A DNA stretch of 48,448 bases from Candidatus Nanosyncoccus sp. GTDB lineage: Bacteria > Patescibacteriota > Saccharimonadia > Saccharimonadales > Saccharimonadaceae. This document shows, piece after piece, positions 1-48,448 of the stretch (its first letter is position 1; every line of letters starts with the position of its first letter). The notes beneath the pieces are model-generated. The model searched no databases, was not told the origin of the DNA, and worked only from the letters and a program-made list of their open reading frames with translations. The stretch covers positions 1 to 48,448 of the forward strand of contig JAZLJU010000026.1 in assembly GCA_045618065.1 (NCBI GenBank), written 5' to 3'. A program made the position numbers and the translations under genes.

Positions 1-98
1 GTCTTTTGCGATTTTTTTTGTATCATAAGTAGCCCTACGCAACCCACAAAAAGTAGCAGAATCACTACCCACGCCATAAATACATTACGCTTCTTCAT
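1..98 (-). CDS. partial (5' end) secreted/membrane protein, runs off window
   Basis: ATG at 98 gives MKKRNVFMAWVVILLLFVGCVGLLMIQKKSQK (basic N-terminus plus hydrophobic helix); TGCTAAAAT 6 nt upstream. Confidence 0.6.
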   Translation of the reverse strand, partial: MKKRNVFMAWVVILLLFVGCVGLLMIQKKSQK

Positions 99-174
99 AT
101 TTTTATTTTAGCATACATTTTTAAAAATCAAAAAACCTCCGATCCGTGCTGGAATTAGAGGTTTTCATTATTTA

Positions 175-756
175 TTAAACAGCATCAGCATAAACTACCA
201 AACGATGCGAGGCATCCCCATTACCATAAGAAGTCCCAGTACAAGTCATCATCGCTATAGAATGACCCATCGCAGTATATACAATATCGCCCATCAGATA
301 CATATTGCTGTTTAAATAACCATCCGCAGTTTTTTCATAAACCACTTTTTCGGCCACGCGATAAGAAGTCACCACGCCATTTTCAGTCACAGTAAAAACC
401 TCGCCGTTAGAAATGCCGCTTAGATTACCAAAAAGGCTGGCTGAATTATGTGCATACAAAAGTTTACCCGTTTTACAAATACTGTTACCACAATCCATAA
501 CAATACTACCGCTAAACACCGAAACGGTGTAATTTTTAGTCTGCACCACCGGTGCTGCCGTCCTCGCACCAGCAGTTGGTGCCTTTGCGGCCTTCACAAC
601 CTCTGGTTCGACTTTTTTCTCAATAATCGGCACAGTTTCGGTTATTTTATTGTGATTTAGATCCGCCAAATCCACATCATTTGCTGCCATTAAAACAGCT
701 GGCGACAAAATTGCCCCTATAATACTAAAAATTGAGACTAAAAAAAATCTTCTCAC
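175..756 (-). CDS. sortase-like protein (class F-like)
   Basis: signal peptide; His (YAHN), MMTC and downstream Arg (SHRLVV) match the sortase H-C-R triad. Confidence 0.75.
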   Translation of the reverse strand: MRRFFLVSIFSIIGAILSPAVLMAANDVDLADLNHNKITETVPIIEKKVEPEVVKAAKAPTAGARTAAPVVQTKNYTVSVFSGSIVMDCGNSICKTGKLLYAHNSASLFGNLSGISNGEVFTVTENGVVTSYRVAEKVVYEKTADGYLNSNMYLMGDIVYTAMGHSIAMMTCTGTSYGNGDASHRLVVYADAV

Positions 757-788
757 TTTAAACTCCCATTTATCACCCCTATATCTCC

Positions 789-817
789 ATTATACCACAG
801 ATTAGCTTTTTTGTCAA
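789..817 (-). promoter_or_regulatory. sigma70 promoter of the sortase gene
   Basis: minus strand TTGACA (817-812), 17 nt spacer, TGG-TATAAT (794-789). Confidence 0.75.
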
Positions 818-834
818 GATTATTAGGTGATAGA

Positions 835-944
835 GAAAGTAAAAACCCTTTTGAGGGACATATGCGACGACGGGAGCATACGCAGCGAGGAGCCCCGTAA
901 CGACGGGCGCGACGAAGCGTCCCGAAAAAGCGGTTTTTGCTTTC
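835..944 (+). repeat. structured palindromic element copy E1 (intergenic)
   Basis: terminal stem gaaagtaaaaacc-cttttGAgggac / gtcccGAaaaag-c-ggtttttgctttc; core shares gggagc and gagccccgtaacgacgggcgcga with E3. Confidence 0.85.
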
Positions 945-978
945 CCGAATTATGCTATAATAGATAAAAAGGAGGAAA

Positions 979-1944
979 GTGAGCAAATTTGATGACCAAT
1001 ACATTGATTTATGCAAGCGTATCTTAACGCAAGGCGAAAAGATTACCAACTACAAAAAAACTGACGAGCGTAGCGCTAGTGTTTCTTCTGCTATCCCAGA
1101 TCATACTGCCCAAGCCACCTCTGGTTCGCGAACTATCCGCCTACCACATCAAGTCCTACAATTCGATTTATCCGAAGAATTCCCCATCCTCACCTCTAAA
1201 AAAGTTGCTTTTAAAACTGCTGTTTTAGAGATTCTCTGGATTTATCAAGTCGCCTCCAACGATGTTCGCTGGTTAAAAGACCGTAATATTAAAATTTGGG
1301 ACGAATGGCGCATCGCCGAAGATGGTACTTATCAGGAAAAAAATATCAATCAAATTTTCGCCACCAATCACCCCAATGAGCCATTTGAAGATTTTGCGCA
1401 TACTATTGGCACAGCCTATGGGTGGATTGTTAAAAAATATCACTTAATCGAAAATTTAATTGAAACACTGAAGAAAAACCCCGGTAATCGCCGCATGGTC
1501 TTATCTCTCTGGCAAAATGAGTGGCTAGAAACCGCCGCTCTACCTAGCTGTGTTTGGAATTCCCAATGGAATCTCATTGATGGTCGTCTCAATCTACTAG
1601 TCACTTCTCGTTCCTCTGACGTACCTCTAGGTTTACCTTTCAATGTAGTGCAATATGCTGTTTTATGCCATTTAATAGCTCAATCTATTGGGGCCAAACC
1701 AGGTCAATTTACTTTTATTACTAACGACGCCCATATTTACGAAAACCAAATCGACGGCATTAAAGAACAAATTTTCCGCTATGACGAAGCCAAAAAATCC
1801 GGTACCCTACCGAAAACGCCAAAATTATGGCTTAATCCAGAAATTAAAGATTTTTACGCTTTCGACAACTCTAAAGAGCTTAAAGATATCAAATTAGAAA
1901 ATTATCAACATTTAGGCGCTATCAAAATGCCAGTTACGGAGTAA
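979..1944 (+). CDS. thyA: thymidylate synthase
   Basis: FPILT, ALPSC active-site motif, RSSDVPLGLPFN, DAHIYENQ; GTG start with GGAGG SD. Confidence 0.96.
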   Translation: MSKFDDQYIDLCKRILTQGEKITNYKKTDERSASVSSAIPDHTAQATSGSRTIRLPHQVLQFDLSEEFPILTSKKVAFKTAVLEILWIYQVASNDVRWLKDRNIKIWDEWRIAEDGTYQEKNINQIFATNHPNEPFEDFAHTIGTAYGWIVKKYHLIENLIETLKKNPGNRRMVLSLWQNEWLETAALPSCVWNSQWNLIDGRLNLLVTSRSSDVPLGLPFNVVQYAVLCHLIAQSIGAKPGQFTFITNDAHIYENQIDGIKEQIFRYDEAKKSGTLPKTPKLWLNPEIKDFYAFDNSKELKDIKLENYQHLGAIKMPVTE

Positions 1945-1945
1945 A

Positions 1946-2422
1946 ATGAGTTTCAGTATTATTGCCTGTATTGGAAAAAATCACGAATTAGGGTTAAAAA
2001 ACGACCTAGTTTTTCACATTAAGCGCGATATGCAATTTTTCCGCCAAACTACGCTAAATCATTCTGTTGTCATGGGATTAAACACCTTTAAAAGCCTCCC
2101 AAACGGGGCACTAAAAAATCGCAAAAACTATGTTATCACCTCTCACCCAGAACTTTTGCCAGAAAATATTGAGCCAATTACCAATTTGAACGCTTTTATC
2201 AAAAATCACCCAAGTGAGGAAATTTTTGTCATTGGCGGCGCAACAATTTACAAAGAATTTTTGCCTTTTTCTGATAAATTATACCTAACAGAAGTTGACA
2301 AAACCACCACCGCTGACGTCTTTTTCCCTAATTTCGACAAAGAAAAATATGATAAAATGATTTTAGAAGAGGGAGAAGAAAATGGAATAAAATTCACCAT
2401 TTCTAAATATATCATTAAATAG
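1946..2422 (+). CDS. folA: dihydrofolate reductase
   Basis: VVMGLNTFKSLP, LKNRKNYVIT, FVIGGATIY, ADVFFP; directly after thyA. Confidence 0.95.
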   Translation: MSFSIIACIGKNHELGLKNDLVFHIKRDMQFFRQTTLNHSVVMGLNTFKSLPNGALKNRKNYVITSHPELLPENIEPITNLNAFIKNHPSEEIFVIGGATIYKEFLPFSDKLYLTEVDKTTTADVFFPNFDKEKYDKMILEEGEENGIKFTISKYIIK

Positions 2423-2430
2423 GAGAAGAA

Positions 2431-3795
2431 ATGGATACAATTTTTAATTTAATTAACGAAGAAAAAAACCGCCAATCAGAGGGCCTAGAGTTAATTCCTA
2501 GCGAAAACTACGTTTCAAAAGAGGTTTTGCAAGCTATGGGCTCAATTTTAACTAATAAATATTCCGAGGGTTACCCAAGTTTTGAAGGTATCGGCTGTGA
2601 TTCTACAGAGTGGGACGAAACTGAAATTGCTGAAAAAATCCTACCGAACTACCGCTATTACGGCGGACAAACCAACATTGACCGCATTGAACGCTTAGCT
2701 ATTGATCGCGCTTGCCGCTTATTCGGCGCCGACCACGCCAACGTTCAGCCGCACTCTGGTGCCAATGCTAACGAAGCCGTCTATTTTGCCTGGTGCGAAC
2801 CGGGCGACAAAATTTTAGGCATGTCCCTGCCGGCTGGTGGCCATCTTACTCATGGCTCACCAGTCACACGCTCTGCTAAAATTTATAATTTTATATCTTA
2901 TGGCGTTACCGAAGATGGCGATATTAATTATGAAGAATTAGAGAAAAAAGCATTAGAAGAACAGCCAAGAATCATTCTAGTTGGCTATTCTGCCTTTATG
3001 AAAATTCCAGATTTTGCTCGTATCGCTAAAATCGGTGCATTAATCCCTAACTGTCTACTTATGGCCGATATGGCTCATGTTGCTGGCCTAATTGCTGGCG
3101 GAGTCCACCCTAATCCTCTAGAATTTGGCTTTCACGTCATGACTACTACCACGCATAAAACTTTGCGCGGCCCTCGAGGCGGACTAATCCTATCAAATGG
3201 GAATATTGCTTCCCCTCTTAAAAAACCCGAAAAAACTCTAGAAAATATCCCTATTTTAATCGACCGCGCAGTTTTCCCAGGTACACAAGGTGGCCCTTTA
3301 GAGCACGTCATAGCCGCTAAGGCTGTAGCTTTCAGTGAAGCTTTAAAGCCAGAATTCAAAACTTACGCCAAAAATATCGTAGAAAATGCCAAAGTTCTAG
3401 CCACAGAATTACAGAATCTAGGCTTCATTTTACAGGGCAACGGCACTAAAAACCACTTGATTCTAGCAGATATAGAAAAAAGTTTCGGTTTCGATGGTAA
3501 ATTTTATGAAAACGCTCTAGATATGGTTGGTCTAACGCTCAATGCCAATTCCCTCCCTAGAGAAAAGATTGCCGCCTTCCGTCCATCGGGAGTCAGATTA
3601 GGAACACCAGCTATTACTACGCGCGGACTCGGCCCTAAAGAAATGAAACTCCTCGCTCACTGGATGAAACAAGTCGCCGATATCTGTAAAAAAGCTAAGA
3701 ACGAAGAAAATCTTGCAAATTATCAAGAGGAACTTGATAAAATCCACAACGAAGTAAAAGACCTCGCTTCAAAATTCCCTATTCCAAGCGTCTAA
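2431..3795 (+). CDS. glyA: serine hydroxymethyltransferase
   Basis: LIPSENY, NKYSEGYP, NVQPHSG, GGHLTHG, TTTTHKTLRGPRGG. Confidence 0.97.
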   Translation: MDTIFNLINEEKNRQSEGLELIPSENYVSKEVLQAMGSILTNKYSEGYPSFEGIGCDSTEWDETEIAEKILPNYRYYGGQTNIDRIERLAIDRACRLFGADHANVQPHSGANANEAVYFAWCEPGDKILGMSLPAGGHLTHGSPVTRSAKIYNFISYGVTEDGDINYEELEKKALEEQPRIILVGYSAFMKIPDFARIAKIGALIPNCLLMADMAHVAGLIAGGVHPNPLEFGFHVMTTTTHKTLRGPRGGLILSNGNIASPLKKPEKTLENIPILIDRAVFPGTQGGPLEHVIAAKAVAFSEALKPEFKTYAKNIVENAKVLATELQNLGFILQGNGTKNHLILADIEKSFGFDGKFYENALDMVGLTLNANSLPREKIAAFRPSGVRLGTPAITTRGLGPKEMKLLAHWMKQVADICKKAKNEENLANYQEELDKIHNEVKDLASKFPIPSV

Positions 3796-3835
3796 AATTG
3801 TATTTTTATACCGCCCGTGATATAATAACAGTAAT

Positions 3836-3911
3836 GGGGCGTTAGCTCAGCTGATAGAGCGCGGCATTCGCATTGCCGAGGTCGCGGGTTTGATTCCCGC
3901 ACGCTCCACCA
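3836..3911 (+). tRNA. tRNA-Ala (anticodon CGC)
   Basis: cloverleaf GGGGCGT/ACGCTCC with G3.U70, anticodon loop TTCGCAT, encoded CCA. Confidence 0.93.
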
Positions 3912-3992
3912 TTTTTTTGCTTTTTTATAAAAAATATGGTATAATGTAAAAAATACTAGTTCTTTAACAGAAAAAAAGGGGGGTAAGAAAAA

Positions 3993-4589
3993 ATGTCAAA
4001 GAAGAAGACAAATGAGGAAATGATTATAATCCTCAAGAAAAAAATAGTGGAATTAGGGCATATTCCTACTATGCTAGAAGCTGATTGCGAAAATCTTTCG
4101 CCGAGATCAGCTGTTTTTGTGAAACGATTTGGCAGTTGGAATAAAGCCATCGAAGCCACTGGCATAACATTTCCTGACGATGATAAAAATTGTTGGGATA
4201 AAAAATCCATTACAGATGGGTTAGTTCGTCTTACAAAATACGACGAGCATGTCCCTAGTAAGAAGGAAATAAATAAATGTAATTATTTACCTTCTTACGC
4301 AATAGTGATAGAAGTCTTCGGATCGATAGAGGCAGCTTTTATTGCGGCCGGCATCAAACGAAGACCCTGTACTAAATCAGAAGTGACTACAGCATTAATT
4401 AGCTACTTCGAAGAAACTGGGCAGGTCCCAACAATAGTGGATGCTCGTTGTAACAAAGCTTTACCATCCTATGCTATAACAGTAAAGCTATTCGGTGGAT
4501 GGAATAAAGCCATCGAGGCTGCCGGATTACCAGTTAACAAACCTGGTTATCCTATCAGATATTATCCAAAGAACGCAAAAAAAGGATAA
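3993..4589 (+). CDS. protein made of three homing-endonuclease-associated repeats (putative DNA-binding), no nuclease domain seen
   Basis: three units with the pattern 'PT/PS...LPS...FGSWNKAIEAAG'. Confidence 0.7.
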   Translation: MSKKKTNEEMIIILKKKIVELGHIPTMLEADCENLSPRSAVFVKRFGSWNKAIEATGITFPDDDKNCWDKKSITDGLVRLTKYDEHVPSKKEINKCNYLPSYAIVIEVFGSIEAAFIAAGIKRRPCTKSEVTTALISYFEETGQVPTIVDARCNKALPSYAITVKLFGGWNKAIEAAGLPVNKPGYPIRYYPKNAKKG

Positions 4590-4657
4590 ATAGAGCCAGA
4601 GGGAACCCTCTGGCTTATTTTCTGTCACAAAAAATAACCCCCTAAGGGGTTATTTTT
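4588..4657. terminator. two adjacent hairpins between convergent genes (intrinsic terminators)
   Basis: agccagagg-gaac-cctctggct followed by T run; aaaaataacccc-ctaa-ggggttattttt. Confidence 0.75.
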
Positions 4658-5057
4658 AACGTTTGCTGAACTGCTCACGTTTACGAGCCGAACGCAAACC
4701 GTATTTTTTGCGTTCCTTCTCACGTGGATCACGTTTAATCATACCAGCCTTCTTAAGAACTGGTCGCAAATCTGAAGCTTCAGTTACTAAAGCTTTAGAA
4801 ATTGCAAGTTTGATCGCATCAACTTGACCAGCTAAACCACCACCTTTCACAAGAATAGTAATGTCATATTCCTTTTGTTTATTAGCTAGTGCTAATGGAT
4901 CAGTAATTTCTGCTAAGTAGGTCTTATTACCAGATAAATATTCCAAAGCTGGCTTATCGTTAATGGTAATTTCACCCTTACCCTTATACAAACGAGCGGT
5001 TGCTGTAGCGGTTTTGCGACGACCTAAACCGTATGTATATTTCTTTGCTGTAGCCAT
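4656..5057 (-). CDS. rpsI: 30S ribosomal protein S9
   Basis: GRRKTATA, GGGLAGQ, ERKKYGL, QFSKR. Confidence 0.98.
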   Translation of the reverse strand: MATAKKYTYGLGRRKTATATARLYKGKGEITINDKPALEYLSGNKTYLAEITDPLALANKQKEYDITILVKGGGLAGQVDAIKLAISKALVTEASDLRPVLKKAGMIKRDPREKERKKYGLRSARKREQFSKR

Positions 5058-5482
5058 TATTTAATCTCCTTTGGGGATTGAGCTGTATGTGTATGCTCCG
5101 ACCCTGCAAACACCCTGAGTCTTTCCAAACGATCTGCTGCCAATTTATTTTTCGGCATCATTCCCTTTACAGCCTCGCGAATTACACGCGCTGGATCTTT
5201 TTCCAAGACTTCTTCTAGCTTTAATTCCTTAATTCCACCAGGATAACCGCTATGACGATAGTATTTTTTCTGCACCATCTTATCACCAGTCACCATTATA
5301 TTTTTAGCGTTAACCACTACTACATAGTCACCGTTATCGATATGTGGAGTATAAGTAACTTTGGACTTACCCATTAATTTATCAGCAATTACAACTGCCA
5401 ATTTACCAAGTGGCATAGTTTGCGCATCAATTACCCACCATTCACGCTTAATTTCTGCGCTTTTTTGAGAATAAGTTTTCAT
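5057..5482 (-). CDS. rplM: 50S ribosomal protein L13
   Basis: WWVIDA, YTPHIDNGDYVVVVNA, HSGYPGG. Confidence 0.98.
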   Translation of the reverse strand: MKTYSQKSAEIKREWWVIDAQTMPLGKLAVVIADKLMGKSKVTYTPHIDNGDYVVVVNAKNIMVTGDKMVQKKYYRHSGYPGGIKELKLEEVLEKDPARVIREAVKGMMPKNKLAADRLERLRVFAGSEHTHTAQSPKEIK

Positions 5483-5877
5483 TATTTATCCTCCTTTTTT
5501 GAAGTATCGACATCTAAATTAATCTCGTCGACAAAGCTAATCGTGCCCATTTCGGCATTATCGCCGCGACGATAGCCAGAATGCTCAATACGTAAATATC
5601 CCGAATCGCGTTTGATTTGTGGTGCGATCACGTCAATTAGCAAACGTGCAGCTTCCAAATCATTCAAACGGGCAATGATTAAACGACGATTAGCTAAACC
5701 TCCCTTACGAGCCAAAGTAATCAACTTCTCTGTCGAACGACGAATTTCTTTAGCGCGTGCAAGAGTAGTATTAATAGATTGATATTTAATGAGGGAGCAC
5801 ATCAGCCCACGAGTAAGTGCCAACCTCTGATCTGTTTCTCGGCCGAATTTGCGACCTTTATATCCGTGGCGATGCAT
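5482..5877 (-). CDS. rplQ: 50S ribosomal protein L17
   Basis: MHRHG..RKFGR, TTLARAKE, RRGDNAEM; follows rpoA. Confidence 0.97.
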   Translation of the reverse strand: MHRHGYKGRKFGRETDQRLALTRGLMCSLIKYQSINTTLARAKEIRRSTEKLITLARKGGLANRRLIIARLNDLEAARLLIDVIAPQIKRDSGYLRIEHSGYRRGDNAEMGTISFVDEINLDVDTSKKEDK

Positions 5878-5878
5878 T

Positions 5879-6829
5879 TTAAAAATTTAACTCCGTTAAC
5901 TTTTCTTTTACTTCGTCTAACGCTTTTTGACCAAAACCTTTGAGTTCTTTAAGATCGGTCTCAGAAAGAGTAATTAAATCTCTTACGGTCTTAATATCAT
6001 TATTAAGAAGCGCGTTAGCCGTACGAGCCGACAAATCTAATTCTTCAATTGAAAGCATTAAACCTGGGTCGTTTTCTTCTTCATTAGCACCTGGCGCTGG
6101 ACTAGATTCGACCTTAGTACTGCCAGCAAGCGCTGTATATTGATTTACTAAAATTGCCGCAGCCTCTTCAAAGGCATCCTTCGGGGTAATAGTACCATCA
6201 GTGTCTATCGTTAAAGTCAATTGTTGCAAATTAGTATCTTGCCCGACACGAGTATTTTCTACCTTATAGCGAACTCGAAGAACTGGAGTAAATACCGCAT
6301 CGATTGCAATCATATCGCTATGTAGTCTATCTGCCGCAGCTTGTTCAATAGTCAAATAACCACGACCAGATTCCACTACGAAGTGCATCTTAAGCACATA
6401 CTTTGGATCGTCAATGTGGCAAATTACTTGATTAGGGTTTGCGATTTCAACTTCTGCTGGAAGTTTAATATCGCCAGCTACCACGCGCTTGTCGCCATCT
6501 TTTTCAGATTGCTTATCACCCTTCATCTCTAAGTCCAACTCTACTGGTGCATCTGTATGAACCTTGAAACGAATATTTTTCAAATTCAGGATCATGTCCA
6601 CCACATCTTCACGTACACCAGGAATGGAAGTAAACTCATGTGTAGCACCTTCAATTGAAAAAGCAGTAATTGCAGCACCCTTAACGCTAGAAAGCAACAC
6701 GCGTCGGAGAGAATTGCCCAAAGTGTTACCATAGCCAGGATAAAGTGGCTTAATTACAAACTCAGCACTTGTTTTGCTAAGTTCTTTCACATTATCTAAT
6801 TTTGCTTCATGAATATTTTTTGTTGTCAT
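5879..6829 (-). CDS. rpoA: RNA polymerase alpha subunit
   Basis: GYGNTLGNSLRRVLLS, HEFTSIPGVREDV, LSARTANAL. Confidence 0.98.
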   Translation of the reverse strand: MTTKNIHEAKLDNVKELSKTSAEFVIKPLYPGYGNTLGNSLRRVLLSSVKGAAITAFSIEGATHEFTSIPGVREDVVDMILNLKNIRFKVHTDAPVELDLEMKGDKQSEKDGDKRVVAGDIKLPAEVEIANPNQVICHIDDPKYVLKMHFVVESGRGYLTIEQAAADRLHSDMIAIDAVFTPVLRVRYKVENTRVGQDTNLQQLTLTIDTDGTITPKDAFEEAAAILVNQYTALAGSTKVESSPAPGANEEENDPGLMLSIEELDLSARTANALLNNDIKTVRDLITLSETDLKELKGFGQKALDEVKEKLTELNF

Positions 6830-6840
6830 ATTCTTTCTCC

Positions 6841-7458
6841 TTAGCGTGAGTAATACTCAACGATTAATTGTTCGTTAATGCCAGCTTCTGCTTCTTCGCG
6901 TTTAGGAAGACCAGTCGCTTCGATTTTCATTTTCTTCGCATCGACCTTTAACCATGAAAGCGCCGTTTGATTTGCTGCTCCGATTACGTTTGGAAGATTT
7001 TTGAAATATTCTGTTTTAGCGGATTTAGGACGAACTTCCAAAACATCACCCGGGTTCAAACGAATCGATGGAATATCAACTCGATGACCATTTAATAGAA
7101 AATGTCCATGCGATACCAATTGTCTTGCTTGACGACGAGTCAAAGCAAAACCAGCACGATAAATCACGTTGTCTGCTCTGCGTTCCAAAAACTCTAAGAG
7201 TTTTTCACCTGTCAAGCCTTCAGCTTTTTGTGCTTCAGCCATCAACTTTGCAAATTGTTTTTCTAGTAAGCCATACATGCGGCGCACTTTTTGCTTTTCG
7301 CGAAGCTGCGTCAAATATAGACTGCCGCCGCGCACGCGCATACCGCTATGTTCACCTGGAATACCAGATTTTTTCGCCATCACTTTGTGGGCTTTTGGCG
7401 CTAATGCCACGCCCTCACGACGGCTTTGTTTTACGATTGGAGAATGATCCCTAGCCAT
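6841..7458 (-). CDS. rpsD: 30S ribosomal protein S4
   Basis: QLREKQK, LERRADN, ARQLVSHGH, IVEYYSR. Confidence 0.98.
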   Translation of the reverse strand: MARDHSPIVKQSRREGVALAPKAHKVMAKKSGIPGEHSGMRVRGGSLYLTQLREKQKVRRMYGLLEKQFAKLMAEAQKAEGLTGEKLLEFLERRADNVIYRAGFALTRRQARQLVSHGHFLLNGHRVDIPSIRLNPGDVLEVRPKSAKTEYFKNLPNVIGAANQTALSWLKVDAKKMKIEATGLPKREEAEAGINEQLIVEYYSR

Positions 7459-7895
7459 TATGGTTTCCTTTCTCCCTTCGGTCGCACACCACCATGTGCA
7501 ATCGGGGTTACATCTGTAATACTATCAATTTTAATACCTACTGTAGAAATTGCTCGTACCGCTGCATCACGCCCTAAGCCGATGCCTTTAACAAAAACAT
7601 CGACCGAATTTAGAGAATGATTCTTTTTTGCATATTCAAGAGCTTTTTCTGCTGCTACGCCAGCCGCAAAAGCGGTGCCTTTTTTAGACCCACGAAAACC
7701 ATTTGCGCCCGCGCTAGATGCCGACAAAACTCCACCATTTCTATCAGACACCGTAACAATAGTATTATTGAAGGTAGCCTGGATATGGACTTGCCCAGCA
7801 TTAACGATGCGTTTAGCTTTCTTGCCTTTTTTAGCTTTTGGTGCTGCGACTTCAGTAGTTTCCACTGCAGTATTTTTAATTTCTTCCTCTGCCAT
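7458..7895 (-). CDS. rpsK: 30S ribosomal protein S11
   Basis: HIQATFNNTIVT, GFRGSKKGT, DVTPIAHGG. Confidence 0.98.
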   Translation of the reverse strand: MAEEEIKNTAVETTEVAAPKAKKGKKAKRIVNAGQVHIQATFNNTIVTVSDRNGGVLSASSAGANGFRGSKKGTAFAAGVAAEKALEYAKKNHSLNSVDVFVKGIGLGRDAAVRAISTVGIKIDSITDVTPIAHGGVRPKGERKP

Positions 7896-7904
7896 ATTAT
7901 CTCC

Positions 7905-8291
7905 TTAAGTCTTGCTCGCTGCTTTAGGTTGTGCACCACCGACCGCGATCGCCTTACCCTTACGTGTACGTGCATTCGTACGAGTACGTTGGCCGTTGAC
8001 TGGTAATTTAGCCTTGTGGCGCATTCCTTTGTAGGAATTAATATCCTTTATACGTTTAATATTATTGCTCACGAGACGTCGTAAATCACCCTCAACGCGA
8101 TATTTCTTGGAAATAATATCGTTAAGTTTTTGTTCGTCAGCCTCGGTGAGATCTTTCACCCGAGTGGTAGGCTCGATTTTAGCCTCCGCAAGGATGGCTT
8201 TTGAAGTTGTTCGACCAATTCCGTAAATATAAGTCAGTGCAATCCAGACTTGTTTATCGGAAGGTATTACAACACTAGCTATTCTAGCCAT
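7905..8291 (-). CDS. rpsM: 30S ribosomal protein S13
   Basis: [26 protein letters not shown]. Confidence 0.98.
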
Positions 8292-8294
8292 ATT

Positions 8295-8411
8295 TTAACC
8301 CTGCCTTTGCTTATTTTTAGGTTTTTTCTTATTGATAACTCTTAGCACACCTTTACGGCGAACCAAAATGTCATCAGGCGAGATTTTCTTAACACTAGCA
8401 CGTACTTTCAT
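8295..8411 (-). CDS. rpmJ: 50S ribosomal protein L36 (Cys-free); not in ORF track
   Basis: manual translation [38 protein letters not shown]; canonical position between infA and rpsM. Confidence 0.95.
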
Positions 8412-8552
8412 GTGTTAAAATTATCCTTTCCTATTATGGATTTTAGTTTTTAGAATATAACTTTACGTTTTAAAAACATAAAATCATATTTTTCCGATTT
8501 TTACCTCTGTTATTTCTAACGCGTAAAAATCTTAACTAAAACCCCGTTAATA

Positions 8553-8777
8553 TTAATCTTTGAGTCGGAAACTGATTCTGCCCTTTGTAAGATCGTAAGG
8601 GGTTAACTCAACCTCGACTCTGTCGCCCGGAACCAAGCGAATATAGTTCTTTCGCATGCGTCCGCTCATGTGGGCAACAATAATATGACCATTCTCGAGT
8701 TCAACCCGAAATTGGGTATTCGGTAGAGCCTCAACAACACTACCTGTGAGCTTAATCACTTCCTTTTGACTAGCCAT
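8553..8777 (-). CDS. infA: translation initiation factor IF-1
   Basis: [34 protein letters not shown]. Confidence 0.98.
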
Positions 8778-8829
8778 AAATTACCTTTTCATTTTACCAT
8801 AGTCTTTTCGTGTTGTAAAGACTTTTATT

Positions 8830-9519
8830 TTATTCAACCAAAACAGCTCGTGTGAACTGACGAGATAGATAAGTTTGCTGGGCCTGCGACCATTCGCCAG
8901 TACAAGTAATCAGAGTTACAGACTCCCTACCAAGCTCCGGAGATTTCATAGCCTCATTCATATATTTATTTGCTTCTTCTAGCAGAACTGCCGTGTTTTC
9001 CACTACTTCATATCTGTAAATTATTCCGTCGCCACGTTCAACTTTTATGATATCACCTCTAGCTAAATTTGGCAGATCTTTAAAAACACCGTAAACGTGT
9101 GGCCCGCCATTATGGCCATCTATTACCATAGTACCACCCAGACCTGGCTTGCCAGAACTTTCATACCATCCCACGTCAAAAATATTACGAGGTGTATCTA
9201 ACTCTCCCTCCGCATTTACCCCCATTGCTAAAATTCGAGAATTCACAATGCCAAGTTTTTCAATGCTCAAATAACGTGGTCTATCTGGTGCAACCGTATA
9301 CTCTCTTACTACATCTTCGCTAGGTTTTTCCTCATCTAGCTCCTCGCCGGTGTCAATTACTTCGACAATCGCCCGCTCGCTACCTTCCTTAGAACTATAA
9401 TAATCATTTTCAAAAACCATTATTCGTATCAAGAACACCAAAAACAAAACTATAAGCACCGAGTAAATTATCCACTTTATAATTGTACGCCAACTTCTAA
9501 TTTTCAAGCTCATCACCAA
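8830..9519 (-). CDS. class F sortase
   Basis: N-terminal TM, VGWY, PG..GT.VIDGHN, LITC, downstream Arg. Confidence 0.85.
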   Translation of the reverse strand: MVMSLKIRSWRTIIKWIIYSVLIVLFLVFLIRIMVFENDYYSSKEGSERAIVEVIDTGEELDEEKPSEDVVREYTVAPDRPRYLSIEKLGIVNSRILAMGVNAEGELDTPRNIFDVGWYESSGKPGLGGTMVIDGHNGGPHVYGVFKDLPNLARGDIIKVERGDGIIYRYEVVENTAVLLEEANKYMNEAMKSPELGRESVTLITCTGEWSQAQQTYLSRQFTRAVLVE

Positions 9520-10930
9520 AATCGTCGTAAGTTACCATTAATGCCCTAGAATCTATCGACCGTAGATTTTCCAATGCCACCGTCACTACGATAAGAAGCC
9601 CCGTACCAGAAATCGAAAGCCCAATCGGCGCTCCAGTTATCACGATAAAGATATAATCCGTGATAAATGGCAACATCGCAATCAGACCTAAAGCCAAAGC
9701 GCCAAATAAGTCCAACCTATTAACTACTTTACTCAAATAGTCCGCCGTCTGAATACCAGGACGCACGCCTTCGATAAATCCACCCTGTTTTTGTAAATTA
9801 TTTGCAATCTCCTTAGTATTAAAAACGATAGAGGTATAAAAATATGTGAACATAAAGACCAATAAGAAATAAACCGCCGGATAGATAAACCACTGCCCTG
9901 TAATACCGTTCGGGTAAATAGTTGAAAAGTTGCTTGCAGATGGTGCAGAGAACACAGTCACCAAAGTAGCACCAACTTCGCTATTCCCATCTAATGACAA
10001 CATTACTTGGCCGATCAAGGCCGGCAACGACAAGAATGCCGTCGCGAAAATTACCGGAATCACGCCAGCCGCAATTACCTTAATTGGCAAAATTGATTTA
10101 ATCCCGCCATAAGATGAATTGCCATGCACACGCTTTGCGTAATTTACCGTAATTATTCGCTGCGCCTCGTTTATCTTTACTAAGAAATAAATCACAAAGA
10201 TCATCGCTATTGCAAACCCAAGAATAATCCAAAAAGTTACCGGATTTACTGGTAAATTCAACCAACCAAACAAACTTAACGAACCATTAGAGACATCTGT
10301 AAGAGATGCCCACAAAGTCGCCATTGTAGTAGGAAGTTGAGATACAATTGAAGCCAAAATCAAAGTAGAAATACCATTGCCCACCCCCTGCTCAGTGATT
10401 AACTCGCCCATCCACATCAAGATCATCGAACCAGCAGTCATTGCCGTAACAGATAAAGACCAATCGCGAATCGTAGGAGTAAAATCAGCCGCTATATTTG
10501 CAGATAAAGTCGACTGATACAAAATAAATATATAGGCAATAGATTGTACAATTGCTAAAGGTAGTGTCAAAATACGCGTCCACTGATTAATTTTTTTGCG
10601 ACCTGTTTCCCCGTCATTAGATAATTCTTCCAATTTAGGAATAGCTTTAGTCAAAAGCTGCACTACGATGGAGCTAGTAATGTACGGGGATAAACCCACT
10701 AAGATAATACTAAAAGATGCTAAACCACCGCCAGAAATTAAATTCAAGAAATTTGAAAAATCTGATTTTTCTAACAAATTAGTTACTGCTTCTTTAAAAG
10801 TCGACGCGTCACCCATCGGCACCGGCACTTGTGCCAAAAACCTATATGCTACAACAATTCCGAATATTGCCAACACCCGTTTTAGCATGTCTTTATTTTT
10901 TAGGGATTTGAAAATAGTCTTGAAATGCAT
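9497..10930 (-). CDS. secY: preprotein translocase SecY
   Basis: GLSPYITSSIVVQLL, GVGNGIS, AGVIPVIFA, FIEGVRPG. Confidence 0.97.
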   Translation of the reverse strand: MHFKTIFKSLKNKDMLKRVLAIFGIVVAYRFLAQVPVPMGDASTFKEAVTNLLEKSDFSNFLNLISGGGLASFSIILVGLSPYITSSIVVQLLTKAIPKLEELSNDGETGRKKINQWTRILTLPLAIVQSIAYIFILYQSTLSANIAADFTPTIRDWSLSVTAMTAGSMILMWMGELITEQGVGNGISTLILASIVSQLPTTMATLWASLTDVSNGSLSLFGWLNLPVNPVTFWIILGFAIAMIFVIYFLVKINEAQRIITVNYAKRVHGNSSYGGIKSILPIKVIAAGVIPVIFATAFLSLPALIGQVMLSLDGNSEVGATLVTVFSAPSASNFSTIYPNGITGQWFIYPAVYFLLVFMFTYFYTSIVFNTKEIANNLQKQGGFIEGVRPGIQTADYLSKVVNRLDLFGALALGLIAMLPFITDYIFIVITGAPIGLSISGTGLLIVVTVALENLRSIDSRALMVTYDDFGDELEN

Positions 10931-10972
10931 AATACCTCTTAATAACTTTTTTCATTATATCACGTAGCTTAA

Positions 10973-11004
10973 AAAAAATAAAGGGCTTTCGCCCTTTATT
11001 TTTT
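10973..11004. terminator. intrinsic terminator after rpoC
   Basis: aaaaaataaagggc-tttc-gccctttatttttt. Confidence 0.8.
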
Positions 11005-11010
11005 GAAGTT

Positions 11011-14000
11011 TTAGAGATTTTCTAAATCTTCTTCGGTCGGAGTTTCGGATTCCGATACCTCTAGACTAGCTAAAGGCATAACTCCTGTACCAACTGGAAT
11101 CTTGCGACCAATAATCACATTCTCTTTAAGGCCCTTCAAGCGATCGACCCTACCATTAATTGCTGCGTTTATCAAAACTCTTGTTGTGTCTTGGAACGAA
11201 GCTGCCGAGAGGAATGAATCCGAGAATATCGAAACTTTAGTAATACCTAAAAGTAAATTGTTATAAGTCGCTGGGGTTTTGCCAGATGCTTCTAGCTCAT
11301 AGTTCTGAGTCATAATCGCTGATCTAGAGACGACATCCCCAGATACAAATTCAGAATCACCCGCATCAACAATTTGTACTCTCGAGAACATTTGGCGAAC
11401 CAAAATTTCCAGGTGCTTTGGTGAAATTTCATGACCCTGAGCCGCATACACATTAAGAACATCGTTCATAATGTAACGTTCAGTCGCTTCAATTCCCTTA
11501 TATTTCATCAAATCTTGCAAATTCAAAGAACCTGTAGTCAATCTGTCACCAGCCGTTACTGAATCATTAGATTTAACAACTAATTCAGCATCTCCAGGGA
11601 TTTCTACCTTTTTGGCATCACCTGCCGCGCTTACCAAGATAATCGCATCTTTGACCAACTCGATTATCCCGTCACAAGGAGCCTTGATAGCTTCTTTTCC
11701 TCCGCTTTTTCTCGCCAAGGTTGCACCTTTTTTAACACTCTCTCCATCTTTTACGGCTGGATTGCGTCCGTCAAGTGAGAATTTATTGATTTCACCAGAT
11801 TGCGGATTGATTTGGATAACATAGTGATTATCTTCCTCAGAAACTTCCACTACGCCATCAATTGGCGAAATGAAAGCTTGACCTTTTGGCGCTCGAGCCT
11901 CAAGGAGCTCTTCCACACGTGGAAGACCACGTGCAATCGCACCAGAACCAGCCACACCAGAACCGTGCTTAGTATCAAGTGTCAGCTGTGTACCAGGTTC
12001 ACCTAGAGATTGCGCCGCAATTACACCAACCGGCTGATCAGGTGCCACTAGAGAACGAGTAGCCATATCTACACCGTAAGATTTGCGTGGAATGCCATCT
12101 GCCGCCGTAGTAGATAAAATAGACTGAATTTTAACTTCATTTATTTTATCATCAGACTCAATTTGTTCTGCTATCTCTTTAGTGATTAGTTCGTCAGCTT
12201 CTAGATAGCCAGGCACTGGTTCCGCCGTGTAACGACCGCTAATTCTCGCTGCAAAGCTAATACCAGAAAGTTCAGTTTCGTTACGATAAACCGTGAACCC
12301 AGGATCTTCAGCTTCCTCATCTGTGGTGAATACATCTTGCGACACATCTACCAAGCGACGAGTAAGGTACCCAGAATCAGCAGTACGAAGTGCAGTAGAT
12401 ACCTGTCCTTGACGTGCGCCTCGAGTCGCGATAAACGATTCCAAAGTATTTAAGCCCTTCTTATAACTAGACTTAACTGGGAGCTCAATTTCATTGTTGT
12501 TAATATCCACCATGATACCAATCTCTGCCGACGCGAGCTTAATATTTGAAATATTACCACGCGCACCAGAGTTCACCATCACCGCAATATCAGTATCCAT
12601 TTCAGATAACTTACTCTGCAAGAACTCAGAAATTTTACCATCGATATCACGCCAGTTATTGACTGTCAAATTGTAACGCTCTTCTTCGGTCATAAGACCT
12701 TCATCGAACTGCGTCTGAATTTGAGCAGTTTTTCCGTCACCTTCTGCAATGAAATCATCAATCTCATCATAAGTTGGGTAATCGCCTTTGGCCGTAGAAA
12801 TCGAAGCGACCGTTTCGTATTCAAATGCCAAATCCTTCAAAGCATCTGCGGTCTTTACTGTAGCTTCTGCCCCATAAAGATCAAAGATATTTGCCATAAC
12901 CTTGGATAGATGTTTTTTGGTTTGCACAGAATTATCATATGGATATTCTTTCGGCAAAATTTCATTGAAAAATACTCTACCTAAAGTCGTATCACGAATT
13001 TCTTTTTTCGCAAACACACGAATAGGTGTTTGAAGATCGATCAAGCCTTGGTCATAAGCCATTTCAGCTTCGAAAACCGAAGAGAAAGCTTTTGCTTCAC
13101 CCTTATCCGTACCCGGGCGATCATAAGTCAGATAATATGCACCGAGCACTACATCCTGGTAAATAGCAAGCACTGGTGAACCATCAGCAGGTTTAAGTAA
13201 GTTCTTAGTTGCCGACATAAGTTCGCGTGCTTCAGCCTGTGCCGCATCAGAAAGTGGTAAATGCACCGCCATTTGATCGCCATCGTAGTCAGCGTTAAAG
13301 CCCGAAGCTACCAAAGGATGCAACTTAATTGCTTTACCATCAATCAGTCTTGGCTGGAACGCTTGCACTGATAAACGGTGAAGTGAAGGAGCACGGTTAA
13401 GAAGTACATATTTACCTTTAATTACTTCGTCAAGCGCATCCCAAACCACAGTTTCCTTTGCCTCAATCAAGCGCGAAGCTGCACGGATATTATTTGCATA
13501 TTCGTTGCCTAGAAGCCAAGAAATGACAAACGGCTTGAATAATTCAAGTGCCATTTGTTTTGGCAAACCACATTCATGAAGTTGCAACTCTGGACCTACC
13601 ACAATTACTGAACGTCCAGAATAATCTACGCGCTTACCAAGCAAATTCTGACGAAAACGACCTTGTTTGCCCTTCAGTAAATCAGACAAAGACTTCAATT
13701 TTCTACGGCCATTTGTAGAATTCGCTCCTCTAGCACCATGTGATGCAGAATTATCAATCAAAGCGTCAACCGCCTCTTGCAACATACGCATCTCATTGCG
13801 ACAAATAACCTCTGGTGCATTTAGATCTAATAACTTTTTCAAACGATTATTACGGTTGATTACACGACGATATAAATCGTTTAAATCAGAAGTCGCAAAT
13901 CGACCACCAGGAAGCGCAATCATTGGACGCAAATCTGGTGGAATTACCGGAATTACAGTTAATACTAAATCAGAAGGAGAAATTTCAGCCGATTGCATAC

Positions 14001-14844
14001 CTTCTAAAGTCTTCAAACGCTTTTGAATTTTCTTTTCTTTTTGACCTTTTGCTTCTGCTTCCTCTTTATGTAAATCCTCAATCAATTTATCTAAATCGAC
14101 TTCATCAAGCATCTTTTTAATTGCTGTTGCCCCCATACCGACAACAATCAGATCTTCATATTCTTCTGGCAAATTACGATACTGGTTTTCTGTTAAAACG
14201 CCTCCTTTACGGAAAGATTCGAGCAAAGATTTCTTCGCCGCAAAATCATTTTCGAGCTCTTCTAATTCTTTAGTTCGAGCTTCAGCTAACGCCTTTACGT
14301 CTGCTTTCTCAGCTTTCGATTCTTTATCAAAACGAATTTTAATCGCCTCACGCGCTGCTGCAGTTTGATTCTCTAAACTCTCTAAAGTTTTTTGAATTTC
14401 ATCGGTTTTAGCGTCAGTAATCAAGTAAGCAGCAAAATAAACTACTTTTTCGATATTTTTTACAGTTATATCAAGAAGCAAACCAAGGGCAGAAGGCACA
14501 CCACGCATAAACCAAGTGTGAGCCACTGGCGCCGCCAAAGAAATATGCCCCATACGTTCACGACGCGTAATGGATTTAGTAACTAAATTACCTTCCTTAT
14601 CTACTGCAGCTTCACGTGAGCGTACGCCTTTCAATTTGCTATCATGTGGATTAATATCTTTAGTTGGTCCAAAAATCCTTTCACAGAACAAACCATCTCG
14701 TTCTGGTTTTTGGGTGCGATAATTAATCGTTTCTGGCTTAGTTACTTCGCCGTAGCTCCAATTCAAAATATCGTCGCGACTTGCCACCGATAATCTAATT
14801 GAGTCGAAATCTGAAGCACTAATGAAATTTTCCATCCACGCCAT
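11011..14844 (-). CDS. rpoC: RNA polymerase beta' subunit (likely start ATG 14844)
   Basis: KPETINYRT, GRFRQNLLGKRVDYSGRS, NADYDGDQM catalytic motif; GGAGAGGAG SD before ATG 14844. Confidence 0.98.
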   Translation of the reverse strand: MAWMENFISASDFDSIRLSVASRDDILNWSYGEVTKPETINYRTQKPERDGLFCERIFGPTKDINPHDSKLKGVRSREAAVDKEGNLVTKSITRRERMGHISLAAPVAHTWFMRGVPSALGLLLDITVKNIEKVVYFAAYLITDAKTDEIQKTLESLENQTAAAREAIKIRFDKESKAEKADVKALAEARTKELEELENDFAAKKSLLESFRKGGVLTENQYRNLPEEYEDLIVVGMGATAIKKMLDEVDLDKLIEDLHKEEAEAKGQKEKKIQKRLKTLEGMQSAEISPSDLVLTVIPVIPPDLRPMIALPGGRFATSDLNDLYRRVINRNNRLKKLLDLNAPEVICRNEMRMLQEAVDALIDNSASHGARGANSTNGRRKLKSLSDLLKGKQGRFRQNLLGKRVDYSGRSVIVVGPELQLHECGLPKQMALELFKPFVISWLLGNEYANNIRAASRLIEAKETVVWDALDEVIKGKYVLLNRAPSLHRLSVQAFQPRLIDGKAIKLHPLVASGFNADYDGDQMAVHLPLSDAAQAEARELMSATKNLLKPADGSPVLAIYQDVVLGAYYLTYDRPGTDKGEAKAFSSVFEAEMAYDQGLIDLQTPIRVFAKKEIRDTTLGRVFFNEILPKEYPYDNSVQTKKHLSKVMANIFDLYGAEATVKTADALKDLAFEYETVASISTAKGDYPTYDEIDDFIAEGDGKTAQIQTQFDEGLMTEEERYNLTVNNWRDIDGKISEFLQSKLSEMDTDIAVMVNSGARGNISNIKLASAEIGIMVDINNNEIELPVKSSYKKGLNTLESFIATRGARQGQVSTALRTADSGYLTRRLVDVSQDVFTTDEEAEDPGFTVYRNETELSGISFAARISGRYTAEPVPGYLEADELITKEIAEQIESDDKINEVKIQSILSTTAADGIPRKSYGVDMATRSLVAPDQPVGVIAAQSLGEPGTQLTLDTKHGSGVAGSGAIARGLPRVEELLEARAPKGQAFISPIDGVVEVSEEDNHYVIQINPQSGEINKFSLDGRNPAVKDGESVKKGATLARKSGGKEAIKAPCDGIIELVKDAIILVSAAGDAKKVEIPGDAELVVKSNDSVTAGDRLTTGSLNLQDLMKYKGIEATERYIMNDVLNVYAAQGHEISPKHLEILVRQMFSRVQIVDAGDSEFVSGDVVSRSAIMTQNYELEASGKTPATYNNLLLGITKVSIFSDSFLSAASFQDTTRVLINAAINGRVDRLKGLKENVIIGRKIPVGTGVMPLASLEVSESETPTEEDLENL

Positions 14845-14845
14845 T

Positions 14846-17800
14846 TTAGAACTCCTCTCCGAGATCAACTATACCGTCGTCGTCAACCTCTTTTATTTCG
14901 ATACCTTCTTCCGCCATCATGGCTTCTGCTTCCGCATCGTCCAAATCTAAAATTTGCGGTTCGGCATCTTTTTTATGTTGATCATAAATCGCTTGGTCGT
15001 CTCTATCTTTTTCAATTTCCTTTGAAGTTTTCTCAATTACGTCGCTAGCATCTGATGATTCACCATGATCCAACAAATCAACTTTAAGACCTAAACCTTG
15101 TAATTCCTTCACCAAAACATTAAAACCTTCTGGCAATTTTGGCCCTTCAATTGGTTCGTGTTTAATGATCGCTTCATACGCCTTAGCACGACCATAGACA
15201 TCGTCAGACTTAATAGTAAGCATTTCTTGCAAAGTAGTCGCTGCCCCATAAGCTTCAAGCGCCCAGACCTCCATCTCCCCGAAACGCTGACCGCCATTTT
15301 GTGCCTTACCGCCAAGCGGTTGTTGCGTAACCATAGTATAAGGGCCTGTAGAACGTGCATGAATCTTATCTTCCACCATATGATGAAGCTTAAGCATATG
15401 CATTACACCTACAGATGTTCTTTGGTGGAATGGCTCACCGGTTAAACCATCATAGAGTTGTACTCTACCATCACGGTCAAAACCAGCTTTTTCTAGCTCA
15501 TCACTAATTATCTCATCTGGTACACCATTAAATGATGGCGTAGCTACTTTGTAGCCTAAAGCACGTGCTGCCATACCGAGATGAGTTTCAAAGAGCTGCC
15601 CCAAATTCATACGGCTTGGCACGCCCATTGGCGAAAGCACGATATCAATTGGAGTACCATCTTCCATAAATGGCATATCCTCGACCGGCAAAACTCGTGA
15701 TACCACACCCTTATTTCCATGTCGTCCAGCAAGCTTATCACCTACGCCAATTTTACGCATCTCTGCTACGAAAATCTTAATTTGCATAATCACGCCAGCC
15801 TTAAGATCATGACCTTGCTCGCGAGTATAAACACGTACACCAACAACTTTACCAGTTGATGTCCCGTTCATACGTACAGAAGTGTCGCGTACATCTTTAG
15901 CTTTTTCACCAAAGATCGCGCGAAGTAAGCGTTCCTCAGAGGACAATTCTTGCTCACCCTTCGGTGTAATTTTACCTACTAAGATATCTCCGTTCTTGAC
16001 TTCTGAACCGACTACTACGATGCCATCTTCACCTAAATGACGCAAAGAATGTTCAGAAACATTCGGAATATCACGAGTCACCTGTTCTGGCCCGAGTTTA
16101 GTTTCACGTACTTCGACATCAAAGTCCTTAATATTAATAGATGTCAAAGTATCATCCTCTACTAAGCGATTAGAGATAACAATCGCGTCATCCATGTTAT
16201 AACCACGCCATGGCATAAATGCTACGAGTAAATCTCGGCCTAAAGCTAATTCACCATCATTAACCGAAGCTCCTTCGATTAATGTATCTCCTTTTTTAAC
16301 TTTTTGACCACGTGCCACTACCGTATGTTGGTTGTAGCAACGATCATCATTAGTTTTCTCAAAATGTTGCAACTTATACTCTTTGTCTCCGCCTTTCTCA
16401 TAAGATACAATCACCGACTCGCCATCAGCTTTCTTTACAACACCATTACCAGAAGCCATCACTAATTGTGAAGTATTCTTAGCAATCTCACGCTCAATAC
16501 CAGTGCCAACAACTGGATTATCTTGTTTAAGAAGCGGGACAGCCTGTTTCTGCATAGCGCAAGCCATCAAAGAACGGTCAACACGGTTCTTCTCCACGAA
16601 TGGAATCAAGCTGGCCGAAGCACCCAAAATCTCTTTATGCGCAGCATCAATATGGGTAACTCTGCTTGCTTCTACTTGTGCCGGAGCACCATGTACGCGC
16701 GCCGAAACCCATTCTTCTTTAAATTTACCATTTTTATCCAATTTTACAGACGCATCAGCAATTACCATATCGTTTTCTGTATCAGCATCCATATAAATAA
16801 CTTCATCTGTAACTTTACCATTTTTAACTACACGGTATGGAGCTTCAATAAAGCCATATTCGTTAATTTTTGCATAGGTTGCAAGGTTTAAAACCAAACC
16901 CACGTTACCACCTTCAGGTGTTTCTACTGTACAAATACGACCATAATGTGTTGGGTGAGCATCACGCACATCAAAACCAGCACGTTCGCGCGTTAAACCA
17001 CCAGGCCCCATCGAACTTAGACGGCGCTTATGTGCAAGTTCTGAAAATGGGTTAACTTCGTCCATTAGCTGTGAAAGTTGTGAGGTAGCAAAGAATTCTT
17101 TCACTGCAGCTACGACTGGACGAGAATTTAATAGCTGCGATGGCGTAACTTCTTCTGGATTTGCCATTGACATTCTATCCAAAATATTACGTTGTAAGCG
17201 CAACATACCCAAACGGAATTGACGCTGTACTAATTCACCTACGCATTTTATACGGCGATTGCTTAAGGAATCAATATCGTCTGGCGCTTCTTGAGTAATA
17301 TTCAAACGGATAATTTCAGATATAATCGCCACCATATCGTCAATTTGCAAAGTTCTATACTCTGGTTCATTTGGAGTTTCCAAGTTCAACCTACGATTAA
17401 TCTTAAAACGTCCAACTTTAGAATAGTCATAACGTTTCGGATCGAAAAATACTTTTTCAATCATTGAACGAGCATTTTCTACGGTTGCCAAATCGCCTGG
17501 TCTCAAACGACGATAGACCTCAAGTAAAGCTTCACCTTGATTAGAGGTGGTGTCTTTATCGAAAGTTGCTTCAATATAACTTTTTTCACCCTTATCGATA
17601 GCGGCAAATTTTTCTTTAATTTCAGACTTAGATAAGCCAAGCGCTCTAAGGAATGTAGTTACTGGAATTTTGCGACGACGATCAATCTTTACAAAAATCG
17701 CACCGTTTGCCGCAGTCTCAAATTCAAGCCATGCACCACGACCAGGAATTACCTTGGCCCCATAATAATTTTTTAGGCCAATCGTTGTCGCATTAAAAAA

Positions 17801-18223
17801 TACGCCAGCCGAACGAATCAACTGTGATACAATCACACGTTCAGTCCCGTTAATAATAAATGTCGCACGATCAGTCATCCATGGATAATCGCCAAAATAA
17901 AAATCCTGCTCTTTTTTCTTGCCCGTCACTTTGTTTTCGAGCTCTACTAGAACATGCAAAGGCGCCTCATAGGTCGCTAGATTATACTTAGCTTCCTGCT
18001 CAGTCTCCTTTGGTTCCTTAAAATAATAATCTTTGAACCTTAAAGCAAATTTTTGCCCAGTGTAATCCTCGATTGGATTTAGCTCAGCAAAAACTTCCCG
18101 TAGTCCATTTTCGACAAAGTCCGCCCACGAATCTTTTTGGTGTGCTGTAAGATCCGGAATTGGCAAAGCTTGGTCACCTTCGGTGAAAAATTTTCTTTCA
18201 CCTAACTTCGGTTTTGTAGCCAT
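14846..18223 (-). CDS. rpoB: RNA polymerase beta subunit
   Basis: FIINGTERVIVSQL, GDKLAGRHGNKG, GGQRFGEMEVWALEAYGA. Confidence 0.98.
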   Translation of the reverse strand: MATKPKLGERKFFTEGDQALPIPDLTAHQKDSWADFVENGLREVFAELNPIEDYTGQKFALRFKDYYFKEPKETEQEAKYNLATYEAPLHVLVELENKVTGKKKEQDFYFGDYPWMTDRATFIINGTERVIVSQLIRSAGVFFNATTIGLKNYYGAKVIPGRGAWLEFETAANGAIFVKIDRRRKIPVTTFLRALGLSKSEIKEKFAAIDKGEKSYIEATFDKDTTSNQGEALLEVYRRLRPGDLATVENARSMIEKVFFDPKRYDYSKVGRFKINRRLNLETPNEPEYRTLQIDDMVAIISEIIRLNITQEAPDDIDSLSNRRIKCVGELVQRQFRLGMLRLQRNILDRMSMANPEEVTPSQLLNSRPVVAAVKEFFATSQLSQLMDEVNPFSELAHKRRLSSMGPGGLTRERAGFDVRDAHPTHYGRICTVETPEGGNVGLVLNLATYAKINEYGFIEAPYRVVKNGKVTDEVIYMDADTENDMVIADASVKLDKNGKFKEEWVSARVHGAPAQVEASRVTHIDAAHKEILGASASLIPFVEKNRVDRSLMACAMQKQAVPLLKQDNPVVGTGIEREIAKNTSQLVMASGNGVVKKADGESVIVSYEKGGDKEYKLQHFEKTNDDRCYNQHTVVARGQKVKKGDTLIEGASVNDGELALGRDLLVAFMPWRGYNMDDAIVISNRLVEDDTLTSINIKDFDVEVRETKLGPEQVTRDIPNVSEHSLRHLGEDGIVVVGSEVKNGDILVGKITPKGEQELSSEERLLRAIFGEKAKDVRDTSVRMNGTSTGKVVGVRVYTREQGHDLKAGVIMQIKIFVAEMRKIGVGDKLAGRHGNKGVVSRVLPVEDMPFMEDGTPIDIVLSPMGVPSRMNLGQLFETHLGMAARALGYKVATPSFNGVPDEIISDELEKAGFDRDGRVQLYDGLTGEPFHQRTSVGVMHMLKLHHMVEDKIHARSTGPYTMVTQQPLGGKAQNGGQRFGEMEVWALEAYGAATTLQEMLTIKSDDVYGRAKAYEAIIKHEPIEGPKLPEGFNVLVKELQGLGLKVDLLDHGESSDASDVIEKTSKEIEKDRDDQAIYDQHKKDAEPQILDLDDAEAEAMMAEEGIEIKEVDDDGIVDLGEEF

Positions 18224-18382
18224 TCTACCTCTTTTTTATTAGTGTTATTAATCTTAGCGCTGAAGATTACTGCCCGACTCGCTATCTAGATTCGCCACTG
18301 CTAGATATTACACAAAAAATCAAGCACACTACTTCTTGAATCAATCTTACCACACTTTTTCGCAAAACACAACCCCAAAATC

Positions 18383-18474
18383 CAAAAAAGCACCCCAACG
18401 GAAGGTACTTTTTTAGACATAGATAAACTCTCAACTTTTTGTGTTTCAAGCTGACTCGCAGTTAGTTAGCTTAT
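18383..18474 (-). ncRNA. candidate ~90 nt small RNA
   Basis: own promoter (TTGCAA 18507-18502, TATAAT 18485-18480), 5' hairpin aagcuaacu/agucagcuu, terminator hairpin plus U6; no family recognised. Confidence 0.4.
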
Positions 18475-18518
18475 GCTTAATTATACGCGCTATTTTTAAA
18501 ATTGCAAGTACTTTTTCA

Positions 18519-18549
18519 AAAAAATAGACGCTTTTTTGCGCCTATTTTT
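18519..18549 (-). terminator. terminator after KH-domain gene
   Basis: aaaaatagacgc-tttttt-gcgcctattttt inverted repeat. Confidence 0.65.
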
Positions 18550-18567
18550 AAAATGTAGATAATTCAC

Positions 18568-18987
18568 TTATATATCTAAATCGTCCAAATCTGCCAATTC
18601 AGCACGAGTTTTCTCGGCCAACTCAGACTTTTCCTCTGACACGTCAGCTTCTTCAATTTCTTCAATTTCTTCAGCTTCCTCAACTTCTTTCGGTTCCTCA
18701 TGATCTTCACTTTTAACTACACTTTCATGTTCACCATCTTCATCGGTATTCACGATCTTCAAATTATAACGCGCGTCTTGCTTAGTCCCAAGAGCTCTAA
18801 GAAGCACGCGAATAGCTTGCGCCGTTACGCCTCTCTTACCAATAACTCTACCCACGTCTGATGGATCTACATTCAAAGACAACAATACACCTTTTTCATC
18901 AATTTTACGTTCGACAGAAACTTCTTCGGGATTATTTACTAAAGTTTTTACGATATATTCTACGAATTGCTGGTCGATAGTCGCCAT
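18568..18987 (-). CDS. khpA: KH-domain RNA-binding protein (KhpA/YlqC family) with acidic tail
   Basis: DVGRVIGKRG GxxG loop; conserved position after rpsP. Confidence 0.85.
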   Translation of the reverse strand: MATIDQQFVEYIVKTLVNNPEEVSVERKIDEKGVLLSLNVDPSDVGRVIGKRGVTAQAIRVLLRALGTKQDARYNLKIVNTDEDGEHESVVKSEDHEEPKEVEEAEEIEEIEEADVSEEKSELAEKTRAELADLDDLDI

Positions 18988-19067
18988 ATTTCCTCCATTT
19001 TTTTATTATTACAATAACAATTATAGCATAAAAAATAGTCTTATGAAAAGACTATTTTTTAAAAATT

Positions 19068-19529
19068 CTATTCAGCTTTTTCTTCTGTGGGAGCTTCAGT
19101 CTCCGCCGAAGTTTCAGCTTCCACTGGAGCCTCAGCTTCAACCGGAGCCGCAGTTTCTTGTGAATCTTCTGCTGGCGCCTCTACTTCAGCCGGTGCTTCT
19201 GTTTCTGGTTCTTCTTTTGGCTGATTTTTGCGCAATTTATCTGCGTGCTTAGCTGCAGCCTTTTTGACTGGCGCCTCTTTTACCCACTTCGGTAATTTAA
19301 CACCATTCTTCTTCAAAATAAACGCCACGCGCGAAGAAGGCTGCGCGCCATTAGATAAATATTTTTCCACCAACTTTTTATCCAAAGTTAAAGCTTTAGT
19401 TTGTGGGTTATAGTTGCCGACCTCAGCCACTACGCGCCCAGAAAGTGGGTGGCGCTGGGATTCTTGGACGACTATCCGGTACGTAGGATAATGCGCCCGG
19501 CCTTTACGTTGCATGCGAATCGCTAGCAT
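19068..19529 (-). CDS. rpsP: 30S ribosomal protein S16 with Ala/Glu/Pro-rich tail
   Basis: MLAIRMQRKG, YRIVV, GNYNP, GAQPS. Confidence 0.96.
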   Translation of the reverse strand: MLAIRMQRKGRAHYPTYRIVVQESQRHPLSGRVVAEVGNYNPQTKALTLDKKLVEKYLSNGAQPSSRVAFILKKNGVKLPKWVKEAPVKKAAAKHADKLRKNQPKEEPETEAPAEVEAPAEDSQETAAPVEAEAPVEAETSAETEAPTEEKAE

Positions 19530-19647
19530 TTTTTCTCCTTAAATTATTAACTTCCCTATTATATCATATCTTTGCAAAAAAATAAACCCCAAAATCAAAA
19601 AGCAGGGCATAACACCATTATACCATAATTAAGTAAAAAAGTCAACT

Positions 19648-20352
19648 TTATACTTTATTTTCCTTCTTGTATTTTTTTACACCCTCGCGTGCAGCTTCAG
19701 TTTGTGCCTCTTGTTTAGAGTGTCCAGTCCCAACACCTTTCAAAGCCTCACCTACATACACGCCAACTGTAAACATCTTATTATGGTCTGGCCCTTCTTC
19801 TTTCATGGTTCTATAAATAGGAGTTTCTCCATCAATTTTTTGCGCCAATTCCTGTACATAAGATTTTGGATCACGCCAAGATTCTTCTTCTAAAACCGTA
19901 TTAATTTTTACCAAAATGTGTTTTGCAATAAAATCTTGCGCCGCATTATATCCTTGGTCTAGATAAATAGCACCAATCACCGCCTCAAAACAATCTGCCA
20001 AAATCGAATCATGTGCCCGCTCTGAGCCCATCTTTTCACCTTTAGACATTCGCACTAACGGCGCATAGCCAAGCTCTTTACCAGCATCGCCAATCGATTC
20101 GGTTCGCACCAAAGCCGCCCTCACTGCAGTCATAATTCCCTCAGGTTCATTGTAATTTTGATACAAAAAATCTGAAGAAACTAATTCTAGAACTGCGTCA
20201 CCTAAAAATTCCAACCTTTCATTATGTTCGTGAGTTTTACGATGCTCATTCACATAGCTTCGATGAGTTAACGCCGTCACTAATAGGTTTATGTCGTTAA
20301 ATTCAAAACCCAATTTTTCTTTAGCGAATTCTTTATATGGTGTATAATCCAT
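19648..20352 (-). CDS. rnc: ribonuclease III (likely start ATG 20352)
   Basis: HNERLEFLGDAVL signature, dsRBD; GGAGG SD before ATG 20352. Confidence 0.96.
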   Translation of the reverse strand: MDYTPYKEFAKEKLGFEFNDINLLVTALTHRSYVNEHRKTHEHNERLEFLGDAVLELVSSDFLYQNYNEPEGIMTAVRAALVRTESIGDAGKELGYAPLVRMSKGEKMGSERAHDSILADCFEAVIGAIYLDQGYNAAQDFIAKHILVKINTVLEEESWRDPKSYVQELAQKIDGETPIYRTMKEEGPDHNKMFTVGVYVGEALKGVGTGHSKQEAQTEAAREGVKKYKKENKV

Positions 20353-20359
20353 TTTCCTC

Positions 20360-21046
20360 CTAAAAATCTCCCGCACGAATTTTCTTTTTCGCGATCAACA
20401 TTAATTTTTCAATATCTTCATATTCAATCAAATCTAACGCCTCAGCAAACGGGAACCATGCAATTCCCTTCATCCACTTCTCTGGAATTGGTTGCTCCTG
20501 ATCATCTAATTCCTGCACCAGATAAATCTGTGTTGTCATTAAAACCAATTTATCTAAACGGCGATATTTAAACTGAATTTTCCCAAGCCAAGTCAAAATC
20601 GAAACATTTTTAAGACCAGTTTCCTCGGCAATTTCTCTACGTGCTGTAATTTTTGCCGTCTCTCCAGGCTCAATATGACCTTTCGGGATCGTCCAACGAC
20701 CTTTAGAATCTTGAATTAATAAAATTTCGATATCTTTTTTGTCCTTCGTCATACGAAAAACTATGCCGCCCGCAGTTGGCTCCCTTACAATCGCTTGTAT
20801 AGCCGATTTTTTACGAAAAACAGCCGATTTAATTTTATCTAGAGCCGTCTCTTTTACTCGATCCTCAGGCAACGCCTCGGGAACTTTAAAAGCCCGCTTT
20901 GCAGTCGGTTCTACTTGAAGTTTGTTCGCCGACTTAAGCTGACTTACTGTCCGCTTTAGCGGCTTTGCCGCCAGATTTGCCTTTTCCTGTTGACCCATCG
21001 GCGGTTTCGGTATTCTTTGTGACCTTACTATTTTTTTCTGGTCCAT
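20360..21046 (-). CDS. NUDIX hydrolase (start uncertain)
   Basis: PKGHIEPGE...[10 protein letters not shown] Nudix box. Confidence 0.85.
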
Positions 21047-21482
21047 TTTCTTTAATTCCTAATTGTTTATAAGCTGTTCCGAGCACTCCGTTCACAAATT
21101 TCGACGAATTTTCTGAACCAAAAGCTTTGGCTAGCTCTACAGCTTCATTAATAGCTACTTTCGGAGGAATAGTATTACCACATTCCGAAAGTTCGTATAA
21201 ACCCATCCTTAAAATATTTCGATCAATTGCCGCAATCGAACTGATTGGCCATTCTGGCGCAATTGGGGCTAATACTTTATCTAATGTTTCAAAATTCTCC
21301 GCTACTTCATGCGTTAAATTATACACAAATTCCGTATCGCCCAATGTTTTTTCATAAGGTTCGATGTTTTTCGCGACAATTACATCTAAATCGACGTCAG
21401 GGTCTTTTGCTAGAGTCCTAAGTTCATATTCGTATAAACTTTGTAGAACAATTACTCTTCCTAAATGTCGATTACTTGCCAT
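20934..21482 (-). CDS. nusB: transcription antitermination factor NusB
   Basis: [32 protein letters not shown]. Confidence 0.95.
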
Positions 21483-21525
21483 TTTAATATTCTATCCTTT
21501 TTTTATTATCCCCCTTGATATTTTT

Positions 21526-21699
21526 CTAAGCGCTCTTTTTAGCTTTTTTAGTTTTAACTTTCAAATTTGGGGTAGTCTTCTTAGTTTCAAAAACTTTCAC
21601 CGGCGAAGTTTTATTAACTCGTCGTGCCAGTTTAAGTCGAAGATGACTCCTACGAAGCCCTGTTTTGCGCGGACTACTTTGTTTCTTAGGTTCAGGCAT
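21526..21699 (-). CDS. rpmF: 50S ribosomal protein L32 (Cys-free); not in ORF track
   Basis: manual translation MPEPKKQSSPRKTGLRRSHLRLKLARRVNKTSPVKVF...; AAGGAG SD; upstream of nusB-rnc. Confidence 0.85.
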   Translation of the reverse strand: MPEPKKQSSPRKTGLRRSHLRLKLARRVNKTSPVKVFETKKTTPNLKVKTKKAKKSA

Positions 21700-21778
21700 T
21701 TTGCTCCTTAAATTTAATATGATATTTTTCTCATTTTACCATGAGATTACTACTTTTTCAACCCCAAAATCCGCGACT

Positions 21779-21985
21779 TTACTTTTCTAGTTCCTTTAGT
21801 GCTCGTTTAATTGCTGGCCGATCAAACCCCACAATTCGCTCGCCGTTAATTTCCGTCACCGGCACCGTAGAGATATCTGACTCCTTTGTGGCGTCCATCT
21901 CTTGATATTTAATCCCCTTCTCATCTAGCCAATCCATTAGGGCGTGGCAATAAATACAAGTTGGTGTAGTATAAACTTTTATCAT
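21779..21985 (-). CDS. glutaredoxin/NrdH-like protein
   Basis: CIYC, TVPV, IVGFD. Confidence 0.9.
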   Translation of the reverse strand: MIKVYTTPTCIYCHALMDWLDEKGIKYQEMDATKESDISTVPVTEINGERIVGFDRPAIKRALKELEK

Positions 21986-22488
21986 ATTTCCATTATACCA
22001 TACATCGCAATACCAGCCGCTACTGACACGTTAAAAGATTCTTTTTGCCCACGCATCGGTATTTCTAAAAACAGATCAATTATATCATAGAGTGAATAAT
22101 CTATCCCGTGCACTTCCTCACCCAAAATCAGCACGACCTTAGATTTTAATTTATCTTTTACTTCTTTACTTCCCATTTTATAGAGCCGCGCATCATCAAT
22201 ATTATTCTCCAAGCCCACAATTTGCCACCCCTCATTTTTTAACTTTTTCACCTCTGTAATTATATCACCAGATGAATAAATTTTTAGCATATCTTCGGCT
22301 CCAAGAGCAGTCTTATGAATCTCTTTATCAAGTTTCTCACGCAAATGTGGTAATAAATTCTTATCATGCACTCTAGGTGTATAACCAGACAAAATCACTC
22401 GTTCCACTCCAAATCCTTCCGCCGTCCTAAGAATCGCCCCCACGTTATAACATGACCGTATATTATCTAACACCAAAATCATTTCCAT
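21982..22488 (-). CDS. TrmH/SpoU family RNA methyltransferase (likely start ATG 22488)
   Basis: LDNIRSCYNVGAILRTA, LGEEVHG, IPMRGQKESFNVSVAAGI. Confidence 0.9.
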   Translation of the reverse strand: MEMILVLDNIRSCYNVGAILRTAEGFGVERVILSGYTPRVHDKNLLPHLREKLDKEIHKTALGAEDMLKIYSSGDIITEVKKLKNEGWQIVGLENNIDDARLYKMGSKEVKDKLKSKVVLILGEEVHGIDYSLYDIIDLFLEIPMRGQKESFNVSVAAGIAMYGIMEI

Positions 22489-22493
22489 TACCA

Positions 22494-22518
22494 AATTATA
22501 CCAGATTATGGTATAATT
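22494..22518. promoter_or_regulatory. back-to-back extended -10 promoters for the methyltransferase gene and leuS
   Basis: aattatacca-gatta-tggtataatt perfect inverted repeat; TGGTATAAT 6-7 nt before each ATG. Confidence 0.75.
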
Positions 22519-22524
22519 GTCTCT

Positions 22525-25026
22525 ATGAAAAGATATGAGCCCTTGGCAATTGAAAAAAAATGGCAAGAAAAATGGGAAAAAACTCAGGCCTTTAAAGCGA
22601 CTGAGAATTCCGACAAACCCAAGATGTTCCTCGCCGAAATGTTCCCTTACCCATCTGGCGCCGGCTTGCACGTGGGCCATGTTCGCAACTTTACTATTGT
22701 GGATGTGCTTACTCGTTTTTATACTCAGCAAGGGCTAAATGTCTTGCGACCGTTCGGCTACGACACTTTTGGACTTCCAGCGGAAAATTATGCTATCAAA
22801 ACCGGCACCGCACCCCAAGAAGTCACTAAATCGAATATCGCCAATTTTCGCAACCAAGCCAAGCGCTTAGGCTACGCTATCGACTGGTCTCGAGAAATTA
22901 ATACTTCTGATCCGGAATATTACAAATGGACTCAGTGGTGCTTTTTACAACTTTATAAAAAAGGCTTAGCCTATCAAAAAGAATCCTATCAATGGTGGTG
23001 CCCAGTCGACCAAACAGTTTTGGCTAATGAGCAAGTCGAAAATGGCTGTTGTTGGCGCTGCGGTCACGAAGTTGAAAAGAAAAAAATGAAACAATGGTTT
23101 TTTAAAATCACCGAATACGCCGATGAATTACTCGAAGAAATTGACAACCTAGATTGGCCCGAAAAAATCAAAACTATGCAAAAAAACTGGATCGGACGCT
23201 CAGTGGGCGCTGAAATTGACTTCCCAATTGCTACTAAAGTTGTTTCTGCGAGCGTTCGCGACAACGGGAGCGAACGACGAAGCGAGCCCTATGACGATAG
23301 GCACGAGCAAGGAGGCGAGCAAAAACAACTTTATAATAATCGTAAAGTTAAAGTCTTTACCACTCGCCCAGACACCATTCTCGGCGCCACTTTCCTAGTT
23401 GTTGCCCCAGAATACCCAGCATTAGAAACCCTTCTTACCGACGATACTTACGACCAAGTTTTAGCCTATAAAGCTGCCGCTCTTAAAAAATCCGAAATCG
23501 AACGCCAAGAAAACAAAGAAAAAACCGGCGTCTTCACTGGTTCTTATGCTATCAATCCAGCTACCAAAGAAAAAATCCCTATCTGGGTAGCAGATTATGT
23601 TTTGTCTGGCTATGGTACTGGTGCAATTATGGCTGTACCTGCCATGGACGATCGCGACCGCGAATTTGCCGAAAAATTCAATTTGCCAATTATAGAAACT
23701 GAACTTGTCGACCGCGACACCTACGGAACCCCAAAAACTACTTACAAAATGCGCGACTGGCTAATTTCACGCCAACGCTATTGGGGTTGTCCAATTCCAA
23801 TCGCTTATGATAAAGATGGCAATGCTCACCCAATTCCAGAAGATCAACTCCCGGTTTTGATTCCAGAAGTTAAAGACTACAAACCAGACAATTCTGGACA
23901 TTCAGCCCTAGCTAAAGCTAAAGATTGGCTCAAAGTTAAAATCCCTGTTAAAGATCCAAAAACTGGCGAAATTCACGAAGAAGAAATGACTAGAGAAACC
24001 GATACTCTAGACGGCTACGCTTGTTCGTCTTGGTATCTCTGGCGTTACGCTTCCCCGCACGACAATAATCACGCCTGGGATCCAGAAGCTATCAAATATT
24101 GGGCACCGACCGACATTTACGTAGGCGCTGATCACGCCGTCGCTCATCTACTTTATATCCGTTTTTGGTGTAAATTCTTCGCCGATGAAGGATATTTACC
24201 TTTCCGTGAACCGGTTAAAAAATTAATCTATCATGGCTACATTAATGCGCCTGATGGTAAAAAAATGTCTAAATCTAAAGGTAACGTTATCGACCCGCTA
24301 GATGTAATCGATGAGGGATATGGCGCCGATACTCTACGCACCTACGAAATGTTCATCGGTCCAGTCGAACTCGATGCTGCCTGGAACCCTCGTTCAGTCG
24401 GCGGAGTTTATAGATTTTTGAACCGCTGTTATACGCTTTGTTTCGAGAATAAGAATAAAGATATTGATGAGGGTGTTTCTAGAGAGCTTCCGCGACCAAC
24501 GGGGAGCGGCTTGAGCGAAGTGAGCCCCGTAACGACGGGCGCGAACGAGCGTCTCTCTAAAACATCCGATTCAATATCCAATACTACAGTTATAAGAAAT
24601 AAAACCATCAAAAAAGTTACCGAGGATATCTATCGTCAAAACTTCAACACCGCTGTCGCAGCATTAATGGAATACGTCAACGAACTTTATAAAACTACAC
24701 CAGAAACCGAAGATATCATAACCTTAGCAAAATTATTAAAGCCTTTCGCTCCGCATTTGGCTTCTGAAATGCTCGAATTCTTAAATTCCAACGATGAATG
24801 GCCAAAATGGGACGAAAAATTTCTTATCTCTGATACCGTAGAAATTATCGTTCAGGTCAACGGCAAATTACGTGGCAAATTGTCTGTCTCTACCAATGAT
24901 TTAGGAAACGAAGAGAAAATCATAAATCTCGCAAAAAACGATCAAAAAATCCAAAAACACTTAACCGACAACATCAAAAAAACCATCTTTGTCAAAAAAG
25001 CTAAAATTTTAAATTTTGTAGTATAA
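22525..25026 (+). CDS. leuS: leucyl-tRNA synthetase with two in-frame palindromic insertions
   Basis: MFPYPSG..LHVGH, FTTRPDT, WLISRQRYWG, KMSKS. Confidence 0.97.
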   Translation: MKRYEPLAIEKKWQEKWEKTQAFKATENSDKPKMFLAEMFPYPSGAGLHVGHVRNFTIVDVLTRFYTQQGLNVLRPFGYDTFGLPAENYAIKTGTAPQEVTKSNIANFRNQAKRLGYAIDWSREINTSDPEYYKWTQWCFLQLYKKGLAYQKESYQWWCPVDQTVLANEQVENGCCWRCGHEVEKKKMKQWFFKITEYADELLEEIDNLDWPEKIKTMQKNWIGRSVGAEIDFPIATKVVSASVRDNGSERRSEPYDDRHEQGGEQKQLYNNRKVKVFTTRPDTILGATFLVVAPEYPALETLLTDDTYDQVLAYKAAALKKSEIERQENKEKTGVFTGSYAINPATKEKIPIWVADYVLSGYGTGAIMAVPAMDDRDREFAEKFNLPIIETELVDRDTYGTPKTTYKMRDWLISRQRYWGCPIPIAYDKDGNAHPIPEDQLPVLIPEVKDYKPDNSGHSALAKAKDWLKVKIPVKDPKTGEIHEEEMTRETDTLDGYACSSWYLWRYASPHDNNHAWDPEAIKYWAPTDIYVGADHAVAHLLYIRFWCKFFADEGYLPFREPVKKLIYHGYINAPDGKKMSKSKGNVIDPLDVIDEGYGADTLRTYEMFIGPVELDAAWNPRSVGGVYRFLNRCYTLCFENKNKDIDEGVSRELPRPTGSGLSEVSPVTTGANERLSKTSDSISNTTVIRNKTIKKVTEDIYRQNFNTAVAALMEYVNELYKTTPETEDIITLAKLLKPFAPHLASEMLEFLNSNDEWPKWDEKFLISDTVEIIVQVNGKLRGKLSVSTNDLGNEEKIINLAKNDQKIQKHLTDNIKKTIFVKKAKILNFVV
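23235..23333 (+). repeat. structured palindromic element copy E2, in frame in leuS (99 nt)
   Basis: taaagttgtttctgc / gcaaaaacaacttta terminal stem; same core architecture as E1 and E3. Confidence 0.85.
24460..24578 (+). repeat. structured palindromic element copy E3, in frame in leuS
   Basis: gatattga/tcaatatc and gggtgttt-c-tagagag/ctctcta-aaacatcc stems; gagccccgtaacgacgggcgcga identical to E1. Confidence 0.85.
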
Positions 25027-25034
25027 AAGCAAAG

Positions 25035-26273
25035 CTACTTATTTAATAAATGCTTATAAATATTAACGAACTTATCCAGGGTTTTTTCAAAATCATGTTC
25101 GTGTGCAATCTCTATAGACTTTTCGCTAAATTTTTTCTGCAAATTTTTATCTGTTAAAATTTTTATCATCGCCTCACTGATTTCTGATACATTTTTCGGC
25201 TGGCACAAATAGCCATTTTTACCACTTTCACAAACTTCCGCTACTGCACCTTTATCTACGGCGATTAAAGGTAGCCCTGTCGCTGCCGCCTCTATCAAAA
25301 CAATTCCCTGAGTCTCAATCTCCGAAGCCGTAGCAAACACATCACCCACCTTATAAAGCTCGTATAAATCTGGTGGCAAAATTCTTCCCAAAAAATGAAT
25401 ATTCTGACAAGTTTTATTTTCCTCTACCAACCTAGCCCTATCTACGCCATCACCAACCACCACGAGCTGTGCTTTCAGTCCATTTTTTTCCGCCTCTAAA
25501 AACGCGTCCGCTATCAATCCTACCTTTTTCTCTGGATCCACCCTGCCTACATATAGAACCGTCGGCAAAATTTCATCTAAACCATACTTTTTATATATTT
25601 CTTTTTTAGGTTTGCCGGGCTTAAAATTCGATAAATCTACCCCGTTAGATACCGCAGCAACTGGCACCTTAAAATCCTTCCCTTTTTTAAAAATCAAGTT
25701 ATCGATGGCTTGTTTTGTCGGCATAGTCACAAAATCACTTTTATTTTGCCTATGGTAAAAATAATCATATAAAAGTGCGTTGACTGGCTTTTGCACTACT
25801 TTAGGCATGTGCATCGGTTCAGTTAAAACTTCCGGCTGATTATGCTCAGTTGTTACTACTGGGATATTTCGTCTTTTAGCATAAGAAACCACCGACAGCC
25901 CAATCGGATCCGACACCTGTACGTGTACCACATCGGGTTTAAATTTATCTAAAATCTTTCTTATTTCATGCACTGGGAACACCGAAACTTTAAAGCCATT
26001 TTTATAGAACAAATGTGGCCAATTAATTCCCAAAAACTTTTTCTTCTCTGGTACTTTATGAATTTGATCTGGGTAAATTTTTACATTAACAGATTTCAAA
26101 AAAACAGTTTTCACCCCATCTATAACTTTTGTATAATTTTTACCTGTCTGTGATGGGCAAATCACCATAACTTCATGGCCACGCTTTGCTAATCCAACTG
26201 CCAAATTGTGCGAAAATACTGCCACCCCATTTATCATTGGATGATATACTGCTGTTGCGATTACTATTTTCAT
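25035..26273 (-). CDS. GT4 family glycosyltransferase
   Basis: YHPMINGV, YVGRVDPEK, ETQGIVLIEA. Confidence 0.9.
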   Translation of the reverse strand: MKIVIATAVYHPMINGVAVFSHNLAVGLAKRGHEVMVICPSQTGKNYTKVIDGVKTVFLKSVNVKIYPDQIHKVPEKKKFLGINWPHLFYKNGFKVSVFPVHEIRKILDKFKPDVVHVQVSDPIGLSVVSYAKRRNIPVVTTEHNQPEVLTEPMHMPKVVQKPVNALLYDYFYHRQNKSDFVTMPTKQAIDNLIFKKGKDFKVPVAAVSNGVDLSNFKPGKPKKEIYKKYGLDEILPTVLYVGRVDPEKKVGLIADAFLEAEKNGLKAQLVVVGDGVDRARLVEENKTCQNIHFLGRILPPDLYELYKVGDVFATASEIETQGIVLIEAAATGLPLIAVDKGAVAEVCESGKNGYLCQPKNVSEISEAMIKILTDKNLQKKFSEKSIEIAHEHDFEKTLDKFVNIYKHLLNK

Positions 26274-26320
26274 TCTACCTCTGTTATTTTATTATTCAAG
26301 CGCCTAACAAAACTCCGATT

Positions 26321-27517
26321 TTACAATGATTTTGCCTTATCTAATTGCGGGTCGCGCATTGCATTAATATCTTCATAACTTCGTTCAACTTCTATATCTG
26401 GCGTAATCCCTGTTTTATTAATCGAACGGTCCTTTGGTGTATACCACTCTGCAGTTGTAACTTTAAGAGTAGTATTATTAGAAAGATCATATAAATTCTG
26501 CACCACACCCTTACCGTAAGTTTTTTCACCCACGATAGTTGCTTTGCCATAATCCTGTAAAGCTCCAGCCGTAATCTCCGAAGCCGATGCCGTAGAGCCA
26601 TCAACGAGCACAATTGTCTTCATATCTTTCAAGATTGCCTTACCAGAACTAGATTTTTCCTCAGTATTACCAGAATGTTTAGATTTTTGAACTAGAATCA
26701 CGTCATTGTCTATCCATAAACTAAGCAAATCTTTTGCTGCCGATACATAACCACCACCATTGCCACGTAAATCCAAAATTACCTTTTTTATACTCTTATC
26801 TTTAAATTCATTAGCAAAACCTTGAACCTTAGTACCGGTATCTTCGTCAAAACGCGTAATCGTTACGATTGCAGTCTTACCACTATATTCCACATAGGCT
26901 GAAACATTGTTAATAATTTCTCGTTTCATTTTAAAAGTTTTTTCTTCATTATCACGCACCACAGTTACCTCAACCTCTGTACCCTCTTCACCACGAACTT
27001 TTTTAGAAATTTCTTCAGTATCTAGATCATAAACCTCTTCGCCATCAACCTTATACAAAATATCACCCGCCAAAATCCCTGCCTTTCTAGCTGGATTATC
27101 CGGTAAGGTTCTTAATACTCTAACGTAACCATCACGAAGCCCCATTTCTACACCAATTCCCGCTCCCACATTACCGTGCAAATCGTCATAAAATTCCTTT
27201 GTCTCTTCCGAATCCATATAGACAGTATAAACATCCCCTAAAGATTCAGTTAGACCTTTTTTAGCACCCTCGATTATCTGTGACTCCGTAAAATCACCAT
27301 TATAAGAATTAGCTAATTTATCATAAACTTCATCTAACTCTGACCAATTTACACTCGAACTCTGCGAAGAGCTTAGTCCTAAATACGGCGCAAAGCCGCT
27401 CATTACATTATTCCAGTTTACGCCAACCACTACGCCAACTACCAACATCACCGCCGAAATAATTATCGCGTTGCCTAAACTAGTCTTTTTTTCTTTCCAC
27501 TCCACCTTTTCAGTCAT
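26321..27517 (-). CDS. S41 carboxy-terminal processing protease (CtpA-like) with PDZ domain
   Basis: GIGV, LDLRGNGGG, TASASEI, TYGKG. Confidence 0.92.
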   Translation of the reverse strand: MTEKVEWKEKKTSLGNAIIISAVMLVVGVVVGVNWNNVMSGFAPYLGLSSSQSSSVNWSELDEVYDKLANSYNGDFTESQIIEGAKKGLTESLGDVYTVYMDSEETKEFYDDLHGNVGAGIGVEMGLRDGYVRVLRTLPDNPARKAGILAGDILYKVDGEEVYDLDTEEISKKVRGEEGTEVEVTVVRDNEEKTFKMKREIINNVSAYVEYSGKTAIVTITRFDEDTGTKVQGFANEFKDKSIKKVILDLRGNGGGYVSAAKDLLSLWIDNDVILVQKSKHSGNTEEKSSSGKAILKDMKTIVLVDGSTASASEITAGALQDYGKATIVGEKTYGKGVVQNLYDLSNNTTLKVTTAEWYTPKDRSINKTGITPDIEVERSYEDINAMRDPQLDKAKSL

Positions 27518-27558
27518 AGAACTATTTTATCACATTTATCCTAATTTTTTTATTCAAG

Positions 27559-28728
27559 TTAGTTAAAATGTATGTAATTATACTGCCTGACCTCGTTTGC
27601 AGGTATCGTACGGGAACCAAAATCACCATAGTGGAATGATCCAGAATATAGCTTGGTAGCATAAGCATTGTTATATTCTGTCACATTAATCGAGCCATCA
27701 CCATTCACGCTTTCAACCCAAAACACATGTCCATAAGGCGCACCGCCACTCTGTCCAATCGTATTTGCCGCTGGACTTTTATCTACTCTGTAGCCAGCAT
27801 TACGCGCGCCAGACGCCCAAGAGTAAGCATTCCCCCAAGCCGCTGGAACACCAAAAGCCTCATACGCTTTCCAACCAGCATAACTTACACATTCACAAAC
27901 ATAACCACCAATTTTGTAACCGTCCCAATAAGTCAAATATGCATCTTGCCTACCTGGACAATCGGCTTGCCAAGGATAAGTATTCGCACCAGTATACTGG
28001 CTTGCTGTACCTTGAAATTCTTCCGGATGTGCTTCCTGATATCGTTGCGCAGCCAACCTAGCCTCTTCCTGAGCCGCAGCTGCCACAGCATTATAGGCCT
28101 CTGCATCATTTGCATATTTTTCTACCAACGCTTTTTTGTCGGCCTGTTGTTTAGATAAATCCGCCTTTTCAGACTCCTGCCTAGCTAACAACTCTTCTAC
28201 TTTTGCTTTCTCGTCCTCAAGTTCTTCTTTAGCCTTTTTCACAGATTCCGCCTTAGTATTGATTTGTTCCTGCGCAACTTCTTCCCGCGCTGCTTTTTCA
28301 GCTAAATCAGAAATTGAACTTGCACCAGCTAATATACGAATCGGTTCTGCATCGGATTCAAAATGCATATTCACCAAAAGTTCAGCTAAAGCCTCCTGTT
28401 CTTCATCCAATTTCGCTTCTTTTTCGTCTATTTCATCTTTTAGCTCTTTAATTTCGGCTGTCGTGCTAGCGATCTCTGCCTCTTTTTTGGCAATTTCTGC
28501 CGAAAGTTCACTCACTTTTATTTGATAAGCGTTCGCCGATCTAGCTGCATTAGCGGCGTTTCTATTAGCCTCTTGCTCTTTAGCTACTGCAGCCCTACAA
28601 GCATCTGATTTTTGACAAGCCCTTGAAATGGCCGCTACATTAGCAATCGAACCAAAACTCAAAACCCCAGACAAAACTACTGTTGCAACTAATTTTATTT
28701 TCTGGTTTTTGTTTTTAATTTTTACCAT
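27559..28728 (-). CDS. coiled-coil CHAP peptidoglycan hydrolase (PcsB-like)
   Basis: signal peptide, long coiled coil, ECVSY, WGNA..W, YGHV..VE; downstream of ftsEX. Confidence 0.88.
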   Translation of the reverse strand: MVKIKNKNQKIKLVATVVLSGVLSFGSIANVAAISRACQKSDACRAAVAKEQEANRNAANAARSANAYQIKVSELSAEIAKKEAEIASTTAEIKELKDEIDEKEAKLDEEQEALAELLVNMHFESDAEPIRILAGASSISDLAEKAAREEVAQEQINTKAESVKKAKEELEDEKAKVEELLARQESEKADLSKQQADKKALVEKYANDAEAYNAVAAAAQEEARLAAQRYQEAHPEEFQGTASQYTGANTYPWQADCPGRQDAYLTYWDGYKIGGYVCECVSYAGWKAYEAFGVPAAWGNAYSWASGARNAGYRVDKSPAANTIGQSGGAPYGHVFWVESVNGDGSINVTEYNNAYATKLYSGSFHYGDFGSRTIPANEVRQYNYIHFN

Positions 28729-28749
28729 AACTTAATTATAGCATAAGTA

Positions 28750-29778
28750 TTATGTTTTATGCAAGTATTTTGAGACTGCCAATCTAGCTGAAACTCGCCC
28801 AATCAGCATTCCTAACAAAATAAATATTAAAAATACTAGAATTAATTGATTTGAATCCAAAACTCCGTTTATAGTGCTTACATCAATACCGTAATTCTCT
28901 AATCTCGGTGATAGGAATTTAAAGCCAGCGTATGACAATATTCCAGCTACTACCCCGGCAATCAATCCACAAATTTCTGCTTCGACCAAAAATGGTCCAC
29001 GAATGAAATGCTTGTCTGCGCCCACCAATTTCATCATATAAATTTCTTCCCTACGTGAAAAAATCGCCATTCTAATTGTGCTAAAAATAATCAAAACCGA
29101 AATTACCAAAAATACTATTGCTAAAACCACACCGCCAGTCCGCGCAATTCTTGCCCATGAAGTAATCGTGTTTATTTCTACTCTATTCACATCATAAGTC
29201 GGAGTCTTTTCCTTATCAGTATTAGCTACAAAAAGCTCATCTTCTTCTACTATTTTCTTTATACTATCTAAATTATCTGGATTCTGTACTTTAATACGCA
29301 TTGTCGATTGCATTTTTCCAATCATAGTAGCCGTCATTTCTTCATCCATGATATTGATAATCTCGTCGCTAGTCTCGTTTTCCTTTAAAAACTTGCCGTA
29401 TTCTTCTTCAGAAGTAGAAGTTTCTACAGATTTAATATTTGAATCTTCGCTAATTTTATCTTCCAACTCCGTCAAAACTTCTTCAGAAGTGTTTGGCTTA
29501 AAATAGATCGTAATGTCAATTTTATTTTTCATTTCCTCCGCAGTTTGCGTCAAAATAGTACTCGCTACTACAGTTACAAATAAAATCACAAGAGTAAGCA
29601 CCATCACCACAGTTGCCGCTGTCGAAAGCCAAATATTTCGACCAAAGCCCTTTGCGCCGTATTTTGTTATCCTAGCCTTTTCACGCACATAATGTCTAGT
29701 ATGCGATTTCTGCATAGTTTTTAAATTTTTTCTAGAAGCGCTTTTTAATCTTTCTTCTTTCTCCGGCTTTTTTGTCAT
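28750..29778 (-). CDS. ftsX: cell division permease FtsX
   Basis: TIRMAIFSRREEI..MKLVGA...FIRGPF; 4 TM segments. Confidence 0.92.
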   Translation of the reverse strand: MTKKPEKEERLKSASRKNLKTMQKSHTRHYVREKARITKYGAKGFGRNIWLSTAATVVMVLTLVILFVTVVASTILTQTAEEMKNKIDITIYFKPNTSEEVLTELEDKISEDSNIKSVETSTSEEEYGKFLKENETSDEIINIMDEEMTATMIGKMQSTMRIKVQNPDNLDSIKKIVEEDELFVANTDKEKTPTYDVNRVEINTITSWARIARTGGVVLAIVFLVISVLIIFSTIRMAIFSRREEIYMMKLVGADKHFIRGPFLVEAEICGLIAGVVAGILSYAGFKFLSPRLENYGIDVSTINGVLDSNQLILVFLIFILLGMLIGRVSARLAVSKYLHKT

Positions 29779-30539
29779 TAAATCACCTTCCTTGTTTTTA
29801 ATGCGTGGCCAGGAGTTTGTACCTTTCGCACAATCTTTGGCGCAGGCTTTTCATCCAACTTATAAATTCCATGATTTTTTTGATCATCTACGATCTTACC
29901 ATCTTTCAAAGTTATCACTCGTTTTTGTAAATTATTGACAATCCCCTCATTATGAGTAGTTACTAAAATCGTGGTGCCAAAATCATTAATCTTCTTAAGT
30001 AAGTCAATAATTTCCTGTGTAGTCAGTTTATCCAAATTCGCCGTCGGCTCATCCGCAATTAAAATCTTAGGTTGTCTTGCTACACTACGAGCAATCGAAA
30101 CTCTCTGCTGTTGCCCACCAGAAAGTTGATTAGGAAATTTGTTTGCTTGGTCACTTAGGTCTACCAAGTCTAAAACCTTTGGTACTGTTTTACGAATGTC
30201 CTTATTACTCATACCGGCAATCTCTAACGCGAAAGCTACATTCTCATAAACCGTTCTGCGCGGCAATAACTTAAAATCCTGGAAAACTACACCAAGCCTT
30301 CTACGATAACCTGGGATATGACGTTTTTTAACATAATCAAGATCAATTCCACCAATCACAATCTTGCCAGAATCCGGTACCTCCTCTTTTGTGATCATTT
30401 TAATTAAAGTCGATTTTCCAGCACCCGATTTACCCACCAAAAACACGAACTCATTTGGTTCGATATGTAAAGAAACATCATCCAACGCAGGCTCACTGTC
30501 GCCAGGATAACGTTTGGTTATAGAATCAAGCAATATCAT
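29778..30539 (-). CDS. ftsE: cell division ATP-binding protein FtsE
   Basis: GKSGAGKST, GVVFQDFKLL, LSGGQQQR, ADEPT. Confidence 0.93.
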   Translation of the reverse strand: MILLDSITKRYPGDSEPALDDVSLHIEPNEFVFLVGKSGAGKSTLIKMITKEEVPDSGKIVIGGIDLDYVKKRHIPGYRRRLGVVFQDFKLLPRRTVYENVAFALEIAGMSNKDIRKTVPKVLDLVDLSDQANKFPNQLSGGQQQRVSIARSVARQPKILIADEPTANLDKLTTQEIIDLLKKINDFGTTILVTTHNEGIVNNLQKRVITLKDGKIVDDQKNHGIYKLDEKPAPKIVRKVQTPGHALKTRKVI

Positions 30540-30577
30540 AATTCCATATTACCATAAGTACAAAAAGATTTCAAATA

Positions 30578-32971
30578 TTATTCTTGTGAAACAATATGAA
30601 AAGTAATATTTTTGATGTCCGCACCCTCCGCTTGATAGATTACTCCAGGCAAAATCTCAGCGTTCGGATATTTTTCTTTTACATCCTTCAAAACTTCTGC
30701 ATATTTCTTATCGGTCGTAATAGTTAAATCTTCTATAGTTTTTTTACTAAATTTGATCTGTCTCTTTTGTGATGCTAAAGGTAAAATCACCTCCAGATCA
30801 ATTTCGAACCCTGCTAAGTATGGCGCCAATTTAAAATCGTGCTTCACTATATTTTTAAACTCGCCTACTACACCAACATAAACATCATTTACCCAAATTT
30901 CCGCCGAACGTTCTCTTTCAAAAGGCTGGATCTCTGCAAATTTATTTTTTACCGGCAAAAATTCTACCTGAATATTAAACGACTCTAAAAGCCCGTTCAC
31001 ATACTTCTTAGCTTTATAAAATGCCGTTTCGCTATTCTTGCGTTCCGCAACTACCATACCAAGTGATTTTTTCTCAACCGGTACATTTTCAGCATCAAGG
31101 CCCAAATCTTTGCGATAAACCGTATTCATTTCAAAAATCGCAAATTTTTCAACTGGCAATTTTTCATTCATATAAGTTTTTTCGAGTAAACTCGGCACAA
31201 TACTTTGTCGCACATATTGCAAAACCGGCGAAATTGAATTTGTAATTTTATATGAATTTTTCACTTCTTGACCAACTCTACTCAACAAATCTCCGCTCAC
31301 AAAACTATAAGTCAAAATTTCATTCGCACCGAACTTGGCTAAAATATCACGAATTTCATGCTTAAATTCAAACATTTTATTCTTTTCAGCCGTAAAATGC
31401 GCCGGCAAAACTGGTTCAATACTATCGTAACCCAAAAGTCGCCCAATTTCTTCAATAACATCTTCCTTAATATGAATGTCTGTACGCCATTCCGGCGCCA
31501 CAACTTCCCAATTCTCACCAATCTCCTTAATTATAAAACCCACGTTTTCCAAAGTTCGTCTGATTAAATCTTCGCCATACTCCGTTCCCAAAAGTCTATT
31601 TATCTCAGATGTTGTAATTTTTACAACATTTTCTTTTTCTTTAGATTTATAACAGTCCGAAACATTTACTACACTAAAATCTTCCCTCAACATATCCGCA
31701 AATTTTTTCGCATTACCCAAAGTCTGATATGTTGGCTGTCCTTTAGTAAATCGCGTAATTGCTTCCGAGAAAATTCCATGTGCCATTTGAGTTTTGCGTA
31801 AATTGTACAAGCTGAAAGTCGCTGATTCTAAAATAATTCTTTTTGTTGTCTCATCAATTTTTGTCGATTCGCCACCCATCGCGCCAGCTAATGCTACAGG
31901 AGTATTATTCGAACAAATCACAATATCATTTTCATTTAGCTCAATTTCTTTTCCATCCAAAAGCACCAACTTTTCGCCAGTTTTTGCAAGTCGCACACGA
32001 ATTAACGGATCTTCTATCCCTCCAACTTTGATAAATTTATCATAATCAAACGCATGTAGAGGCTGGCCAGTATTTAACATTATTAAATTAGTGGCATCTA
32101 CAATTTTGTCAATCGGTTTCATACCAGATTTACATAAAATAATATCGGTATAAGTTAAAAATTTTTTCTCCGAACCGGATTTTCTATTTAAAACCATAGC
32201 TGAATAGCGCGGGCAGATCGTTGCATCTTCTATATCAATCTCTATACCATTATCAATTTCTAAAGACTCTTTAGCATAATCACATTCAAACTTCTGTCCT
32301 AAAATTCCCGCCACTTCACGCGCAAATCCAACCAAACCGAAGCAATCCGGTCTATGAGTTAAAGATTTATTTTCAATTTCTAAAATTTTATCTTCTAAAT
32401 CAAAAACTTCCGCCAATTTTTGACCAGGAACCACTGGCGGCATGTTATATATATTATGTTCGCCACGCAAATCGTCAAAATACCCAGCTTGTTCAGAGAG
32501 CTCAAATTCACTAATCTCCACAATCCCAGAATGATCGTCACCAAAATCCAACTCATCTGCTCCTGCAAGCATCCCGTTCGAATCATATTTACCGAGCATT
32601 CTGCGCTTACCGATCACAAATGGAGCATCTTCATGTACCGAAGCCGGCACAATTGCGCCAGGCGCAATCCAAGCCGCCAACATGCCCGCATGGACATTCG
32701 GTGCGCCACAAATTACTTGTACTAGACCATCCTCATCTTTTTCTACCCTTAAAATTTCCACATTACCTACGTCAATCTTACATAAAGTTAAATGCGTCTC
32801 CGGTATTTTTTCCGCGCTCACAACTCGAACTACATATATATTGTCATATTTATGCGTTTCGTCAATCACGCCTTCAACTTCAACTAATCTCGCACCTATT
32901 AAACGAATTAATTCCTCATCCGAGATTTTCACATCTACCAATTTTTTCAACCAATTTAACGAGATTTTCAT
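30578..32971 (-). CDS. pheT: phenylalanyl-tRNA synthetase beta subunit (short C-terminal domain)
   Basis: MKISLNWL, ICGAPN, GQPLHAFD, WRTDI..EDVIEEI. Confidence 0.95.
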   Translation of the reverse strand: MKISLNWLKKLVDVKISDEELIRLIGARLVEVEGVIDETHKYDNIYVVRVVSAEKIPETHLTLCKIDVGNVEILRVEKDEDGLVQVICGAPNVHAGMLAAWIAPGAIVPASVHEDAPFVIGKRRMLGKYDSNGMLAGADELDFGDDHSGIVEISEFELSEQAGYFDDLRGEHNIYNMPPVVPGQKLAEVFDLEDKILEIENKSLTHRPDCFGLVGFAREVAGILGQKFECDYAKESLEIDNGIEIDIEDATICPRYSAMVLNRKSGSEKKFLTYTDIILCKSGMKPIDKIVDATNLIMLNTGQPLHAFDYDKFIKVGGIEDPLIRVRLAKTGEKLVLLDGKEIELNENDIVICSNNTPVALAGAMGGESTKIDETTKRIILESATFSLYNLRKTQMAHGIFSEAITRFTKGQPTYQTLGNAKKFADMLREDFSVVNVSDCYKSKEKENVVKITTSEINRLLGTEYGEDLIRRTLENVGFIIKEIGENWEVVAPEWRTDIHIKEDVIEEIGRLLGYDSIEPVLPAHFTAEKNKMFEFKHEIRDILAKFGANEILTYSFVSGDLLSRVGQEVKNSYKITNSISPVLQYVRQSIVPSLLEKTYMNEKLPVEKFAIFEMNTVYRKDLGLDAENVPVEKKSLGMVVAERKNSETAFYKAKKYVNGLLESFNIQVEFLPVKNKFAEIQPFERERSAEIWVNDVYVGVVGEFKNIVKHDFKLAPYLAGFEIDLEVILPLASQKRQIKFSKKTIEDLTITTDKKYAEVLKDVKEKYPNAEILPGVIYQAEGADIKNITFHIVSQE

Positions 32972-33922
32972 CTAAAACTCCCTCAAAAAATTAAGATTTC
33001 CCGACTCAAAATAACGCACATCATCTAGTCCATATCTAAGCATTACTAGCCTATCAATTCCACCACCCCACGCAAAACCATGATATTCTTCCGGGTTAAT
33101 TCCCGCCATTTTTAAAACATTAGGATGAATCATCCCACAACCAAGCATTTCCAAAAAATCGCCTTTTTTGCCACCCAAAGTTTTTGGCTTTTCAATCATA
33201 AATTCCAAGCTCGGTTCCGTAAATGGAAAATACCCAGGCTGTGTCCTAATTTCCAATTTTTGCTCGTAGTATCGTTCAAAGAATTCCCGCAAAATCCCCA
33301 ACATATTGCCAAGCGTACAATCTTTAGATACAAAAACCCCTTCACATTGATAAAAAGTATGCTCATGCGTAGCATCTACATCTTCATTGCGAAAAACTCG
33401 CCCTGGAATCACCGTTGCAATTTGCCCGCCATTTTCTAACTTATATTTAAATTTTTTCAACGCTCGGTGTTGCATAGTCGAAGTATGAGCTGGTGGAATT
33501 AAGCCTTCCTCGGTACGAAAAGTATCATAACCATCACGCGCCGGATGTTCCTTCGGGAAATTTAAGCTATCAAACATATGATATTCATCATCTAACTGTC
33601 GAGATTCCATCACATCAAAACCCATCATTTGATAAATTCCAACCACGCGATCAAGTTCAGTCATAAGCGGATGTTTAGACCCCATTTCTGCCGAATAAAA
33701 TTCTGGCATTTTTTCATTTACGCCAGACCACGCTGTAACATCAATTGGCTCCACTTCTTCGTCTATCGCCGACCGCTCTAACTCTTTAATTTTCTCTAAA
33801 ATTACTAGCTTTTCAGCATTAATCTTCCGCCCAAATTCTGCACGCTTGTCCACAGGCAAATCTTTTATTTTACCCGCTCTTACATTCAACTCTTTTAATT
33901 CTTGTTTTAGCTGATCCAACAT
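32972..33922 (-). CDS. pheS: phenylalanyl-tRNA synthetase alpha subunit
   Basis: HPARD, YFPFTEPS, GCGMIHP, GFAWG. Confidence 0.96.
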   Translation of the reverse strand: MLDQLKQELKELNVRAGKIKDLPVDKRAEFGRKINAEKLVILEKIKELERSAIDEEVEPIDVTAWSGVNEKMPEFYSAEMGSKHPLMTELDRVVGIYQMMGFDVMESRQLDDEYHMFDSLNFPKEHPARDGYDTFRTEEGLIPPAHTSTMQHRALKKFKYKLENGGQIATVIPGRVFRNEDVDATHEHTFYQCEGVFVSKDCTLGNMLGILREFFERYYEQKLEIRTQPGYFPFTEPSLEFMIEKPKTLGGKKGDFLEMLGCGMIHPNVLKMAGINPEEYHGFAWGGGIDRLVMLRYGLDDVRYFESGNLNFLREF

Positions 33923-33945
33923 ATTCTTATTTTACCACAAAAACC

Positions 33946-36900
33946 CTAAACAGTAAAAGCTCTGTTTCGTATATCGGCATACAGAATTTGGTTTTGCAAG
34001 ATGAATCCACCAGCTAGTACGTTTTCATTATCAAACTCGAGCACGTCACCTTTATCCACTACCGGTTCACCAAAAGCATAGCGATCGCTTGCATCATAAT
34101 TTGCAATAAAATTATAATAATTCATCACATCCAAAAGCGCAATAACATTATCTTTTGTCATACCAGAATATCTTGCTAAAATTCCTTCATAAGAGTTATC
34201 TAACGGATGTTCTTCATAATATTTATCAAGGTATGCAGAAACCGCTGATTGGTCAATTAGTCCCATTGACTCTGCTAAAGATTGGTCCTCAACAAATCTT
34301 TGATAATTCTTTGTTTCGCTCCAATCAGGCGAAGCTGTAGCATTTACAGTATTCCCGGCCACGCAAGATTCGCCACTAATCCAGCCTATATTAGCTAATT
34401 GCTCTGAATCTTGTATTATATCTAGCACGTCACCTATCACAGGTACAGCACCGATTGCACCATTAATAGCATTGCTAATAACGTTATTGCCAGTATCAAC
34501 GTCGCCAGACACAAATTCATTAGCAATATTTTGATCTGCTACACCAAAAGGAGACGAACGCTCACTACAATATCTAATATATTTAGCTAAATTAGAATCG
34601 TCGTTAATTATAACATTACCATCGCTCGCCTCACTATCAGATAGGTTCGCACGTTTAGCACCTTTACCAGTGTTATCTATACTAGTTATTACATCTGCTG
34701 GATCTTTTTCTATAGTACTAACATCCGTCATAACGTACGAATTACCATAAGAATCTCCTACTGCACCAATAGAAGCCAAATATGGATTAACTTCTGCGTA
34801 ATCATCCATGCTATCTGGTAAAGTCTTTGTGATGTTAGCCGCCGATGCAGTCGGCAACATTGCCATCACGGAAGACGAAACTATAGATTCTCCAGCCGTT
34901 ATCGTAGTAATTAAAGAACTAGCGCTATTAAAACCGGATATCTGTCTCAGAATTGAACCCATAAATGTATTGCCAGAAGTAATATCAAATGGACTCAAAG
35001 TTTCTCGTTCGTATTTATCATTTTCCGCAATCACTTGTTGCTGATTAACAGCAAAATCTTTATACTTATCTATAGATGATAAAGACCCACCGCTTGCTCG
35101 ATGTGCGCCACCTTGATATATATTAGCGCCAGACGTCAAAGCATTGCCTAAATCTTCCCCGCCTAAGTCACTGATCAAATCCCTAGTAAGAGCATTAACT
35201 GCTATCGGTGTAACAAATGTCACCAACGCGCCTAAAATCACGCTAATAGACATACCTAAGGCTACACTACTAGCAATTCCTATAGCCAGTGGCCCACAAG
35301 CAACGGTCGAACCGCCAAATGTAAATGGTGCCCCCAACAAACCAGCAATACACGCTGCTATTTCAAATCCATCCGCTACCGCCGATATAGCTGCTGCTCC
35401 AGCTTTTGCTACTAAACAACCCTCGTACGACGTCATACCCTCGCCTAATCCCCCTAATATTTTTTTAGAATTAGCCATTATATTAAAACTCGCTACACTT
35501 GGATCTTTTGGATCTACTCTAGTATTGTCATACAAAGCGGCGACCCCTTTAGACTCTATTGCAGTTTTATATGTTGATTCCGTTTCGGTATATAACCCGC
35601 TGATCTTACCATCAACAATTTTACCAGTGGCTTCACCCTTTACTACTTCATGTTTGTTTTCTTTTCTCTCATTTAACGAATTAGCCAGTTCATTAATTGG
35701 GGCATCGTCACCCAGACCATATTCAGTTTTATCCACAGTCTCGAAAGACGAAGTTGTTAAATTTAATATTTGCAACATCTCACTGGCTTGAACTAACAAA
35801 TTAATTGCTCCAATCACACCAATTGCCGCGCACCCTATGTTCGCTGCTTTATTAAATTTCCCAGATATCTCATCTAGTCTTGATTTAATTTTCGCCTCAG
35901 TTAAATCTTGCCTATCTAGATCTTCAAAAGGCTCCTCTTTAGAATTTAATTTCTCGCCATTATCGTCATTTTCTTTATCTGTATTTTTAATTCCACCACC
36001 ATTAATCTTATCGGTGCCCTCCCCCATTATTTTTTTAAATAATTTTTTAGCAACACTACTATCATTTTCTCCGCCCGCTTCTTTTAATTTCTTTTTCCAA
36101 TCTTCAAATCTATTACGTGTTAAATTATTTTTCTTTAAAAAATTTTTTGTATTTTTTCCATACCAGTTACCGATTTTACCACGCCAAGTCATCGAACCAG
36201 CATTATAAGCGGTAAAAAACTTAGTATTTGTTGCATAAAAATTTTTAAAACTAATCGCTTCCGCATCAAATTTTACACCCTCAACTCCAGTGTCAAATTT
36301 ACTTAAGTCTAATGAATTTAAAGATTTTACTGCTTTTTCATCCGCCCCAACAACCTTTATGTTGCCAGAGTCATCCTCATATTTTAAAACTTTTATCTTT
36401 TTACCATCCGCTTCAAAAGTCTTTTCGTCATATTCAATTCCTTTTTCTTTTAATTTTTTCTGTTGTTTCTTGGAAATTTTAAATTTTTGACCAAAAATTT
36501 TACTTCCCTTTAGTGGATTTTTCGTTCTTCCAGTTTCCATTTGTGCTTTGAAAAATCTATCCGAACGTTTGTTTACCGAAGTATGCATACTATTAAAAGT
36601 GTCTTTAAATTGTGCGAGCAAATCGAATGGCTGAAAAATCTGCGTAAGAGAAGCTATCCCGCCAGCTATAAACAAAACAAAAGTTATAGCCAAAATCGCG
36701 CCAGATTTTTTTATAGAAAACTTACCCTTAGCTGCATTTTTCGCCAAAGCCATTTTCCCTCCACCAGTGTATAAGCCGGTTCTGTTTTCAGCATTCTTCG
36801 CATCTAAAACCCCACCTTTTTGATCGTCTTTTGCCTTATCATTATTAACGGCAGACTTCTCCGCCGCACCCAAACCTTGCATCGCTGCATCTTGCTTCTT

Positions 36901-37002
36901 TAGTTTATCAGTAGTTGCTAAAAAATCAGGGCGGCTATTTTCTTGCGCTGTCTTCTTTTCCGGAATTTTACTACCAAAATCCTCGCTCGGCTCACTATCC
37001 AT
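33946..37002 (-). CDS. large hypothetical membrane-associated protein
   Basis: 1018 aa ORF with own extended -10; one TM near aa 100-120; central Gly/Ala hydrophobic helices. Confidence 0.8.
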   Translation of the reverse strand: MDSEPSEDFGSKIPEKKTAQENSRPDFLATTDKLKKQDAAMQGLGAAEKSAVNNDKAKDDQKGGVLDAKNAENRTGLYTGGGKMALAKNAAKGKFSIKKSGAILAITFVLFIAGGIASLTQIFQPFDLLAQFKDTFNSMHTSVNKRSDRFFKAQMETGRTKNPLKGSKIFGQKFKISKKQQKKLKEKGIEYDEKTFEADGKKIKVLKYEDDSGNIKVVGADEKAVKSLNSLDLSKFDTGVEGVKFDAEAISFKNFYATNTKFFTAYNAGSMTWRGKIGNWYGKNTKNFLKKNNLTRNRFEDWKKKLKEAGGENDSSVAKKLFKKIMGEGTDKINGGGIKNTDKENDDNGEKLNSKEEPFEDLDRQDLTEAKIKSRLDEISGKFNKAANIGCAAIGVIGAINLLVQASEMLQILNLTTSSFETVDKTEYGLGDDAPINELANSLNERKENKHEVVKGEATGKIVDGKISGLYTETESTYKTAIESKGVAALYDNTRVDPKDPSVASFNIMANSKKILGGLGEGMTSYEGCLVAKAGAAAISAVADGFEIAACIAGLLGAPFTFGGSTVACGPLAIGIASSVALGMSISVILGALVTFVTPIAVNALTRDLISDLGGEDLGNALTSGANIYQGGAHRASGGSLSSIDKYKDFAVNQQQVIAENDKYERETLSPFDITSGNTFMGSILRQISGFNSASSLITTITAGESIVSSSVMAMLPTASAANITKTLPDSMDDYAEVNPYLASIGAVGDSYGNSYVMTDVSTIEKDPADVITSIDNTGKGAKRANLSDSEASDGNVIINDDSNLAKYIRYCSERSSPFGVADQNIANEFVSGDVDTGNNVISNAINGAIGAVPVIGDVLDIIQDSEQLANIGWISGESCVAGNTVNATASPDWSETKNYQRFVEDQSLAESMGLIDQSAVSAYLDKYYEEHPLDNSYEGILARYSGMTKDNVIALLDVMNYYNFIANYDASDRYAFGEPVVDKGDVLEFDNENVLAGGFILQNQILYADIRNRAFTV

Positions 37003-37030
37003 ATTTACATTATAGCACTTATGCTAAAAT

Positions 37031-37264
37031 TTATAAAACAAAAATCGGGATAAGTGCCAAAAGTGCCAAAATTATCAATACAATCCACACCCAGCCAAAT
37101 TTACTGGTTTTTTGCATATCTCTCACATATTCAGAATCTTCTGCAAGATCCGGATCTTTATTTCCTTCAACATCAGCAGTCTCCATCGCTTTTGCGCGTA
37201 AGTCCGCATTAATTCTCTGTGAGAGTTTATCCTGATCATTCTTTTTGTTTACAATTACGCCCAT
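37031..37264 (-). CDS. small C-terminally anchored membrane protein
   Basis: 77 aa, hydrophobic C-terminus, AGGA SD. Confidence 0.7.
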   Translation of the reverse strand: MGVIVNKKNDQDKLSQRINADLRAKAMETADVEGNKDPDLAEDSEYVRDMQKTSKFGWVWIVLIILALLALIPIFVL

Positions 37265-37358
37265 TTTCCTTTTCCTAAATAAATTATTTTAGTATATTTT
37301 TCATTATATCATATATTTTTATGGTATAATAAAGTTAATATCAATTAAAGGAGGAAAA

Positions 37359-38291
37359 ATGGCGACTAAAAAGTCAACCCAGTCGAGCAAATCCAAAAAG
37401 GATAAATCGACTAAATCCAAATCCGCCACGAAAACTGTCGAAAAGACCGTAGTCGAGGCTACAAAAACCAGTACTGCTAGTAAATCCAGTACATCAGTAA
37501 AAACCAGCGAGAAAAAATCCTGCCTTTCAGGCTTTTTCGCCAAAAAATATGACGAGAAAGAAAGTGTTCTCACCGTATTCAAAGATCATAAATTCTACGG
37601 AGCGTTGCTGGGCGAAATCATCGGCACTATGCTACTCGCATTATTGCTTTTCGCTGCATCACTCATGGGCATGGCCAGCGTAGCTACTTACGCTTTTGCC
37701 GTAATTGCAATTTTAATTGCAGTTTATGCATTTTCTGGCGCCTGCCTTAATCCTATCGTTACCGCAGGGATGATGGCGACTCGCCGCATGTCTGTTATCC
37801 GTGGCGTTATGTATATCATCGCTGAAATCATCGGCGCATGGTTCGGTTGGCTCATTTTCAACGGCTTCCACTTAGCCGGTGGCGATACAGCCTACACAAT
37901 GTCTGCAATTACAGCAATTGGTGAAAATCAATTCTGGTTATATGCTATGGTTGAACTACTTGGCGCTGCTATCATTGCTTTTTGTTTCGCGCGCGCACTC
38001 AAATATAAACGCAGCGTTTTCACTTTTGCTGCCGTTACGACCGGTGGTATAGTTCTAGCATTCCTAATCGGTTACGTAGTTTCTGCAGCCTTCTTAGGAC
38101 TAGAAAGCAACTTTGTCATGAACCCAGCTATCGCAATGATGATGCAAATTTTCCCAGCTGAAGGTGAGTTTGGTGAAATCATCGGCGGTGTCTGCCAAGC
38201 ATTGTCAGCATTTGCAATCATCCCAATGATTGGCGGCGTAATTGGCTTTTATCTTTCCGATTTTAATTCTAAATTAGTCGGCGAAGAATAA
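37359..38291 (+). CDS. MIP/aquaporin family channel with Lys/Ser/Thr-rich N-tail
   Basis: EIIGT, SGACLNPIVT and MNPA boxes, ~6 TM segments. Confidence 0.85.
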   Translation: MATKKSTQSSKSKKDKSTKSKSATKTVEKTVVEATKTSTASKSSTSVKTSEKKSCLSGFFAKKYDEKESVLTVFKDHKFYGALLGEIIGTMLLALLLFAASLMGMASVATYAFAVIAILIAVYAFSGACLNPIVTAGMMATRRMSVIRGVMYIIAEIIGAWFGWLIFNGFHLAGGDTAYTMSAITAIGENQFWLYAMVELLGAAIIAFCFARALKYKRSVFTFAAVTTGGIVLAFLIGYVVSAAFLGLESNFVMNPAIAMMMQIFPAEGEFGEIIGGVCQALSAFAIIPMIGGVIGFYLSDFNSKLVGEE

Positions 38292-38306
38292 TATCCCAAA
38301 ACTACA

Positions 38307-38338
38307 AAAAAATAACTCCCATACGGGAGTTATTTTTT
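38307..38338. terminator. bidirectional terminator (MIP/metG)
   Basis: aaaaaataactccc-atac-gggagttatttttt. Confidence 0.85.
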
Positions 38339-38347
38339 AACGACAAA

Positions 38348-39763
38348 TTAATTCTTCGGGAATAGCGGTGTTTCCGGCGGCTCAATTTTACCATCAAAAA
38401 CATCGAAAATCTTTTCCGCAGCTCCTGGCAAAAACGGCTTCAATTCTTGTGTAGTGTTTAATAAATTATTTATCAAATTAAACAAACATTGACTCAACTT
38501 TTCAATTTCGTTATTTTTTGCTAGAGCCCATGGTTTTTGCTCATCAATTTGCTTATTAATATCCTGTATCTTCTCCCATACCAACTCTAAAGCTTTACTA
38601 TACTCAAACTTACCCATGAGTTCCGTATATTCCGAAGATAATTTATACTCATCTTTTTTATCTAAAACAAAATTATTTTTCTTAGCTAAAGTAGCCAATC
38701 TTTGCACTAAATTACCCAGATCATTAGCAAGCTCGTTATTGTAAGCATCTTCAAACTTTTGCCAAGAAAAATCCGAGTCAGAAAAAGTATCAACATGTCT
38801 CAAAAAATAATACCTAAACGCATCGACTTTATATTTATCGATTACATCTATCGGATTAACCACGTTTCCGATAGACTTCGCCATTTTCTGACCATTAGAT
38901 AATACCATGCCATGAGACACAATAACTTTAGGAAGCGGCAAGCCGAGTCCTAAAAGCATCGCTGGCCAAATGATAGCGTGGAAACGTAAAATATCTTTTC
39001 CTACAAATTGCGCCGTTGCCGGCCACCAATCCGAAATATCTTTTTCAGGATATCCCAATACCGTAATATAATTCGACAATGCATCTACCCATACATACAT
39101 TACCTGATTCTCATCTCCAGGCACTGGCACTCCCCAAGAAAGTTGCGATTTAGGCCGCGAAATAGATACATCCGGAGAATCTTCCAATAATTTCAAAATT
39201 TCTTTTTTACGATATTCTGGCAAAATTTTCATCTCTTCAGACTCAATCGCCTCACGAATTTGGTCTTTAAAATCTGCTAATCTTAAATAATAATTTTCTT
39301 CTGATAATTTTTCATATGGTTTCTGATGATCTGGACAAACTCCATGATTTTCTTCGTATTCTTTTTCCGTTACAAAACATTCACAACCTGGACAATACCA
39401 ACCTTCATATTTAGATAAATAAATGTGCTCACTTAATTTTTGCCAAATTTCTTGTACACGTTTTTTATGCTCGGAATCTGTAGTGCGCACAAAATCAGTA
39501 TAAGAAACATTTAGTTTTCTAATAAAATCCTTAAATACTTTTACTTTTTCATCCACAAAATCTTGCGCAGTAATATTACTTTCTACTGCTTTCTGCCAAA
39601 TCTTGCTACCGTGTTCATCTGTGCCAGCTTGCATACGCACCTCATTGCCACACAATACTAAATATCTAGCACAAACATCGGCCAAGCAATAATCCATTGC
39701 ATGACCAACATGCGGCATGCCATTCATATAAGGAATCGCCGTCGTCACATATTTTTTTGTCAT
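38348..39763 (-). CDS. metG: methionyl-tRNA synthetase (short form)
   Basis: TTAIPY.N..PHVGH, GTDEHG, GKDILRFH, KMAKS. Confidence 0.96.
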   Translation of the reverse strand: MTKKYVTTAIPYMNGMPHVGHAMDYCLADVCARYLVLCGNEVRMQAGTDEHGSKIWQKAVESNITAQDFVDEKVKVFKDFIRKLNVSYTDFVRTTDSEHKKRVQEIWQKLSEHIYLSKYEGWYCPGCECFVTEKEYEENHGVCPDHQKPYEKLSEENYYLRLADFKDQIREAIESEEMKILPEYRKKEILKLLEDSPDVSISRPKSQLSWGVPVPGDENQVMYVWVDALSNYITVLGYPEKDISDWWPATAQFVGKDILRFHAIIWPAMLLGLGLPLPKVIVSHGMVLSNGQKMAKSIGNVVNPIDVIDKYKVDAFRYYFLRHVDTFSDSDFSWQKFEDAYNNELANDLGNLVQRLATLAKKNNFVLDKKDEYKLSSEYTELMGKFEYSKALELVWEKIQDINKQIDEQKPWALAKNNEIEKLSQCLFNLINNLLNTTQELKPFLPGAAEKIFDVFDGKIEPPETPLFPKN

Positions 39764-39772
39764 AAAAATATT

Positions 39773-40819
39773 TTACAATACTTCACACTCAAAAGCAAGG
39801 CTCTCATACCTCTCTTGAATAGCGGCAAAAGACAAATCAAACTTTCCAGACGCGTCCGCTACTAAAGAAAAATCACTTCCATTGAAGCTTTCTATGTCCT
39901 CTACTAAAGCATCTTTAGACGAGACTTCGTCCATACCACCACTTTCTTCGTTCATAACGAATTCTTTTAGATGTATAATATTTAATATATCATTTTCATC
40001 AAACTCAGCGCCAATCTCTATAATGCCAGAGCTTGCTCCATCATTTTTTTGAAGTTCATCCGCAGTCATATTCCTAGAGCACGACAAAGTATCTCCCCCG
40101 GCATATTCTTCTTCTGGCTCTTCTTCCGGTTCTTCTTCTACAGCCACGCTAGTATTGGATGTATTATTACTTGTTTGACCATTGCCAGACGTAGCTTGCA
40201 TTATCAAAACAACAACTAATGCAATTATAATCACAGCAACTACCGCAATTAGAGCGATCAATGTATTCTTATTTGTTTTGTTCTTTGGAGAATTAGAGTT
40301 AGCGTTCATTCCCCCAGCATCCGGCTGTGTAGCTGGGTCGTTAAACGAAACATTTGTTGCTTTTTCTTGCGTATTATTAGAAAAAGGATTTGTAGTTGGG
40401 CTATTAGAATCCGTACTTCCACTATTTTCTTCTGGGCCCGAAACCGCCGAACCTATCGAACCAGGGACCGGATCATTCGCTTTCATTGGCGCTTTCAATT
40501 CTTCTTCAATCGGATCTGGTTCAGGGGCCGGTTCTGGCTGCATAATCGGATCTGTAGCTGCCAAACCTTGTTCTTCGCTAGACTGAACAACTGGGCTCAT
40601 AGGACCATTCTGATTAGCTGCCGTAGTTCCAACCCCAGAATTTATCACCGGATTAGCCGGCGTCAAGTTTGGTACTACTGGCTCAACTGGTACGCCGATA
40701 GTCGGTTCTAAATCTGGCTTGGGTTCAGAAACCAGCTCCAGATTCACTCCAGGCGTAGGAGTCGTTTCTGGATTTGGATTTAATATTGGGTTTGATGGTT
40801 CGCTATTATTTGGATCCAT
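39773..40819 (-). CDS. hypothetical Pro/Asn-rich single-pass membrane protein
   Basis: disordered N-half, TM LIALIAVVAVIIIALVVVLIM, acidic C-domain with a Cys pair. Confidence 0.75.
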   Translation of the reverse strand: MDPNNSEPSNPILNPNPETTPTPGVNLELVSEPKPDLEPTIGVPVEPVVPNLTPANPVINSGVGTTAANQNGPMSPVVQSSEEQGLAATDPIMQPEPAPEPDPIEEELKAPMKANDPVPGSIGSAVSGPEENSGSTDSNSPTTNPFSNNTQEKATNVSFNDPATQPDAGGMNANSNSPKNKTNKNTLIALIAVVAVIIIALVVVLIMQATSGNGQTSNNTSNTSVAVEEEPEEEPEEEYAGGDTLSCSRNMTADELQKNDGASSGIIEIGAEFDENDILNIIHLKEFVMNEESGGMDEVSSKDALVEDIESFNGSDFSLVADASGKFDLSFAAIQERYESLAFECEVL

Positions 40820-40928
40820 TTATTTTTTCCTTCAAAAAATTATTTTATAAAACTTATGCTTTTATTATAACATATTTTATTTTAAAATAACAATTCCATT
40901 TTAAAAATGCTTATGCTATAATAAAAAT

Positions 40929-41843
40929 ATGGACAATAACAAAATAATGATTGTAGGAACTGGCAATGTCGGCTCATCTATTGCCTTTGCTCTCCTCAAT
41001 CAACGCACCGCCGTAAATGAAATTATTCTTACCGATATTATCGCTAAAGATGCCGAAGGCGAAGCTATAGATTTAAATGATGCTCTCGCCGTCGCCCCAA
41101 GTTACGTCAAAGTTAGAAATGGAACTTACAAAGATGCTAAAGATTGCGATGTGGTAGTTATCACTGCTGGCGCAATTCAAAAATCTGGCGAATCTCGTCT
41201 AAATCTTTTAAAGAAAAACGTTAATATCTTAAAAGGTATGGTCGACCAAATTATGGATTCTGGCTTCGACGGCATCTTCTTAGTTGTAACAAACCCAATG
41301 GATATACTTACTTATTACACTATGAAATTTTCCGGATTACCAGCCGAACGAGTTATTGGCTCTGGTACAGTTCTAGACTCTGCCCGTTTACGTCGTCGTA
41401 TCGCTAGCTATTTGGATATTAATCCTAAGTCCATTCATGCTTATCAAATTGGCGAACATGGAGATTCTGAACTCACTTTATGGTCTTTAGCCGAAGCTGG
41501 CGGTCAAAAAATTACTGAATTATTACCCAAAAAGACTCTGGATGAAATTTCCAACTTCACCAAAAACGAAGTTTACGAAATTATCGATAGAAAAGGTTCC
41601 ACCTATTACGGTATCGCCACGTGTGTCGTACAAATCCTAAATTGCATCTTTAACGACGAACATCGCATTCTGCCAGTTTCATCCTACGACCATTTTTCCG
41701 ATACCTCTTTCGGTTTTCCTTCAGTCATCGGCAGAAAAGGTATCATCCGTCGCTTAGATCTTAAAATCAGCGAGCATGAAGGTATCGAACTTCAAAAATC
41801 TATCAACACAATTAAAAAGGCAATTAAAGAAATAAAACTCTAG
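40929..41843 (+). CDS. ldh: L-lactate dehydrogenase
   Basis: GTGNVG, TAGAIQKSGESRL, GSGTVLDSAR, GEHGDS, KGSTYYG. Confidence 0.93.
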   Translation: MDNNKIMIVGTGNVGSSIAFALLNQRTAVNEIILTDIIAKDAEGEAIDLNDALAVAPSYVKVRNGTYKDAKDCDVVVITAGAIQKSGESRLNLLKKNVNILKGMVDQIMDSGFDGIFLVVTNPMDILTYYTMKFSGLPAERVIGSGTVLDSARLRRRIASYLDINPKSIHAYQIGEHGDSELTLWSLAEAGGQKITELLPKKTLDEISNFTKNEVYEIIDRKGSTYYGIATCVVQILNCIFNDEHRILPVSSYDHFSDTSFGFPSVIGRKGIIRRLDLKISEHEGIELQKSINTIKKAIKEIKL

Positions 41844-41848
41844 CTTAA

Positions 41849-43186
41849 TTATTCAAAATCTAGCAAAGATTCATAATATAATTTTAGCTCTTCGCCAACA
41901 TATTCATCTTTTTCATATACCAATTCTAATTCTTCCAAAAACTTCGACGCCTGACTCTCCAATCTTGCTCGACGATACCTTTCGTAACTTTCCTCTTCTT
42001 TTTCCGACAAACTTTGCGGAAAATTCCTACCTTTGTAATGTAACAATAATTCCGGCAACCTTTCATCATTAAATTCCGGCTGAAAATCTGCTAATTTATT
42101 CAGCTCGGCATTACGCACTGCCGCCACTTTCACACGATCAGCATTATCCAAAAATCCATCATAAATAGCAGTCTCAGGCATAGTAGATGGCGGAAATTCT
42201 GGGCGATTCTCGTAATCTAATCTCATTTTTTCTGCAAAATCCGGTCGTCCTAATAAGCCTTTCAAATTATCTTCGATTTGCTTTTTATTCAAACCAACCT
42301 TCCGCCAACCATCCGCAAAATCAAGTACCGAAAGCGGCGCCACCGCTGGACATTTGTTCAAACACAATTCTTTCACTATAGGATATGTTTTTTCCTCATC
42401 CAATTCATTTAAATCATATCTCAAGTCATAAACTAGAACATTGCCATTTCTACCAGCAGTCAATGGGAATACTACCGTAGCTTTATTAAATTCTGCCGCA
42501 TATCTTCCACTTACATATACAAAAGGCTGTTTATCTTCTAAATTTACTAATTTTTTAATACTATTTTTGTCTCGCATCTTCAACAAATAATTAAATAACT
42601 TTGGCTGCTTATCACGAATTAATTTCGCCACCGCAATCGTCGCATAAACATCGCTCAGCGCATCATGCGCATGTGAATGTTCCAGATTATTCATTTTAGT
42701 CAAAAGCTCCAAACGATTCGTAGCTTTACCATCTTCAGTTACCGGCCAATTAATTCCCTCTGGTCTAAGTGCACGCGTAATCCGCACCACATCTAGCATA
42801 TCCCACCTACTACGCCCATCTTTCCATTCCCATTCATAAGGATCATAAAAATTCCGCCACAAAATCGCCCGCATAAATTCATCATCAAATCGCACCGTAT
42901 TGTAGCCAAGCGCAATTGTATCCGGTGTAAAAATCTCCTCTGTCACGTATTTACAAAATTCCGCTTCACTAATACCATCTCTTAGAGTCTGTTGCGGCGT
43001 AATTTTTGTCACCATAATAGCGTTAGGGCTAGGCAAACAATCATCCGTAATTTTTATCAAAATATTTACCGGCTCACCAATTGGATTTAAATCCATATCA
43101 GTTCTTTGCCCGGCAAATTGCATAATACGATCTTCTCTAGGTTTTAGACCACTAGTCTCCAAATCATAGAAGAAGAAAGTTTTCAC
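41849..43186 (-). CDS. sbcB: exodeoxyribonuclease I
   Basis: FFFYDLETSG, QFAGQRTD, GYNTVRFDDE, AHDALSDV. Confidence 0.93.
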   Translation of the reverse strand: MKTFFFYDLETSGLKPREDRIMQFAGQRTDMDLNPIGEPVNILIKITDDCLPSPNAIMVTKITPQQTLRDGISEAEFCKYVTEEIFTPDTIALGYNTVRFDDEFMRAILWRNFYDPYEWEWKDGRSRWDMLDVVRITRALRPEGINWPVTEDGKATNRLELLTKMNNLEHSHAHDALSDVYATIAVAKLIRDKQPKLFNYLLKMRDKNSIKKLVNLEDKQPFVYVSGRYAAEFNKATVVFPLTAGRNGNVLVYDLRYDLNELDEEKTYPIVKELCLNKCPAVAPLSVLDFADGWRKVGLNKKQIEDNLKGLLGRPDFAEKMRLDYENRPEFPPSTMPETAIYDGFLDNADRVKVAAVRNAELNKLADFQPEFNDERLPELLLHYKGRNFPQSLSEKEEESYERYRRARLESQASKFLEELELVYEKDEYVGEELKLYYESLLDFE

Positions 43187-43187
43187 A

Positions 43188-43907
43188 CTATTCTGTCTCC
43201 GTTGCCTTTACGGAATCATAGTCCATGCCATATTGCGCGTATTGATAACGCATATATGCTTCATCAAGCTCATTCGAAAGCTTAGAAAGTTCATCGGTTT
43301 TTTCTACTGCCATAATCAAAAATTTAAGTGGCTTATTAGCTCCGCAAGCAATATCTTGTTCCTTGTAGGCTAACTCACTAGGTACAGTAATCTCGCGAAT
43401 TCCACCAAGTTTCATGCCTTCTACTCCGGCTGTCCAACCTTCAATCATGCCAAGTGAAGGATCGAGAATTTTAGCAAAAGCCGTAGGATTATTATTGTCG
43501 TCAAAAGATGAGTCAAAAACGGTTTCATCCGCACACCAGCCTACATAATAAGCTAAATAATTTTCATCCGTCAATTTATCACCAGAACCAGATTTAATAT
43601 CTTTTATATCCACACCGCTAGTGTTAGCTTCAGACTCATTATAGGCCGTAATTTCTGACTTATATTTAATGAATTTTTCATAATCACCCTTGGTTGCCTC
43701 TGAAAATTTAGCAACTTCTTTCTCGTAAGCGTCCTTATACTCAGCAACTTTTGCTTCATCCACTTGGTTCGCAATATCTGTGCTAGATGATGTTCCAGAA
43801 ACTACAATCGCCGCATAGCTCGCGACAATCGAACCCACCATCAAAATCGCAATTAAAATAATAAAAAATCGCTGCTTCGGGCTAGTTTTAATATCTTTTT
43901 CGTCCAT
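43188..43907 (-). CDS. membrane-anchored FKBP-type peptidyl-prolyl isomerase
   Basis: VFDSS, MIEGWTAGVEGMKLGGIREITVPSELAY. Confidence 0.88.
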   Translation of the reverse strand: MDEKDIKTSPKQRFFIILIAILMVGSIVASYAAIVVSGTSSSTDIANQVDEAKVAEYKDAYEKEVAKFSEATKGDYEKFIKYKSEITAYNESEANTSGVDIKDIKSGSGDKLTDENYLAYYVGWCADETVFDSSFDDNNNPTAFAKILDPSLGMIEGWTAGVEGMKLGGIREITVPSELAYKEQDIACGANKPLKFLIMAVEKTDELSKLSNELDEAYMRYQYAQYGMDYDSVKATETE

Positions 43908-43943
43908 ATTTTCTCCACATTTAAATTAATCCCATTATATCAC

Positions 43944-43973
43944 AAAAATTCCCCTAAATATAGGGGAATTTTT
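43944..43973 (-). terminator. terminator after rplO
   Basis: aaaaattccccta-aata-taggggaattttt. Confidence 0.8.
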
Positions 43974-43988
43974 ATTTTTCAAACCTTT

Positions 43989-44456
43989 TTAAGCTTCGGC
44001 TTTTTTAGCTGGTTTCTTAGGAACCGCTACTTTTTTGAATGAGCCACCAGCTTTTTTAACTGCTGAGACAGCAGTTTTAGAAGCAAACTGAGTCTCTAAT
44101 TCAATTTTAGCAGTCAATTCGCCGCGAGTGATGACTTTCACTTTCGCAAACGGACTAGAAATCAACGATTTTTCCGCCAAAACAAAATTGTCAACTTTAC
44201 CGCTCAAATCATTTAATCTGTCAGTATAAACAACTTCTGCTTTTTTATGAATAGATTTAAAACCTTTGAGTTTTGGCACAGCTTGCATAATTGCACGCTG
44301 ACCACCCATAAATCCGGCTGGCATTTTGCGATGACCGGTACGAGATTTTTGCCCCTTAGTACCACGGCCAGCAGTTTTACCTTGCCCAGCTGCAATTCCA
44401 CGACCTTTGCGCATCGGGCGAGTGTTTTTCTCTACTACTAAATCATTATATTTCAT
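43989..44456 (-). CDS. rplO: 50S ribosomal protein L15
   Basis: RKGRGIAAGQGKTAGRGTKGQKSR, GFMGGQ. Confidence 0.97.
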   Translation of the reverse strand: MKYNDLVVEKNTRPMRKGRGIAAGQGKTAGRGTKGQKSRTGHRKMPAGFMGGQRAIMQAVPKLKGFKSIHKKAEVVYTDRLNDLSGKVDNFVLAEKSLISSPFAKVKVITRGELTAKIELETQFASKTAVSAVKKAGGSFKKVAVPKKPAKKAEA

Positions 44457-45154
44457 TACTTATCCTCCTTTTTCTCAGCTTTTACAGCTTTTTTTGGAGC
44501 TTTTTCTGCGGTTTTCTCAGCTTTTTCAGTGACTTTTTCAACTTTTTTTGCACCAGTCCACTTTGAACGTGGAGTTTGTTGCTTCAAGCCTTCAATTACC
44601 GCATAAGCAATGTTCACCTTATTAGTCGAACCAAGTGATTTAGAAATCAAATTCTTTACCCCAGTAAGACCCATAATCGAACGAACTGTACCACCTGCAA
44701 TAATACCAGTACCAGGAGCAGCCGGCTTCATTAAAACGTCTGCACCAGTTACCTTAGTACGAGTCTCATGACAGATAGTTTCACCATTCATTTCAAAGGT
44801 AATCATTGATTTTTTAGCTTTGCGAGTAGCTTTTGCTACAGCGGTTGTCACATCGTTACCCTTAGCTACACCAATACCAACTTTATTTTTATGGTTACCA
44901 ATTGCAACTAGAGCCTTGAAACGCATACGACGTCCACCAGCTACAGTTCTAGACACACGATCTACTGCGATGGTAATTTCATCAAATTCTTTTGGCCCTG
45001 TATCTGCGCCACGCACACGATCGCGACGATTCTTGCGTTCCATTTTGCGTCCGGAAATATCACGAACCTGCTTGGTCGACGCAGTCTTGTCGTCCATCTT
45101 GAGCGTACCAGATTTGTTAATTACTCTTGGGGCTTTTTTCTCATTTTCTGGCAT
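44456..45154 (-). CDS. rpsE: 30S ribosomal protein S5
   Basis: RVSRTVAGGRR, PAAPGTGIIAGG, KSLGS. Confidence 0.97.
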   Translation of the reverse strand: MPENEKKAPRVINKSGTLKMDDKTASTKQVRDISGRKMERKNRRDRVRGADTGPKEFDEITIAVDRVSRTVAGGRRMRFKALVAIGNHKNKVGIGVAKGNDVTTAVAKATRKAKKSMITFEMNGETICHETRTKVTGADVLMKPAAPGTGIIAGGTVRSIMGLTGVKNLISKSLGSTNKVNIAYAVIEGLKQQTPRSKWTGAKKVEKVTEKAEKTAEKAPKKAVKAEKKEDK

Positions 45155-45156
45155 AA

Positions 45157-45486
45157 TTAAAACTCCAATCCTTCTTTGCGAGCTGCATCTGCAAGTGCAG
45201 ACATTCGCCCAGCATATAATTTAGAACCTCGGTCAAATACCACTTTTTTAATCTTAGCAGTTTTGGCGAGTTTAGCAATTTCTGTACCAATTTTTGCTGC
45301 TTTTTCGGTTTTCGAACCAGTCATCTTGCTACCAACTGTAGTTGCATAGCAAAGTGTTACACCTTTATCATCATCAATAATTTGTGCTACAATGTGTTGA
45401 TTCGAAATAAAGACAGTCAAGCGTGGTTGCTCTTTAGTGCCATGAATTTTAGCACGAGTTCTCTTAGCACGGTGAATTTTATTCAT
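45157..45486 (-). CDS. rplR: 50S ribosomal protein L18
   Basis: PRLTVF.SN.HI.AQIIDD, VVFDRG, AR.EGLEF. Confidence 0.97.
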   Translation of the reverse strand: MNKIHRAKRTRAKIHGTKEQPRLTVFISNQHIVAQIIDDDKGVTLCYATTVGSKMTGSKTEKAAKIGTEIAKLAKTAKIKKVVFDRGSKLYAGRMSALADAARKEGLEF

Positions 45487-46022
45487 TATTTCTTACCCGC
45501 CTTTCCTGCCTTACGAAGAATAACTTCATCAGCATATTTAATACCTTTACCCTTATATGGTTCTGGTTTCTTAAGCGCACGAATTTCTGCCGCTACTTGA
45601 CCAACTTGTTGTTTGTCAATGCCAGAAACGGTAATTTCCATTTTGTTAGTAGTTAAAGTCACGCCTTCAGGAGCGGAATATTTAACTGGATGCGAAAAAC
45701 CTAAAGCCATTTCGATGTCTTTAGGGCCGCCCGACAAACGAAAACCTACGCCGTTAATTTCTAGTTTTTTCTCATAGCCTTTAGTTACACCCACAACTGC
45801 GTTATTTAGAAGCGCACGTTGCAAGCCATGCCAAGCACGAGATTTTGGCTCATCGTCACTACGAGTAACGGTAGCCACGTTGCCATCAACCGTAACTTTA
45901 GTCTTTGGCTGGACCGGCACAATGAGTTGACCCTTCGGGCCCGCAACAGTAATCTCGCTGTCGCCGACCGTGATTGTCACTCCCGCCGGAATATCGATGG
46001 GTTGTTTTCCGATTCGACTCAT
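45486..46022 (-). CDS. rplF: 50S ribosomal protein L6
   Basis: MSRIGKQP, LGFSHP, PEPYKGKGI. Confidence 0.98.
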   Translation of the reverse strand: MSRIGKQPIDIPAGVTITVGDSEITVAGPKGQLIVPVQPKTKVTVDGNVATVTRSDDEPKSRAWHGLQRALLNNAVVGVTKGYEKKLEINGVGFRLSGGPKDIEMALGFSHPVKYSAPEGVTLTTNKMEITVSGIDKQQVGQVAAEIRALKKPEPYKGKGIKYADEVILRKAGKAGKK

Positions 46023-46131
46023 GTTTCTCCTTAAATTTTAATATATCTTATCCATTATATCACACTTTTCAATTTTTGTAAACTTATTAACCTTTCACAA
46101 CGCCTATGTTATAATAAAATAAAGGAGGAAT

Positions 46132-47832
46132 ATGAATAGAGCCGGTCAGCCAGCTGAGGCACAAGATTTAATTAATTTAAGCCAAACTTTAAATGATTAT
46201 TATAACTTCGTTCCAGATGTCACAAATCCCCAAGAAATGGTATCTTTTGGTACTTCTGGGCATCGTGGAGCTGCTTCAAAGCACACTTTCAATGAAGCCC
46301 ATATAGTAGCCATCACTGTAGCTATCGTTGAATATAGGCGCAACCGTGGCATCACAGGGCCACTCTTTATCGGATTTGATACCCATTTTCTGTCTTTACC
46401 AGCCTTTAAAACCGTTATCGAAGTCCTCGGCACTACAGATACCAAATTTTACGTCGATTCTCATGTTAATACCACTTCGATTGATGCCGCCATTAAGGGA
46501 GCCGCCCCTGTAGGATGCGCCATCTGGACTCCTACACCAGCGGTTTCTCGAGCAATCATAGAGTATAACCACAGCGGTAATGATAACTTCGCCGATGGTA
46601 TTGTTATCACCCCAAGCCACAATCCACCAGATGGCGGTGGTATCAAATATAACTCCACTAAAGGTGGCCCAGCCAACAGCGAAGCTACTGACTGGATTGC
46701 CAACTACGCTAATCAAATCTTAAAAGCCGGTTTTACCTCTATTCCACGTGTCGATTTTGGTGTAGGCTTATCTAAAGCCGTCAAATTCGACTTCCGCGAA
46801 CACTACGTTTCCGCTCTTAAATCAATTATCGACTTCGACGCTATTAGAGAAGCTAATCTTCTCGCTTTCGTCGATCCATTAGGTGGTTCATCGGTGGATT
46901 ATTGGACCGAAATTGCCAAACATTACGACCTAAATCTCCCTGTGGCCCAAAAAGTCGACCCTACTTTTAGCTTTATGACTCTAGACCACGACGAAAAAAT
47001 CCGTATGGACTGCTCCTCTCCTAATGCTATGGCAGGCGTTCTCGCCCGTGCCAAAGGTTCAGAATATAAAATCATCATCAGCAACGACGCCGACGCTGAT
47101 CGTCACGGTATCATTGCTTTTAACCAAAATTCTCAGGAGTTGAACCTCTTAAACCCTAACCATTATTTAGCAACCGCAATTTCTTACTTATTTGGCGGTG
47201 CCCGCCCATCTTGGAGTCCGTCTGTTGGTGTCGGTAAAACTCTAGTCAGCTCTAGCCTAATAGACCGCGTGGTCATGGGCTTAAACCGAATTTTAATAGA
47301 AGTTCCAGTCGGTTTTAAATGGTTCGTGGATGGATTAATCTCTGGCACTATCGGTTTTGGCGGCGAAGAATCCGCCGGCGCCTCCTTCTCACAAATGGAT
47401 GGCTCTCTCTGGACTACCGACAAAGACGGCATCATTATGGGTCTCTTAGCCCTAGAAATGACCGCCAAGCTCGGCAAAAATCCAGTCGCTCTATACACCG
47501 AATTAGTCGACACCTATGGCAGAAGCTGGTATCAGCGTATCGACGCCCCAGCCACCCCAGAACAAAAAGCCAAACTCAAAAATCTCTCAGAAGCACAAGT
47601 TACTACTGATACTCTAGCTGGCGAACCAATTATCGCTAAATTAACTTCCGCACCAGGCAACGGCGCCAAAATCGGCGGTCTCAAAGTCACTACAAAGAAC
47701 GCTTGGTTTGCGGCCCGCCCTAGTGGCACCGAAAACATCTATAAAATCTACGCCGAAAGCTTCATTTCCGAAGAACATCTACAGCAAGTCCTTACCGACG
47801 CGCAAGCATTAGTCGCCCAAGCCTTATCATAA
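46132..47832 (+). CDS. pgm: phosphoglucomutase (alpha-D-glucose-phosphate specific type)
   Basis: FGTSGHRG, ITPSHNPP, NDADADRHG, GGEESAG, ARPSGTE. Confidence 0.95.
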   Translation: MNRAGQPAEAQDLINLSQTLNDYYNFVPDVTNPQEMVSFGTSGHRGAASKHTFNEAHIVAITVAIVEYRRNRGITGPLFIGFDTHFLSLPAFKTVIEVLGTTDTKFYVDSHVNTTSIDAAIKGAAPVGCAIWTPTPAVSRAIIEYNHSGNDNFADGIVITPSHNPPDGGGIKYNSTKGGPANSEATDWIANYANQILKAGFTSIPRVDFGVGLSKAVKFDFREHYVSALKSIIDFDAIREANLLAFVDPLGGSSVDYWTEIAKHYDLNLPVAQKVDPTFSFMTLDHDEKIRMDCSSPNAMAGVLARAKGSEYKIIISNDADADRHGIIAFNQNSQELNLLNPNHYLATAISYLFGGARPSWSPSVGVGKTLVSSSLIDRVVMGLNRILIEVPVGFKWFVDGLISGTIGFGGEESAGASFSQMDGSLWTTDKDGIIMGLLALEMTAKLGKNPVALYTELVDTYGRSWYQRIDAPATPEQKAKLKNLSEAQVTTDTLAGEPIIAKLTSAPGNGAKIGGLKVTTKNAWFAARPSGTENIYKIYAESFISEEHLQQVLTDAQALVAQALS

Positions 47833-47862
47833 CTAAACTTCACTAACACCACCCCTTAAATC

Positions 47863-47891
47863 TTGACATAATTACCAAAGTGTGATATAAT
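47863..47891 (+). promoter_or_regulatory. consensus sigma70 promoter with no downstream gene
   Basis: TTGACA, 17 nt spacer (with TG), TATAAT. Confidence 0.65.
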
Positions 47892-47914
47892 GAGAATATA
47901 GATATGTCTTAATA

Positions 47915-47946
47915 AAAAATAACCCCCTGCCCAGGGGGTTATTTTT
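47915..47946. terminator. bidirectional terminator (pgm/rpsH)
   Basis: aaaaataaccccct-gccc-agggggttattttt. Confidence 0.85.
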
Positions 47947-47962
47947 ATCTCTAAAGCCGGGG

Positions 47963-48364
47963 TTACCAAACCCTCACTAAGATTTCACCACCTAAACGAT
48001 TTTTCTTCGCTTCACGACCAGTCATAAGACCTTTAGAAGTCGATACAATTACCATGCCGCGACCAGATTTTACCGTAGGTAAATCTTCCGCTGCCGAGTA
48101 AATTCTACGACCAGGCTTGGAAACCTTTGTAATCTCATTAATCTTAGCTTGCGAACCAACTTCATTGATTGTAACTTTCAAAATTCCGCGTGGTTTATCA
48201 TCCGAAATCTCGTAGTCGGAAATGTAGCCATTTTTCTTCAAAACTTCGACTACTTGCACTTTCAATTTAGAAGTCGGGACGAGGATTTCATTTTTGTTCA
48301 CCATTATCGCATTGCGAATTCTAGTTAACAAATCTGCTATTTGATCTGTAGATTGTAATGACAT
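47963..48364 (-). CDS. rpsH: 30S ribosomal protein S8
   Basis: DQIADLLTRIRNA, SKPGRRIY, STSKG, GGE. Confidence 0.98.
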   Translation of the reverse strand: MSLQSTDQIADLLTRIRNAIMVNKNEILVPTSKLKVQVVEVLKKNGYISDYEISDDKPRGILKVTINEVGSQAKINEITKVSKPGRRIYSAAEDLPTVKSGRGMVIVSTSKGLMTGREAKKNRLGGEILVRVW

Positions 48365-48379
48365 ATTCTCTCCTTTCTC

Positions 48380-48448
48380 CTACCAACTACTCTTTGTTAC
48401 ACCAGGAATTTCGCCCTTAGATGCTTTTTCCCGGAAATTAATACGGCT
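48380..48448 (-). CDS. rpsN: 30S ribosomal protein S14, 3' end (partial)
   Basis: manual translation SRINFREKASKGEIPGVTKSSW*; precedes rpsH. Confidence 0.92.
   Translation of the reverse strand, partial: SRINFREKASKGEIPGVTKSSW

Follow-up and report, generated by a model that had tools for sequence, protein, structure and literature searches.

Introduction

Rickettsia palindromic elements (RPEs), as described in the sections consulted, are palindromes that end in inverted repeats, carry a conserved peptide and lie in frame in conserved genes (PMC10969869, PMC2229807, PMC3733652), and for the movement of such coding palindromes the consulted review text offers no tested mechanism (PMC2229807). 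CGTC repeats, some of which are known to lie in frame within genes, apparently have no transposase dedicated to them (PMC3733652). According to the consulted parts of the papers cited, IS608 acts on the lagging-strand template (PMC6006769), in large chromosomal integrons most attC bottom strands are on the leading-strand template, an arrangement that limits excision (PMC8946536), and template switching can create and maintain stems of this kind (PMC8794818).

Here we describe in-frame hairpins in many housekeeping genes within one gut Saccharibacteria lineage, represented by three elements, E1, E2 and E3, in a 48,448-nt stretch of Candidatus Nanosyncoccus sp. (contig JAZLJU010000026.1; the window). 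Like the RPE, Wolbachia and Methanocaldococcus coding palindromes, as far as the sections consulted describe them, these are long stem-loops of ~100-150 bp that occur both between genes and in frame, with truB and tRNA synthetases as recurrent hosts and no known mover. By published description, the family appears to resemble RPEs with two features that go beyond the RPE accounts in the consulted parts of PMC10969869, PMC2229807 and PMC3733652: an orientation tied to replication, and site-specific stems of ~22 bp. Unlike those of RPEs, which were compared by description only, the terminal inverted repeats are not shared between copies (near-identical cores diverge beyond ~7 nt), each site has arms of its own, copied in part from host codons, and five reading frames are used.

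Elements of the window and the family fold

E1 (835..944, + strand) is intergenic, between divergent sortase and thyA genes. Its left arm (835..852, +), the outer part of which is site-specific, lies outside a GA/GA at 853-854, and its right arm (926..944, +) outside the GA/GA at 924-925. Enclosed by these are hairpin A, with a tandem GA/GA (861..880, +), and hairpin B (885..918, +), a double GA/GA zipper with a 5-bp stem and a 4-nt loop at its tip. A sigma-70 promoter-like site (789..817, - strand; 12/12), directed at the sortase gene, is located just to the left, and extended -10-like and Shine-Dalgarno-like motifs of thyA (953..975, +) just to the right, both as pattern matches only. E2 and E3 are housed in leuS (22525..25026, +), which encodes an 833-aa leucyl-tRNA synthetase and whose sense strand is C-rich (likely lagging). 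E2 (23235..23333, +; 99 nt) is in frame where the editing domain begins and, with its decayed outer stem (23216..23350, +), extends into codons for the conserved I-D-F and V-K-V; T. thermophilus LeuRS has nothing equivalent to the corresponding residues 241-273. E3 (24460..24578, +) is in frame in a loop before the anticodon-binding domain match, with hairpin A at 24490-24509 and the hairpin B stem at 24526-24539, both on the + strand.

All three elements lie where an earlier note had placed them and have the hairpins it drew, and it was also correct that all are on the + strand, which we attribute to the replichore, + being the C-rich strand in this contig. E2 and E3, however, are not free-standing elements but in-frame leuS insertions, and RPE-like coding insertion, site-specific arms partly copied from the host and replication polarity were all absent from its description. 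RNA folding gives z-scores of -6.7, -3.1 and -4.5 for the + strands of E1, E2 and E3, and of -3.5, -3.8 and -3.7 for their - strands, which fold too.

The family fold is a GA-zipper double hairpin with a core of roughly 75 nt (68-87 nt). Among 67 E1/E2/E3-type copies, which as kin are not independent, 93.6% of cells are paired compared with 85.9% after shuffling, and there are 79 double-sided changes against 22, a count reached in 0/500 shuffles, so that the covariation first proposed from three copies is upheld. The closing pair does vary among C-G (31), G-C (19) and T-A (7) as proposed, but is unpaired in the other 10 of the 67. The RACG loops, in contrast, are not fixed: where the hairpin B loop could be located it is AACG in 120 copies, GACG in 33, GAAG in 26, AAAG in 6 and GGCG in 2 (187/194 copies), and hairpin A differs between subfamilies. 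A GA/GA in the terminal stem is common rather than universal, 105/189 copies being anchorable on it; E3 has Watson-Crick pairing at the homologous position, and the GA/GA previously cited sits further out. RNAalifold recovered hairpin B as the sole structure, the outer stem being out of register between the aligned copies; the alignment has no conserved columns at the element ends. A motif scan aimed at the single-hairpin subfamily returned no match.

This genome carries 17-18 copies and the fetched loci 199 distinct copies, with 0 matches in the reversed control, which bears out the proposal of a dispersed, non-autonomous, strand-specific structured family. The exact pattern was found in 11/25 genomes of the genus and in 0/16 genomes from other families. 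The suspicion that the family was undescribed also held: a covariance-model search of Rfam with E1-E3 gave no match at E <= 1, and no description was found in searches of the open-access literature. In a search for phage carriage, a 23-nt pattern had 0 matches and a 19-nt pattern 4, 0 of them with the full fold. The same genome contains a second, unrelated, AT-rich hairpin family, polarised in 5/6 copies and also with site-specific arms.

In-frame insertion and patchy occupancy

In 138 copies the two flanks belong to one and the same gene; 137 of these keep the frame (93 sense, 44 antisense) and one does not. Only translation-compatible frames are used, five in all, and the stop-containing frame is used by 0/138. 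In 175 LeuRS alleles both leuS sites are patchily filled, by different subfamilies and in both orientations, with tandem, nested and core-deleted forms among them, so that the same sites show gain, loss and replacement. Identical cores with different arms also occur at two sites of one gene. The closest empty/filled LeuRS pair is 86% identical; these alleles contain no strain-level pair from which junctions or a target duplication could be read. The idea that hot spots arise from a hairpin or scar already present in the target is unsupported at leuS site 1, where 1/23 ingroup and 3/51 outgroup empty alleles are palindromic at p <= 0.05, and weak at site 2 (4/20 ingroup versus 2/26 outgroup).

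Orientation and outer arms

In 135/147 copies overall, and in 16/16 of this genome, the GA strand coincides with the C-rich one. Antisense copies lie in G-rich genes (33/34) and sense copies in C-rich genes (61/71; Fisher 3e-17, a p value overstated by the relatedness of the copies), and within leuS alone 25/32 obey the rule (p 0.0016, similarly overstated). The rule is broken by 12/147 copies, and at the dus site by 3/7. Orientation is tied to replication rather than to transcription. Taking leading and lagging from skew, the C-rich strand is likely the lagging strand. Because orientation follows replication, and because antisense copies still show the excess of G.T over A.C on their GA strand (27 versus 11), single-stranded DNA is favoured over RNA as the acting form.

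The outer arms are specific to each site. At least 15 bp of arm pairing was found in 100/105 anchored copies (median 22 bp) compared with 39/397 swapped pairs. Position 20 still pairs at 0.84 but position 24 only at 0.26, and arm lengths have a sharp peak at 20-22 bp, with <10 bp in 3/105 anchored copies and extension to 30-45 bp in some. When near-identical cores in different genes are compared, identity is ~0.2-0.6 beyond 7 nt. Bulges recur at left positions 12-16 (mostly purine) and right positions 7-8 (mostly pyrimidine). The arms are not purely host-like: left positions 8-14 are A-rich across copies, and some positions retain 0.4-0.6 identity between unrelated sites.

At leuS site 1 a host origin of part of the stem can be traced. 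An N-S tail, the reverse complement of the I-E-F codons, is present in 19/89 filled and 0/80 empty alleles, and the alleles that have it carry E on the left in 19/19 cases versus 28/70 among the others; judged from these codons, the outer stems at this site are inverted copies of host codons. The tail occurs in 17/28 antisense versus 2/29 sense alleles, with 32 alleles unassigned in orientation. The direction of copying is a tendency, opposed by allele L041 and mixed at the methyltransferase site.

Search for a mover

Like IS200/IS605 elements (IS608, ISDra2) and RAYT/REP systems, in the account consulted, the family combines strand-specific imperfect hairpins with a link to replication (PMC6006769). 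The cognate HUH enzyme that the earlier note had in mind nevertheless finds no support: Y1_Tnp (PF01797) was detected in 0/11 pattern-positive genomes, which are incomplete assemblies, and in 1/24 other genomes of the genus, and TnpB, the companion domain in the comparison with IS200/IS605, in 0/5 element-rich genomes. Whereas IS608 uses the lagging-strand template (PMC6006769, consulted sections), the folding strand here would match the leading-strand template, a polarity opposite to the IS608 rule if the G-rich strand is leading. In this it resembles integron attC sites, which in the sections consulted likewise keep structure over sequence, have recurrent bulged bases and place the folding strand mostly on the leading-strand template (PMC8946536); unlike attC sites, the copies lack conserved terminal boxes (R boxes) and cassette arrays, and sit inside genes.

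The five element-rich genomes yielded IS110 and Prim-Pol in 0/5 each, HNH in 2/5 (HNH_repeat in this genome only), and tyrosine recombinases, conceivably of the integron IntI type, in open frames of 316-381 aa, one in each of four genomes and two in G011. A small stand-alone GIY-YIG protein was not found in the 25 genomes of the genus, where GIY-YIG matches sit in frames of 288-602 aa. A reverse transcriptase of the diversity-generating retroelement (DGR) type is present in this genome and in 2/4 other element-rich genomes; none was found in G011 or G012 (97% and 96% complete). No mover emerged from the families searched.

Interpretation

Because the strand is almost always the C-rich one and the stem is unique to each site, we lean, by somewhat better than even chances, towards a non-autonomous selfish ssDNA element whose core moves at the replication fork to many unrelated sites, with its stem drawn from neighbouring host DNA. 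The C-rich strand would be the nascent lagging strand, identical in sequence to the leading-strand template, and the folded GA strand the form that is handled, probably by a trans-acting, structure-specific enzyme. During insertion or shortly afterwards, the 6-7 bp terminal stem of the core itself would likely prime a short fold-back or template switch, in which ~15 nt from one host flank are written, reversed, over the opposite flank to give the site-specific arm. Purifying selection would then retain in-frame, stop-free events in tolerant loops alone, and the same loops would therefore appear to be hit repeatedly.

The polarity could instead arise after insertion, if MITE- or REP-like insertion is unbiased, copies with the folding strand on the lagging-strand template are later lost by folding and deletion, and ordinary template-switch mutation extends the arms at a later stage. 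Core-deleted alleles and arms continuing to 30-45 bp fit such a course, as do, in the sections consulted, the same polarity of attC in large chromosomal integrons (PMC8946536) and the making and maintenance of stems by template switching (PMC8794818). We nonetheless consider it unlikely, as the peak of arm length at 20-22 bp is sharp, with only 3/105 anchored copies below 10 bp, bulges occupy fixed places in both arms, and full arms are already found on cores that are identical and therefore probably young. Ter, KOPS and Chi are examples of replichore-polarised DNA sites, and the strong polarity and conserved fold, together with the similarly polarised but unrelated AT-rich family and its site-specific arms, might suggest protein-bound sites of this sort that serve the host and are spread by its machinery; patchy gain, loss, nesting and replacement in LeuRS alleles, the restriction of the exact pattern to fewer than half of the genus genomes, with none in other families, and insertion into essential enzymes make this quite improbable.

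Stable RNA folds, covariation and tandem G.A pairs, an RNase III encoded within the window and the position of E1 beside the thyA promoter region would all suit an element that works as RNA, whether it forms a regulatory structure, is spliced out as a mini-intron or is skipped in translation. We give this very little credence, since orientation tracks replication and not the transcript, removal at the RNA level would not need a frame kept in 137/138 copies and free of stops in all, and Rfam contains no match. It is just as hard to believe that the copies are made by the host DGR reverse transcriptase, the cDNA being incorporated like an Okazaki fragment: the enzyme is present in three element-rich genomes and the GA strand matches the presumed nascent lagging strand in sequence, but none was found in the nearly complete G011 and G012, and by inspection the elements do not resemble a TR/VR region.

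A broader proposal can be made tentatively, as a possibility well short of even: an undescribed fork-coupled insertion pathway that stitches structured single-stranded cargo into the nascent lagging strand, where the cargo primes a ruler-limited fold-back copy of ~15 nt of host DNA, so that the terminal inverted repeat of each insertion is made from its target. This pathway would serve two or more unrelated hairpin families and keep adding loops of 25-35 residues to essential enzymes. The ~200 copies, dozens of independent single-site alleles, strong polarity and traceable host origin of part of the stem constrain the mechanism directly. In an episymbiont genome of 0.6-0.8 Mb, tRNA synthetases and GTPases repeatedly gain and lose peptide loops, a finding relevant to protein evolution and to the alignments behind Patescibacteria phylogeny.

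Relation to tagged repeats

Compared with CGTC-tagged REPs, the family is three to four times longer than their 20-40 bp unit as given in the consulted text (PMC3733652), and lacks a tag, a GTCATT-type hexamer lying within 40 nt in 6/194 copies. Its variable palindrome is outside both hairpins, whereas in REP dimers it lies between them (Di Nocera 2013, PMC3733652, consulted sections). In the E1 subfamily only, the hairpin B zipper is letter for letter the stem of a GTCATT-tagged, dimer-forming repeat, possibly one of the four published CGTC families. Open reading frames beside the tagged zipper repeats, scanned for 88 of the 112 listed, include a small GIY-YIG protein in 2/88 and Y1_Tnp in 0/88. 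In the zipper search 86/148 distinct matches carry tag and tail, and the tagged repeat occurs in IMG/VR contigs and in 7/150 other Patescibacteria.

The elements and their family

The three elements of the earlier note, each with hairpins A and B, exist in the form described there: E1 (835-944, +) occupies the intergenic space between sortase and thyA genes that run divergently, and both E2 (23235-23333, +; 99 nt) and E3 (24460-24578, +) lie within an 833-codon leuS frame. All three fold far better than shuffled sequences, on both strands and with RNA and DNA folding alike, and an Rfam search at E <= 1 gives no family over any of them. In a protein alignment, the length of E2 matches query residues 241-273, which are without counterpart in T. 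thermophilus LeuRS, and E3 lies within the unaligned stretch 645-691. The same LeuRS (22525-25026) is shorter than that of T. thermophilus by ~40 residues where the editing domain ends and by ~50 ahead of KMSKS; across the genus, LeuRS open frames span about 750 to 1100 aa.

A profile built from 13 seed copies found 17 copies in G000, the 619-kb genome holding the window (three of them between genes, the other 14 within long frames, with both orientations represented), and iteration enlarged the family to 199 distinct copies, with 0 matches in the reversed-sequence control. G000 and 10 of 24 other genomes of the genus contain an exact 19-nt pattern that none of 16 genomes from other families of the same order has. 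GTDB-wide, at least 126 stretches match the family pattern; among the 80 matches listed, titles name Ca. Nanosyncoccus (14), Saccharibacteria (60), bacterium (5) and Clostridiales (1) and, where they give a source, mostly ruminant gut.

The subfamilies share hairpin B as their conserved module and differ in hairpin A. The covariation proposed from three copies recurs in 67 E1-type copies, chosen by pattern out of the 199: 93.6% of cells pair and there are 79 double-sided changes, figures inflated because the copies are related, and both values lie above those of 500 of 500 shuffles and all slid controls. A single-hairpin GA-zipper subfamily has four matches in G000 (C36:3086-3149, C37:2389-2455, C33:2724-2775 and C40:688-730; two intergenic, two in frame) and, in relatives, also fills the leuS sites.

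Translated inserts and turnover at host genes

Insert frames were analyzed for 194 copies (E <= 0.01), 138 of which have both flanks matching one G000 protein; the other 56 are intergenic or without protein assignment. The insert is in frame and stop-free in 137 of these 138, the remaining one having flanks in different frames. The inserts are read in five frames (60, 33, 22, 14 and 8 copies, plus one copy without hairpin B), and the sixth, containing TAA or TGA, is used by none of the same-protein copies.

The same host genes are hit repeatedly, including leuS, identified from Pfam and database labels, and genes that we take, from sequence motifs, to be valS, ileS, argS, dus, ychF, lepA, obgE, truB, mnmA and der. 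Among 175 LeuRS alleles, the two leuS loops (site 1, filled by E2 in the window, and site 2, filled by E3) are found empty, with one or two fillings, with nested copies or, where the core has been lost, with the arms remaining. Filled loops hold many different subfamilies in either orientation, and loop states are scattered over a poorly resolved LeuRS tree; the nearest LeuRS protein, at 86% identity, has no E2 core and keeps an E3-like insert. The mobile-element reading of the earlier note is supported by the copies, the frames and this patchy filling, which is the behavior of a mobile element under purifying selection.

Two G000 insertions (C14:538-596 and C16:203-274), in genes presumed to be aspS-like, have a common left half and different right halves, and represent either strain variants or a recombined allele.

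Site-specific outer arms

The arms (outer stem halves) were analyzed in 105 of 189 copies, anchored on the outer GA/GA with 4 of the first 5 outer pairs required. Outside this anchor the stem has a median of 22 bp; 15 bp or more is reached by 100 of the 105 copies versus 39 of 397 swapped-arm trials, and pairing falls steeply beyond position 21. Single bulges concentrate at left positions 12-16 (mostly purine) and right positions 7-8 (mostly pyrimidine). When near-identical cores in different genes are compared (42 pairs, non-independent), the arms are 0.5-0.95 identical in their first 6-7 nt and 0.1-0.6 identical further out.

At leuS site 1, one arm often extends into the conserved I-E-F codons, and the partner arm reads N-S-I, their reverse complement. 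N-S-I occurs in 19 of 89 filled alleles and 0 of 80 empty ones; E is on the left in all 19 N-S-I alleles versus 28 of 70 other filled alleles, and the sole K-S allele has I-D-F, matching the prediction. At this site, then, one arm is an inverted copy of host sequence. Palindromicity of the empty alleles is no higher than that of synonymous controls. The arm made by copying tends to lie 5' on the GA strand, the strand whose GA steps form the tandem pairs (17 of 28 antisense and 2 of 29 sense, with 32 unassigned); at locus L041 and in several methyltransferase alleles the copying direction is reversed or ambiguous. Left arm positions 8-14 are A-rich across copies, which speaks against purely host-derived arms.

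Orientation and replication

Third-position GC skew is strong in the element-bearing genomes and very strong throughout G000, often 0.5-0.9 in magnitude. We take the G-rich strand to be the leading strand, because the majority strand of the window contig, bearing rpoA, rpoB and rpoC, is G-rich; the replicative identity of the GA strand would follow from this. Among the 105 of 138 in-gene copies with enough flank, 33 of 34 antisense copies lie within G-rich genes and 61 of 71 sense copies within C-rich genes. Local skew could be scored for 147 of 196 copies, and in 135 of those the C-rich strand is also the GA strand, as it is in all 16 scored copies of G000; 25 of 32 leuS alleles, oriented by a crude word count, obey the rule. 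In relatives, leuS itself lies on the G-rich strand in 41 cases and on the C-rich strand in 65, which suggests frequent inversions. With symmetric scoring, G.T outnumbers A.C on the GA strand (antisense 27:11, sense 28:21, other 20:10). Since orientation tracks skew and G.T is in excess on the GA strand, the folding strand is fixed at the DNA level.

Mechanism and alternatives

We lean towards a mechanism in which the core would move at the replication fork as folded single-stranded DNA and its short terminal stem would prime a brief fold-back or switch of template. This copying would write the site-specific arm, probably as the core inserts or soon after. Template switching can make stems in a single step, according to excerpts of PMC8794818. 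Strand polarity fits insertion bias and retention bias alike, and a retention bias with arms growing later is a possible, less probable explanation. For IS608 and ISDra2 it is the template of the lagging strand that serves (PMC6006769); with G-rich taken as leading, our family has the opposite polarity, whereas attC sites of large chromosomal integrons share the polarity of our family, there ascribed to reduced excision (PMC8946536, in excerpts). That the polar element is a site serving the host seems doubtful.

The earlier note had left open an ssDNA or RNA element; orientation that tracks replication and the G.T excess favor ssDNA, and an RNA function is very improbable. It is just as hard to credit that the RT of a DGR (diversity-generating retroelement) makes the copies. 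Three of five element-bearing genomes have an RT, of DGR type. The DGR of G000 (L447, C38:21750-25373) looks complete, with an RT of 369 aa, an accessory-like ORF of 276 aa and a 201-nt TR/VR pair (88% identical) and the C-terminus of a target gene; similar RTs occur in G006, adjoining thyA, and in G019.

In its in-frame mobile behavior the family parallels Rickettsia palindromic elements (excerpts of PMC10969869, PMC2229807 and PMC3733652) but is without their shared terminal repeats, these elements being taken from later descriptions. On the tests run, it belongs to neither tagged REPs, IS200/IS605 elements nor attC sites, and no description of it was found in the main texts of the open-access literature.

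Related repeats and candidate movers

The earlier note pointed to HUH enzymes; no Y1 transposase was found in the element-bearing genomes, whose assemblies are incomplete, nor any small GIY-YIG, IS110, TnpB or Prim-Pol. A dedicated enzyme may nonetheless exist. The double GA/GA zipper of E1 hairpin B recurs elsewhere: at least 136 stretches of IMG/VR contain it, as do 7 of 150 other Patescibacteria; 86 of 148 distinct matches carry a GTCATT tag and AATC tail, and several tagged repeats pair as dimers flanking a variable palindromic spacer. Across 20 loci the tagged repeat has no Rfam match; compared by description, consensus aside, it is like CGTC REPs (PMC3733652, in excerpts). Small GIY-YIG genes adjoin it in two other Patescibacteria (L425, G105:C5, 118 aa; L427, G112:C7, 97 aa), a lead as to the mover.

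Elsewhere in the window, ORFs 33946-37002 (-; 1018 aa) and 39773-40819 (-; 348 aa) have no Pfam match at E <= 1e-5. A 198-aa protein (3993-4589, +) with two homing-endonuclease-associated repeats (PF18780), present only in G000 among five genomes compared, is encoded next to a tRNA gene (3836-3908).

Outside the window, G000 has six intergenic copies of an AT-rich hairpin family unrelated to the GA-zipper family (C1:5214-5291, C1:6925-7002, C8:5554-5632, C18:1653-1729, C28:24908-24983 and C30:164-241). Its core is conserved and its outer arms are site-dependent, partly homologous and compensated; polarity relative to skew is the same in five of six copies, and one arm takes in a Shine-Dalgarno-like motif and start codon. 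Long nested palindromes at C12:35488-35648 and C31:11062-11184 are separate from both hairpin families.

Follow-up and report, generated by a model that had tools for sequence, protein, structure and literature searches.

The window, by which we mean the whole 48,448-nucleotide stretch of DNA analysed here, belongs to a Candidatus Nanosyncoccus species, a tiny gut bacterium whose own genome assembly is 619 kb long and 96% complete. Its leuS gene, which encodes leucine--tRNA ligase (LeuRS), occupies positions 22525–25026 of the + strand as one open frame of 833 amino acids, and the product scores 869 bits against the TIGR00396 model (cut-off 548). The gene has a third-position G-C skew of −0.42, which places it on the C3-rich (lagging-like) strand, and a G+C content of 43%, compared with 63–64% in the cores of two hairpin elements, E2 and E3, that lie within it. 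A further copy, E1, is intergenic; it is found upstream of thyA at 835–944 (+), has a core at 853–925 and arms of 18–19 nt, and lies on the same strand as E2 and E3. We note that a 198-amino-acid protein made up of homing-endonuclease-associated repeats (PF18780) is encoded at 3993–4589 (+), downstream of the thyA cluster.

E2 spans 23235–23333 (+), 99 nt that are in frame at about amino acids 238–270, and consists of a 69-nt core with GA...GA ends (23250–23318) between a 15-nt left arm (23235–23249) and a right arm (23319–23333) that pairs with it over 15 bp. The core holds two hairpins, A and B, the latter (23287–23301) being a compensated variant of the family hairpin, and E2 is 84% identical over 77 nt to a copy in argS. 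E3 spans 24460–24578 (+), 119 nt in frame at about amino acids 646–685, with arms at about 24460–24481 and 24558–24578 and hairpin B at 24526–24539. Both elements fold better than their shuffled counterparts (z −3.75 for E2 and −4.38 for E3; none of 200 shuffles was equally good for either). The peptide encoded by E2, KVVSASVRDNGSERRSEPYDDRHEQGGEQKQL, is flanked by GAEIDF and VFTTRPDT and adds about 33 residues between the strands of a beta-hairpin where the chain enters the editing (CP1) domain; that encoded by E3, DIDEGVSRELPRPTGSGLSEVSPVTTGANERLSKTSDSI, adds about 36 residues between two helices of the anticodon-binding domain. Coordinates, translation and the TIGR00396 score confirm the view of the initial annotation that both are in-frame insertions which leave the LeuRS frame open, and the translations also agree with its reading of the shared hairpin B in different frames, as EPYDDR in E2 and SPVTTG in E3.

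The inserted peptides are rich in S, R, E and G, poor in aromatic residues, and match no NCBIfam model at E 5. Residues 241–273 of this LeuRS have no counterpart in the Thermus thermophilus enzyme (1H3N). In an AlphaFold2 model built from a 29-sequence alignment (mean pLDDT 78.7), values below 50 are confined to residues 239–270 and 648–683, and both inserts are low-confidence loops that are predicted to be unstructured. Lying in an open frame, E2 and E3 are likely translated with the rest of LeuRS. Elsewhere in the gene, the DxRD-to-RDW spacing (23640–23760) is 38 residues where its congeners have 74–77, a portion of the editing domain being absent, and about 55 residues upstream of KMSKS (24240–24270) are missing relative to T. 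thermophilus LeuRS.

Alignment with orthologous LeuRS proteins located empty counterparts of both sites. Site 1 is 14–19 residues long in empty orthologues from the genus and 49 in the window leuS, and site 2 is mostly 21–28 residues long in the former and 61 in the latter; these lengths, and the absence of copies from conserved cores, fit the earlier description of both sites as normally short variable linkers. Among distinct LeuRS proteins drawn from genomes and metagenomes, a sample biased towards query-like sequences, elements of differing subfamilies, frames and orientations occupy site 1 in 38 of 132 proteins and site 2 in 39 of 122, and in one case (L014) two elements stand in tandem. 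The orthologues are either empty or carry unrelated peptides in other frames or orientations, rather than all sharing one conserved homologous peptide, and these empty or differently filled sites support the proposal of in-frame insertion in a CPR lineage after the manner of the Rickettsia palindromic elements (RPEs; see below). In a FastTree phylogeny of 74 LeuRS proteins, which was built with the inserts cut out, excludes partial genes, duplicate genes and 21 distant loci, and has many open forks, at least 13 changes of state occurred at site 1 (16 filled) and at least 12 at site 2 (18 filled). L003 and L159 have the same site-1 insert and differ at site 2, and in L167, L249 and L030 the arms are retained with the core wholly or partly gone (arm-arm scars). 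In the closest species (L240, 80–83% identical) site 1 retains only a remnant of 23 residues, and E3 is represented by an orthologous copy with compensating changes. That the process creates new protein sequence, as had also been proposed, holds in a weak sense only, the peptides looking disordered and having been repeatedly gained, swapped and lost. The two loops are a natural experiment in the insertion tolerance of an essential enzyme, with many fillings by unrelated peptides of 25–45 residues.

The same two LeuRS loops are also filled, in L002, L007, L008, L027, L005, L022, L024 and L264, by hairpin elements without the standard hairpin B, among them a type whose short core measures about 40 nt; the family therefore extends beyond the search profile.

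When 15 equal-length orthologous insert pairs, mutually non-independent, were compared, the differences per site at codon positions 1, 2 and 3 were 0.12, 0.16 and 0.19 in the inserts and 0.08, 0.04 and 0.41 in the flanks. With so slight a third-position excess, the LeuRS inserts appear to be constrained on their nucleotides and not on their peptide, in agreement with the suggestion that conservation is at the level of nucleotide structure. L006 and L077 have the same core sequence across about 85 nt, although they differ at flanking synonymous sites.

The genome that contains the window has 18 copies of the element, 16 found by profile and two further by pattern; three are intergenic, E1 among them, and 15 lie in open frames, namely those of leuS (two), valS (two), argS, aspS (two), miaA, a dihydrouridine synthase (contig C34), der, truB, rlmD-like genes (two), topA and an RlmKL-like methyltransferase. 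A profile scan of species genomes gave 132 matches at no fewer than 125 loci in other genomes, and 73 of the first 80 of these at least 125 loci are of Saccharibacteria or Ca. Nanosyncoccus origin. Open frames hold 114 of the 132 matches (one of the 132 being a low-score match outside the group). Of the 18 non-coding matches, 15 had homology in their flanks; in none did the two flanks match one protein, and none splits a recognisable gene. The 114 coding copies occupy five of the six frames, three of them antisense (18, 9 and 8 copies) and two sense (49 and 30); the sixth, in which TAA or TGA falls in the hairpin-B loop, has no copies, partly by construction. By a tally of cluster annotations (raw counts), 68 coding copies are in tRNA synthetases, tRNA or rRNA modifiers or translation GTPases and 15 in DNA repair or replication enzymes. 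A covariance model of the element captured hairpin B alone.

Of 147 near-complete genomes from the genus, 116 contain the 14-nt hairpin-B word, with 0 to 37 exact matches per genome and a reversed-pattern control near zero; the remaining 31 have no exact core match. From the order's other genera 248 genomes were sampled, and only seven contain the word; four of these resemble chance and three are shorter CGTC-type REPs. From this sampling the repeat family appears to be largely confined to one genus, Ca. Nanosyncoccus, which is represented by 369 species genomes and in which exact core matches reach 37 per genome. The wide occurrence, the near-zero reversed control and the diverged orthologue of E3 led us to reject an assembly artefact. 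In viral contigs three pattern scans gave 0, 1 and 1 matches; both of these are in G+C-rich phage genes, lack the anatomy of the element and were rejected as chance.

Several individual copies merit description. The gene aspS appears twice in the assembly (L273, C16:1-661, and L274, C14:148-2019), the two being 91.6% identical with different versions of the element at one site; the L274 version agrees with that of L273 in its left part, but its core is shortened and its right end differs, as recombination might produce. The two aspS copies possibly come from strain mixing in the assembly. Nested copies, with an extra small hairpin at or within hairpin A, are found in L275 (C17), L090, L345 and L036. 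In L269 (C1), L031, L097 and L121 the element is at the very start of miaA; L121 has no open start upstream of the conserved region other than one inside the element.

The anatomy of the family was measured on the 86 of 128 copies in which both ends could be placed. Each is a core of about 75 nt (67–80 nt in 84 of the 86) with GA...GA ends and two hairpins, set inside an inverted repeat whose arms have a median length of 22 bp and reach at least 12 bp in 81 of the 86; cross-copy controls have a median of 3 bp and reach at least 12 bp in 35 of 300. Arm lengths cluster at 19–26 bp (62 of 80). Copies at different sites with cores 90–100% identical (94 pairs) share their arms strongly for only about 6 nt, with a weaker A/T-tract signal at arm positions 11–13, and a recurrent extra purine, located 10–15 nt outwards along the 5' arm, accounts for 54 of the 78 bulges in left arms. 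At one LeuRS site the arms co-vary, with double changes in 15 of 20 outer-stem pairs across ten copies (0 of 500 shuffles did so; slid controls gave 2–7, a comparison that favours the true structure, since it was derived from the same alignment). The arms extend into codons of the host gene, where a synonymous change in one arm has its counterpart in the other among the same-site copies L006, L077 and L162; because the stems overlap host codons in several copies, they are not simply part of the insert. The net insertion less the core varies between −15 and +64 nt, with a median of 17 nt. No direct target duplication was found in 80 copies, the longest direct repeat of the flanks being 4.95 nt compared with 4.87 nt in controls. 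Among 50 copies with an empty homologue, a test for a host-derived arm gave p 0.49 for sense copies (n = 33) and p 0.044, favouring the 3' arm, for antisense copies (n = 17), and strong cases split 9 to 1 in a post-hoc count by eye; these comparisons weakly suggest that the 3' arm is host sequence. The recurrent purine and A-tract of the arms, together with third-position conservation of the core after insertion, make a purely neutral passenger inadequate as an explanation.

The orientation of the elements follows the base skew of the chromosome. In the window rpoB, rpoA and the ribosomal-protein genes lie on the G-rich strand, and third-position skew is strong in these genomes; the G-rich strand is in general the leading one. 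All 18 copies of the genome under study (one of whose contigs has almost no skew) have their GA-rich strand on the C-rich strand of the chromosome, and so, elsewhere, do 75 of 82 copies in long loci, or 70 of 73 where skew exceeds 0.2; short loci follow the rule less closely (32 of 44), and it is absent from one weak-skew genome (3 of 7). It follows that copies are sense in lagging-like genes such as the window leuS and antisense in leading-like genes. LeuRS inserts read on the GA-strand and on the TC-strand number 46 and 2 in C3-rich genes but 14 and 13 in G3-rich genes (Fisher p 1e-5, with kin not independent), and the mixed pairs in the G3-rich genes suggest older copies carried through inversion. 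Arm mismatches on the GA-rich strand are G-T in 48 cases and A-C in 21, and among antisense copies in 24 and 6, so even there the excess indicates that the folding strand is not the mRNA. Orientation is set by the replication strand, not by gene direction, which argues against excision from mRNA. We note that only about 53% of the coding length of this genome is on the G3-rich strand and that the strand carrying leuS varies from species to species, which suggests that inversions are frequent in the genus.

Mobilising enzymes were sought in 31 copy-rich and 31 copy-free genomes. A Y1/RAYT transposase is found in none of the copy-rich genomes and in two of the copy-free ones, with stops, IS110 in none of the copy-rich genomes and DUF559 in one of them, and no stand-alone small GIY-YIG gene was found. 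Reverse transcriptases occur in 20 of 31 copy-rich and 15 of 31 copy-free genomes (35 of 62 in all) and are of the diversity-generating (DGR) type where inspected. No mobilising enzyme was found among these Y1/RAYT, IS110, DUF559, small GIY-YIG and reverse transcriptase families. The genome of the window itself has such a DGR, on contig C38 at about 22390–24160 and C4 at 5929–6125, made up of a reverse transcriptase of 369 amino acids, a template repeat rich in AAC, and a pair of variable repeats that are 88% identical and differ almost entirely at template adenines.

The interpretation that we consider probable is that E2 and E3 are hairpin repeats of non-coding origin that lie in frame in surface loops of LeuRS, are likely translated into disordered peptides of nearly neutral effect, and probably propagate as selfish DNA along a single-strand route tied to replication, each copy ending up within an inverted repeat specific to its site. 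The mobile folded form would be the GA-rich DNA single strand, corresponding to the nascent lagging strand. On or soon after insertion one arm, more likely the 3' arm, would be written as a reverse-complement copy of adjacent host sequence by fold-back or template-switch synthesis. Quasi-palindromes are corrected by template switching, and single-strand transposons prefer the lagging strand. The copies that survive would be in-frame, stop-free ones in tolerant loops only, and essential genes might shelter them, imprecise deletion there being lethal. The enzyme would most likely be supplied by host replication or repair functions or by a factor in trans. It is possible, but in our opinion doubtful, that this amounts to a mode of DNA mobility different from the transposition described so far, in which a folded single strand of about 75 nt is built into the nascent lagging strand and fold-back writes an inverted target copy of about 20 bp, perhaps by host replication and repair enzymes only, giving hundreds of independent peptide insertions to nucleic-acid enzymes and tRNA synthetases within one genus; such a route may be the missing mechanism of RPE-type coding palindromes.

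The elements could instead be DNA structures maintained by the host, for example lagging-strand sites bound or cut by a host protein, that are under selection and homogenised by gene conversion, the peptides being a tolerated by-product. The third-position divergence of the inserts, less than half that of the flanks, the core identity of L006 and L077 despite their differing flanks, the arms that remain paired, the recurrent bulge that is kept and the strict strand rule are all in keeping with such maintenance, but 31 of the 147 near-complete genomes of the genus lack any exact core match, counts run up to 37 in the others, and sites have been emptied, swapped or reduced to scars, so we regard it as unlikely. 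In a variant of the main reading the core inserts with short ends only, and ordinary template switching at quasi-palindromes afterwards lengthens the arms up to codons that cannot change, in which case the arms are uninformative about the chemistry of insertion. The mirrored synonymous host-codon changes and the wide range in net insertion length would be natural consequences of later growth, but copies with identical cores, and so probably young, already have full unrelated arms, and neither the clustering of arm lengths nor the recurrent position of the bulge is expected from it. We think this growth quite possible, if somewhat short of an even chance, and it is compatible with the spread of the elements as selfish DNA.

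If the hairpins were instead removed from the RNA by splicing or ribosome bypass, a LeuRS of normal length would result; the long outer stems do join both flanks in the predicted mRNA fold, and the host genes encode essential enzymes. However, 35 of the 114 coding copies are antisense, so that their mRNA is the other strand with more A-C mismatches, orientation tracks replication and not transcription, no frame-breaking or stop-frame intragenic copy was seen, copies lie in variable loops and not in conserved cores, and intergenic copies have the same anatomy. The excision from mRNA that the initial annotation had offered as an alternative is thus disfavoured, and we judge it very improbable. 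Inversion of the core between its arms, which would switch the loop peptide in a kind of intragenic phase variation, might be imagined from the inverted repeats of about 20 bp and from the presence of both orientations at the same loop in different species, but when the core is flipped in silico a stop arises in 11 of the 26 antisense copies and in 10 of the 44 sense ones, the arms differ at every site and so offer no common recombinase site, and orientation is fixed by strand; this reading is highly improbable and was rejected.

Bacterial miniature elements (MITEs) such as Correia/NEMIS, ERIC and RUP are short, non-autonomous and structured and sometimes give in-frame gene fusions, according to the available text of PMC2229807. 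The Nanosyncoccus elements differ from MITEs in having no direct target-site duplication, no TA ends, no constant terminal repeat and a high G+C content, and no constant terminal repeats shared with an autonomous IS were found (four mobiliser families and reverse transcriptases were examined). Over 22400–25100 no Rfam 15 covariance model, including those of structured RNAs and self-splicing introns, matches at E 5. The CGTC- and GTAG-tagged REPs (Di Nocera et al. 2013) are described in the accessible portion of PMC3733652 as single hairpins of 20–40 bp with a terminal tag, mostly extragenic; those within genes favour DNA-repair genes, tRNA synthetases and truB, the same gene bias being reported there for RPEs, and CGTC repeats have no dedicated transposase. 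Our elements resemble these REPs, as there described, in their bias to tRNA synthetases, DNA repair genes and truB, and are unlike them in being three-way structures of 110–120 nt, in having GAGC rather than CGTC before hairpin B and in the absence of RAYT; an alignment of 38 cores contains no invariant GTAG or CGTC tag, and GAGC precedes hairpin B. Short CGTC-type REPs of two other Saccharibacteria families, L338 (G409) and L334 (G546), share the 14-nt hairpin-B word and lie in frame in truB-like and mnmA-like genes. Such REP hairpins are a possible origin of the core. By these comparisons of sequence and structure, the family appears to be neither a tagged REP, nor a classical MITE, nor an Rfam family.

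Knowledge of coding palindromes goes back to the Rickettsia genomes, and the basic phenomenon is not new; their mechanism of spread is still open according to PMC2229807. The same paper cites the Wolbachia WPE and the Methanocaldococcus coding palindromes (Ogata 2005, Suyama 2005) as lineage-restricted, and the Nanosyncoccus family is likened to them by description alone. A literature search, weak on subscription journals and without supplements, found no report of such elements in Saccharibacteria. The RPEs (RPE-1 to RPE-10; Ogata et al. 2000, 2002) are stem-loop repeats of about 100–150 nt, both intergenic and in frame in housekeeping genes of Rickettsia (PMC2229807, PMC10969869, as far as their available text goes). 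An RPE-bearing guanylate kinase (gmk) is produced and active, a precedent for translation (PMC2229807, same portion). Like RPEs, our elements belong to the stem-loop class of about 100–150 nt (99 nt for E2 and 119 for E3), lie in frame in conserved genes as well as between genes, and occur in a reduced, host-dependent bacterium, and within the text available the mobiliser of RPEs is not known either. Unlike RPEs, which in the accessible sections have a family-wide terminal repeat (12 bp in Table 1 of PMC2229807) and a conserved encoded peptide (PMC10969869), they have arms that are private to each site beyond about 6 nt and use five frames, and about 85% of the Nanosyncoccus copies are coding, compared with nearly half of the RPEs in the same sources. 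The replication-strand rule goes unmentioned for RPEs in the available parts of PMC2229807 and PMC10969869. The RPE1 model TIGR01045 has no match in the genome of the window at E 1, a comparison of protein models rather than of DNA. Two signatures constrain the mechanism by which these elements spread: an inverted repeat specific to each site stands where a direct duplication might have been, and orientation is set by the replication strand. The elements appear to work like RPEs and, compared at the protein-model level, to form a separate family.
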